A stretch of 64,000 nucleotides of DNA, from the NCBI GenBank assembly GCA_964016885.1, contig OZ024742.1, forward strand, positions 341,992,001 through 342,056,000. Direction: 5' to 3'. The notes under the pieces were generated by a model that had not been told where the DNA came from, did not search any database, and worked only from the letters and a program-made list of their open reading frames with translations. The DNA is from Eledone cirrhosa. Taxonomy: Eukaryota. Below are positions 1 through 64,000 of this stretch, in pieces. Position 1 is the first letter of the stretch. Every line of letters begins with the position of its first letter. A program made the position numbers and the translations under genes.

Positions 1-867
1 CTTTGGCAGTGCGGATGTTTGTTTAACCATTCTCAGTGTGTTTGGCCTTTAACGTATGTTGTAGCTCTGATTCATCTGAATCATCGAGCGCTTGCCCACA
101 TCTCGGAAGTTGTTTTTCGTTAATTCCTAAGCCGAAATACGATTCTCGCTAATTTATATTTGTATTAATCTCCAGAGTCTAGCTATTGACCAGTTAATTT
201 TCTTGATTTTTTTTTAGTTGATTCTATTGACTGATGAATAGCTTATGTTAACTTTAACCATTCTGTCGAGAGCTTTATTCGATTTGTGATGTTTTGCATT
301 CTTGCAATATTATACACAACTGAATTCATTCGCCTAAAATAAGTGTTGCCTCCCTTGCTGAACTCCACATGGGGTCAGTAATAGCCACACTTTCAATTAG
401 CAATTGAACTAAAACCTGTTAATAAAGTGGCTTCCTTGTTCAATCATCTTACCAGAAGCCTAACATTATTTATGTAAGCGGACAGTACTTGATTTAGGAG
501 TCGCAGAAACCCAAATACTGGATTTTACCAACTTTCCAGGGGTCCGGGTAAATTTTCAATCACATTTTATTGTTTGACCCGAATTACTTGGTCGTTTCTT
601 TAGCTGTGCGGATTTTTGTTTAACCATTCTCAGTGTGTTTGGCCTTTAACGTATGTTGTAGCTCTGATTCATCTGAATCATCGAGCGCTTGCCACACATC
701 TCGAAAGCTGTTTTTCGTTAATTCCTAGGCCGAAATACGATTCTCGCTAATTTATATTTATATATATATATATAGGAAAATATTTGCCTATTACCCACTC
801 TACTGCCCTAAGTATTGAGTACTCTGGTGCGTTATGGTCCATCTGGTTCCTTACCACACTTCCTTCG

Positions 868-922
<55 letters not shown>

Positions 923-1039
923 TTAGTTAAGCAAAACAAGACCACAAATTTCACAAGGAAGATATTATTAAAAGATTGTCAACATAGTTGTAGTTTAATG
1001 TAAGGAATGTAAAAAAGAATAATAATAATAATACTAATA

Positions 1040-1228
1040 ATTGTTTCTTCTTTTGGCACAAGGCCAGCACATATCCCAGTGTATTACTGGTACTTTATTT
1101 TATCGACCCCGTAAGGATGAAAGGCAAAGTTAACCTCGGCGGGATTTGAACTCAGATCATACAGGGAGGTAACTCTATGCTTCAAAGCATGGCGTCCGAC
1201 CCACTACCGATACTGCCAATCCACCGCT
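1040..1228 (-). mobile_element. tRNA-derived Nin-domain-type SINE
   Basis: A box tggcagtatcggtag, B box gagttcaaatccc, core gccgaggttaactttgcctttcatccttacggggtcgataaaataaagtaccag. Further copies near 15022, 27075, 27375, 32840, 33125, 45806, 48523, 50205, 50860, 51910, 52690, 53315, 53780, 54908 and 55273. Confidence 0.85.
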
Positions 1229-1669
1229 AATAATAATAATACTAATAATGTCTGTTTACAATTGTTTCGCTACTCCATAATGTTTCTGGATCAAATGATT
1301 ATAGATCATTATTGATCTGGTTCAGTTGAAGATAATTTTCTTAGGTAAAATTGGAGCAGTTCATCGGAACTTCAAAAGGAATATAAATTAAGGTAAAAAA
1401 GATGGTTACAAGAATGTAATGTTCCATATATTGGTATTTCTCTATGGTGTCCTTGGTATATCTCTTGTCTGCCATGGGCGAGCAATATTCTTCTGTCGAG
1501 GCTGCATTATGTGAGATCTGCCTATATATATATATATGACAAAGATGGTGTGGTAAGGAACCAAATGGACCATAACGCACCAGGGTACTCGATACTTAGG
1601 GTAGTAGTGTGGGTAATATGTGTTAGTTCGAAACGGCCGGAGCTCAGCCGTCGGGGTCCTGACTCTTTT

Positions 1670-1709
<40 letters not shown>

Positions 1710-1713
<4 letters not shown>

Positions 1714-2269
1714 AAAAAATATGACCCCGACGGCAGAGCTCAAGCCGTTTCGACGGCTATTTCTGGTGCACTCGGACAAAACTGGAAACCTCTACTTCGT
1801 CAACCCTGACAGATACCACACACTGATCAGGAGCAGCCTAAAGGCCACCTATAAAAAGGCTAACCATTCAATTATCGAGGACATAAATCGAGATGGACGC
1901 CGAATTACCTCCAGCCTCGGGGTCGCCGACCGCACTAGACCCACGGATTCCCTACTTCACACTGAAGGACCACAAATCCGACTTAGACCGCAAACCATCC
2001 ATAGGGAGAATCAGTAAAAAGATCCTAGACCGCGTTATACCAAAAGTTAATCAAAACGCGAGACTTAGCCTATGAGTCAGCACCCAGGAAGTAATCTCAT
2101 GGTTCAGGAATATGGAGGACAAACGAAGAGAGAGTCCAGAAATAGCCGTCGAAACGGCTTGAACTCTGCCGTCGGGGTCATATTTTTTCCTATTACCCAC
2201 TCTACTAACCTAAGTATTGAGTACTCTGGTGCGTTATGGTCCATCTGGTTCCTTACCACATTTCCTTCG

Positions 2270-2272
<3 letters not shown>
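1710..2272 (+). mobile_element. Penelope-like element remnant: inverted partial pLTR + RT N-terminal fragment + pLTR
   Basis: SDKTGNLY...YKKA...FTLKDHK...IGRISKKILDR fragments at 1766-2135; 1710-1765 is the reverse complement of about 2136-2192; (TA)n on both sides. Confidence 0.8.
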
Positions 2273-2339
<67 letters not shown>

Positions 2340-2911
2340 GGTAAACAGATATAACAACACAATCGGTACAGTATATGGAAGGTATATATTAGGTTAGCGC
2401 TTGATATAGCAGGAAGGGGGTCTTAACGTTTCGGACGCTAAATGTTAAGAATCTTTTCCTGCTATATCAAGTGTGAAACTAACACATATCTTCATCGTAC
2501 TGTGTCATTTGCTTTGTTATTTCTGTTTACTTTATTCATATATATATGTGTGTGTGTCAGAGTGAGTGAGTGATAAGTAGGTCCCGAGTTGAGTCAGGGG
2601 TAAGCACAATAAATAAGTTGCACAATACATGTGTAGAGTGAAGACGTAAGTTTATATAGAGAAGCATTTTCAATATATATATACATTTATCGACAGTCGA
2701 TCGACTGTCGTCAAATCGGACCGAGGAAACAATGTTTCCGTTGGTCTTTCCAATTGCTAATGCTATCTATCGGTCGCAACTCCAGGTAGAAGGAACAATG
2801 TGAAATAAATTGTGTTGCTCAAGAACATAACGCATCGCCCAGTCTGGGAATCGAACTCACAACCTCACGAATGTGAATCTAATTCTGTAACCACTCAGCC
2901 ACGCGCCTTCA

Positions 2912-3037
<126 letters not shown>

Positions 3038-3043
3038 TATGCG

Positions 3044-3187
<144 letters not shown>

Positions 3188-4171
3188 ATAATAATAAAAT
3201 TGAAGACTAAAATCCAAAGAGGGCTCGATAAGGATAAATATATATCAAATATATAAGAACCGTAGAGCAAATATTTATTAAATAACAGATTAAAGTTTAA
3301 GCAAAGTTACTTATTTGCATAGGTAAGTATATATTACCCGTATGTTTTGTGAAGGTATGTATACCTTCTCGTACGTATATTTGATTGTTATGGCGTATAA
3401 TTTTTATATATTCTGGTATTTAGGGTTTGGCTATGTGTATACGGGAGTTTTGCGTCTGCGTGAGTATGCAGGTTCGTACGTATGGTGGGTGTGTGTATAT
3501 GTGTACTTCTTGTTTTAGTTGACTTACGTCTCCGAACATTCGTGTATTTATATGTAGGTATGTGTGCGCGCTTGTTATATACGTATTTATTTACTTATAT
3601 ACGTTTATATAATTATTTATTTATTTGTACACAGGCATACACACACACACACATATTTATATGTGCGTGGTTTTGTATACCTATGGTAAGGTTTTGCGTA
3701 TGCTTGTGTATGTACGTATTTGTTTGCGTGTACGTATTTATTTATTTCTATTACTTCTGTATTGTATTTATTTACTTTGTTCTTAACTCTGTAGCGGAGA
3801 TTCATTTGGTCTCCTAGTTAGAATTTTAGTCTACGACTTCTGCTATACCATTTACGTGGTTTTGTTTTTGCGTGCTATTGTTCTCCACGCTCCACATATG
3901 ACTTATTATCTTCGTTTTTTCGTTCATTGCCAGAGAACGTCTCTATGCACCACCTAAGAGAACATTAGTCTACGACCTCTTTTATACCATAAACGTGGTT
4001 CTGTCTTTGCGCGTAATTGTTTTTCACCGCTCCTATTAATGACGTATTATTCGTTTTTTCCCGTTCTTTGCCAGCGAACGTGTCCACGAACCAAAGTATC
4101 GTCTTCCTGTCTTCCTCCGGTTGCAACGTTTTTTGAAATATCCAGTTCTGCGTTTACAGATTGACTTTGTT

Positions 4172-4222
4172 AGTTTCAGAAGATCCCGTTAAGGGTGAAA
4201 GCAGCGATTCTTTGCTTAAACT
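4172..4222 (+). ncRNA. Type I hammerhead-like motif, variant core
   Basis: agttt-CAGAAGA-t ccc gttaa ggg t-GAAA-gca..tgc-TT-aaact; 3' part repeated at about 23262-23320. Confidence 0.55.
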
Positions 4223-4270
4223 TTAATCTGTTATTTAATAAATATATATATATGTATATATATATGTATA

Positions 4271-4365
<95 letters not shown>

Positions 4366-4742
4366 CCACATACACACTTACACATACACACATATATATG
4401 TATGTATGTGTGTTTGTATATATGTATGTGTATAAATTCCATACACAAGACGTTGATCAACTCGAGGCTATAGTAGAAGAGGCCCAAGAATATGTATATC
4501 AGGACTGAATCCAGAACCACGTGTCCTGTATGGAAATATTTTCAACTTTGAAACCATCTTCGAGTGTATATAGATGTGTATAGATGCAATTAGATGCCAG
4601 AAATATTTAAAACAAAGAAAGAAATGTGGAAAGCACTCATCAATAATTTACCAATCGACTTCGTTTTCCTTCTCAGTTCGTTTGATGTATATAACCAGAT
4701 CGATACCCTTCGTAAGTTAGTGCTTTCACGCACGCAAAGATC

Positions 4743-4853
<111 letters not shown>

Positions 4854-4987
4854 CAAGTGAGGTTTTTTTTACAAAAGGAAAAATAACCGAGGTGTCCTAC
4901 ACGAGTGAAAATATAAAGAAAAAGAGATGAAATCGAAAATGCAACTGGAGTCTTATTTTTTTTTAAAATATATATATTTATTTGGTT

Positions 4988-5025
4988 CCTTTACCGGTTT
5001 CGCAGTTCTTCTGCTTTTCAAAAGG
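4988..5025 (-). ncRNA. Minimal type I hammerhead, U3-A8 core
   Basis: cctt-TTGAAAA-gcag aagaa ctgc-GAAA-ccgg-TA-aagg. Confidence 0.75.
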
Positions 5026-5200
5026 TGAGTTGAGATGGAGGGTCTGTGGTTTTTCTCACATCTCTATATATGTAAGTTGAATCTTGGTGTACAGCTTATT
5101 CTGGATGGCTCAGTGTTAAGTAGAAGGTAGAGTTGTCTGTGGAATACTCAACCACATGTAGACATAGGCATGACTGAGTAGTTAAGAAGTTCGCAGTAAA

Positions 5201-5276
<76 letters not shown>

Positions 5277-5325
5277 GACGTAAAATAAGAAAATTATAAA
5301 AATTAACTTATTTACTAAAATTTCA

Positions 5326-5407
5326 CTCCAACTAATTAGTTTCTGAAAGGAAATAAACATGGTTTCCGAATGGAACAACATGGAGAATACCTTTCGTCAT
5401 CAGGAAG
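5326..5407 (-). ncRNA. Type I hammerhead, palindromic stem III
   Basis: cttc-CTGATGA-c gaaagg..cctttc a-GAAA-ctaattag-TT-ggag. Confidence 0.72.
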
Positions 5408-5866
5408 TCAATTCTCAGCTAAGTTCCCAGGCGATGCGTGGACACAGGGAACTTATACAAAAATAATTCAGTGGATGGAAAAAAGGAAGCGAGGACTAAA
5501 TTCCAAGACATTGAAAAAATCACTGCCTACTTGGTCGGTGGCAAATTCAAAAGAATCAATCACGTGACATCGAGGTTAATCAGTGAGGAGTGGGGTGTTA
5601 AGAAGACAGTAGCCGAACTATTACTATGAACTATAGTAGCAGTTTTGGCAAATTTTTGCTCAACAAAATAATTTGGAGATAATTATAAAGAATTAGTATA
5701 TCTACCAACATATATATACAGATGCATACCTATGCTAGCAAATATATAGGTTTTGTCTTAGTAACTTTGTGGTTCAATGCAAGGGGATGCAGAACAATTA
5801 TATGAAAGACGTAAAATAAGAAAATTATAAAAATTAACTTACTATATATACATGTGTGTGTGTGTA

Positions 5867-5926
<60 letters not shown>

Positions 5927-6968
5927 GATATATACACACACACACATATATATATGTATATATTTACTGATATATATATATATATGTGTGTGTGTGTGCG
6001 TGTATCTGTGTGTGTGTGTGTGTGTGCGTGTATCTGTGTGTGTGTGCGTGTATGTGTGTACATAACAAAGAAGAAAAGGAAGAAGTAATAAAGTCAAAAT
6101 AGGAAGAACAGTATAATTATCCTGAGAGTTCCACGAAACCAGTGGCATTACACGAACTAACAACCCTTTAGTTAGACCTGTGGGAAAGTCTTACCGCTAT
6201 ATATGTAAGTTGAATCTTGGTGTACAGCTTATTCTGGATGGCTCAGTGTTAAGTAGAAGGTAGAGTTGTCTATGGAATACTCAACCACATGTAGACGTAG
6301 GCATGACTGAGTAGTTAAAAAGTTCGCAGTAAGTCTTTCCCACAGGTTTTCACAGTTTCTGGTGTGCTAAATAGTTTCACCTCCAAGGCTTGAATCCACC
6401 CGAGACTATTGCTGTATACACCCGAAGAAGGCGCCAGGCATTGGGATTGAACCTGAGACTACATGATTGTCAACTGAACTTCTTAGTCATTCGATTATTC
6501 CTACACTATCGACAATCTATCGACTTTCGTCAAATCAGACCGAGAAAACAATGTTTCCGTTGGTCTTTCCAATTGCTAATACTATCTATCAGTCGCAACT
6601 CCAGGTAGAAGGACATAACGCATCGCTCGGTCCAGGAATCGAACTCACGCCTTTTGCAATAGCTGAGAGAATGCCTCTACACTATAGGTGAGAGATAAAT
6701 CAACATCGATCTTATTGCATAGCATCTTAGGCAAGTGTTGTTACCATAGTATTGGATCTACCCAAGCCTTGTGAGCAAACATGAGTGGATGAAATCTGTG
6801 TAGAAAGCCATTTGTGATTGAAGGATGTGTTCTTGTCAAACAATGTTATTGGGATTAGGATGTGAAGTGTCCACATGTTTCTGAAATACTCAGCCTCTTA
6901 AATGGTATTTTAATGTAGAGGTTTCACTTAATACAACTGAGTGTTCATCGTAAAAACTTACAAAGGTC

Positions 6969-7362
6969 CATCATCATCATCATCATCGTTTTCGTCATCG
7001 TCTTCATCATCATCACCGTCGTGGTCGTTATTATGATTATGATGATTATCATCATCATAATCATCATCACCATCATCATTAGCCTTATCATTACCATCAT
7101 CGTCGTCATCATCATTATCGTCGTCATCATCATCGTCGTCATCATCATCATCATCATCGTCATAATCATCATTATCATTACCGTCATTACGATCATCAAT
7201 GTTGTCGTCATCATTGTGATCATCATCACCATTGTCATCATCATCATCACCATCATCATCGTCATCATCACCATCATCATCATCATCATCGTCATCAGAA
7301 TCATCATTGTCGCTGTCGTCGTCGTCATCATCATTATCATCATCATCATCATCATCATCATC
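6969..7362. repeat. (CAT)n degenerate microsatellite
   Basis: Direct reading. Confidence 0.95.
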
Positions 7363-7916
7363 TAGGTTGCCTTTGTTGAATTTTTAAAAACCAGAATTAG
7401 TCGTTTAGTTTACATATTGAGACCCCAACCCATCCTATTTATTTTATAACGTATAAGATTTCTAGTAATGTCCTTTTTTTGTCAGGTATAATGTGTTTTA
7501 ATGTCTAAATACAATTAATTGTCGCAGGAATGCTACCACTTAAAATAAAATTATGCCGGGGATAGATTAGCAAAATTTAATAAGTGGGGGAGTGGGGTAG
7601 AACATGAGCGGGGATGGTGGAAAAAATATGAAAAATTAATAAACGGGGGGGGGGGGCAGGATTATTAAAGACCTAAAAGTGGAGAAGACAGCTTTAAATT
7701 GTAGTTATAGAAACAACTAGAGCAAAACTACATATAGATAAATGTATGTTATTAAAATCTTCTAAAATACTTTATTATTTATGATTATTTCATCTGAAGA
7801 TGTTAGTAAGGAAAAATAAAATTGGGCGAATGTATTGGAATACCAATTATAGTCAACATAAACTGATCAAATTTTATATATGTATATATATATATAGATG
7901 TATTTGTGCGTGCATC

Positions 7917-7955
<39 letters not shown>

Positions 7956-8175
7956 ATATATATGATGAAACACAGATACCAACACATCTGTATATATATT
8001 GCAAAAGAATGTTTAGCCAGAATGAAGAATACTAATTATTATACTACAGTTTGTCCATATCGATTTAAAATAATAAATCAACAAAGACGAACTGCATTGT
8101 CAAAAGGCTATGATGTTTAGACACATTTAAATTTCAAAATCAAACCTGTTCCGTAGATAAGTTTAAACTTTAAAA

Positions 8176-8235
8176 TCCAAATATGTTTCGAGATAAATAA
8201 GTGTAGGAATATCATGTCCTGCTCTCCTCAGTAAA
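8176..8235 (-). ncRNA. Decayed type I hammerhead
   Basis: ttta-CTGAGGA-gag..ctc-GAAA-cata-TT-tgga; weak stems. Confidence 0.45.
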
Positions 8236-8766
8236 CATCCAGGGACAAATTGATATGCTTCACTTCTAAATAATTTAAAAGACTGTGTGACGCACATGGT
8301 TTAACAGTTTCTAGCTAGTCTCATAACCGTACTGCTAGAAATAACAGTCGTATATATGAGGCGGCTTTCAGCTCAGACTAGGAGCAGTTATATTATTAAG
8401 TGTAAGGAATTCTTTTACAATGGAATTAGCTCACGGTTGGGTGCGGATGCATTCATGTATATGTGTGTGTTCGCATGTATCTGTGTGTTTCTAAATATAT
8501 TGTTAATAACTCCCTCTGGTCGAGCAATCTTTGAAGTGTGGGGACTGCTGGAAAGCTTCCATTACTCATACTTCTCGCCCCCTTCACCACCTCTTCTACG
8601 GCTTCGATATAAATACCCCCTCCGCCTCCGTGGTATTTTCTTCTGGGTTATAAGAGGCTTAGTTCTGTTTCTCGACCGTTATATCGCGTGACTGTCTCCC
8701 CCTCCGCCTTTTGGGATTCTTTCTCACGTCGTGTAGACGCGTTCTTGAGACTAGTAAAATGAGGTA

Positions 8767-8856
8767 TCCTCTTGATAAGTCGGCAGACCTCGCAAGGACT
8801 CTATATCTTTATGATGTATTGTTTTTGTTTATGCCACGAAACTACGTAGTCGAGGA
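8767..8856 (+). ncRNA. Type I hammerhead, U3-A8 core, GUC site
   Basis: tcctc-TTGATAA-gt(c)ggca..tgccac-GAAA-ctacgtag-TC-gagga. Confidence 0.78.
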
Positions 8857-9084
8857 ATCTAGGAGCAGTTTAGGTATGATACATTTTATTACTAATTATA
8901 TCTAAATGTTTCTTCTCTCTTCATAATGTATTTTTAACTCTGATACTGGTTCAGTCTAGTTCAACCGGATTGGTCTGTCCCAGTCATTCATTGAGCAACA
9001 TCGGTGAAGTTGGCACCCTTAACTCACGGTTGGGTGCGGATGCATTCATGTATATGTGTGTGTCCGCATGTATCTGTGTGTTTC

Positions 9085-9144
<60 letters not shown>

Positions 9145-9356
9145 GAAGTAGAATATCTTTCAATCGTTCGAGGGGGTTGTACCGAAACAATGGGCAGATC
9201 AACGCTGATGTTATTGTATTCGGATTAGATTTGGCAGCCGGATTAACTTTCTCTTTAAAGGTTACAATCTGTTTTGAGAATAGTTTATGGACAAATCTAG
9301 CTGCTGTATGTATCTCTGAGTTCACCTCTGTCACTCATTGGGAGACCGAGTACTTG

Positions 9357-9362
9357 TTACTA

Positions 9363-9438
<76 letters not shown>

Positions 9439-9960
9439 CACTACCACTACTACTACTACGACAACCACCACCATCACCTCCACCTCTACCTCTACCATTA
9501 CTACTACCATCAAGACCACCACCACCGCCACCTTCAACTCTACCACTACTACTACCACCACTACAACCACCACCACTACTACTACTTACTACTAATACTA
9601 CTACCACCACTACAACCACCACCACTACTACTACTTACTACTACTTACTACTACTACTACTACTATCACTACTACTACGACAACCACCACCATCACCTCT
9701 ACCATTACTACTACCACCACTACCATCACCACCACCACCACTACTGCTATTACTACTACCACCACCACAACCGCCACCACCACTACAACTACTACTACCA
9801 CCATCACCACCTCCAACTCAACCATTACTACTACCACCACCGCTACAACCACCACTACTACTACTACTACTAGTACTACTACTACTACCACCATCACAAC
9901 CACCACCACCACTACAACTACTACAAGTACTGATACTACTACCAACACCACCATCACTAC
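9357..9960. repeat. (CTA/CCA)n microsatellite
   Basis: Direct reading. Confidence 0.95.
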
Positions 9961-10097
9961 TTCTACCTTTGTGAAGGTGCGTGGCGTAGTGGTTAAGGTT
10001 CTCGGCTCACGATCATGAACTCGTCTCCCCGCGGCAAGACTGTCCTTCAGCAAGACACACAGTTCACGTTGCTCTAGTGCTTACCGCTTGATAAAAT

Positions 10098-10167
<70 letters not shown>

Positions 10168-10177
10168 CAGCAGCAGC

Positions 10178-10233
<56 letters not shown>

Positions 10234-10291
10234 CAGTAGCAGTAGTAGTAGTACTAGTAATAGTAGTAGCAGCAGCAGGAGTAGCAGCAGC

Positions 10292-10341
<50 letters not shown>

Positions 10342-10355
10342 CAACTGCAGCAGCG

Positions 10356-10386
<31 letters not shown>

Positions 10387-10393
10387 TAGTAGC

Positions 10394-10447
<54 letters not shown>
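10098..10447. repeat. (TAG/CAG)n microsatellite
   Basis: Direct reading. Confidence 0.95.
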
Positions 10448-10448
<1 letters not shown>

Positions 10449-10584
10449 TATCTACAAGTAGTGCTACTGGTACGTCTATGACAGAAAAATAAGTGAGAGG
10501 AGCAATGGAGGTGATACCGTAATAATAATTTTAGGCCCAAGTCCTGCAATTTCTATGGTAGGTGGGTGTATGTCTGTTAAATTG

Positions 10585-11268
10585 ACTAGATTGGACTGGT
10601 ACTCTTGACTGGATTGGACTGGTACTCTCGACTGGATTCGACTGGTACTCTCGACTGCATTGGACTGGTACTCTCGACTGGATTCGACTGGTACACTCGA
10701 CTGGATTGGACTGGTACACTCGACTGGATTCGACTGGTACTCTCGACTGAATTCGACTGGTACTCTCGACTGGATTCGACTGGTACTCTCGACTGGATTG
10801 GGCTGGTACTCTCGACTGGATTCGACTGGTACTCTCGATTGGATTGGACAGGTACTCTCGAATGGATTGGACTGGTACTCTCGACTGCATTGGACTGGTA
10901 CTCTCGACTGGATTGGACTGGTACTCTTGACTGGATTGGACTGGTACTCTCGACTGGATTCGACTGGTACTCTCGACTGCATTGGACTGGTACTCTCGAC
11001 TGGATTCGACTGGTACACTCGACTGGATTCGACTGGTACACTCGACTGGATTGGGCTAGTACTCTCGACTGGATTCGACTGGTACTCTCGACTGGATTCG
11101 ACTGGTACTCTCGACTGGATTGGGCTGGTACTCTCGACTGGATTGGACTGGTACTCTCGACTGGATTGGACAGGTACTCTCGAATGGATTGGACTGGTAC
11201 TCTCGACTGGATTGGACTGGTACTCTCGACTGGATTGGGCTGGTACTCTTGACTGGATTGGACTGGTA
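10585..11268. repeat. 23-bp minisatellite (gactggattggactggtactctc), about 30 copies
   Basis: Direct reading; 23-aa periodicity in the ORF track. Confidence 0.95.
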
Positions 11269-12107
11269 CTCTCTGGTGTCCAATAATCATCCGCCGTCCC
11301 GTGCTATTAATTTTTCAGATTTTTTTCCAACACCCTCCCCCGCTTATTAAATTCTGCTAATATATCTCCGGCGAATTTTTATTTTAAATGGTAGCATTCC
11401 TGTAACAATTCATTTTCCTTAGACATTAAAAGCATGTATGACAAAAAAAGTGCATTACAAGAAATGCCATACACTATAAAATAAAGATGACCGTTTGGGG
11501 TCTGAATGTGCAAACTAAACGACTAATTCTGGTTTTTAGAAAAATCAATGCAGCAGCCTAGAAAAATTTCCGATTTTCCAAACCCCTTGCTTATTCCAAA
11601 CCCCCTGCTTATTCCAAACACCCCGCTTATTCCAAACCCCCTGCTTATTCCAAACCGCCTCACCGCGCTTATTCCAAACACCCCGCTTATTCCAAACCCC
11701 CTGCTTATTCCAAACCGCCTCACCGCGCTTATTCCAAACCCCCTGCTTATTCCAAACACCCCGCTTATTCCAAACCCCCTGCTTATTCCAAACACCCCGC
11801 TTATTCCAAACCCCCTGCTTATTCCAAACACCCCGCTTATTCCAAACCCCCTGCTTATTCCAAACACCCCGCTTATTCCAAACCCCCTGCTTATTCCAAA
11901 CCCCCTGCTTATTCCAAACCCCCTGCTTATTCCAAACCGCCTCACCGCGCTTATTCCAAACACCCCGCTTATTCCAAACCCCCTGCTTATTCCAAACCGC
12001 CTCACCGCGCTTATTCCAAACACCCCGCTTATTCCCACTCCCTGCTTATTCCACCTCCACACCACCCCGCTTATTCTACCCCCTTCGTATTATTTGGGAC
12101 CCGAGAG
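11269..12107. mobile_element. Tc1/mariner-type MITE with TA duplication and internal 18/24-bp minisatellite (about 11575-12075)
   Basis: TA|ctctctggtgtccaataat ... attatttgggacccgagag|TA; interrupts a SINE; diverged relative at about 7375-7680 in reverse orientation. Confidence 0.75.
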
Positions 12108-12529
12108 TACTTTATATTATTGACCCCGAAATGATGAAAAATAAAATTAACCTCAGGAAGGATTTGAACTCAGAACATAAAGGGCTGAAAGTAACACCGT
12201 AAAGCATTTTATTTCTGGTTGCTCTACTGATTTTACAACCAATCCATTGTGATAATTGTAACCACGGACTATGGAAGTGGAGGGGGTGAAGGCAGCTTCT
12301 AGAATTATCCCCAGAATATGTCAATTGAGGTTAAAATTAGGTTTATAAATTAAAGATATAATTAAGTTTATTTGTTCAGAATTTAAGAGTCTGATAATAA
12401 CTCTTTCATTCTATAACTTTTATATTTAATTGGTAAATCACAAGTTATTATATTTGAAGGTATTGAAAGAGAAATATTCCCTGCAACTATACTGGAGGTG
12501 TTAAGGCTGTTACAGCGATGGTTAATAGT

Positions 12530-12676
12530 ATTGTTATTGTTGGTGGTAGTGGTGATGGTGATAATGATGGTGATGATGATGGTGGTGTTGGTGATGGTGT
12601 TGGTGATGATGGTGTTGGTGATGACGATGATGATGTGTAGTAGTAGTAGTAGTGGTAGTGTTGTTGGTGGTGATGT

Positions 12677-12765
<89 letters not shown>

Positions 12766-12791
12766 GGTGGTGGTGGTGGTGGTGGTGATGA

Positions 12792-12854
<63 letters not shown>

Positions 12855-12862
12855 TAGTAGTG
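12530..12862. repeat. (GGT/GAT/AGT)n microsatellite
   Basis: Direct reading. Confidence 0.93.
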
Positions 12863-12911
12863 ATATAACCTATTTTTGTCAGTTTTATTGTAGTTATCAT
12901 TACCTCATTGA

Positions 12912-13720
12912 GGGCAGTAGATTGTCAGTATCGGTAGAGCGTCGAACACCATGCTTTGTGTCATATAGTTACGGCCCTTTTCGTTCTGAGTTCAAATCCC
13001 GCCGAGGTTAACTCTGCCTTTCATTCTTACATGGTCAATAGCAAAAACTACCAGTAACGTACTGGGGTCGATTTAATCGACTTTCCCCCCTCCCCCCAAA
13101 TTGCTGGTCTCGTGCCAAATGTTAAAACAATTATTATTACTTTATTGAAGGCGGTGGATTGGCTGAATCTGTAGAGCGTCAGACAACATGCTTTCGGCAT
13201 AGAGTTACGGCCCTTTAGCATCTGAGTTCAAATCCTGCCGAGGTTAGTTCTGCATTCCATCCATACGACGCAGGGCGTCGATAAAATAAAGCACCAGTAA
13301 TGCGCTGGGGTCGATTTAACCGACTTTCCCCTCTCCCATGGCCGTCTGCCTATAGTAGAACTCATTATTATTAGAATCCTGTCGTGGTTAACTTTGCCTT
13401 TCATCCTTACGGGGGTCGATAAAATAAAGTACCAGTAATGTACTGGAGTCGATTTAATCGACTTTCCCCTTCAAATATCTGGCCTTGAACCTAAATCAGA
13501 AATCATTACTATGACAGTATCGGTAGTGCGTCAGACACCATGCTTTACAGCATAGAGTTACGGCTCTTTATGTTCTGAGTTCAAATCCCGCCGATGTTAA
13601 CTTTGCCTTTCATCCTTACGGGGTCGATAAAATAAAGTACCAGTAATGCAGTGGGGTCGATTTAATCGACTTTCCTCTCCGCTCAAATTACTGGCCTTGT
13701 ACCTATACTAGAAATCATTA
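12912..13720 (+). mobile_element. Head-to-tail cluster of four Nin-type SINE copies
   Basis: Repeated gagttcaaatcc..cctttcatccttac..gtcgataaaataaagtaccagt..gtcgatttaatcgactttcc units. Confidence 0.85.
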
Positions 13721-14195
13721 TATTGATATTATTATTGTTTCTATTATTCATATTATTGTTATTTTAACCTGTTGTAGACTACCTGGAATCTGTTCAGTGA
13801 ACAATAACAATAACTGGCCATTCTGTTTAGTAGTTTCATGGCAGAGATTTGCAGGTATTTGCAATGTGTCAGATAATATAATATTCCACGAAATAACGCA
13901 ATTGTGACATGATGTGGATAATAAGGAATAATTCATTTTTAATAATTTCCTTCTTCTCTCAACCCTTTTATTCCTTCAGAGCGATTCTTGAAGGTAATTT
14001 CTAGACACTGAAGGAAGAGTTTAAAGTTCAACCTTTTGTAAAGGGGAGGTAATTGTCGTTTAAATAGCTACAAATATCTTAACATTTTCACCAAAGTAAA
14101 ACCCACAGAAGCAGGCAGAGATCTAACTAGACACTCTCTTCCATTTTAACAAATCTCTTTCCTTCCTTCTCACTCTTTCTTCTCTTGTTACTATC

Positions 14196-14270
<75 letters not shown>

Positions 14271-15756
14271 TCTCTCTCTCTCTCTACTTTTGTGTGTCTA
14301 CCTCTTTCTTCCACGCTATCTTCACTTCTCTCTCTTCTACTCTATCACTGTCTCTCTCTCCCTCCCTTCTCTCTCTCTCCCTCTCTCCCTCTCTTCCTCT
14401 CTCTCTCTCTCTCTGTTTACTTTTGTGTCTCTACCTCTTTCTTCCACGCTATCTTCACTTCTCTCTCTTCTACTCCATCACTGTCTCTCTCTCCCTTCTT
14501 CTCTCTTTCTCTCTATCTCACCCTTCCTCTCTCTTCCTCTCTCTTTCTCTCTCCCTTCGTCTCCATCTTCTCTATACTCTCTTTTTCTCTCTTCCTCTCC
14601 CAGCTATCTCTTTCAAATTCTTGTGGGAAGTAAATAACGCTATAACTCTCTCTATTCTAATTCAACTATCTCTTTCCTTCCTCTCCTCTCTGTCTCTTTC
14701 AGTCTCTTTTCCTCTCTATCTCTACCTCTTTCTCTTCTTCTTTCTCTCTCTGCCTATCTCTAACTCTTGAGAGAGATAAATTACATTAAAAACCAAAGAA
14801 CTGCTCATTCGTCCACCCACTCTCTGTAGGATTTGAACTCAGACTGTAAAGAAATAAAACCACTTAGTGTTCAGTTGGTTTTAACTATTTTGCTACCAAA
14901 CCACCTGAAACAGGCCCTAGTGCCACGTTACAGAACTATTTTAAAGTGATTATAACCTATTTAAAATTCTTCCATCATAATTTTAAGCTAGAACCTTTAA
15001 TGTTACAGACACCAACTTAATGGTTTCTGATTTAGACACAAGGCCAACAATTTTAGCGAGTGGGGAAAGTCGATTAAATTGATCCCAGTACGTTAATGGT
15101 GCGTTATTTTATCGACCCTGTAAGGATGAACGGCAAAGCTAACCTTAGAATGTAAGGGCCGTATCTATATGCTACGAAGTATAATGCCCGACATTCTAAC
15201 GATACTACCAATCCCCACCCTAAACCCCAACTTAATAATGAGAAAGTGGTATGAATTAACAAACCCTTCCGAATTCTTGTTACTTTCCAAAATTATTTGA
15301 AAATCATAGGCAGTGTCTTTCGTTAGAAATATGGTAACGAAAGGGGTAATTTTTAAAAGGTTTTATATATTTTTGTTGAATTTTACCGGTTTCAGCTGTT
15401 TACAGCCTTTTTCAAAAGGATTTTTGTTGCAGTCTTTCAAAAAATGTTTTTCGTTTCTGTCTATCTCACGTTGTTGGCCGCTTATGTTCAGTGAAAAATC
15501 AAAAGTTGGTAGTGCACTCAATCCAAAAGACGAGTTGGATACGGATTTGCTGTCTTTTTATCTTCCTATTTTGTTTTAACGTCCAATTAAAAATATATTA
15601 GAACACCTCATAAAATACATTGAATCACTTAGTTAAGGCTTTTCCTCTTTCCAGAATTGATAAAATATAGTACCAGTCAAGTACTGGGGTCGATTTAACC
15701 GACTTGTTCTTCCAACCTCCAAAGTAATGCTGGTTTTGTGCATCAATGTAACACTT

Positions 15757-15883
15757 TTCTTCTTCTTCTTCTTCTTCTTCTTCTTCTTCTTCTTCTTCTT
15801 CTTCTTCTTCTTCTTCTTCTTCTTCTTCTTCTTCTTCTTCTTCTTCTTCTTCTTCTTCTTCTTCTTCTTCTTCTTCTTCTTCT
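15757..15883. repeat. (CTT)n microsatellite
   Basis: Direct reading. Confidence 0.95.
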
Positions 15884-16264
15884 AATTATTATTAATATTA
15901 TTATTACTATTGATATTATTATCACCACCACCACTACTACTACTAGTGTAGTAGTAGTAGTAGTAGTAACTACTACTACTACACTGATATTTTATCTATG
16001 GAATAGTTATTTTGCTCCTATCCAGAGGCGATCTCATGCGGTATTATGTGAAAATTCGTGAAATAACACATTCTATTTTTTCCCAGTGGTCTTTTTTGCA
16101 GTGGAATCTCTCTGGAAACAAATTTATTGTATGTATGTTTCAGTGTGAGTGTGTAAGTGTGTGTGTGTACTTATATATATATATATATATATATATATGG
16201 ATATATATTTATATACATATATATTTGTATATATATATATACATATATATTTGTATATATTATG

Positions 16265-16306
<42 letters not shown>

Positions 16307-16663
16307 GTATATATTATTTGTATATATTATGTATTCATATATATATATATATAATGTATATATTATGTATATATATTTGTATATATTATGTATATATATA
16401 TATATGTATATATGCATATATGAAGCTATCAGTTTGTATGCAATACATAATGAAATAGAACACATCTATATATTATTTACTATATATATAAGACATAAGT
16501 GAATTATTCGTCTCATTTAAATTGTATCTATACAATTATTTATTTATGTACATACACATCTACCCCTCGAACCCATTCAAATAAACATATATATATATAT
16601 ATATATATATATAAACACATATATATATATAAACATATATATATGCATATATATATATGTATT

Positions 16664-16732
<69 letters not shown>

Positions 16733-17268
16733 ATATAATACATATATATGCATATATATATGCATATATATATATATATATACAAACAAACACACACATA
16801 CACACATGCCAATCGCACACTATACATTGGGCAAACATACACCAACCATATCGTTTGGAAAAATGAATTTAGAGATTTACATAATACAGAAGAAGCGGTT
16901 ATTTTCGTATATTATTGTAATCATAAAAAATGCCACTCTAAATCCCTAGGGACTGTTTTTAGCGGAAAGATCTACAGACATATGTTTGGTTTTTTATATG
17001 TATTTCTATGTGCTATCGTTCAAAATAAATATGTTTTTGTCATTATTTGTCATATACTCAAATATACTCACGCTGGGTCGACAAATTCTATTGCGCATAT
17101 TCTTGTCATTCATGTAGGTATATTAATTTGTGTGTGTATGTGTGTGTGTGTGTGTGTGCATGCGTGTGTGTATACCATATCTGTGTATGTATATATCTCT
17201 GTGTGTGTGTATACACCCTGTCTATGTACGTATATGTGTGTGTGTGTGTGTATATACATATATGTGCT

Positions 17269-17329
<61 letters not shown>

Positions 17330-17762
17330 ATGTGTGTATATATATATATATTTATTTATGTATTTACATATGTATATGAATATATATGTGTGTGTCTGCA
17401 TGTGTGTGTCTGTGTGTGTGAGTGCATGTGTGTGTATATATATAGATATATGTGTGTGTGTGTGTGTGTGTGCGTGTGTGTGCGTGTGTATGTGTGTGTG
17501 TACATATATGTATATGAGAAATTATTTGGTTGGGGAAAAAAACAAAAAACAAAATCAAAGAATTGCTTGTAGAAACAACATGGACTAGCAGGTTATTCTG
17601 GTGTTCTTTATTTGGTAAGTTTTCTTTCAATCTTCCATTCTTTTATTCTTTTGTCAGTGTGAAAAAAAACACACCACTATATTAAGTAAAGGTCTTATTA
17701 AAACAGTTTAATGAATAGCCATTTCACATGTTATATTAAGTAGATTGAAACAACTATATGTA

Positions 17763-17798
<36 letters not shown>

Positions 17799-17799
<1 letters not shown>

Positions 17800-18173
17800 T
17801 AGCCGAATAACCCGCACCTTGCTGCGTTTCACACATTTTTTTGTAAGAAAATGATGATTGATTTTAAATCAGTGATATAATTTATGGAGAAAAACTTCAT
17901 TAAGGTGTCTTAATTTTATTGAAATTTGCTGAAAGTTTGTGAATAGGGATCATATCTTGTCATTTACCTATGGTCTAAATTTCATATAAATCGAAGGGAA
18001 AACATTTTCAGCGGGGGTTTGTTTCCCCAGTGAACCCTTTGATTAAAATGAAACATACTTATCCAAGAACCCTGGGCAATGTAGTTTCAGAATATATATG
18101 TTTATGGGGAGGTCTATCTCCAAAACCATAGCAGGAGTTCGTGAAAAAACAAACAAACGGACAAGAAGTACAA

Positions 18174-18177
<4 letters not shown>
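17799..18177 (-). mobile_element. Non-autonomous Helitron
   Basis: 3' end cgcagcaaggtgcg hairpin then CTAG|T; homologous to 34327-34826. Confidence 0.75.
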
Positions 18178-18267
<90 letters not shown>

Positions 18268-18426
18268 TATAGATTGAAGGTACACATAGATGCGTGTTGT
18301 GTTAAAGCGAATAACTATGTATCTACCCTGGGAGTTTAGTTAACATTACTTATTAAGGAGTACGCTCAGATGCAACCGGTACTAGCTGTGAAACCCATAT
18401 TAATCTCGTCAACTTATTATTATTAT

Positions 18427-18464
<38 letters not shown>

Positions 18465-18465
18465 C

Positions 18466-20643
18466 TAGGGCGGGTAAAATTCCCGAGATCCATGGACGAG
18501 TTCTCTCCAGCGTTCTCTGTCCTTCATTATCGCTGCCATGTCCTGCATCTCCAACAGACCACAGTGTCTGTCCTTAGGGCATCAACATATGTTAACCTTG
18601 GTCTTCCTCTTCCAGTGTGTCCATGCAGGGGCTCCCACAGGAGCACTGAATGCAGTGTCAACTCTGGATGTCGGTGAGCATGTCCAGCTAACCTCAGTCT
18701 CCTCTGTGTCACTTTTGAGCTGACTTTTGAGAGGCCCCCATACAGCTCTGAGTTTTTCATCCTCAGTGTATACTGATTAATGTTCAGAGCCATCCTCAGC
18801 ATTCTGGTGTAGCACCCATCCACCATCTGAGTGAGTTTCTTGGTCAGTATCCAAGTCTCAGACCCGTACAGCAGCACAGACTCCACTACAGCAATGAAGA
18901 GGCGGATCTTCAGGTCCTCACGTAGGTCCGACTTCCACACCGATCTCAAGCTGTGGCACGCCGCCCAGGCTTTGCTCTTCCTCTCAACCACATCATCTTC
19001 CGTATTCCCAATCTTTGCTCCCAAATACAGGAAGTCCTCAACCAATTCTAGCAGCTTCCCGCCTACATTAGTGATCCCCTCTGGCTTCTCAACATTCTCT
19101 ACCAGACATTTTGTCTTAGTCTCATTCATTCTCAGCCCCACACTCATCGACACAGTCTCAACCTCCTGCATCAAATCTTCTGCCTCCTTCACTGTGTTTG
19201 TCACCAAAACTATGTCGTCGGCAAATTCAGCATCCGATATCTTTTTCGCCTTAACTCTCCTGCTCTGAGCCGGTGTTACAGTAAATCCAGAGTCCTGATG
19301 TTTCTCCAGTGCAAGGCGCATACAATAGTCCACTACGATGATAAAAAGGTAGGGAGCCAATGTATCTCCCTGGAGCACGCCAGCCAGTATCTCAAAGAAT
19401 TCTGTCATCCCATCAGGTGTAATGATTTGGGCTTGGTGTTGGTGTAGAGCAGTAATATCAGGTCCACTATCTTCTTGGGAATTCCATAAGCCTGTAAGAT
19501 CTTCACCAGGCAGTGACGGTCCAGAGAATCAAAGGCCTTCCTAAAGTCAATGAAAACCATGACCGCAAGAAGGCACTTTGCTCTAGCTCCCTCTAATATC
19601 CTCCTCAGCATCAGGATGTGACTGGTGGTTGATCCTCCTTCTCTGAAGCCGTTCTGGTTGTCCCTGAGCTTCTTCTCCATCTCGGATCCTGTTAAGAATC
19701 ATCCTGTTGAGGGTCTTTGCCACAAGTGACGTCAGTGAGATTCCCCTGTAGTTGTTGGTGTTAGAGAGATCTCCCTCCTTTGGCACTAGGACGATGTTAC
19801 TGATCCTCCACTGATTCGGGGCAACTCCTTTCTCCAGTGCCCAGTTACAGAACCCCAGGATGATATCATCAAAATCACACCACTTCATCACCTCTGATGC
19901 CACTCCATCTTCTCCATGAGCCTTGCCCTCCTTGATCTGCTTCTTGGCTCTCTGAAGCTCCTCTCTGGTGAAAGGCTGTCTCAATATCCAGTTCCTCAAA
20001 CAGCTGCCTGATCTCCCCAGTGTTCTGGGCTGTGGAGGGCGGCTCTCCTAGTAGGGTCCTAAAATTGTCCAGCCATTTCTCCTTCCTATCCTCGGGCCCT
20101 GTTCCCTGGATCTGACTCCAACACCTTCTCTTCCTCCCTGTGATCTCGATGATGATCATCCAGCTCTCCTTACATCCAGACCTGTCAACCGCTCTCTCCA
20201 CACTTCTGATCTTCTCTATCAGTGCCTCCTCTCTGTCCTCAGTATAAGCGGTACAGATTTCTTCCCTCATCACTTCCACATTCTCCTTCCTCTCCTCCGT
20301 AGGATCAGCATAGAATTGGTCCTTGACAGCTTTCAGGTGTTCTCTGGCTGCACACACTTTTGGGTCAGCAGAGCTGACATGCTTGCTTTTGTTCTTTCTC
20401 CTCGGCACCAGGGTCTCACTTGCTTCCGCCACTGCATTGATGAAGTACCCGTACCTCCTCGTCACACTCTCTTCAGTCCATCCAATCTCTCTCTCCTCTG
20501 TCTCTCCACACAGAACACTGAACCTGTTCCACTGTGAACCTCTCCTGTAGCTTATCATCTTCCTTGAAAACTCCCCAGTCATAGATTGCTCTCAGGGGCT
20601 GAGCCTTGCTCTTTCTTAAGCTCACCCGGACCTCACTCATAAC
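18466..20643 (-). mobile_element. RTE-group (RTE/RTEX/Proto2-like) LINE, RT and 3' portion, frameshifted
   Basis: ORF pieces NYRGISLTS, NQNGFREG, FIDFRKAFDS, GVLQGDTLAPYLF, FADD, FLYLG, LLYGSETW; ends at GSREFYPP* directly against a (TA)n tract. Confidence 0.92.
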
Positions 20644-21036
20644 ATAATTGTTCTGGGTATGACATTAAACAATCCAGTGGCAAGGCTCCAGTTCGGGAGT
20701 TCAGGAGCAGTGGGGAATGTGGAGTTATCCCTTAGTTGTCATGTCTCCCAGGTCTGCTCTGGCCCGGAGTAGTAGTACATGTTAGGGCCCCATTTATGGG
20801 TTAAATAACTACCTTACTCGAGTGGTGCCGGTAAGGTATTGTCAACTATTGAAAAGAAATATGGAGAGTCTATCTAACAGCACTAGGGTTAGAACCCCTA
20901 ACTACACTGTCAAGGAGCAGTCTGGTCGTTATGACTCTACTGGCTTAGAACTACAGGGAGGTCCAGTGGATGATGGATCAGCTATCTCTGAGACAAATAT
21001 AAAGAATTCAGTTTTGTCCTGCAGAAGACCATCAAA

Positions 21037-21686
21037 ATGGGCACTTTGAATGTGAGGACTATTCGGACGCTGGAGAAGAGGGAGGAGTTTGGTCATCTAT
21101 TCGAGGAGAGTGGTATACAGATACTTGCGATCCAAGAACACAGGATCCTACACGATGAGCCCGTGAGGAGTGTGATGATTGGGAAGATGAGCCAGCTCAT
21201 CACCACATCGGCAGTGAGGAACATGACCAATGCTGCAGTGGGAGGAGTGGGTTTTGATTTCAGCACAAAAACCAGTCTATTGGTGAGGGAAATAATACCT
21301 GCCTCCCCGCGAGTGTTGAAGGTGATCTTCAATGGAAACCCAAGACTGAGTCATCTTACCCTATAGTTCAACCGAGGGAGACAGTGATGTGAGTGCGGAA
21401 GAGTTCCATGAGGAGGTGTGTAGAGCTGTCACACCACACAAGCACACGACATCCTGGTTGTTCTAGGGGACTTCAATGCACATCTGAGTAAGGAGGGCAG
21501 TGAAGATCCTTGCTGGTACTTCTATAACAACACCAACCGAAATGGAAGACTACTGAGAGACACCCTGCTGGAGGCGAACTTGATAGCGACCAACCTAAGG
21601 TTTAGGAAGAATCCGGGAAAGATATGGACCTACATCTCAGATATGCACCTGTCCAAGTCCCAGATTGATTTCTTTCTGGTGAGGAA
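21037..21686 (+). pseudogene. APE endonuclease domain of the same LINE, inverted relative to the RT
   Basis: GTLNVRT, ILAIQEHR, LGDFNAH, TNRNG, WTY and SQIDFFLVR motifs; ends at (TA)n before the expected SDH motif. Confidence 0.9.
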
Positions 21687-22587
21687 TATATATATATATA
21701 TATATATGAATAAAGTTAGTCCTTCATCAGTGATCTTCCAACCATCATTGGTATTTCATCGCTTTAAAGACCATATACCTCCGGTTGGTGCGAGCAACGG
21801 CTAAAAAAAGTTGTTGGGACAGGTAATTAAAGGGGACACGAGTGTAAACAAACAAAATGGTGAAGCAACGAAAAGTGGGGAAAAAGGAGTCAAGTCCCAA
21901 ATTTCTATGAATTTAAATTCGGTGAAATCGTGAACGAAAGAGAATAAAGACCATCAAACCTGGTTGGAATGTAAGCAAGGAAGGAATTCCGTACATGTCT
22001 AACGGGAGGAAGAAGGGATCTAGTCTGTGATTTCGGTGAACGTAAGTTCTGTGAAATCGTAGACGAGAGAGAGAGAAAAAAAAGCGACCTGCCAGACCAA
22101 GGGTGCGAAAGAAAAGAATTACGCACAGGTCAAACGGGAAGAAGGAGGAGGAGGAGAGGTAGTAACAGAGAATGAGTGAGTGAAGGGTGAGGAAGAGGCT
22201 AACAGAGAGAGTGACTGCTAGAGAGGGTAAAGATACAGAGAAAGCGAAATAGACGTGTAACAGCGGGGGAAAAGATATGTGTAAATATGAGAAAAACGTG
22301 CTGCTGGGTTGCTAATGGGTTACATATGAATAAAGTTAGTCCTTCATCAGTGATCTTCCAACCATCATTGGTATTTCATCGCTTTAAAGACCATATACCT
22401 CCGGTTGGTGCGAGCAACGGCTAAAAAAAGTCGTTGGGACACGTAATTCAAATTAGAAGCTACATTCTTAGCGAGTATTTATTTTCTAATTTCAAATTTC
22501 AAACCTGCTCACTGTTTCAAAACATACTTCCTTGTCATTTATACTCGCTAAGAATGTAGCTTCTAATTTGAATGGAAGGAGATGGGT

Positions 22588-22658
22588 GATGTGTTGGTGC
22601 AATGGTATCACAGTGGTCTGGATAACCAAAGATGTGGGTTCGACTCCCATGTACATCA
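22588..22658 (+). ncRNA. tRNA-like cloverleaf (anticodon position GGA, no long variable arm) inside a repeat element
   Basis: GATGTGT/GTACATC acceptor, GTG/CAC D-stem, TGGT/ACCA anticodon stem, GTGGG-TTCGACT-CCCAT T arm; A box TGGTGCAATGG, B box GGTTCGACTCC; T5 about 10 nt downstream. Confidence 0.7.
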
Positions 22659-23314
22659 GTACTCATCTTTTTCCATTTATCTGAGGGTTCTAAACCCCAT
22701 TATCAGGCTAAAATTTCTTTAGTCAAAAATACGGTGAAAGCTATTCTATTTTCTAATTTCAAACCTGGTCACTGTTTCAAAACATACTTACTTGTCATAT
22801 ATATATATATATATATATAGTTAGGGAAGAAAAAAATTGCTTATTGTGATCCAGTTCGTGGTTAAGAAAGCCAGTTTCATGGACGGTTTCAACGTACGGT
22901 TAGGGGTAACTCCACAAGTTTGTAAGAATTCCGTTCAATCTTGGAGTATAAAGTATAAAAGAGAAAACACAGATAAGCATTAAGAGAAGTATTCTATCCA
23001 GGTATTTACGACCATTTCATTGGTAAGTGCAACCTTATATTGCTATGCTGCAAATAGCAGCCACTCAATGATAATTGTTGTTCACGTCCGTTTCGACAGC
23101 TAGATCCGAACTCAGTCGGGGTCCTGACTCTTTCCCTATTACCCACTCTACTACACTAAGTATCGAGTACTCTGGTGTGTTATGGTCTACCTGGTTCATT
23201 ACCACACTTTCTCTGTTTATATATATATATATATATATATAAACATACATATATATATATTCCATTAAGGGTGGAAGCAGCGATTCTTTGCTTAAACTTT
23301 AATTTGATATTTTA

Positions 23315-23370
<56 letters not shown>

Positions 23371-23381
<11 letters not shown>

Positions 23382-23607
23382 GAATAGCTTTCACCGTATT
23401 CTTGACTAAAGGAATTTTAGCCTGATAATGGGGTTTAGAACCCTCAGATAAATGGAAAAAGACGAGTATTGACGTACTCGTCTTTTTCCATTTATCTGAG
23501 GGTTCTAAACCCCATTATCAGGCTAAAATTCCTTTAGTCAAGAATACGGTGAAAGCTATTCTATTTTCTAATTTCAAACCTGCTCACTGTTTCAAAAAAT
23601 ACTTACT

Positions 23608-23610
<3 letters not shown>
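23371..23610 (+). mobile_element. Fold-back element, 98-bp arms plus 38-nt tail, same family as 22541-22798
   Basis: 23371-23468 is the reverse complement of 23475-23572; (TA)n on both sides. Confidence 0.9.
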
Positions 23611-23681
<71 letters not shown>

Positions 23682-23882
23682 TTAAGGATACTATTTATGG
23701 TTATGTATATACTAAAACTTTTTATAGTTATATATATTTTAAACCCTAAACAGTGAAAGACAGTAATTTATTACTACCTTATTACCAGTAAGATAAATAG
23801 CTCAATGTAATAACATCAGTTGTTCTACAGAGCAGTTATATAGAATTCACAGGAATCAAAGTTATGTTCAAACCATTTATTA

Positions 23883-23927
23883 GCTTACAATTGTTTCATC
23901 CAAACCGAGGTTTGGAGTCTTCGGAGC
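23883..23927 (-). ncRNA. Hammerhead-like motif in left arm of large inverted repeat
   Basis: gct-CCGAAGA-c tccaaacc tc ggtttgga t-GAAA-caattg-TA-agc. Confidence 0.6.
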
Positions 23928-26114
23928 ATTTTTTCAATGTTTGTATACATACGTGACCTCCTTTCCAACGCAAGAGACATACAGATACATATGTATATAT
24001 TGATGCACAGTGGGGTGACAAATATTATATTATTCCTGAATGCCAATTTAAATTCAAAAATTAAAATCATATTAAAACAGAATCAAAGCAAAATTAAAAT
24101 TAAAATACAACATCGGCAGTTAACGTAGATAATGTAAGAGGATGGTTTGTTAGTCAGTTGTAGTAGTTATTGTATGCATTAGTTACACGTGGGGCATGCA
24201 CGTGTGTCTTGTTTATATATGAGTATTGTGCGACAGGGTGTTATATGCAATACAAGCACTTTAAGCGGGTAATCAAGAGTATTATGGAGGTTGTAGTGGT
24301 AAGGTATTTTTTGTGTATGTTAAAGAAGCTTGTGTGCAGAGAAATAGTATAAATGAGAAGCAAAATAATGTTATGTTTTTTGTATACACCACCATTTTCA
24401 CAATTCAGGAGACGTAATATATAGTTTATATGTCCTTCACATAATTAACGATGATTCCGTATTGGATGTTTGATGTATTAAGTTAAATTATTATAGCTTG
24501 TTGCGGCTCAGTGTTCTTTAATCCAATTTAATAGAGCAGGTTGTTTCTGTTGCGAGAATTTACATCGTTTTATTATCCGGAAGTATGTGTGTGATTAAGG
24601 GGAGTTAATGCGTGAGGGGAGGTAACTAGCTGATTTCTATAACTAAATTTATTATTCCAACATACATTAAAAGGTGTCTCAATTGAGTCCCTTATATATA
24701 CGGTTATATACAGTTTCCAAATTTAAGTATCCTATCTTAAATTACAGTCTACTGTATCATGAAGTACTAAAGGTATCTATATTAGGATGATTACTCTATC
24801 ATAGAGTCCTACCACTGAATATTCCATACGAAGAGTCAGATCTGCATATCAAAGTTCTTTGTAAATGTAGTCTACTCACAGAACCTGTCAGGGGCCCTAT
24901 TAGAACCACGTCTATATAACCCCTGGTAAGCTCTGGGTCAGCGCATGGCTGATTGCATGGCAAAGTTAAATATCTCTAGGGTAGACCAAAAAACATTTCT
25001 CACTTACAATGTCATTAATCTATCTATCAAGTTATACATGTATGTATAACTCACATACCACTTGTACATAATTCATTGTACTCAACATATAGGTTATATA
25101 GCTCTTTTATGTTAATAAATTAATGCTCTATTTATCTAATGATAGCACTCCATACATACAACAACATTTGCACAAATAATTCATTGCTGAATTCGGTGTT
25201 TAAAGTTTACATATAATTATATAGTGATATAATACAGTCTAAGTAATTGAAAGTAATTATACTAAAAGTAGTAGTACTTCATGATAGAGTAGACTGTAAT
25301 TTAAGATAGGATACTTAAATTTGGAAACTGTATATAACCGTATATATAAGGGACTCAATTGAGACACCTTTTAATGTATGTTGGAATAATAAATTTAGTT
25401 ATAGAAATCAGCTAGTTACCTCCCCTCACGCATTAACTCCCCTTAATCACACACATACTTCCGGATAATAAAACGATATAAGTTCTCGCAACAGAAACAA
25501 CCTGCTCTATTAAATTGGATTAAAGAACACTGAGCCGCAACAAGCTATAATAATTTAACTTAATACATCAAACATCCAATACGGAATCATCGTTAATTAT
25601 GTGAAGGACATATAAACTATATATTACGTCTCCTGAATTGTGAAAATGGTGGTGTATACAAAAACCATAACATTATTTTGCTTCTCATTTATACTATTTC
25701 TCTGCACACAAGCTCCTTTAACATACACAAAAAATACCTTACCACTACAACCTCCATAATACTCTTGATTACCCGCTTAAAGTGCTTGTATTGCATATAA
25801 CACCCTGTCGCACAATAATCATATATAAACAAGACACATGTTCATTCCCCCACGTGTAACTAATGCATACAATAACTACTACAACTGACTAACAAACTAT
25901 CCTCTTACATTATCTACGTTAACTGCCGATGTTGTATTTTAATTTTAATTTTGCTTTGATTCTGTTTTAATATGATTTTAATTTTTGAATTTAAATTGGC
26001 ATTCAGGAATAATATAATATTTGTCACCCCACTGTGCATCAATATATACATATGTATCTGTATGTCTCTTGCGTTGGAAAGGAGGTCACGTATGTATACA
26101 AACATTGAAAAAAT

Positions 26115-26159
26115 GCTCCGAAGACTCCAAACCTCGGTTTGGATGAAACAATTGTAAGC
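26115..26159 (+). ncRNA. Hammerhead-like motif in right arm of large inverted repeat
   Basis: Identical to 23883-23927 on the opposite strand. Confidence 0.6.
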
Positions 26160-26380
26160 TAATAAATGGTTTGAACATAACTTTGATTCCTGTGAATTCT
26201 ATATCCAAAGATGGCAGAAGAAAATGGGTGATTAAAACTTATGAAGGTCAAGAAAACTCGGGTGTTCAAGCGCCGCCACATTGAATGTTATAATCAACGA
26301 ATTATTAAATTAAACATGTTTTTACTATACACACACGTCATCTTGACGGCCACTATGTTAACATACACACACACACACAC

Positions 26381-26421
<41 letters not shown>

Positions 26422-28718
26422 GTAGCGGCGCTTGAACACCCGAGTTTTCTTGACCTTCATAAGTTTCAATCACCCATTTTTTTCTGCCATCTTTGGTCCT
26501 CTTTTTTCTTTTTCTTCTTTCCCCTCTCCTTCCCCAACGTCTCTTCTTTCGTTTCCTTATTCTTACCAGCGGCCAACCTGGAGCAGTCTGCAACTAATCC
26601 AGGCTCTGCTGCACTTCTGGCCGAGGAGGGTAAACTCTCCAAATATAGGTCGCTTTCCAACAGGTTTGTGGTTGAGCCCGTAGCAGTGTCGACAGCTAGT
26701 GTCCTTGGCCCTAGGACCACCTCCCTACACACCACCATCGGTTTGGAGTTGGCTACCCACAGGTGTGAACCTCGCTAGTTGGAATGACTCTTCCAACGCA
26801 CCTCTCTCACCATCCTCTGGGGAAAGGCCTTCTCTATTCTGTCAGCCGGGACCGCGTGGGCTCTCATTTGTATATAATAGTGAGAGATAGGGAGAGCGAG
26901 AGAGATGGAGGCAGTGAGTGAAAAAGAGAGAAAATCATCACACACATGCAAGGGAGAGATCGTTCAGCAAATTATCACTCATAAAGATTTAACTGAGAGT
27001 CATGTTGACCAACAAAAGAACATCCCCTCTCCAGACCTGAGTACAAATAAAGAGAGTGAGAGATATAAGGGAAAAATCGATCCCAGTACTAAACTGCTAC
27101 TTATTTCTCGACCTTGAATGGATGAAAGGTAAAGTTGACCTCGGTGGGATTTAAAGTGGGAGAACGGAGAGCCGACAAAACATGGTGTGGTAGGGACCCG
27201 TAACTTAAGAGAGAGACGTAGGAATGCCATATTTATATACGGAGATTTTATTATTATTTTTTGAAACCTGGCAAAGAACATCCTTTCACCAAACCTGAGC
27301 ACAGCAGATTTCTTTTTCCAGAGAAGGATACAGAGAGTGAGAGAAAGGAAATGAGGAAGAAATATAGAGTACGAATCGACCCAGCACTAAACTGGTACTT
27401 TTTATCGACCTCGAATCAAATAAATGAAAGGCAAGTTGACCTCAGAGATTTGAACTCAGAGACCAGGTAGCCGATACGAATACCACAAAGCACTCTATCC
27501 AACGTTCTAACGACTCTACTAATTCGCCGCCTTGTTACCTGTTTTAAACTTAACTATTTTACCTATTTTAAACATACCTTTAAAAAAAGAAAGCCATTGT
27601 ACACTTCACTAAATTAATACCTTTGCTCTGCTAACACTAGACATAACTAATCAAGAAAGATTTGATCTTTGCTCTTTGAACTCTGCTGCTGGTAATCGAA
27701 CTTTGTGGAGAGAGATATCTCATGTTAATGCGCAGTCTGCAACTGGCGGAGTTTAGCGTCACAAAATCAAGAAAGAAATCATTCGAACCAGAGATCTTTC
27801 AACAGGAATCTTAGTTCACTCACTATCAGAGACATTATACTGTGTCACATTTTCTCTCACAACCTCACCTAACAGCAAACTAACAGAATAATGGTAAATG
27901 AAGACAACAGACCTAAACCACCGTCCAAATGGTTCATGTATTTATATTTATATGAATTGATATGTATGTATGCAACCGGCAACCCCACCAAGTTTATTTG
28001 GTGAGGAGGATGATTTTGGACACCCTACAGGACAAAAACAAAACCTGACAAAGGGCGGGACACCCGATCGCTTGGTTAAACCACTGAGGGTGAAGGACCC
28101 CTAGCATTTGTCAGGGCATCCTTCTAGGAGAAGGCAACTCTGGAAACTGGCATAACTCCGATATAAAACCTGCGGCTCAGTAGTTACCGAAGATGTTGAC
28201 CTTTTCTTCTTTTCGGATTATAGCTACTGTGGCTCAGAGAGTGGGATTTGGCTCAGTGCACAGTCTTCCCTCACTTTAAAAAATATCTTCACGCACAGGC
28301 ATTACCGTACGGTAAGGGTAATTATAGCAGGTATAGTGAACTTTTTAAAATTTATTTTTAAACTTTTTCTTATTTGCTAAACCTTGATTATATATGTTCT
28401 GGCTCGTTAATTTATTAACCTGACATAGAACCACATTAGTATACGGTTGGATAATACATGTGTCCCTATATGCATTTTGCATGTAGGAAAACATACTTTA
28501 TTATTATTGATCTCCCCTGGTCGAGATAACATTTTGGTCGTTTTAACTGCTGCTATTTCTAGTGGCAGTACATTGACCTTTCCGCCCCTGCCTTCTATCT
28601 TTACACACGGCACTAGACAAGATTGTTTCTTCATCATACACTCTCATCCGGGAATAGTTCTGTATGGCGCCAGTTCGTGATTTGAACTCGGGAATTTGAT
28701 ATTCTCCGAGTGAGAAGA

Positions 28719-28802
28719 ACCCTCTGACGAAAGTCTTCTTCTCAATGTATTTCCGCATGGATTATCCATTTATTTTGAGACTTGAAACCGCGCGGTAAGG
28801 GT
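28719..28802 (+). ncRNA. Type I hammerhead, canonical core
   Basis: accct-CTGACGA-aagtct..agactt-GAAA-ccgcgcgg-TA-agggt. Confidence 0.85.
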
Positions 28803-28869
28803 AATTATAGCAGATATAGTGAACTTTTTAAAATTTATTTTAAAACTTGTTCTTATTTGCTAAACCTTG

Positions 28870-28910
<41 letters not shown>

Positions 28911-28942
28911 GGAAAAAATGAAACGAAATTTCATTTCCCACT

Positions 28943-28999
<57 letters not shown>

Positions 29000-29207
29000 C
29001 GTTTCTGAATTTGTTTAGCAAGATTCTTTATCTGAAAACGTGTGTTGAAACCGATATTGTTATACTTTGGGAGGGTCATGTTGCCAATAAGAAACACACG
29101 CACCAGTTGCTTTCACTTCAATTTATTATAATAAATTTATAAATTTAGGAATTTATAAATTTCCGGTTGGTTGGTTGGTTCCACAACCAGATGGTTGTTT
29201 ATATATT

Positions 29208-29250
29208 GTCAAAGTTCTTTCGTCACACATTCTGTGACCTCTTCAGTGAC
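29208..29250 (-). ncRNA. Minimal type I hammerhead
   Basis: gtca-CTGAAGA-g gtcaca gaatg tgtgac-GAAA-gaac-TT-tgac. Confidence 0.72.
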
Positions 29251-29620
29251 TGGGGATTCTTTTCTTTGTTTTTTTGTGCCTCTCCTTTGTTCTGTCCTAC
29301 GCCATCTTGTTTTTGTGTGTCTATATATAAATATATGTATATATATATACATATGTGTGTGTGTAGGTGTGTGTTTGTATGTATATATATGTGTGTGTGT
29401 GTAGTATACATTTATGTTTGAGTGAGTGTGGGAGGGGCAGGAATTTTTAATCACCTTATCTCTTGTACGTAATCGTTTATCTAAATAAATTATATTTCTT
29501 AGTTCGCTAAACACAATAGCTAATCATGTGAAAACTGTTTCATTAAGTGAATATGCATATATATATATATATATATATATACACTTCTGTATATATGTAT
29601 ATGTATGTATTTATGTATGA

Positions 29621-29734
<114 letters not shown>

Positions 29735-29786
29735 TCATACATAAATACTTACATATACATACATATATACATGAGTGCATACATAC

Positions 29787-29821
<35 letters not shown>

Positions 29822-30203
29822 CATATGTATATATGCACACACACTTATACATATATATCATATATATATTAATAAGAACGCTGTAGTTTCGTTTACATGT
29901 ATTTAGTAATTCATTGAATCACTTACATTATCATATATATATATATGTATATACATATATATATTCATGTTTGTGTGTGTGTTTGTGTGTATATATATAT
30001 ATATATATATATGTATTTTCTTTCTATTTTAGGTGTTCTAATTATAGTAAGGAAATTATCTCGCCATTGTAATTTCACTTAGAAACGAAAAATGGATTTT
30101 CATTTTCTTTTGAAAGATTATTTCTGGTCTCTAGGTGTTACTGTGTTACTGTGTGTTGTATGTGGTGGTGTGTGATTCACTAATTGATCTGGGAGACTGG
30201 TCA

Positions 30204-32515
30204 GTTGGCTGGTTGGTTGGTTGGTTGGTTGGTTGGTTGGTTGGTTGGTTGGTTGGTTGGTTGGTTGGTTGGTTGGTTGGTTGGTTGGTTGGTTGGTTGG
30301 TTGGTTGGTTGGTTGGTTGGTTGGTTGGTTGGTTGGTTGGTTGGTTGGTTGATTGGTTGGTTGGTTGGTTGGTTCGTTGGTTCGTTGGTTCGTTGGTTGG
30401 TTGGTTGGTTGGTTGGTTGGTTGGTTGGTTGGTTGGTTGGTTGGTTGGTTGGTTGGTTGGTTGGTTGGTTCGTTCGTTCGTTGGTTCGTTGGTTCGTTGG
30501 TTCGTTGGTTCGTTGGTTCGTTGGTTGGTTGGTTGGTTGGTTGGTTGGTTGGTTGGTTCGTTGGTTGGTTGGTTCGTTGGTTCGTTGGTTCGTTGGTTCG
30601 TTGGTTCGTTGGTTGGTTGGTTGGTTGGTTGGTTGGTTGGTTGGTTGGTTGGTTGGTTGGTTGGTTGGTTGGTTGGTTGGTTGGTTGGTTCGTTCGTTGG
30701 TTCGTTGGTTCGTTGGTTGGTTGGTTGGTTGGTTGGTTGGTTGGTTGGTTGGTTGGTTCGTTCGTTGGTTCGTTGGTTGGTTCGTTGGTTCGTTGGTTCG
30801 TTGGTTCGTTGGTTCGTTGGTTGGTTGGTTCGTTGGTTGGTTGGTTGGTTGGTTGGTTGGTTGGTTCGTTCGTTCTTTGGTTGGTTGGCTGGCCGGTTGG
30901 TTGGCTGGTTGGTTGGTTGGTTGGCTGGTTGGTTGGTTGGTTGGTTGGTTGGTTGGCTGGCCGGTTGGTTGGTTGGTTGGTAGGTTGGTTGGTTGGTTGG
31001 TTGGTTGGTTGGTTAGTTGGTTGGTTGGTGGGCTGGTTGGTTGGTTGGTAGGTTGGTTGGTTGGTTGGCTGGCCGGTTGGTTGGTTGGTTGGTTGGTTGG
31101 TTGGCTGGCTGGTTGGTTGGTTGGTTGGCTCGTTGGTTGGTTGGTTGGTTGGCTGGTTGGTTGGTTGGTTGGTTGGTTGGCTGGTTGGTTGGTTGGTTGG
31201 TTGGTTGGTTGGTTGGTTGGTTGGTTGGTTGGTTGGTTGGCTGGTTGTTTGGTTGGTTGGTTGGTTGGTTGGTTGGTTGACTGGTAGATTGGTTGGCTGG
31301 GTGGTTGGTTAGCTGGCTGGCCGGTTGGTTGGTTGGTTGGCTGGTTGGTTGGTTGGTTGGTTAGTTGATTGGTTGGCTGGTTGGTTGGTTAGTTGGTTGG
31401 TTGGTTTGTTGGTTGGTTGGTTGGTTGGTTGGTTGGTTGGTTGGCTGGCTGGTTGGTTGGTTGGTTGGCTCGTTGGTTGGTTGGTTGGCTGGTTGGTTGG
31501 TGTTTGGTTGGTTGGTTGGTTGGTTGGTTGGTTGGTTGGTTGGTTGGTTGGTTGGTTGGTTGGTTGGTTGGTTGGTTAGCCGGTTGTTTGATTGGTTGGT
31601 TGGTTGGTTGGTTGGTTGGTTGGTTGGTTGGTTGGTAGATTGGTTGGCTGGGTGGTTTGTTGGTTAGCTGGCTGGCCGGTTGGTTGGTTGGTTGGTTGGC
31701 TGGTTGGTTGGTTGGTTGGTTGGTTAGTTGGTTGGTTGGCTGGTTGGTTGGTTGGTTGGTTGGTTGGTTGGTTGGTTGGTTGGTTGGTTGGTTGGTTGGT
31801 TGGTTGGTTGGTTGGTTGGTTAGTTGGTTGGTTGGTTGGCTGGCTGGCTGGTCGCTTGTTTGGTTGGTTGGTTGGTTGGTTGGTTGGTTGGTTGGTTGGT
31901 TGGTTGGTTGGTTGGTTGGTTGGTTGGCTGGCTGGCCGGTTGGTTGGTTGCTTGGTTGATTGTTTGGCCGGTTGGTGGGCTCGTCGTTGGTTGTTTGGCT
32001 GACCTGTTGTTTGGCTGATTGGTTTGTTGGTTGGCTGGCTGGCCGGTTGGTCGCTTGGTTGGTTTGTTGCTTGGTTGGCTGGCTGGCTGGTTGGTTGGTT
32101 TGTTGGTTGGTTGGTTGTCTGGTTGGTGGGCTGGCTGGCTGGTTGGCTGGCCGGTTGCTTGGTTTGTTGGTTGGTTGGCTGGCCGGTTGGTTGGTTTGTT
32201 GGTTGGTTGGCTGGCTGGCTAGTTGGTCGGTTGGTTGGTTTGTTGTTTGGCTGGCTGGCCGGTTGACTAGCTGGCTGGTGGTTTGATGTTTGGCTGGCCG
32301 GTTGGTTGGCTGGCTGGTTTGTTGTTTTGTTGTTTGGTTGGCTGGCCGGTTGTTTGGCTGGCTGGTTGGTTGGTTGGTTTGTTAGTTGGCTTGCTGGCCG
32401 GTTGGTTGGCTAGTTGGCTAGTTAGCTGTTTGTTTTGCTGGTTGGCTGGCTGGTTGACTTGTTGGTTGGTTGGTTGGTTAGCTGGTTTGTTGGTTGGTAG
32501 GTTGGTTGGTTTGTT
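30204..32515. repeat. (TTGG)n tetranucleotide array, about 2.3 kb
   Basis: Direct reading; TTCG and CTGG variants. Confidence 0.97.
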
Positions 32516-34103
32516 TAAAGGCAAAGTACATCTAAGCAGAATTTGGACTCGGAGTAGTGCAGAGATCCTGAACAACTACGGCAGAACATATTGTCCAACT
32601 CTCTAATAACTGTGCTACCTATTTACACTGATAGATCCATGGGCCCTGAACTCCTCATGAAGTCGTAGGTGCGTTGTCATGATACACAATGTTCCTTGAG
32701 CGTCCTTCTCCAGAGAAAGAGGAGAGAATGTGAGAAAGAGAGAGCGAGAAAAAATAGAAAATAAGAAAGCGTTAGAGAGAGAGGTGGGGTGGCATTATCC
32801 CATTACTCAATTGTTTCAGTATTCATCTAACTCAAGAGCAAATTTGACCTCGGCAGGATTTGAACTCAAAGCGTGAAATGTGGAAATAAATACGGTGAAA
32901 CATTTAGCCCGATTCTCTAATGATTCTGCTACCAAATCACCATCATCAAATAGGTTTCCATAGCTCCATGCTCTCTGGGGCCAATAATTCTTGATGGAGA
33001 AACAGGGACCCCGTAGTGATTCACGGCGTGTGAACCTATACCACCCCACGTCTAAACACAGCTGATTTTTTCCAGAGAAGCAGAATGGGAGCGAGGGAGA
33101 TGAAGTGAGGAAAAGATGTAAAGGAAGAATCGACCCTTGTACTGGACTGGTACTTTTTTATCAACCTCAAAAAGGATGTAAACGGCAAAATTGATTTTGG
33201 TGGGACTTGAACTCAGAACACAGAAAGCTGAAAGGAATGCCGCCAAGTATTCTATCCAACGTCCTAAAAACCGTCTTCTAACAGAGTTTAATATTCTTCT
33301 TTTTCTTCGCCCACTTATTCCTGGGTGGGTCGTGGGACAGAGTCCTCAAACACTCCTTCCAGCGGGTCTTGTCAGAAGAAACCGTCTCCAAATGATCCGG
33401 CTGGATTCCCAAACGAGATCAACCAAGTTTCAGTTTAATATAGTAAAAAAAATTGAGAGTTTTTGAGGAATTTTACTTCACAGAGAATATATAATGTGCA
33501 TTTTTATTCTAAGGAGCACCTAGCATTGCTAACCAGTGATTAGGACCTGGGTGGTGTGGGTAGCATTCTCTGGTGTGTAGGGATCCAAGTGAAGGCCGCC
33601 TCGTGGTCCGAGCGAACAAAATAGAGAAAACGTTACCCTAGAGTATGGCGAGGGAGACGCGTTGGAATAGACATTCCAACTCACATTCCTCGCTCTTTCG
33701 AGTGACCAACGCTGACCCGGTTGTAGTAAGTAGGGATGTGGTCCGGAGGTCTCCACTGCTACAGGTTCGATAGAATTTGATTAATTTGTTAGCTTCAAGC
33801 TATTTTCTGTGAAGGTTATAAAGATTCCTTACTTAGACACAAGAATATGTCTAAGTAAGGAATCTTACAAGAATGTTATCGAAAGCGTGTATTAATAAAG
33901 CAAAGTTCAAGTTGATCTCAGTAGGATTTAAACTGATAAGTGTGCAGGAAATCCGTAACAAAGATTTATATTCCAAACTCTAACACAGAGGTTCTCAAAC
34001 TTTTGGGGCCCATCCCCCACCCCACGCCATCACGGCCGCGTATATCCCTCAGCGCCCCTACCCTATTCCCAGAGAGATCTGTCTACACGCAAATTGTAAA
34101 TAA

Positions 34104-34311
34104 TGGTTTCTTATATAGGCACAAGGCCAGTAATTTGGGGGGGAGGGGGAAGTCGATTAAATCGACCCCAGTGCGTGACTGGTACTTTATTTTATCGACC
34201 CCGTAAGGATGAAAGGCAAAGTTAACCTCGGCGGGATTTGAGCTCAGATCATAAAGAGCCGTAACTCTATGCTGCAAAGCATGGCGTCCGACCCTCTACC
34301 GATACTGCCAG
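34104..34311 (-). mobile_element. Nin-type SINE with 15-bp target-site duplication
   Basis: gcaaattgtaaataa at 34089-34103 and 34312-34326. Confidence 0.88.
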
Positions 34312-34326
34312 GCAAATTGTAAATAA

Positions 34327-34826
34327 CTACATATATAAAGTTGTATTCCTGTCTGTTTGTTTGTTTGTTCACGAACTCCTGCTATGGTTTTGGAGATAGA
34401 CCCCCATAATCATATATATTCTGAAACTACATTGCCCAGGGTACTTGGATAAGTATATTTCATTTTAATCAAAGGGATCCCCGGAGGCACAAACCCCTGC
34501 TGAAAATGTTTTCCCTTCAATTTATATGAAATTTAAACCAAAGGTAAATGACAAGATGTGATGCCTATTCAAAAAGTTTTAAATTGATATTTTGAAAAAA
34601 AATATTTTCAAGAAACAAAATAAGAATAAAATTTAACAATGTAATTTTGATTTGATATATTACAAAAAATATTTTCCAATTTTTCATGCATTACATTTTA
34701 TATTGAGTAATATTGAAATGCAGAGTTTTTCTCCATAAATTATATTACTGATTTAAAATCAATCATGATTTTCTTACAAAAAAAAAAAATGTGTGAAACG
34801 CAGCAAGGCGCGGGTAATTCGGCTAG
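34327..34826 (+). mobile_element. Non-autonomous Helitron
   Basis: ctacatatataaagttg start; cgcagcaaggcgcgggtaattcggCTAG|t end. Confidence 0.75.
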
Positions 34827-35259
34827 TAATAAATAAAATCGTTAATTTATATGTAATAAATAATATAATATATAATATGTATAAATAAATATTATATATT
34901 ATTTATTTTATTATATTTATATATAATATGTATCATTTGATATTTAATATACTATTATGACATCTCTACCCCCACTTAGGCCCCAGTGCCCCTTGGCCCT
35001 TTTCAATGCCTCCCGGATGTTGGTAACGCCCACTATGTGAACCTCTGCTCTTACCTGTCGATTGTTGATTCAGTCAGTCTAAATAGTTTTCACAACTAGA
35101 ATTTAATAAGTTCTTTAAGTTTCCTGCATCAGGTAATGGACTGTACGTATGTTTATAACAAGAAACACTTATTCTCCTACTACATCATCTCTTTATAGTC
35201 CACTAAAAACATTAATTGCACTGCTGCAAAATTAGAACATTTTTTTTAATTATTTTTTT

Positions 35260-35910
35260 CCACTTCTCCCTCCTCTTCTGTCTCCCCCCTCTCCCCCCTC
35301 TTCTGTGTCTTCTTCTTTCTCCTATTTTCCCTCCTCGTCTGTCTCCCCCATTCCCTTCTCTTCTATCTCCTCTTCTTTCTCCCCCTCTCCCTCCTCTTCT
35401 GTTGCTATCATCTTTCTCCTCTTCTCCCTCCTCGTCTGTCTCCCCCTTTTTCCTTCTCTTCTCCCTCCTCTTCTGTCTCCCCCTCTCCCTCCTCTTCTGT
35501 GTCTTCTTTCTCCTCTTTTCCCTCCTCGTCTGTCTCCCCCTTTCCCTTCACTTCTCCCTCCTCTTCTGTCTCCCCCTCTCCCTCCTCTTCTGTGTCTTCT
35601 TCTTTCTCCTCTTTTCCCTCCTCGTCTGTCTCCCCCTTTCCCTTCTCTTCTATCTCCTCTTCTTTCTCACCCTCTCCCTCCCTCTTCTGTCCCCCTTCTC
35701 TCTTCACTTCTGTCTCCCCTTCTTTCTCCTCTTCTGTCTCCTCTTCTGTCTCCTCTTCTGTCTCCTCTTCTTTCTCCCCTTATGACTCTCCTCTCCCTCT
35801 TCTATCCCCTCCTCTTCTATCCCCTTCTCTTCGTTCTCCTCCTCCTCTCCCTTCCTCTCCCCCTTCTCTTCGTTCTCCTCCACCTCTCCCTTCCTCTCCC
35901 CTCCTCCTCA
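35260..35910. repeat. Polypyrimidine (CT-rich) minisatellite
   Basis: Repeating ctcctcttctgtctcccc units. Confidence 0.9.
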
Positions 35911-36006
35911 CCTATAAACCATTCCTACAACAGAGAATAAATATTTACCATTCTCTTCGAATGTTTACGGACATTCTTTTAAAAAACATTTTTAATACAT
36001 TTTTGT

Positions 36007-36041
<35 letters not shown>

Positions 36042-36912
36042 GTCTCTGTGTGTATGTATGTATGTATGTGTGTATGCCTGTCTGTATGTATGTATGTCTG
36101 TCTGTGTCTCTGTCTGTCTGTGTGTGTCTGTGTGTGTCTGTCTGTCTATTTGTGTGTGTGTTTGCTTGTATGTCTGTGTGTGTTTGCATGTGTGTGTGTA
36201 TGCGTGTTTTGTGTGTCTTTGTATGTCTGCCTGTGTGTATGTGTGTATTTATGTGTCTGTGGTGTGTATGTGTGTTTGCGTGTGTATGTTTGTGCGTCTG
36301 TGTGTTTGTCTGTGTGTTTGCATGTGAGGTGTATGTGTGTGTATATGTGCGTATGTGTATGTCTGTGTATGTATGTCTGTGTATATATATATATGTGAGT
36401 GTGTGTGTAAATGTGTTAAGAAATACATTTTTTTAAATTTTGGCTTGTTATTTTTTTTTTCCGTTTTTTAAGAGAGAAAAATTAATTAAAAAATTAATAA
36501 AAACTGCTTCATTGTAATTATTTCTTTCTTTCCTTATTTCCTTCTTTCCTTTCTTTCTTTCTATATTTGGTGCTACTTCTGCTATATTAAATATGGTGGC
36601 TGTGGCTAAACCAGCTTCAATACAACCTGCCACTCTCTTTATCTTAACCCAGCCAGTCTTTTTGCTGAGGTTGCTTTTCTTGTTTTTCCTGTCACCATTT
36701 TCCCCTTTATTATTTTTTTTTCTGTTATCGGTCACCATTTTTTTTCTTTGTGTATCAGTCGCCACCGAGATCTCCAATTTCCTCAGAACCAGGACTACCG
36801 TTTTTTTCCTCTTCTAAATCAGGAGAAGGGCAACACGCCTGAGGGAAACGCCATTTTCTTTTTTTTCTTTTTGTGCCAGTCGCCATCGAGACCTTCAATA
36901 TCCTCAGTCCCT

Positions 36913-36973
<61 letters not shown>

Positions 36974-37001
36974 CGTGCGTGTGCCTGTGTTAGTATATAT
37001 A

Positions 37002-38297
37002 TAAGAGGTCCAGTCAAAGAGTAATACCTTTTTATCGTAACAACTCATTTTTTTATAGAATGAGTTGAAATATCTCAACTTGTTTTTCAGATTTGTATAA
37101 GTAACTGCGTTGATTTCAATGGCCGCCCCCTTGGAAGTCCGTCAGAAGCAAAGAGCAGTAATTGAATTCCTTGTTGCTAAAGGAAAAACTCCTGTTAACA
37201 TTCACAAGAGATTAAGAAATGTTTATAAAGGTGACGCCTTAGTCTATAAGAATGTCTGTAGAAGAGCCCATCGTCTGAATGAAGAGGAAGAGGTGGGAAC
37301 TGCAAGATTAGCAGACAGGCCTCGGGCTGGCCACACGTCAACTTCAGTCAACCCTGCCAACAAAGCAAAAGCTGACGCTTAATCAGAGTTGATAGGTGCA
37401 TAACCCTTGACGAGTTGACATTAGATCTTGGAGTAAGTCATGGTAGTGTCCACAGCATTGTTGATTCACTTGGGTTTACAAAAGTCTGTGTCCGTTGGGT
37501 ACCAAGACAATTCACAGTTGGGCATAAGACTAAAAGGGGTAATTACTGCACTGAGCTCCTTGAGTTCAGTCAAAGATACAACACGTTCTTTACAAGGCTC
37601 ATTACAGGTGATGAAACTTGGATTCATCATTATGAACCTGAGTCAAAAAGGCAATCGGTGGAATGGCGTCACCCGACGTCTCCAATAAATAAAACGTTCA
37701 AGGCACAAATGTCAGCAGAAAAAATCATGGCGACTGTCTTTTGGGATACTCAAGGAGTGATTCCTATTGATTTCTTGCCAAGAAGAGAAACAATTAACTC
37801 TGAAGCATATATTGAGACACTAGAAATACTAAAAGCAAGAATTCGACGAGTAAGACCCGACTTGGAGATGAATAAAGTTCTTCTTCAACACGACAATGCC
37901 AGACCTCACACAAGCATCAGGACAAAGGAAGAAATCACCTCATTTGGGTGGACAACTCTGCTTCACCCTCCATACTCACATTGAATGGCATCCTCAGACT
38001 ACTCCCACTTCTTCGGTCCCATGAAAGAAGCATTGAGAGGCCACCATTATGGAAATGGTGAGGAAGTGAAAACTGCTGTCAAGAATTGGCTTCATGAGCA
38101 ACCAGCAGAGTTTTATAAAGCTGGGATACAGGACCTCAATGTGGAATTTTGCTATCGAAAGAGGTGAGGACTATGTTGAGAAGTAGGAATGTGATACTCT
38201 GATGTACAGCTTCATTTTGATGTATAATACATTGTCTTTTGTTCATTATTTTTCTTGCAATAAAACGAAAGGCATTACTTTGTTATTGGTCCTCATA
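37002..38297 (+). mobile_element. Mariner (DD34D) transposon, about 1.3 kb, inactive
   Basis: Imperfect TIRs taagaggtccagtcaaagagtaatacct / aggcattactttgttattggtcctcata, flanked by TA. Confidence 0.93.
37119..38167 (+). pseudogene. Mariner transposase pseudogene
   Basis: QRAVIEFL HTH region, WVPR, ITGDETW, HDNARPH, and HPPYSH*MASSD (decayed YSPDLAPSD) with 34 positions between the 2nd and 3rd Asp; frameshift near 37380, stop at 37982-37984. Confidence 0.93.
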
Positions 38298-38446
38298 TAT
38301 ATATACCTCGTATATATATACGAGGTATAAAACGAAAGGCACTACTTTCCAATAATTGGTCCTCATATATATATACCTCGTATATGAGGACCAATAACAA
38401 AGTAATGCCTTTCGTTTTATACCTCGTATATATTATATATACCTCG

Positions 38447-38454
38447 AAAAAAAA
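38447..38454 (-). terminator. Pol III oligo-T terminator of tRNA-Trp
   Basis: T8 run 3 nt downstream of the tRNA on the minus strand. Confidence 0.8.
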
Positions 38455-38457
38455 CAT

Positions 38458-38529
38458 TGACCCTGACGTGATTCGAACACGCAGCCTTCTGATCTGGAGT
38501 CAGACGCGCTACCGTTGCGCCACAGGGCC
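38458..38529 (-). tRNA. tRNA-Trp: tRNA-Trp (anticodon CCA)
   Basis: GGCCCTGTGGCGCAACGGTAGCGCGTCTGACTCCAGATCAGAAGGCTGCGTGTTCGAATCACGTCAGGGTCA: 72 nt, full cloverleaf, A and B boxes, closely matches metazoan tRNA-Trp. Confidence 0.96.
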
Positions 38530-38724
38530 TGCAACGAGTTAACTGCTTAAAAGTTACAGCTTTATTAAAACCTATTGACTTGCACTCTTTCCTACTGTAT
38601 GATGCTGCTGTGTAATCAATAGATTTTACTTAATGTAATCAATACATTCACTTCGTTTCGGCTGTATTCAACAGATACACACACTAGAGTATCTCTGTTT
38701 CTCTCTCTCTCTCTCTATCTCTAC

Positions 38725-38767
<43 letters not shown>

Positions 38768-38770
38768 TCG

Positions 38771-38802
<32 letters not shown>

Positions 38803-38886
38803 GTCTGCCTGTCTATCTGCCTGTCTGCCTGTCTGCCTGTCTGGATGGATGTATGCATATATGTATGTGTTTGTACGTAAAATATG

Positions 38887-38920
<34 letters not shown>

Positions 38921-39079
38921 TATGAGTGTCTGTGTGTCTGTGTGTCTGTGTCGGTGTATGTGTGTGCTTTGATATGTATGTGTTTATATATACACATTCA
39001 TGCATGCATACATGCACACACTAAACACGCACAATCGGGCACATGTTCTCAGTTACGTATTGTGTGTGTGTGTGTGTTA

Positions 39080-39131
<52 letters not shown>

Positions 39132-39156
39132 GTAGTAACACACACACATCACCCAT

Positions 39157-39234
<78 letters not shown>

Positions 39235-39237
<3 letters not shown>

Positions 39238-40613
39238 GGTGATGATGGTGGTGGTATGGTTGGGTGGTGGTGGTGTGGCTGGGTGGTGGCGGTGGTGTGG
39301 TTGGGTGGTGATGGTGTGTCTGGGTGGTGGTGGTGGTGTGGCTGGGTGGTGGTGGTGTGGCTGGGTGGTGGTGGTGGTGTGGTTGGGTGGTGGTGGTGTG
39401 GCTGGGTGGTGGTGGTGGTGGTGTGGATGGGTGGTGGTGGTGGTGTGGCTGGGTGGTGGTGGTGTGGATGGGTGGTGGTGGTGGTGTGGCTGGGTGGTGG
39501 TGGTGTGGATGGGTGGTGGTGGTGGTGTGGCTGGGTGGTGGTGGTGGTGTGGCTGGGTGGTGGTGGTGTGGATGGGTGGTGGTGGTGGTGTGGATGGGTG
39601 GTGGTGGTGTGGATGGGTGGTGGTGGTGGTGTGGCTGGGTGGTGGTGGTGGTGTGGCTGGGTGGTGGTGATGGTGTGGTTGGGTGGTGGTGGTGTGGCTG
39701 GGTGGTGGTGGTGGTGTGGTTGGGTGGTGGTGGTGTGGATGGGTGGTGGTGGTGTTGTGGCTGGGTGGTGGTGGTGTCGATGGGTGGTGGTGGTGGTGTG
39801 GCTGGGTGGTGGTGGTGGTGTGGCTGGGTGGTGGTGGTGTGGCTGGGTGGTGGTGGTGTGGCTGGGTGGTGGTGATGATGTAGCTGGGTGGTGATGGTGT
39901 GGCTGGGTGGTGGTGGTGTGGCTGGGTGGTGGTGGTGTGGCTGGGTGGTGGTGGTGGGGTGGCTGGGTGGTGGTGGTGTGGATGGGTGGTGGTGGTGGTG
40001 TGGCTGGGTGGTGGTGGTGGTGTGGCTGGGTGGTGGTGGTGTGGCTGGGTGGTGGTGGTGTGGCTGGGTGGTGGTGATGATGTAGCTGGGTGGTGATGGT
40101 GTGGCTGGGTGGTGGTGGTGTGGCTGGGTGGTGGTGGTGTGGCTGGGTGGTGGTGGTGTGGCTGGGTGGTGGTGGTGGTGGTGTGGCTGGGTGGTGGTGG
40201 TGGTGTGGCTGGGTGGTGGTGGTGTGGCTGGGTGGTGGTGGTGTGGCTGGGTGGTGGTGGTGTGGCTGGGTGGTGGTGGTGGTGGTGTGGCTGGGTGGTG
40301 GTGGTGTGGATGGGTGGTGGTGGTGTGGCTGGGTGGTGATGGTGGTGTGGCTGGGTGGTGGTGGTGTGGTTGGGTGGTGGTGGTGGTGTGGCTGGGTGGT
40401 GGTGGTGTAGCTGGGTGGTGATGGTGTGGCTGGGTGGTGGTGGTGTGGCTGGGTGGGTGGTGGTGGTGTGGCTGGGTGGTGGTGGTGTGGCTGGGTGGTG
40501 GTGGTGATGTGGCTGGGTGGTGGTGGTGTGGCTGGGTGGTGGTGGTGGTGTGGCTGGGTGGTGGTGGTGTGGCTGTGTGGTGGTGGTGTAGCTGGGTGGT
40601 GGTGGTGTGGCTG
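39235..40613. repeat. G-rich minisatellite (gtggctgggtggtggtggt)n
   Basis: Direct reading. Confidence 0.95.
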
Positions 40614-40615
40614 GT

Positions 40616-41118
40616 GCGGCCCGCCTTATTCTGAGCCTCATCTTATACGGCCCGCCTTATTCTGAGCCACATCATATACGGCCCGCCTTATACTGAGCCA
40701 CATCATATACGGCCCGCCTTATACTGACCCACATCATATACGGCCCGCCTTATTCTGAGCCACATCCTATGCGGCCCGCCTTATACTGAGCCACATCCTA
40801 TACGGCCCGCCTTATACTGAGCCACATCATATACGGCCCGCCTTATACTGAGCCACATCCTATGCGGCCCGCCTTATACTGAGCCACATCCTATACGGCC
40901 CGCCTTATTCTGAGCCACATCATATACGGCCCGCCTTATACTGAGCCACATCATATACGGCCCGCCTTATACTGAGCCACATCATATACGGCCCGCCTTA
41001 TACTGAGCCACATCCTATGCGGCCCGCCTTATTCTGAGCCACATCCTATGCGGCCCGCCTTATTCTGAGCCACATCCTATGCGGCCGCCTTATACTGAGC
41101 CTCATCCTATATGGCCCA
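40616..41118. repeat. 31-bp minisatellite (cggcccgccttatactgagccacatcatata), about 16 copies
   Basis: Direct reading; no spacers. Confidence 0.95.
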
Positions 41119-41757
41119 CTGCTCGAAAGGATGTTCCCCATGCTTCTTCTAGTTATATGTTTGTTGTTAAGAGTCTTGTCATTCCGTAGTAGCCATCTTT
41201 GCCTGCTGTTTCATTCTCCTGACTGGTTAAATACTAGTAGAGATATTTTTATATTGGTTTATTAGTATTTTGCTGTATTGGTATCTGTGTGGGGGTTAGT
41301 TTGTGTGGGAGGAATATGCATATATATATGTGTGTGTGGTTGTGATATATATATATGCGTGTGTGTGTATGTATATATATGTATATATATATATTTTGGA
41401 AGATTTATCTACATAAATATATATATATATATATATGTGTGTGTGTATAGATAAATCTACCAAAATATACGGTAGTGTCCAATCCGTATGAAGAACTCAA
41501 TGTAATCCAAATATCATGATAAGAGAAGATGCATTCAAATATGTTCGATATACTTTCACATATACAAGCCGTCCTCAGAAATGAGGACGGCTTGTATATG
41601 TGAAGGTATGTATGTATCCTCTGATAATTTGTAATAGTTTTACATAGATCTATATGATATACATACCAACACACATAGACATCCCAGAAACGATTTTAAA
41701 AAGATGATTTTTTTTACTATAAGGAACTTGTTCTTTGTTTTTATTTCATTGTTTTTA

Positions 41758-41830
<73 letters not shown>

Positions 41831-41966
41831 GTAGGTCCCGGGTTGAGTCGGGGATAACCACAGTAAGTAAGTTACTCAATACATGGCAGAGTAAAAAATT
41901 TTTATTTTATAGAAGGAGCTTCAGTAAATTTTTTTTATTTTATAGAAGGAGCTCCTTCTATAAAAT

Positions 41967-42030
<64 letters not shown>

Positions 42031-42036
<6 letters not shown>

Positions 42037-42287
42037 TAAACGGAATAGAAAATGCTGACAAATTGTTCACAGTTGAAAAATGGTTTAATTAGGAATAAAA
42101 GAGTATTAGTGATTGTATGGGTTAGTATTCAGTTGTGGAAAACCACAACTGAATACTAACCCATACAATCGCTAATACTCTTTTATTCCTAATTAAACCA
42201 TTTTTCAACTGTGAACAATTTGTCAGCATTTTCTATTCCGTTTACCAATATATAATAACTTGTGTGTTACACCTCTATTCTTTTAAC
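42031..42287 (+). mobile_element. Fold-back element, about 108-bp arms plus about 37-nt tail
   Basis: Pivot gtgg-aaaa-ccac at 42135-42146; relative at 48869-48988. Confidence 0.9.
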
Positions 42288-42373
42288 TATATATATATAT
42301 AAAGAAAAAGAGATGAAATCGAAAATGCAACTGAAGTCTTATTTTTTTTTTAAATATATATATTTATTTGGTT

Positions 42374-42411
42374 CCTTTACCGGTTTCGCAGTTCTTCTGC
42401 TTTTCAAAAGG
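42374..42411 (-). ncRNA. Minimal type I hammerhead, U3-A8 core (left arm of fold-back)
   Basis: Same 38-mer as 4988-5025. Confidence 0.75.
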
Positions 42412-42480
42412 TGAGTTGAGATGGAGGGTCTGTGGTTTTTCTCATGTGATGAAAAACCACAGACCCTCCATCTCAACTCA

Positions 42481-42518
42481 CCTTTTGAAAAGCAGAAGAA
42501 CTGCGAAACCGGTAAAGG
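42481..42518 (+). ncRNA. Minimal type I hammerhead, U3-A8 core (right arm of fold-back)
   Basis: cctt-TTGAAAA-gcag aagaa ctgc-GAAA-ccgg-TA-aagg. Confidence 0.75.
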
Positions 42519-42728
42519 AACCAAATAAATATATATATTTAAAAAAAAAATAAGACTTCAGTTGCATTTTCGATTTCATCTCTTTTTCTTTATACTTCCA
42601 CTCGTGTAGGACACCTCGGTTATTTTTCATTTTGTAAAAAAAACCTCACTTTCTAATATATATATATATATATACATATAATAACCTTGTATGTATATGT
42701 ATATATATACGTGTGTGTGTGTACATAT

Positions 42729-42766
<38 letters not shown>

Positions 42767-42788
42767 TTATATATATATATATGTGTGC

Positions 42789-42849
<61 letters not shown>

Positions 42850-42919
42850 TATATATATGTATATATATATATATAAATATATATACATATATATATATGT
42901 ATATGTATATGTATATATG

Positions 42920-43015
<96 letters not shown>

Positions 43016-43090
43016 CATATATATATATATATAAATGAAAGGTATAGAAGTATTGTAGCAAAAGCCAACAGTATTCCATAATATATAAGT

Positions 43091-43154
<64 letters not shown>

Positions 43155-43691
43155 ATATATATATATATATACGTACATACATATATATATACATATATAC
43201 GTTAGGAGCTAGCTGTCGAAACGGCCGGAGCTCAGCCGTCGGGGTCCTGACTCTTTTCCTATTACATATACATACATATATATATATACACACACACACA
43301 TCATACATATATATATACATACTTTTTTTTTCGGGGGCCGTTTCAGTTTATTATATTCTTCGTGCTATGCGTGGGTGTATTTAGTACCACGTGATATGTG
43401 ATGTGTTGATGTGTATTTTTCATTTGAACATCTATTTTTATATTAGATTTCTTTTCATGGAATCTCGTTAATACCCTGTTTGTATATCCCGTTGCATGGC
43501 AGTGAAAATATCTTTATTACAAGATATTGAGATGATACTGTAGATGGGTTGAGGTTAAAAGATACCCCAAGACTTAGTTGACATAACGTTTCGACAGTGA
43601 TTCTGAAACGGGAGGCATTTGACATCCAGCGAGAGCAGCAGGGAGGATTGGGGAGAGTATTTCACACTGGAAGAGAATATTGTACATTGTG

Positions 43692-43729
<38 letters not shown>

Positions 43730-43779
43730 AGTATGTATGTATACGTACATACATATATGTATACAGACGTACAGTAGCA

Positions 43780-43829
<50 letters not shown>

Positions 43830-43833
<4 letters not shown>

Positions 43834-44022
43834 AACCAGTAAGACCCCGACAGCTGAGCTGAAGTCCAGAATTAATTCTGGACTGAGTCCAGAATTAGCC
43901 GTCGAAACGGCTTGAGCTCAGCTGTCGGAGTCTTACTGGTTCCTATTACCCACTCTACTACCTCAAGTATTGAGTACTTTGGTGCGTTACGGTCCACATG
44001 GTTCCTTACCACATTTCCTTCG

Positions 44023-44025
<3 letters not shown>
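43830..44025 (+). mobile_element. PLE pLTR remnant (same family as 774-870, 1538-1672, 2136-2272, 23087-23218, 43205-43262, 49013-49056)
   Basis: Shared GAAAcggc..gccgTCggggtc half-hammerhead and ttacccactctact...ccttcgtta tail. Confidence 0.8.
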
Positions 44026-44103
<78 letters not shown>

Positions 44104-44285
44104 TACATACAGGTACACATACATATATGCACGCATCAGTTTAGCGGACGCTTATTATAACGCCGCTTTGTTCGTTTGTAAACAAACTGAACAGCCTGAA
44201 TTTATGCCATACGGTGTTAAGGCAACCACGTCACCAAGCGTCCGCTAAACTGATGCGTGCATATATGTATGTGTACCTGTATGTA

Positions 44286-44363
<78 letters not shown>

Positions 44364-44474
44364 TGCTACTGTACGTCTGTATACATATATGTATGTACGT
44401 ATACATACATACTTACATTTAAGTAAGTGCCATACTAAGAGTGAGAAATGAAATTTCGTTTTCATTTTTTTCAA

Positions 44475-44507
<33 letters not shown>

Positions 44508-44559
44508 TAGCTGAATGACCCGGCGTTGCCCGGGTTACTGTTATTATTATTATTCAGAT

Positions 44560-44760
44560 TAGTCGTCGGCATCCGTCAGTCTTCGCAAGACGATGGAGTA
44601 ACTAAACAGTTGGGCTTAGAACCGGTAACTGCACCACACTTCCCGTGTTGCCTCGGCACCTTGCGATGACGCTGGAGTGTCCTCTCCAGTGGAGCTACGT
44701 GGCCTGGACATGTACGTTCAAGAGGGAAAACTGTTGTCCACGCAGCAGAACTCGGGATAA
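44560..44760 (-). mobile_element. RTE-tailed SINE/LINE 3' end
   Basis: Minus strand ends ccatcgtcttgcgaagactgacggatgcc, resembling RTE-clade 3' termini. Confidence 0.5.
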
Positions 44761-44762
44761 AC

Positions 44763-44865
<103 letters not shown>

Positions 44866-45091
44866 CCATTCTCTAAGCCTATGGATGTACAAAGTAAATA
44901 TATCAAACATTAGCAAACAATGATGTTTATTCCAGTGTATGCAGAGAAAATGGTATCTAGGCTTGCTCTGTAAATCGAGATTTACAGTTATAGATTTTAA
45001 CAGGCTTTTTGTAATTCTATTTATCAACTCTTTAAAATACATTTTACTGATTATTCCCTTTTTACATATACACAGATACATACATTTATAT

Positions 45092-45136
<45 letters not shown>

Positions 45137-45140
<4 letters not shown>

Positions 45141-45406
45141 GGAGCCTCCCAAAAGTCAGCTCGAGAGTAGCACAGAGGAGATTGACGTTAGCTGGACATG
45201 CTCACCGACATCCGAAGTTGACACTGCACTCAGTCTTCCTGTGGGAGCCCCTGCATGGACACACTGGAAGGGGGAGACCGAGGTTAACATATGTTGATGC
45301 CCTAAAGAGAGACACTGGTCTCTTGGAGACGCAGGACATGGCAGCGATAATGAGGGACAGAGACCGCTGGAGAGAAGTCGTCCATGGATCTCGGGAATTT
45401 TACCCG

Positions 45407-45410
<4 letters not shown>
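45137..45410 (+). mobile_element. 5'-truncated copy of the same LINE (3' end only)
   Basis: YGSLPKVSSRVAQRRLTLAGH...GSREFYPP matches 18466-18745; sits between (GT)n and (TA)n. Confidence 0.9.
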
Positions 45411-45469
<59 letters not shown>

Positions 45470-45553
45470 TTTAATATAATAAAGAGAGACAAACACAGAT
45501 ATATACATATATGCGTTCAAATCATAAGGGATCTAATTATGTACTAATTATGT

Positions 45554-45632
45554 ACATCCACTGAAGAGCAATCGGATTAGTAACTCGCTCCACTTTGTTG
45601 CGAAACAGTTTTACCAAAGACTGTTTGGATGT
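45554..45632 (+). ncRNA. Type I hammerhead, canonical core, monomeric stem III
   Basis: acatcca-CTGAAGA-gcaa..ttgc-GAAA-cagt..actg-TT-tggatgt. Confidence 0.85.
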
Positions 45633-46016
45633 TTGATAGTTATCACGATTGGGTTTGTATTGCTCAATTATTCCTTTTAATTGAGTCTGGCAAACCGTAT
45701 TGTTTATAGTTAGTATCTTATTCCCCCTAGCGGTTTAGGTCCCTTATGATTTGAACACATATATGTATATAACTGTGTTTGTCTCTCTTTATTATATCAA
45801 ATAATTGTTTCTACTTTTGGCACAAGGCCAGCAATTATCCCAGTGATTTACTGGTACTTTATTTTATCGACCCCGTAAGGATGAAAGGCAAAGTTAACCT
45901 CGGCGGGATTAACTTTATTATATCAAATAATATTATAAGACTCGGAAAAAATGTTTTTCTTTGAGGTATTTTAATTATAAGGGACTATTGTGAGTTTTCA
46001 CCTCAATATATACTTT

Positions 46017-46064
<48 letters not shown>

Positions 46065-46122
46065 GTAATCTGAGTTTTTCAAATATTAATAATAACATTC
46101 GATTCGTTTGCAATTATCAAAC

Positions 46123-46169
<47 letters not shown>

Positions 46170-46649
46170 AATAACATATTTGATGTGTGGCCATCACTTT
46201 GTGATAGATTTATCTAGGAAGTGGTCATTTGATATCTTCCTACCTCTCTCAAACACACGACATCAGCAGCTATCTACCAATGTATATATATATCTTCGGA
46301 CAATAATAACAGGATCTATCTATCCATTTATCTATCTATTTATCTATCCATCTATCAATCTATCTCTCAGTCTATCTATCTACAAAGTTATCTATTTACC
46401 TACATATCTATCTACATGTCTATCTATAGCTATCTATTTATATATATTTACGAATGTATATATGTTTGGACAAGAACCACACCAACAAAGCACGAACCTC
46501 AATAACAGACTAAAGAGAGTTATAATGGTGTAACTTTTGATGAGTACTATGCTATAGTATAATTTATTATGTTGTGTGCATGTGTATATGGATATGATGT
46601 GTTTAATTGTTGTGCGGAGATGGGTGTCAGAGAGGGATAGGTTCATGCA

Positions 46650-47640
46650 GATCTGATGAAGGGGTATCTTGTGGTGTGGGTTTCCAGTTGGACGATGGGT
46701 GGCTCTTCTGATGCAAATAATGTCTAAAAATTTCAGTCACTGAGACGGAACGAGTATCTCTTTTTTTCCATTTATGTACCTCGTGGACTTTTTAGTACTT
46801 ACCATGTTATATTATGAAAGAAACGTCTTTTTCTTTTAACTACCAGCGCTGTAGTAGTTTTCATGTCAGGGTGCCTGAATGAGGAGAGTTGCAAGTAGAA
46901 CCTTTGTTTAAATTGGTCCTGGACCAAGCGAACATATTTTCATGGGTTTCTTGCTGGTTGGTGCTTATGTATTTGATCTCTGCCCCGTAGACAATGGACA
47001 GTCATCTTTTATCCTACAAGAGCATCCAGCATCTTGGATTCTCATCGAGTTTGATTTTTGCGGTCATCTTATATCTCATAGATAGTGGGTAAGAATACGA
47101 TATCTTCACCAAAGACGATTGAGGATTTGACTGTACCTATGTTGTGGGGTAAAATGTCTATCAACTAGGTATAAGAAATGTCTTACCTACATTAGTCTTT
47201 ACATTAAGTGAGAATGGAGGAGTGAACCAAATTATTTTTGTCAAACACATTCATCACTCTACCTCCAGATCTACCTCTTTCTTGAAACTGAACGCTCCTT
47301 TCTCTCTACAGATTTCCGTTTTATGCATCTTACTGCACTTGGATGGCGGCGAAGTTAGGACGATTACAATTCAATTTTCAAAGTGTCCCAATGATTCTTA
47401 AGTGAACCGAATCTTCACACTTCTAGGTACAGGATTAAAATTTTCTGAAAGGAGGGAAATTTGTGGCCGGAGAACCCTTAGTATAATGGTTGGCTCAATC
47501 GCCCAGCATCCTCGCAGACACCTCTGTCCACTTATCTGATTTTTCCCACCAATATTTCTCATGAAAATCTATTATTCGAGTCAATTACGCTAGGACGACT
47601 GCATTTCGGATTTTAACTTTTTTCAACTGTTTCTTAAAAT
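46650..47640 (-). pseudogene. Degenerate Penelope-like ORF (RT-to-GIY-YIG linker region)
   Basis: Minus strand reads [28 protein letters not shown] near 47240-47155 and IVYGAEI near 46990; many stops; boundaries approximate. Confidence 0.55.
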
Positions 47641-47645
47641 CGCCC

Positions 47646-47686
<41 letters not shown>

Positions 47687-47900
47687 TATATATATATACT
47701 GTCTTATTACACCCCACTCCTCACTGATTAACCTCGATGTCACGTGATTGATTCTTTTGAATTTGCCACCGACCAAGTAGGCAGTGATTTTTTCAATGTC
47801 CTGGAATTTAGTCCTCGCTTGCTTTTTTCCATCCACCGAATTATTTTTGTATAAGTTCCCTGTATCCACGCATTGCCTGGGAACTTAGCTGAGAATAGAC

Positions 47901-47983
47901 CTCCCTGATGACGAAAGGATTTTCTCCATGTTGTTCCATTCGGAAACCATGTTTATTCCCTTTCAGAAACTAATTAGTTGGAG
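47901..47983 (+). ncRNA. Type I hammerhead, same family as 5326-5407
   Basis: ctcc-CTGATGA-c gaaagg..cctttc a-GAAA-ctaattag-TT-ggag. Confidence 0.75.
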
Positions 47984-48037
47984 TGAAATTTTAGTAAGTA
48001 AGTTAATTTTTATAATTTTCTTATTTTACGTCTTTCA

Positions 48038-48094
<57 letters not shown>

Positions 48095-49181
48095 GTATGT
48101 ATATACATGGTGGTGGCTGCCAACTTGTTTTCGAGTACGGCCACTACTTTATATCCATGTAGGAGAACCCCTACCGATGCACTGAACGAGTGTGACTTTT
48201 TAGTCCAGCCAGCGACTTGAAAACTCTGGTACAAACACTACACTTGTGACAATTATTGACACATAGTGCTGGGCCCATGGTACCATGTGACGACAAGTGC
48301 AGAGAGATCTCCAGATATAAAGCAATGCCTGTACCGTGAAGCTTTTATAGTGAGCAAAGGCACTGCACAAAGACAGTCCCACTCTCTTAACCAAGATGAT
48401 ATTTACCAAAAAGAATAACAAGTCAACATCATTGGATACCATCAGGGTTGCAATTATGTAAGTATGTTTGTATATACATACATACATACATACATAACTG
48501 AGGTGGCAACATGTCTCTGGTCACGGTGAATTGGCAGTATCAGTAGAGGGTTGGACGCCATGCTTTCTAGCATAGTTACGTCCCTTTACATTCTGAGTTC
48601 AAATCCCGCCGAGGTTAACTTTGCCTTTCAGCCTTACGGGGGTCGATAAAATAAAGTACCAGTAATGTACTGGGTAATTGCTGGCCTTGTGCCTAAAGTA
48701 GAAACAATTATTTATTGTGTCACTATTACCTTACTTATTGTGTTTACTCTGAGGAGTAATTTATTGATTACTTTCATTGAGTGCTTTGTGACAGCCTTCG
48801 AAAATCAATTCCAAATCTGCTACTCGCAACTGCAACTTCAGTTATACTCATTATTTTATTTATATATATATTAGTAAAAAGGAAAAGAAAATGCTGACAA
48901 ATTTTTCACTGGGAAAAATTTGTCAGCATTTTCTTTTCCTTTTTACTAATATATCACAACTCGTGTGTCACACCTCTATTTTTTTAAAATATATATATAT
49001 ATATATATATATATAGGAAAGTGTTCAAGACCCCGACGGCAGAGCTCAAGGCGTTTAACAATATATGTAACCTCAGCATCTTCTTTTATTAAAATTCTTA
49101 TTTTTATAAAATTCTCCATCGTAACTAAAAACAACGATTGTTGAGAGCTTCCTCCTACTTACACCTGTTTTCCGAACATAC

Positions 49182-49217
<36 letters not shown>

Positions 49218-49568
49218 ACATATATAGATATGTGTTCAATCATAGGGGATCAAAAACCACCAGAGTGACATGTTCCGTTTGATATGCTGTTAAACTCACT
49301 ATACCGCCAATTTGTAATTTTATGTTTTTACATTATTTGCAAATTATTCGCTTTTTTTAATATTTGATATATTTCTATATATATGTCATTCTCCTTTGAA
49401 TTTATATTATAAGCTCAGAAGTCTTTTCCTTGAGCTTCCTTTGCAGGCGATATGGCGCATATTTGTAATTTTCTCAGACACGTCTTTATTCATTGTTGTA
49501 ATATATATATATATACTTACATATATATATTTACATTTATATATTTACACACACACACACACACACAT

Positions 49569-49600
<32 letters not shown>

Positions 49601-51166
49601 CTCATATATATGTACATATATATATATATATATATACGTATATGTATGTACATATACACACACACATATATATAAGGTAAAAAGATGAAATCGAAAATGC
49701 AACTGGAGTCTTATTTTTAAAAAATTATATATATCTATTTGGTTCCTTTGGTAAAGGAACCAAATAAATATATATAATTTTTTTAAAATAAGACTCCAGT
49801 TGCATTTTCGATTTCATCTGTTTTCCTTATACTTTCACTCGTGTAGGACACCTCGGTTATTTTTCATTTTGTAAAAAGAAACCTCACTTTATAATATATA
49901 TATATATAGGGACGGTGAGGCATAACAACAACAGGCTGCTACGATCGTCTCTGGGTCAAAAACGAAAACACTATTTTTTCTTCTCTGTATGTTTGTTTTT
50001 TTTGGTTTTTTCCTTAAAGCCTCTTGGAATATGTTTACCATCCAAGAACATAACACAACCCAGGACATAACACAACCCACGACATTATGATTGTAAGTCC
50101 AACACTCTTAACACGAGGTCGTGCCCCTCCACTCATATTAGATATCTTCGACGAAACATATTCACTTCTCAAGTTGGCATGACTAGAATGGTTTAATGGT
50201 GGATTTAGGCATGAGGCCAATAATTGGAGGGTTGATTAAATTGACCCAGTGCATTACTGGTACTTTATTTTTTCGACCCCGTAAAGATGAAAGATAAAGC
50301 TAACCTCGGTGGGATTTGAATTCAGAGTGTAAAGGGCCGTAACTCTATACTGTAAAGCATGTCCGACGCTCTACCGATAGGAAAAGAGAATGAGCTCTAG
50401 ATAAAGTGTTTACATACAGATATAGTCTCACCCTCTAGATAAGGTTACTGGGGGAAAACAAACTTTAATGAACCGGGTCTATCCCCACAATTTCTCGACC
50501 GAAACTCCCTTTATGTTTGACTGGGTCCACTCCCACTACATTGTCTGGTTGTTGAGAATGTTTAAGAGACAAGCTATTCTGAAGAAAATTAATTAAGTTT
50601 TTTATACTAGTCTTTCTCTCGAAAATGTTTTTTTTTTTTTTTTGAGGTTTACAGCTGGAATGAATTATATAAAATAAAATATCTTCGATTCTACGTTTAA
50701 CGATAAATTGTTAAATATCGTAGAGGCTGACGGCATCTGTGTGATAAACAATAGTTGGGGTTAAGAAAAAAAGCTAGCCAATGCATGACTACAGGGGAGA
50801 TGACTTATAAAAATGTACTCGGTATGCTTATTTAGAGTTATGTCCCTTGAATTTGGATAGAATGCTTTACGGTATTCGTCCCAACCCTGTGTGTTGTGTT
50901 CACATCCCACCATGGTCAACTTTGCCCTTCATCGTTTCGAGGTCGATAAAGAAATACCAGTCCAGTACTGGGGGTCAATTCTTCTTCTATAGAAATAAAT
51001 TGGCTGTGTTCAGACTAGCAGAGGGTTGGGCTTCGCCAGGTTTAAAAGTGCCCTAGACACGCCGTATGACAGTGCCTCTACGACTCCACAAGGAGTTATG
51101 GATCTTTATCCTTATCCCTTGAATATATTGCTGCACTAACGGGGAAATGGACTCATATATAGTGTG

Positions 51167-51203
<37 letters not shown>

Positions 51204-52030
51204 CTCCATGAACAGCGTTTTGGCTTGTGTCAGACACTTGGAGTAACAGTACCGTCCATAGGGGTCGAATCTGCCTAACTCCTTCTCAACGGCTGTTTTT
51301 ATTTATAAAAAAAATATTTTTATAAGGTTTCCCCTTTAAAAAATTGTTTTTCGTTCGTTGTCTTTCCTAAGTTTACTATATAAACACACATAGTATTTGA
51401 CGGCTTGTAAGACGCACCTAAATTTGGGCAGGCGTAAAAAAAAAAAAAAAAAAAAAAAAAAGAATAAAGTTTGTATATCGTATTTATTATTATTTTACAT
51501 CGTAATTCTAGTTTTAATATCTTAGTACATCTTTAATATATGAGGAAGTGTGAAAATTTACTATATTCTCTACATCAAGTCAAACGGAGGGTCTCCCGTA
51601 TTTTGGGGTGAAATATTTAGTATATTTTTAAAACAAAAGAAACTGAAAATAAATTTATTAAAATTGTAGCTTTTTGTTTTTATAAAAGAGTTGCCATTGT
51701 TGATGTAGAAGTAAACTACCTGCATCAGTTGCTAAGCTATGGAGACTGCATCCTTTAAAACCTCTATGCTTCCTGAAATTCGCCAACACTATACCTGATG
51801 CCCCACCTCCATAGACACGCATACCGTTCCTTTTCCTGACATTTGTACATTATTCTCTATACTATACATGCACCTGAACACAATTTCATTATTATTATTA
51901 TTATTATTATCAACTTTGCCTTTCATCCTTACGAGGGGGGGGGGGGTCGATAAAATAAAGTACCAGTAATGCACTGGGATAATTGCTGGCCTTGTGCCAA
52001 AAGTTGAAATAATAATTATCATAATTATTA

Positions 52031-52370
<340 letters not shown>

Positions 52371-54041
52371 ATACACATATATATATGTGTTGGACACTCA
52401 GTTCCGATGGCGAGTGCCCAAGTACGTACAACACAGCAGACTGCTCATGAAATTATCTGCAATTGGCTGAGTATTCCAGACACGTGTACACCTCAGTTCT
52501 CGGGGAGATTTAGAGTGACAAGGTTGGTCCTTTGAATTACAGGCCCAATTCAGTTTTTTTTTTTTCCTCACTGAGTGGATCAACTGAAGCAACAAAGTTT
52601 CTTGTTCAAGGACACACACTACTGAGAACCTGACCACTAAACTACACATCTTCACACTCTATATACTTTAGTTTTCATTAAATCACTAACAGGGCGGTGG
52701 AGGGTCGGACGCGATGCTTTGCAGCATAGAGTTACGACCCTTTGCGGTCAGTTCAAATCCCGCCGAGGTTACCTTTGCCTTTCATCCTTAGGGGGAGAAG
52801 GGGAGGGGGGCGGGTAGATAAAATAAAATACCAGTAATACACTGGGATAATTGCTGACTTTGTGCAAAAATTAGAAACAATTGAATCACTGATCAACTGA
52901 GGCTACACTAAAAGACATGTCCAAGGTGCCATGCAGCAGGACTGAACCCAAACCGTGTAGTTGCAAAGCAATGTTATTAACCACACAGCTATACCTGCAG
53001 GATAAATACCAAGACAATGACCCAAGGGAGCCAGAACAAATACTGAGACCATAACCCAATGCTCCAGCCCGCCAACTAACAAACATACACGTTGATATTA
53101 GGGATCCATCTTAAAACTTTTATAACATTTAACATGCCGTCATAGGTTGTGAGTCAGACTAGATACATCAGGGGATATCTAGCCTGTTTCATCTCTTACA
53201 TGGTTTCTACAACTGGATGTCCTTCAGTGTACTGGCTACATGTTAATGTGGCACTAGCACTACCATTTTACAGTGTACTAGCTAGGTGCATTCTATACCA
53301 TGAAACTAGCACCAATGTCAACTTTGCCGTTCAACTTGGAATTGATAAAATAAATTACCAGTTAAATACTGGGTTGATTTAATAAACTTTGTCCTTTCAA
53401 AATCAGCTGGTATTGTGACTAAGAATTTAATGCTATTCACCTGGGTGTGCAGGAGAGATGACTGCATTGGGTGGACATGTACTGTGCATGAATGATGATA
53501 GATGGGTGAAGAAGTACCAATGGATGGAAGCTGTAGTTAGTTGAGGTAGACCAAGAAAGGCCTGAGAAGAGGTTGTGAGAGCTGACCTCAAATCACTGAG
53601 ACTCAGAGGAGATGGCAAAGAAACGAGACAAGTAGAGAGATTCCGTGCTGAAATGGATCCGTCCAACCCATGCAAGTGTGGAAAAACGGACGTAAAAATG
53701 ACGAGGAGTAAGAGTCGCCATTAGTGCAGAAAAAAAAAAAAAAAATGGACGTTAAACAGTGATAACTACTTGAATCCTTGTACTGGTAGAGTGGCACATA
53801 TTTTGTTGACCTGAGAGAGAAACATGAAAAGTAAAGTCAATCCCAGCAGAATTTGAACTCAGAATATAAAGCTATGCAGTCAATTATCAAGTGCTATTTC
53901 ACCTGGGGCTCTACCAATTCTGTCGTAATATATTGAAAGTCTCACATCTATATTATAATTCTGCTGCTAGTTCGTACATTACACTTCAGTGAGAGGGGAA
54001 GAGAGATATACATACATACACATATATACATCTACACGCAG

Positions 54042-54170
54042 AACTATCTCAAATAAGGGTCAGAATTGACCAAAGGGAAGATCACAGTACTTTAAAATAA
54101 AGTAACATTTAAGCATCTCAGAGGTAAACTTCTTTCGTTTGGTCAATTTTGAACTTGATGTGAAATAGTT
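54042..54170. mobile_element. Small MITE
   Basis: About 33-bp imperfect TIRs aactatctcaaataagggtcagaattgaccaaa / tttggtcaattttgaacttgatgtgaaatagtt. Confidence 0.55.
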
Positions 54171-56274
54171 CATTACCGTTTTACGTCCATTCTTCCACGC
54201 TAGCATGGGTTAGACAGATTGTCCTGTTGTGGGCAGTATTCAGTCGGATGACCTCGTCTTGCTCGTACGGGAACCGATTCTGGCTCGATTTCTACAGCTG
54301 GACGCCCTTCCTAACACCAACCTCATTTACAGTGAGTGCCGGGTGCTTTTTTTCCGTGGCGCCGAAACATCCACTTTACAGTGTGGGCTGGGTGCTTTTT
54401 TGCCATGGCACCTCCACGACTACTTTGCAGTGGGACAGCACAGAATCTCTCTACATGTCACGTTTCTTTGCCATCTCCTCAGTTTCACGGACTTGCAGTC
54501 AGCTCCCTCTTCTCGGGTCTTTCTTGGTCTACTTCAACTAACTACAGCTTCCATCCATTGGCACTTCTGGGTTCTATATTCATATGCTTCTCCGATTTAT
54601 ATTCTCAGTGATATTATTCATTGAGATGTAATGTATATTATGGCTAATTTCTAAATGCCATCTCTCTATGTCTGGTTTCATGTGTGGCCGTTACTATGGA
54701 AATAAAATTCACACCTTTTAAAAGAAAACTAAGGTTAAGTGCAAAGCTGTGAATATCGATACACACACTGGTTTAGAAAGAAAAAAAAAAAAAATAATCA
54801 GAGTCAAAGAGAAAGATGATTTCTTTTGATCTCCCTCTCATCTTAGCATAATTTGTTTCCAGAATATTCAAAAAACAATTCATGCAATAAATGTTTATTA
54901 ATTTTAAATAATTGTTTCGACTTTGGCACAAGGCCAGCAATTATCCCAGTGCATTACTGGTACTTTATTTTATCGACCCCGTAAGGATGAAAGGTAGTAT
55001 TTGAATTCAGAATGTAAAGAGCCGTAACTATGCTGCAAAGCGCCTGGCGCTCTACCGATACTGCGAAACCACTGCATACCAAGTGAATATTTAAAAGGCA
55101 AATTATCTTTTTTGCTTCATGTAATTTCCACAGGTCCCGCTAATATAACATGGAGAAGTAGGGGTTTTGTAGGGTAGCCATTTAAACTTGCCAGAGTCCA
55201 TTCCTCTCCAGGATTCAACAAAGCTGATTCCTTCCAGAGAGTTGGAGAAGTGAGAATCAACTACAAAATAATGATTTCTATTATAGGCACAGGGCAAGCA
55301 ATGTTTGTGGAGAAGGGGAAAGTCGATTAAATTGATCAACCTCAGAGGGATTTGAACTCAGATCGTAAAGAGGCGTATCCCTATGCTGCAAAGCATGGTG
55401 TCCGATGCTTTACAGATACTGCCAAATAATGAAAAGAAAAGTTGACTTTGGCAGGATTTGAAATAGAATACTCTAAAGTATCCTACCCAACATTCAAACA
55501 ACGCTGCCATTTAGCTACCTGATATGTAATATAAAGAACTGAAAGTCTTTCATCTGAGATTATCCAAGTAATAAAACAAAATCTCTAATAAAGTTTTAAA
55601 TCTAAAAATGAAGCAAGAACAATACCTAAATAAAATCAGTTGATTGCATTTTTAAATGTTTCAACCATTTTGTTACCATATTTATTTTGAATAGCACTAT
55701 AATTTTCAAATAGTTTTGAAAATCAAGTATTTGAAGGGATTTAGAACAAATACTGAGACCATAACCCAATGCTCCAGCCCGCCAACTAACAAACATAAGT
55801 AACATTTTCATAAAAACATTTGAAACCTTTTTGATACTAACCCAACAAAACCAGCTTTGGTTCTATGAAATAAAATCACCCATTTTAATCCTTGAGCATT
55901 TAAACCAGAATTCACTCACCACTTGTTCAAACAAGCCATAACTAGCCACTCATTGTTAAGGTATTATTCTCAAAATGAATATCAAAAGTTCATATATTCG
56001 TGAAAATACAATAGTATATATTAGAGTAATGTAACTGCTAGAGTTGAACTATAAGGAAATCATTTTAGTAAATCTTAAACTTTTTCATTGAAATGAAAAG
56101 TATTTCATCAGAAATACAATAATAAATGTAGTAAAAGGGTTTTAAATAAATATACCCACTTTTAAAAAGTTTTGTATCAGAACCAGCAGCAGTTTGGTAT
56201 CAAAAGGGTTAAATGAGCCAAAATAGAATAATAAGAAATAACAAACGAAGAAATAAACCACTTGTAGTTTATCT

Positions 56275-56284
56275 TTTATTTATT
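56275..56284 (-). promoter_or_regulatory. Candidate GAPDH polyadenylation signal (overlapping AATAAA)
   Basis: tttatttatt on plus reads AATAAATAAA on minus, about 170 nt after the stop codon. Confidence 0.55.
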
Positions 56285-56402
56285 TCTGGTAGGCCTCAAT
56301 GACCTATATCTGCTTAACCAATCCTCTAGGGATGAAGATGGAACCATTTTACAAGACATTAAAAAATCTACATATGAGCAGAAAAAAAAAGTTATTTGGA
56401 AT

Positions 56403-56435
<33 letters not shown>

Positions 56436-56453
56436 AACAATTAGGCAACCATC

Positions 56454-63484
<7,031 letters not shown>

Positions 63485-64000
63485 CTAAAAACATTTAATA
63501 TCGCTATTTTTCATAGCGATCTTTGCACAAGCAGAGTAAAGAATAAAGTAGTGTGTGTGTGTAATCAGAGTTGATTTCTACCGTTGAAGATTGTCGTGCT
63601 AATGGGGTTTCATGGGATACATTTATCTTCTTCACTTTAGTTATTTCCCTTACCTCTACTTTTAACTCAAAAGAGTTCACTTTACCTTCCTTTTCCGTTT
63701 TTAAACATCTGAAGTGTTATTTGAAATAGATTTGGTTGAATTCTTTTTTTTTTTTCTATTAATAAAACTTATCTTATAAAAAAAAAAATTATTTTAAATC
63801 CCATATTAAGACTAAATAAAACTAGTGTTAGCAACAAAATGCACCCAGTACACCCAGTAAAGTGATTTGTGACAGGAAAGGCATTTAACCATAAAACAAT
63901 TTGCCAAAGTATCAAGAGTACTCTTCAGTTGTGTCCAAAAACATGAGCTAGAGTTGGTGCAACTATAAAATACACCCGGAACACTAAAATGCAGGAACAA

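Follow-up and report, generated by a model that had tools for sequence, protein, structure and literature searches.

The 64,000-nucleotide stretch of DNA analysed here (the window) contains several repeat units whose terminal redundancy runs into genomic (TA)n, which raises the question of how such partial tandems arise and what fixes the point where they end. According to the preliminary description, a (TA)n 3' end anneals to a short TA motif in a tandem or circular RNA and primes reverse transcription. The reading that is probably correct, and is developed below, is that these 1.x-mers are non-coding families copied into (TA)n by the enzymes of Penelope-like elements (PLEs), with copying started at a TA motif that pairs with nicked (TA)n.

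Repeat copies and their layout

The six terminal redundancies that had been quoted are all real, as found by self-BLAST of the window and direct reading, and belong to families A-F, which are abundant and non-coding, with a unit size of 260-620 nt. The range given earlier, 5272-28874, leaves out family A (1-763) although this family was among the quoted examples. All six window copies are partial tandems of the pseudo-LTR kind, in which a 5'-truncated unit precedes a full one. The copies are as follows, with the repeated stretches, their period and identity taken from the self-BLAST:

1..763, plus strand: family A, unit 597 nt, 1.33-mer, the first 33 nt lying before the window start; repeated stretches 1-165 and 598-763 (period 597, identity 95%); 3' end ...CTAATTTATAT(T), adjoining the TA run 759-774
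775..868, plus strand: family G stub; end ...TTCCTTCGT, adjoining (TA)n 869-919
1537-1670, minus strand, and 1711-2270, plus strand: family G copies round (TA)n 1672-1711 (direct reading, self-BLAST)
4851..5200, minus strand: 5'-truncated pseudo-LTR end of family P, a protein-coding PLE; 3' end ...CTCACTTGCTAA, abutting (AT)n 4745-4850
5268..5841, minus strand: family B, unit 531 nt, 1.08-mer (sampled locus L111); repeated stretches 5268-5310 and 5799-5841 (period 531, identity 100%); 3' end ...CGTCTTTCATATA, abutting (AT)n 5201-5272
8426..9093, plus strand: family C, unit 593 nt, 1.13-mer; repeated stretches 8426-8500 and 9019-9093 (period 593, identity 97%); 3' end ...TTTCTAAATATAT, abutting (AT)n 9088-9140
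21701..22452, minus strand: family D, unit 620 nt, 1.2-mer (sampled locus L171); repeated stretches 21701-21831 and 22321-22452 (period 620, identity 97%); 3' end ...CTTTATTCATAT, abutting (AT)n 21687-21707
22453..22803, plus strand: family E, unit 260 nt, a 1.23-mer at 22484-22803 with an inverted 26-nt stub at 22453-22478; repeated stretches 22484-22543 and 22744-22803 (period 260, identity 92%); 3' end of the 1.23-mer ...CTTACTTGTCAT, beside (AT)n
22820..23218, plus strand: longer family G copy, ending beside (TA)n 23218-23260 (direct reading)
23373..23609: head-to-head pair of family E (locus L251), both arms abutting (AT)n; minus-strand arm 23373-23470 with end ...CTATTTTCTAA, plus-strand arm 23474-23609 with end ...TACTTACTTG
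28304..28878, plus strand: family F, unit 483 nt, 1.19-mer; repeated stretches 28304-28395 and 28787-28878 (period 483, identity 95%); 3' end ...CCTTGATTATATAT, abutting (TA)n 28872-28907

Family G is known from reading and self-BLAST of the window only, not from the genome-wide copy sample: positions 780-901 match 2182-2303 at 96%, and the plus copy at 1711-2270 has a short inverted arm on its 5' side, the two ends being 88 nt apart on the unit. For family A, the sampled locus L141 was used, with an arm of 791 nt that consists of parts 404-597 and 1-597. Family C is young, with all 40 scored matches 100% identical over 90 nt.

The genome-wide sample of end sites is non-random: it comprises at most 30 loci per family, drawn from the 40 best-scoring of 44 to 1,857 candidates per family, with a query stretch longer than 90 nt for family D. 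The 5' ends of the sampled arms are scattered, and most copies span 0.1-2.3 units; 71 of the 193 arms exceed one unit, up to 2.30 units. The partial tandems recur at this frequency in independent insertions; they arise at insertion rather than by later duplication. The earlier view that the template is longer than the unit, whether tandem or circular, is thus borne out by copies that pass one unit and by the scattered 5' ends. To tell a circle from a tandem transcript, non-consensus letters were compared between the repeated stretches of longer-than-unit arms: in family C, over 5,026 nt, 13 such letters are shared and 78 positions differ, a count in which differences that appeared after insertion are indistinguishable from differences in the template.

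Many arms are joined head to head. Among 43 such inverted pairs, 33 combine the two different end sites of the family (S1 and S2), and none is S1/S1 or S2/S2; inverted pairs are found also in families E and P, and there are none among the 30 arms of family A. The tails, present at one end only, measure 40-162 nt.

Placement of the 3' ends on TA runs

At least three TA repeats flank the 3' end in 155 of the 193 arms (families A, B, C, D and F), and 149 of these 155 arms end at recurrent sites, one or two per family. The fixed 3' ends on short template TA motifs that had been proposed from single copies therefore hold across five families. The proposal also implied a single peak per family on the unit; when the ends are mapped, most families show two. 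Among TA-flanked arms, the recurrent site of family A accounts for 24 of 25; in family B, 25/43 end at 529-531 and 17/43 at 114-120; in family C, 16/34 at 593 and 17/34 at 431-434; in family D, 17/27 at 618-620 and 10/27 at 39/49; and in family F, 23 of 26 use recurrent sites, the main one at 483 and a rarer end near 110. Of the 60 family E arms, 33 end in the zone 243-260 and 21 in the zone 189-222.

In all six quoted examples from the window, as had been stated, the repeated end passes into (TA)n at precisely the position that is occupied in the internal copy by a TA run of 3-7 nt: TATAT in families A and B, ATATAT in C, ATAT in D, ATTTATA in E and TATATAT in F. In the window copies of family A, identity extends 3 nt beyond TATAT (...TATATTT) before (TA)n begins. 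In families A, C and F, no other TA run of the unit is as long as the one at the end site, and family D has four TA runs of at least 4 nt, of which three are its three used sites. A random position would have a run as long or longer with P of 0.002-0.07 per site. Over 10 sites, log10 P sums to -20, a value that does not include the roughly 7-fold correction per site that is due because the run end was permitted within 3-4 nt. The location of the end sites on TA runs is beyond chance.

The fine scatter of the ends tracks local TA/AT matches. Family A arms end in TATAT, TATATT or TATATTTGTAT, and in the second zone of family E, the ends follow GAAA, GCTAT, TTCTAT or TCTAAT, each continued by (AT)n. 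The commonest family A junction, ...TATATT/TATATA, has a plain overlap of 1 nt, or 5 bp if G:T wobble is allowed. One family B arm that was inserted into (CT)n stops 5 nt short of the usual site, at ...TTCT/CTCT, and one family F arm in (CAT)n ends ahead of the TA run (n=1 each).

TA runs in themselves do not define the ends. The 9-nt and 7-nt TA runs of family B are used by none of its 43 TA-flanked arms, and none of nine further TA runs of at least 5 nt is a recurrent end, two of these being used once each. A T-rich tract accompanies 10 of 12 used sites vs 0 of 11 unused runs, a motif that was spotted and tested on the same data. Priming by the TA motif, as originally envisaged, thus survives in part: a rare TA run is present at every recurrent end, but a TA run alone is insufficient, and a T-rich tract appears to be involved too.

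These observations can be accommodated if (TA)n is nicked by the PLE endonuclease and the complex of enzyme and RNA picks a small window of the RNA marked by the T-rich tract; pairing of the TA run in this RNA window with the (TA)n 3' end would then fix the first copied base. The template would be a longer-than-unit RNA, either a tandem transcript or a circle; both target strands would often be extended from two sites of one RNA, yielding inverted pairs with a one-sided tail, and copying that stops early would produce variable 5' ends and hence partial tandems. The pairing of nicked (TA)n, according to this scheme, likely fine-tunes a start site that is set by the protein. The target-complementary start sites, the T-rich tract and the mixed pairs, taken together, suggest one RNA with two start sites, one per cut DNA strand.

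An alternative that is doubtful but has to be taken seriously is that the start sites are set by protein-RNA recognition alone, as in Poseidon, without any pairing to the target; the TA runs would then be either relics of target TA carried over from tandem master copies or part of the recognised motif. That these RNAs contain longer TA runs which go unused, and the distribution of the T-rich tract, speak for this alternative. In vitro, RT of the Anolis carolinensis Poseidon starts at two neighbouring internal RNA sites, at an AC-rich stem-loop that is said to be non-homologous to the cleaved DNA (Frangieh et al. 2024, PMC11167929), so that pairing may be dispensable. Conversely, the second sites also fall on TA runs although they lie inside the units, away from any expected junction relic, the ends within a zone land on successive AT/TAT matches, and in both arms found in non-TA microsatellites the end is shifted by a few bases, to the motif or ahead of it (n=2).

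The comparison with Poseidon is informative beyond this point. In that system, the stretch between both start sites is the 'tail', both strands of an AT-rich target are cut and extended, and the proposed template is a multi-copy transcript (PMC11167929). The families described here are alike in the two internal start sites, the AT-rich target and, as proposed, the extension of both strands and the multi-copy template. They differ in that all recurrent starts are able to pair with (TA)n over 3-7 nt, and in that the arms of a pair use different sites, whereas for Poseidon no difference of start site between the two strands was seen (PMC11167929).

Probable Penelope-dependent passengers and hammerhead-like cores

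The units carry no RT or GIY-YIG and encode no protein, so the enzymes would have to come from elsewhere in the genome. A first look at the genome yielded 10,596 GIY-YIG candidates, and all 150 that were scored lie above the Pfam cut-off; the protein-coding PLEs of this genome combine RT with a C-terminal GIY-YIG. The coding element in locus L074 ends in ...CTTTCTAATATATA(TA)n, and its internal copy is identical up to TATATA and then continues into the ORF start. Coding family P, whose window fragment shares 94-98% identity over 213 nt with the pLTR ends of loci L074, L075 and L078, ends at S1 and at S1-68 (68 nt apart) and forms mixed pairs. By the motifs read in 9 ORFs, and going by the clade criteria in the available part of PMC8557442, the coding PLEs sampled appear to fit the Neptune clade.

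The available part of the same paper (Craig et al. 2021, PMC8557442) describes endonuclease-bearing PLEs as forming partial tandems or pseudo-LTRs that are often truncated at the 5' end, are accompanied by a neighbouring 5'-truncated copy in inverted orientation and bear a tail of 30-40 bp at one end; it further reports a preference of Naiad, Neptune and Hydra for (TA)n, read there as the target, and, for Chlamys, non-autonomous relatives with multi-copy head-to-tail insertions. The families here share with Neptune, Hydra and Naiad, as characterized there, the partial tandems, 5' truncation, inverted copy, one-sided tail and (TA)n preference, but are non-coding and have longer tails; the TA run at every end site has no counterpart among the statements found in that part of the paper (PMC8557442). 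The PLE-type features of the units thus include the partial tandem, the inverted 5'-truncated copy with a one-sided tail, the (TA)n bias and an RT/GIY-YIG partner in the genome. This layout, which accounts for target choice, partial tandems and inverted arms, had gone unrecognised in the preliminary description.

Given the published PLE layout, the GIY-YIG candidates and a coding family with the same kind of TA-motif end, the units are likely to be Penelope-dependent passengers. BLAST detected no common sequence between the families except for co-inserted copies, and, when the units were compared with 20 sampled PLE loci, none except for co-inserted copies and the family P fragment. The connection to any particular coding PLE partner is therefore one of layout.

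Some of the passengers seem to carry hammerhead-like cores. A family F copy contains CUGACGA ... GAAAC CGCGCG GUA, and by pattern CUGANGA-helix II-GAAAC is recognisable in families F and B and its 3' half only in C, whereas the search showed no complete hammerhead core in families A and D. No Rfam hammerhead match was obtained in the window or in six PLE loci (gathering threshold for both), in positions 1-30000 (E<=5) or in two 151-nt stretches (E<=10), and the family F 5' ends show no peak at the predicted hammerhead cut. Metazoan non-LTR retrozymes, in the available parts of two sources (Cervera and de la Pena 2020, PMC7229834; Li et al. 2026, preprint 10.64898/2026.07.22.740005), are likewise small non-coding tandem repeats, thought to be mobile via circular or multimeric RNA and proposed to depend on PLEs. 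The hammerhead-like patterns of F and B, together with the palindromic loop that follows GAAAC in F, resemble those of retrozymes; unlike retrozymes, the units match no Rfam hammerhead model and form mostly the short copies described above instead of long arrays. The comparison concerns families known here from genomic DNA alone.

The (TA)n tracts: target or product

That (TA)n is the target, as originally supposed, is very likely: (TA)n also occupies the 5' flank in 54 of the 107 single arms, compared with 6% of window positions (TA runs cover 7% of the window). The reverse possibility, that the flanking (TA)n is largely made or lengthened by the element RT copying the TA motif repeatedly, in a telomerase-like manner, appears quite unlikely in view of this enrichment and of the published treatment of (TA)n as target in the available part of PMC8557442. 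Nevertheless, the tracts are asymmetric, as such copying would predict. The tract is longer at the 3' end in 83 and at the 5' end in 22 of the 107 single arms (medians of 20 and 6 nt, respectively; Wilcoxon p=1e-9), and in all 14 single arms of family C it is the 3' one that is longer. The 49 arms with at least 6 nt on both sides behave similarly, with medians of 30 nt (3') vs 15 nt (5') and 36 vs 13 arms. The summed tract in pairs, which have two 3' ends, has a median of 62 nt compared with 29 nt in single arms (p=0.0008). The asymmetry is also explicable by repeat loss at the 5' junction or by pairs favouring long tracts.

Telomerase RTs have the PLE RTs as their sister group (PMC8557442), which speaks for lengthening by copying. 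The idea can be taken further, to an unlikely yet specific scheme in which PLE RTs would be telomerase-like at the first step: the U-rich tract would place the enzyme, (TA)n would align on UAUA, and repeat copying would follow, so that the elements would both target and lengthen TA microsatellites and, if this is true, build their own landing sites. In telomerase, the DNA 3' end of a short repeat pairs with a short complementary RNA stretch next to the copied region. The families here differ from telomerase in that a whole element would be copied after alignment; that the motif is copied more than once is a possibility to which the unequal tracts point faintly.

The weakest explanation, SINE-like LINE partners with a microsatellite tail, or Helitrons, with the partial unit produced by later tandem duplication at the DNA level, is highly improbable: an RTE-like LINE in the window, the tRNA-like head of family E at 22588-22658 (tRNA model, 48 bits) and the insertion of Helitrons into AT, between A and T, speak for it, whereas neither LINE/SINE nor Helitron elements feature a pair of fixed ends in each family or strictly mixed head-to-head pairs, the partial tandems occur in independent insertions, and the Helitron ends 5'-TC...CTRR-3' are not seen, the 5' ends being scattered and the unit junctions not being CTRR-TC.

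The preferred reading, PLE-driven copying into nicked (TA)n with pairing at a TA motif, concerns a kind of element that is already known, to which the TA-matching start sites add a small piece of new detail. PLE insertion is poorly understood, with a single element studied in vitro, and this genome offers thousands of recent short-passenger insertions with ends that can be read base by base. They constrain the mechanism in three ways that can be tested: the start sites show complementarity with the target, most of the used sites have a T-rich tract alongside, and the arms of a pair use different sites. For annotation, such units are easily misfiled as unclassified SINEs or tandem repeats.

Two minor observations concern individual insertions. 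A LINE beside family D initially seemed to be interrupted, like a paralogous empty site, and 19 of 19 other copies continue without (TA)n; it is not an empty site because the LINE is a 5'-inverted insertion (twin-priming type) with its border at the (TA)n. Contigs from four sequencing runs were compared with 7400-9350; the runs of other organisms left the unique flanks uncovered and did not bridge the insertion, and so yielded no orthologous empty site; the (TA)n ends of loose contigs, at 8500 and 8931, coincide with the two family C end sites.

Repeat units and their recurrent 3' ends

The window (C3:341992001-342056000 in the 3.0-Gb assembly) is AT-rich animal DNA dense in microsatellites, with runs of at least three TA repeats making up 7.4% of the bases. 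Some of its SINE-like repeats may be of a cephalopod type. The preliminary description quoted six cases, one from each of the non-coding repeat families A-F, in which a copy longer than one unit abuts (TA)n, and self-BLAST of the window together with direct reading bore out all of them.

Repeat copies in the window (families A-F, self-BLAST and direct reading; family P, BLAST against loci of Penelope-like elements, PLEs)
1-165, again at 598-763: family A, period 597
4851-5200, minus strand: fragment of family P, a protein-coding PLE family
5268-5310 and 5799-5841, element on the minus strand: family B, period 531
8426-8500 and 9019-9093: family C, period 593
21701-21831 and 22321-22452, minus strand: family D, period 620
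22484-22543 and 22744-22803: family E, period 260, tRNA-like head
28304-28395 and 28787-28878: family F, period 483

In all six cases, (TA)n adjoins the terminal copy at the position that corresponds to a short TA run in the internal copy, which then leads into the next unit. No similarity among units of different families was detectable by BLAST between families. Copies of another family, G, at 1711-2270 (which contains an open stretch without a Pfam match) and 22820-23218 likewise terminate at (TA)n, with a second end on an inverted arm, 88 nt upstream.

For each family, the genome was searched with the 70-256 nt immediately upstream of the end, which yielded 1,666 first-look candidates for A, 211 for B, 948 for C, 1,857 for D, 414 for F (2,407 with the whole unit), 44 for E and 388 for P. 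Up to 30 loci were read with 1.5-kb flanks; these came from the 40 best-scoring matches per family, so that the samples are identity-ranked rather than random. Family C is young, all 40 scored matches being identical over 90 nt.

Among 193 arms (element copies with their own 3' end) of families A, B, C, D and F, 155 are flanked on the 3' side by at least three TA repeats, and 149 of these 155 end at recurrent positions; the 3' ends are therefore not scattered. The TA-flanked arms end at 596/597 in family A (24/25), at 529-531 (25/43) or 114-120 (17/43) in B, at 593 (16/34) or 431-434 (17/34) in C, at 618-620 (17/27) or 39/49 (10/27) in D, and at 483 in F (23/26), where rarer ends near 110 come from a first sample biased to full-length copies. 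The arms of family E fall into zones 243-260 (33/60) and 189-222 (21/60), with six at other positions. Thus, of the single 3'-end peak that had been proposed, the fixity of the ends stands but the singleness does not: most families have two sites, 40-162 nt apart.

TA runs and the choice of start sites

On the internal, template copy, each recurrent site falls where a TA run of 3-7 nt ends. In families A, C and F, the end site is the longest TA run of the unit, and three of the four runs of at least 4 nt in family D are the three end sites. The chance probability per site is 0.002-0.07, with a summed log10 P of -20 before an approximately 7-fold per-site correction for the allowed tolerance. 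The TA runs of the second sites, taken alone, are still unlikely by chance, and these sites are informative because they lie inside the units, where captured target TA would not be expected to persist as a relic.

The small-scale scatter of the ends also tracks local matches to the target. The ends in family A follow TATAT, TATATT or TATATTTGTAT, and those in the second zone of family E come after GAAA, GCTAT, TTCTAT or TCTAAT, with (AT)n next in each. There are two non-TA cases in all, each a single arm: a family B arm in a (CT)n target stops 5 nt early (TTCT|CTCT), and a family F arm in a (CAT)n target has its end before the TA run.

Pairing with TA is only part of the start-site choice. The 9-nt and 7-nt TA runs of family B are used by none of its 43 TA-flanked arms, and in B, C, D and F nine more runs of at least 5 nt do not serve as recurrent ends; of these nine, two were each used a single time. 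Used sites stand out by a T-rich tract, with TTT present in the last 14 nt of 10/12 used sites compared with 0/11 unused runs (Fisher p=7e-5, a descriptive value because the motif was spotted on the same data). The earlier proposal that a nicked or cruciform (TA)n 3' end anneals to an internal AT motif of a tandem or circular RNA and primes reverse transcription (RT) is partly supported in that the ends lie on TA runs and their local scatter matches the target, but the TA motif does not suffice, given the unused longer runs of family B and the T-rich tract. Something besides the TA run would select a stretch of a few to ~20 nt on the RNA, and within that stretch, pairing with the target end would fix the exact first base.

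The template was correctly anticipated to be longer than one unit: 71 of the 193 arms exceed the unit length, with a maximum of 2.30 units. The 5' ends are scattered and cross the unit boundary without a break. Hot spots occur in family A near unit 388-404 (13/30 arms in two 20-nt bins over 381-420; loci L141-L170) and in family P at 842-845, ~220 nt before the end (loci L221-L250), where the two arms of many inverted insertions meet exactly; both fit a defined RNA 5' end.

Hammerhead ribozymes of PLEs are said to be minimal, with palindromic loops. Pattern search shows a hammerhead-like core in family F (CUGACGA, a 7-bp helix II, GAAAC, a palindromic CGCGCG loop and a matching helix I), CUGAUGA...GAAAC in family B and only CGAAAC-UACGUA-GUC in family C. 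None of these three cores has an Rfam hammerhead match, and the 5' ends of family F show no peak at the predicted cut, which leaves the units as no more than candidate retrozymes. Family E has a tRNA-like fold at 22588-22658 (48 bits), and many of its arms in loci L251-L280, including both arms of pairs, start at unit 105-117, near the 3' end of the fold. The tRNA-like part may be an RNA-processing signal substituting for a ribozyme.

Head-to-head pairs and the probable relation to Penelope-like elements

Many insertions are head-to-head pairs in which both outer ends are 3' ends within (TA)n. In 33 of the 43 pairs, an arm ending at the first site is joined to one ending at the second (19/21 in B, 11/12 in C, 2/5 in D and 1/5 in F), compared with no same-site pairs (0/43), and with the query placement used, a pair of two first-site arms is at least as easy to detect as a mixed one. 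In the only in vitro study of a PLE, Poseidon of Anolis carolinensis, RT starts at two internal RNA sites, both strands are cut and extended, and a multi-copy transcript is proposed as the template (PMC11167929). In contrast to that report, the start sites here are complementary to the target.

The layout described for endonuclease-bearing PLEs in PMC8557442 combines partial tandems with a neighboring 5'-truncated copy in inverted orientation, one-ended extension and a preference for (TA)n, all of which the units share. Given this layout and the abundance of PLEs in the genome, the short units are best read as putative non-autonomous PLE passengers; the link is one of layout only because no sequence is shared between the units and the 20 PLE loci sampled. 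A genome search for GIY-YIG gave 10,596 first-look candidates, and all 150 that were scored exceed the cut-off. The sampled proteins contain PKIHK, DKG, a CX4-5CxxC linker and cysteines in the GIY core, motifs by which these coding PLEs appear Neptune-like. One 5-kb coding element with pseudo-LTRs (L074) ends in ...CTTTCTAATATATA(TA)n, and its internal copy continues from TATATA onward into the ORF start. Its family, P, has ends at this site and 68 nt upstream (...TTTTTCTTTATA), and the pairs are mixed here too.

The kind of element is already known. What is added is complementarity between the start sites and the target microsatellite in every examined family, one coding PLE among them, together with a T-rich tract at the used sites and an asymmetry in TA tract length. 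In the consulted parts of PMC8557442, PMC11167929, PMC7229834 and a 2026 preprint, the supplements of which may bear on the point, the word ‘microhomology' does not occur and no statement of TA-complementary start sites was found.

TA tracts and neighboring features

The 5' flank is also (TA)n in 54 of 107 single arms (loci L031-L200, families A, B, C, D and F), compared with 6% of the window positions, which favors insertion into pre-existing TA tracts. The tracts in these arms are asymmetric, with medians of 20 nt on the 3' side and 6 nt on the 5' side, the longer tract being at the 3' flank in 83 and at the 5' flank in 22 (p=1e-9). The same polarity is seen when TA lies on both sides (49 arms; medians 30 nt and 15 nt, respectively) and in the young family C (14/14 single arms). 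The summed tract has a median of 62 nt in pairs compared with 29 nt in single arms. A palindromic target does not account for this polarity, which would come either from TA added by the enzyme at 3' ends or from loss of target repeats at the 5' junction.

An RTE-like LINE (18942-21686; RVT_1, DUF6451 and an endonuclease fragment), the border of which adjoins (TA)n beside family D, is a 5'-inverted insertion, with the 5' part on the plus strand (about 20645-21686), the remainder on the minus strand (20644 down to 18942) and a loss of ~72 nt where the orientation switches, in the manner of twin priming. The window further contains a mariner-type transposase fragment (37376-37984, plus strand; Pfam Transposase_1, E=8e-17) and a tRNA (38458-38529, minus strand, 68 bits) that probably represents either a genuine gene or a copy of very recent origin. 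Large simple arrays occupy 10584-11273 (a 23-nt unit, x30), 30204-32515 ((GTTG)n, 2.3 kb) and 39246-41117 (19/41-nt G-rich, 1.4 kb, adjoining a 31-nt unit, x16).

Follow-up and report, generated by a model that had tools for sequence, protein, structure and literature searches.

The window analysed here comprises 64,000 nucleotides of the microsatellite-rich, 3.0-Gb genome of Eledone cirrhosa (assembly GCA_964016885.1, contig OZ024742.1, positions 341,992,001 to 342,056,000, forward strand). On its plus strand it harbors an insert composed of 11 nt, then 483 nt and then about 77 nt, which begins at 28304 and runs into a (TA)18 microsatellite (28872..28907, strand undefined), the putative target and primer site. 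The insert contains a direct repeat, 28304-28395 and 28787-28878, whose two copies are spaced 483 nt apart and carry 5 differences in 92 nt. The 483 nt that extend from one predicted cut site to the next (28315..28797) constitute a monomer and a predicted circular RNA. Upstream of it, a 5′-truncated remnant of a preceding unit (28304..28314) retains stem III and the cut site of a hammerhead ribozyme, with the loop TA instead of CG; downstream, a terminal repeat of monomer positions +1..+77 (28798..28874) resembles a pseudo-LTR and would have been copied first. Because ATTATATAT is part of the unit itself at this point, the 3′ end of the element can be placed only to within a few bases (+74 to +81). 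An earlier, sequence-only reading of this locus had already noted the post-cut sequence repeated upstream, with that copy beginning in stem III, and the (TA)n end of an insert without a meaningful ORF, all of which are borne out here; its description of the insert as one monomer plus about 77 nt holds for both lengths but not for the start, which lies 11 nt before the upstream cut. The longest ATG-initiated ORF inside the insert encodes 76 aa on the minus strand, and an ORF scan of the insert found no reverse transcriptase (RT) plus GIY-YIG frame of an autonomous Penelope-like element (PLE).

The left boundary at 28304 is real: the neighboring repeat, which is cut off there, usually continues with other letters elsewhere. 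No TSD is present at this 5′ junction. The junction also forms a perfect 14-nt palindrome (28302-28315, TTACCGTACGGTAA), which may have arisen by a very small fold-back, or by two mutations at CpG, and not from another subfamily's loop. Three sequencing runs of one sample, not on record as RNA, yield over the locus the depth of the repeat family and the flank boundary only. Measured from its fixed end, the copy spans 571 nt, equivalent to 1.18 turns of the unit, runs past the cut twice, and is about 3% decayed.

The ribozyme motif, a predicted type I hammerhead on the plus strand (28719..28802; predicted cut after 28797), is distinguished by a long stem II extension and a palindromic stem III octamer. 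Stem I pairs ACCCT (28719-23) with AGGGT (28798-802), the core consists of CTGACGA (28724-30) and GAAA (28784-87), stem II joins 28731-36 to 28778-83, and stem III is CC-GCGC-GG (28788-95), followed by UA at the cut site. The motif thus has the CUGANGA / GAAA / UH core, the three helices, and the open helix I of type I. A strict hammerhead descriptor returned 2 matches in the 64-kb window versus 0 in 100 shuffles. Across 18 hammerheads, which represent only about four independent lineages and leave out subfamily G, 8 of the 13 hammerhead pairs exhibit double changes (3/5 in stem I, 5/6 in stem II, with stem III invariant), and 96% of cells, which count sequences, pair as opposed to at most 55% in slid controls. 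The predicted helices are backed by this covariation across related families, which together with the descriptor confirms the hammerhead motif, with its predicted cut site, that had been proposed previously.

At gathering threshold, Rfam gave no hammerhead match at 28719-28802, for which the long loop II is probably responsible. Energetically, the local MFE is 3 kcal/mol lower than the hammerhead fold, and the predicted MFE of the circle sequesters the hammerhead. In a by-eye count, the stem III loop is CG, TA, or AT in 98 of the first 100 matches listed, each of which generates a self-complementary octamer; some loop variants in families D and F (TT, ATT, T) are non-palindromic. The window copy holds one complete hammerhead only. 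On paper, its single core could conceivably cut the upstream remnant in trans, with weaker pairing than at its own site (−11.5 vs −19.4 kcal/mol). The window has one further canonical type I hammerhead (45554-45626, plus strand), whose stem III is 7 bp long and which is unrelated in sequence to the 483-nt family. Measured against 40 dinucleotide shuffles each, the fold stability of the monomer corresponds to z scores of −4.2 (window copy, circular fold), −4.5 (family D), and −2.2 (family F).

A first-look search for the window element produced 2,391 candidates in the genome, which are candidates and not a copy number, and exact matches to a 21-letter junction pattern place at least 1,659 cut-site junctions genome-wide, versus 0 for the control. 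Family D, with a unit of 487 nt, is about 85% identical to the window element, and subfamily G, with a unit of 483 nt, is 73% identical; family F (unit 459-467 nt; 2,281 candidates) is distant but well above shuffles. In family F (L162:6510-7419; loci L247-L276), stem I is fully compensated and a U-U occupies the base of stem II; its arrays contain up to three junctions and end at +82-87 and +192. Multimeric genomic arrays, which the earlier reading had suggested seeking, are thus found in the sister families. No three-junction arrays were found in the window's own subfamily and family D, where the maximum is 807 nt. Young G arrays, namely, G000:C1:82116244-82120684 (L307) and about 30 others (L355-L391), are 99-100% identical genome-wide, dispersed, and 1 to 8 full 483-nt units long. 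In the longest, 8 full units are flanked by a partial one on either side, which amounts to about 8.8 turns; it has an inverted arm, and (TA)n adjoins both of its ends. One place, L360, was mis-merged, and its unit count is therefore too low. Complete hammerheads number up to 9 in a young G array, and two are present in 20 of 48 two-junction B/D arrays.

The young G subfamily was probably active recently or is still so. The window copy, with its one complete hammerhead versus two in those B/D arrays, is therefore probably an old, truncated, dead product and no source of new copies. Its intact core invites the alternative that the host has co-opted the ribozyme for a function at this locus. We consider this extremely improbable, as hundreds of copies are just as decayed, the surrounding DNA is rich in repeats, and no gene context was found. 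Among the relatives, a separate "E" subfamily was considered and rejected: it has just 6 exact matches, 4 in mixed window-family arrays and 2 in family D copies, and its breakpoints are therefore not placeable. Five window-type arrays (L004, L005, L007, L013, L089) carry a short family-D-like patch (+2, +8, +9) at one junction only, and never before a +77 end.

The anatomy of the insertions was characterized in 154 places of the window's family and family D, or 150 after removal of four segmental duplicates (L057, L102, L136, L137). Their 3′ ends are essentially fixed. The great majority of non-inverted arrays (119/134) end at +74..+87 past a cut, and 135 of the 148 arrays ending at the main site, site A (+74..+81, ATTATATAT; 28388..28395, plus strand, in the window), then run into (TA)5. 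Site A is the putative first RT start, where ATTATATAT could pair with a nicked (TA)n primer. A second fixed 3′ end, mostly of inverted arms, is site B (about +187..+193; 28497..28508, plus strand), which would be the second RT start and creates a "tail" of about 110 nt. A predicted hairpin with weak covariation precedes each site; the one just 5′ of site A (28325..28380, plus strand) is conserved across 15 aligned family members and covaries little. Other TA-rich tracts of the unit, such as that at +153, are not used as ends; position or structure therefore probably matters for end choice.

The 5′ ends are spread over the whole unit, as random truncations, in a sample biased by a first-look search that favors long copies and by pattern searches that demand some bases upstream of the cut. 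The sequence-only reading held that reverse transcription had gone once round a circular RNA and stopped at the ribozyme. Generalized to the family, this would mean that the RT makes one turn, is stopped by the ribozyme structure, and typically leaves a "monomer plus 77 nt." In keeping with such a stop, 10 of 167 arrays besides the window's start within −14..+5 of a cut (excluding two arrays that continue upstream), and in the older families the hazard of truncation increases as copies lengthen. However, 6.9 such starts are expected under uniformity (p=0.15), the adjacent stretch at −30..−15 has a similar start density (7 starts in 16 nt), and in young relatives the ribozyme was passed as many as 9 times, so that a ribozyme stop appears very improbable. 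Copies of the relatives span 0.2 to about 8.8 turns. A step in the truncation hazard after exactly one turn was considered and found not decisive: the hazard climbs gradually, and two-junction arrays are over-represented in the sample. Only L055 among the 167 arrays starts exactly at +1, and hence there is no strong stop. Without enrichment of starts at the ribozyme, the stem III start of the window copy represents one ordinary truncation point. Thus, of the earlier proposal, the circular template is retained as the inferred template while the stop is not, and the end that defines the insertions is not the one at the ribozyme but the invariant 3′ end at +77, the putative RT start.

A further regularity concerns copies arranged as head-to-head inverted pairs. 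In the window family and family D, 14 of 28 such pairs join a +77 arm to a +190 arm, and +190 ends are carried by 16 of 56 inverted arms versus 2 of 134 non-inverted arrays (p=5e-8). Pairing of site A with site B recurs in 8/9 inverted pairs of family F (by eye) and 13/16 of G, and among the 31 young G places all 21 inverted pairs couple a +80 end with a +188 end (by eye). These insertions display a fixed 3′ end, 5′ truncation, partial tandems, an inverted arm, and a one-sided tail, which together constitute PLE insertion anatomy. An ORF-bearing PLE of the same genome presents two-end asymmetry in 16 of 16 pairs, where the +150 arm was selected by the query and the other arm ends at +73..+86. 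We hold with high confidence that the window family is a PLE-mobilised retrozyme. This supports the retrozyme identity and the 483-nt cut-to-cut monomer advanced in the earlier reading, which was silent on the PLE link (inverted arms, +190 end) and on the single complete hammerhead.

The genome contains 10,597 candidate PLEs, and autonomous RT plus GIY-YIG families with the same insertion anatomy are present. The ORF-bearing family combines RT and GIY-YIG with a cysteine linker, on the basis of which it is read as Neptune-like. Long open frames with RT and C-terminal GIY-YIG, measured stop to stop, lie at L161:2809-5622 (minus strand, 938 aa) and L163:1775-5062 (plus strand, 1,096 aa) and represent candidate active enzymes. 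Within 60 loci of the 10,597 candidates, no sequence common to the retrozyme unit and PLEs was found, apart from unrelated retrozyme insertions. Partner searches by GIY-YIG scan, inspection of the 60 loci, tblastn of flanks, and a shared-flank test likewise returned no partner PLE, and the similarity of the best partner candidate's post-cut region to the unit was not significant versus shuffles.

The window also holds end pieces of the autonomous Neptune-like PLE (42298-42663, 49674-49901, 4843-5063). Two of the three consist of inverted arms, one ending at about +80 and the other at about +150. The hammerhead core of the pieces reads UUGAAAA, which we take to be a U3-A8 swap. Close to the retrozyme, a very abundant repeat end (28998-29330, minus strand) adjoins (TA)n and contains a hammerhead-like CTGAAGA...GAAA with stem I GTCA/TGAC; it is likely another PLE end. 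The remaining features comprise, within 18530-21801 and 37376-37981, broken LINE-type RT and endonuclease fragments and a mariner-type transposase fragment, together with Rfam tRNA matches at 38458-38529 (minus strand, 68 bits) and 22588-22658 (plus strand, 48 bits), the weaker of which may be the head of a tRNA-derived SINE.

The nature of the template can be approached through the junctions and haplotypes of the arrays. Cut-site junctions are seamless in 125 of 131 instances in one set of arrays, 55 of 55 in F (by eye), and 79 of 80 in G; fragmented BLAST matches had hinted at a scar where the cut lies, which alignment ruled out. Repeats inside one insertion have 80 non-majority alleles in common, versus a null of 22.5±5 (78 pairs), and in F the corresponding figures are 99 versus 24.5±6 (54 pairs). 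Subfamily type agrees within 35 of 40 two-junction arrays and is mixed in 5, and divergence within a place is lower than between places in 26 of 26 G places with overlap. Among variants covered by at least two units in the 31 young G places, 50 occur in all units (9 of them place-private), 47 in a single unit, and 6 are partial, some of the last in adjacent units (L308, L372). Both inverted arms of young G arrays carry one haplotype, private variants included. In arrays less than 1% diverged, place-private variants are exemplified by 111T in 7 units of L372 and 250T/450G in both arms of L388.

These patterns bear on two alternatives to a circle. In the first, the PLE enzyme copies uncut, linear multimeric transcripts, slippage, unequal exchange, and conversion keep the arrays uniform and lengthen them, and the hammerhead has another role, for example, in the processing of transcript ends. 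Seamless junctions fit this scheme equally well, and for an anole PLE a 2024 study reports that hammerhead cleavage was dispensable in vitro and that no RNA-seq reads ended at the cut (PMC11167929). The 6 partial variants in young arrays point to some DNA-level tandem turnover, and with the 5 mixed arrays they show another process at work at times; DNA-level tandem turnover or assembly collapse are also possible contributors to array uniformity. Against linear multimers, arrays less than 1% diverged carry private variants that are shared by all units and by both inverted arms, which requires a single-monomer bottleneck. In the older subfamily, moreover, divergence within arrays (5.5%) is so close to the between-place null (6.8%) that the tandems are at most slightly younger than the insertions. 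We consider copying of linear multimers unlikely.

In the second alternative, the template is a cleaved linear monomer: on reaching its 5′ end, the RT switches to the 3′ end of that monomer or of a different one. Such jumping yields the same monomer bottleneck and might have produced, through switches, the five arrays with a family-D-like patch just past the cut. When non-LTR RTs jump end to end, bases are usually gained or lost at the join. Here there is no indel excess at the cut, and the exact +1 start is confined to one array in 167; the combination of seamless junctions with no stop at +1 favors a ligated circle over end-to-end jumps, which we deem quite improbable.

The full mechanism, in which a self-cleaved circular RNA is copied by a Penelope-like reverse transcriptase/endonuclease, is thus our preferred account and, in our judgment, a probable one. 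From the patterns in the DNA we infer cleavage, ligation, a circular template, the action of a PLE enzyme, and a single RNA on which both target ends prime. Loci that retain two complete hammerheads would act as sources, their transcripts being cut to the monomer, probably with the help of a dimeric fold through the palindromic stem III, and the monomer would be ligated into a circle. The PLE enzyme would then nick (TA)n and prime cDNA internally, about 77-80 nt past the ligation site, as the observed ends suggest. In the sequence pattern observed, copying appears to cross the junction seamlessly for 0.2 to about 8.8 units before a random stop. The other target end would often prime at +188-190 on the same RNA haplotype, which could account for the head-to-head inverted arms that are seen. 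On balance, we lean toward reading the whole retrozyme clade as a genomic record of rolling-circle TPRT, in which a Penelope-type enzyme goes round one hammerhead-made circle up to about nine times and the broken target's two ends prime on that circle at two fixed sites separated by about 110 nt, one end at each site in every case.

The kind of element is already known, as this is likely an animal non-LTR retrozyme. Such retrozymes are described as having units of 150-450 bp, and their mobilisation by PLEs as circles has been proposed (Cervera & de la Pena, 2020; PMC7229834). The available text of a 2026 preprint gives units of 51-972 bp, regards retrozymes as non-autonomous PLE derivatives linked by co-occurrence and pLTR similarity, and calls copies with two complete hammerheads "active" (Li, Clavereau, & Pollet, bioRxiv 10.64898/2026.07.22.740005), a status that the window copy, with one, lacks. 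As far as these accounts extend, the present family shares with animal non-LTR retrozymes a non-coding, low-GC tandem unit of a few hundred bp, one canonical type I hammerhead, the absence of LTR, PBS, and PPT, a highly paired predicted monomer, dispersed monomers to multimers, and co-occurrence with PLEs. Its unit of 459-487 nt is slightly above the 150-450 bp of 2020 and within the preprint's 51-972 bp; (TA)n targeting and the lack of a TSD at the window copy also set it apart from the retrozymes in those texts, and its circular RNA is a predicted one. A plant LTR retrozyme, with a type III hammerhead in LTRs, PBS/PPT, and a 4-bp TSD, is ruled out by the type I fold and the absence of a TSD. 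The 2-bp stem III and palindromic loop resemble those of type I hammerheads with palindromic helix III that act as dimers, as described in PMC4209133, the activity here being predicted.

Parallels with endonuclease-positive PLEs are equally extensive. The available descriptions of these elements include partial tandems of the pLTR, an inverted 5′-truncated copy, and a "tail" of 30-40 nt on one inverted pLTR (PMC3846280, PMC8557442), and for the anole Poseidon PLE the accessible text reports an RT that starts internally at two sites and extends both target strands in vitro, explaining the tail (PMC11167929). To the extent of those descriptions, partial tandems, random 5′ truncation, a head-to-head inverted arm, one-arm extension, and AT-rich targets are held in common, and the first end lies 77-87 nt past the cut in the retrozyme family compared to a start about 85-92 nt past the cut in the anole PLE (PMC11167929). 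Unlike PLEs, the retrozyme unit is devoid of an ORF, its tail measures about 110 nt rather than 30-40 nt, its hammerhead is canonical with a long stem II instead of minimal, and, across 60 loci, nothing in its sequence connects it with any one autonomous family.

Papers of 2014 and 2020 had already put forward a circular template to explain copying beyond one unit (PMC4209133, PMC7229834). Fixed internal ends, inverted arms, and array-wide haplotypes, all seen here, are undescribed for animal retrozymes in the available text of PMC7229834 and the 2026 preprint, and the open-access literature, supplements aside, yielded no report of array-wide private haplotypes or strict two-start-site pairing in retrozymes. 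This suggests that what is new here is the genomic evidence, that is, array-wide private haplotypes combined with a strict pairing of two putative start sites in a retrozyme. The insertion anatomy ties the retrozyme to PLE machinery, and the private, array-wide haplotypes favor a single-monomer, circular template. With the role of the hammerhead in PLEs and retrozymes under debate, the young relatives make the proposed mechanism directly testable: the experimental handle is provided by the young sister arrays, of which the window copy is a decayed counterpart. If the mechanism is correct, young G would constitute a natural system in which to prove the circular intermediate proposed for retrozymes and PLEs alike.
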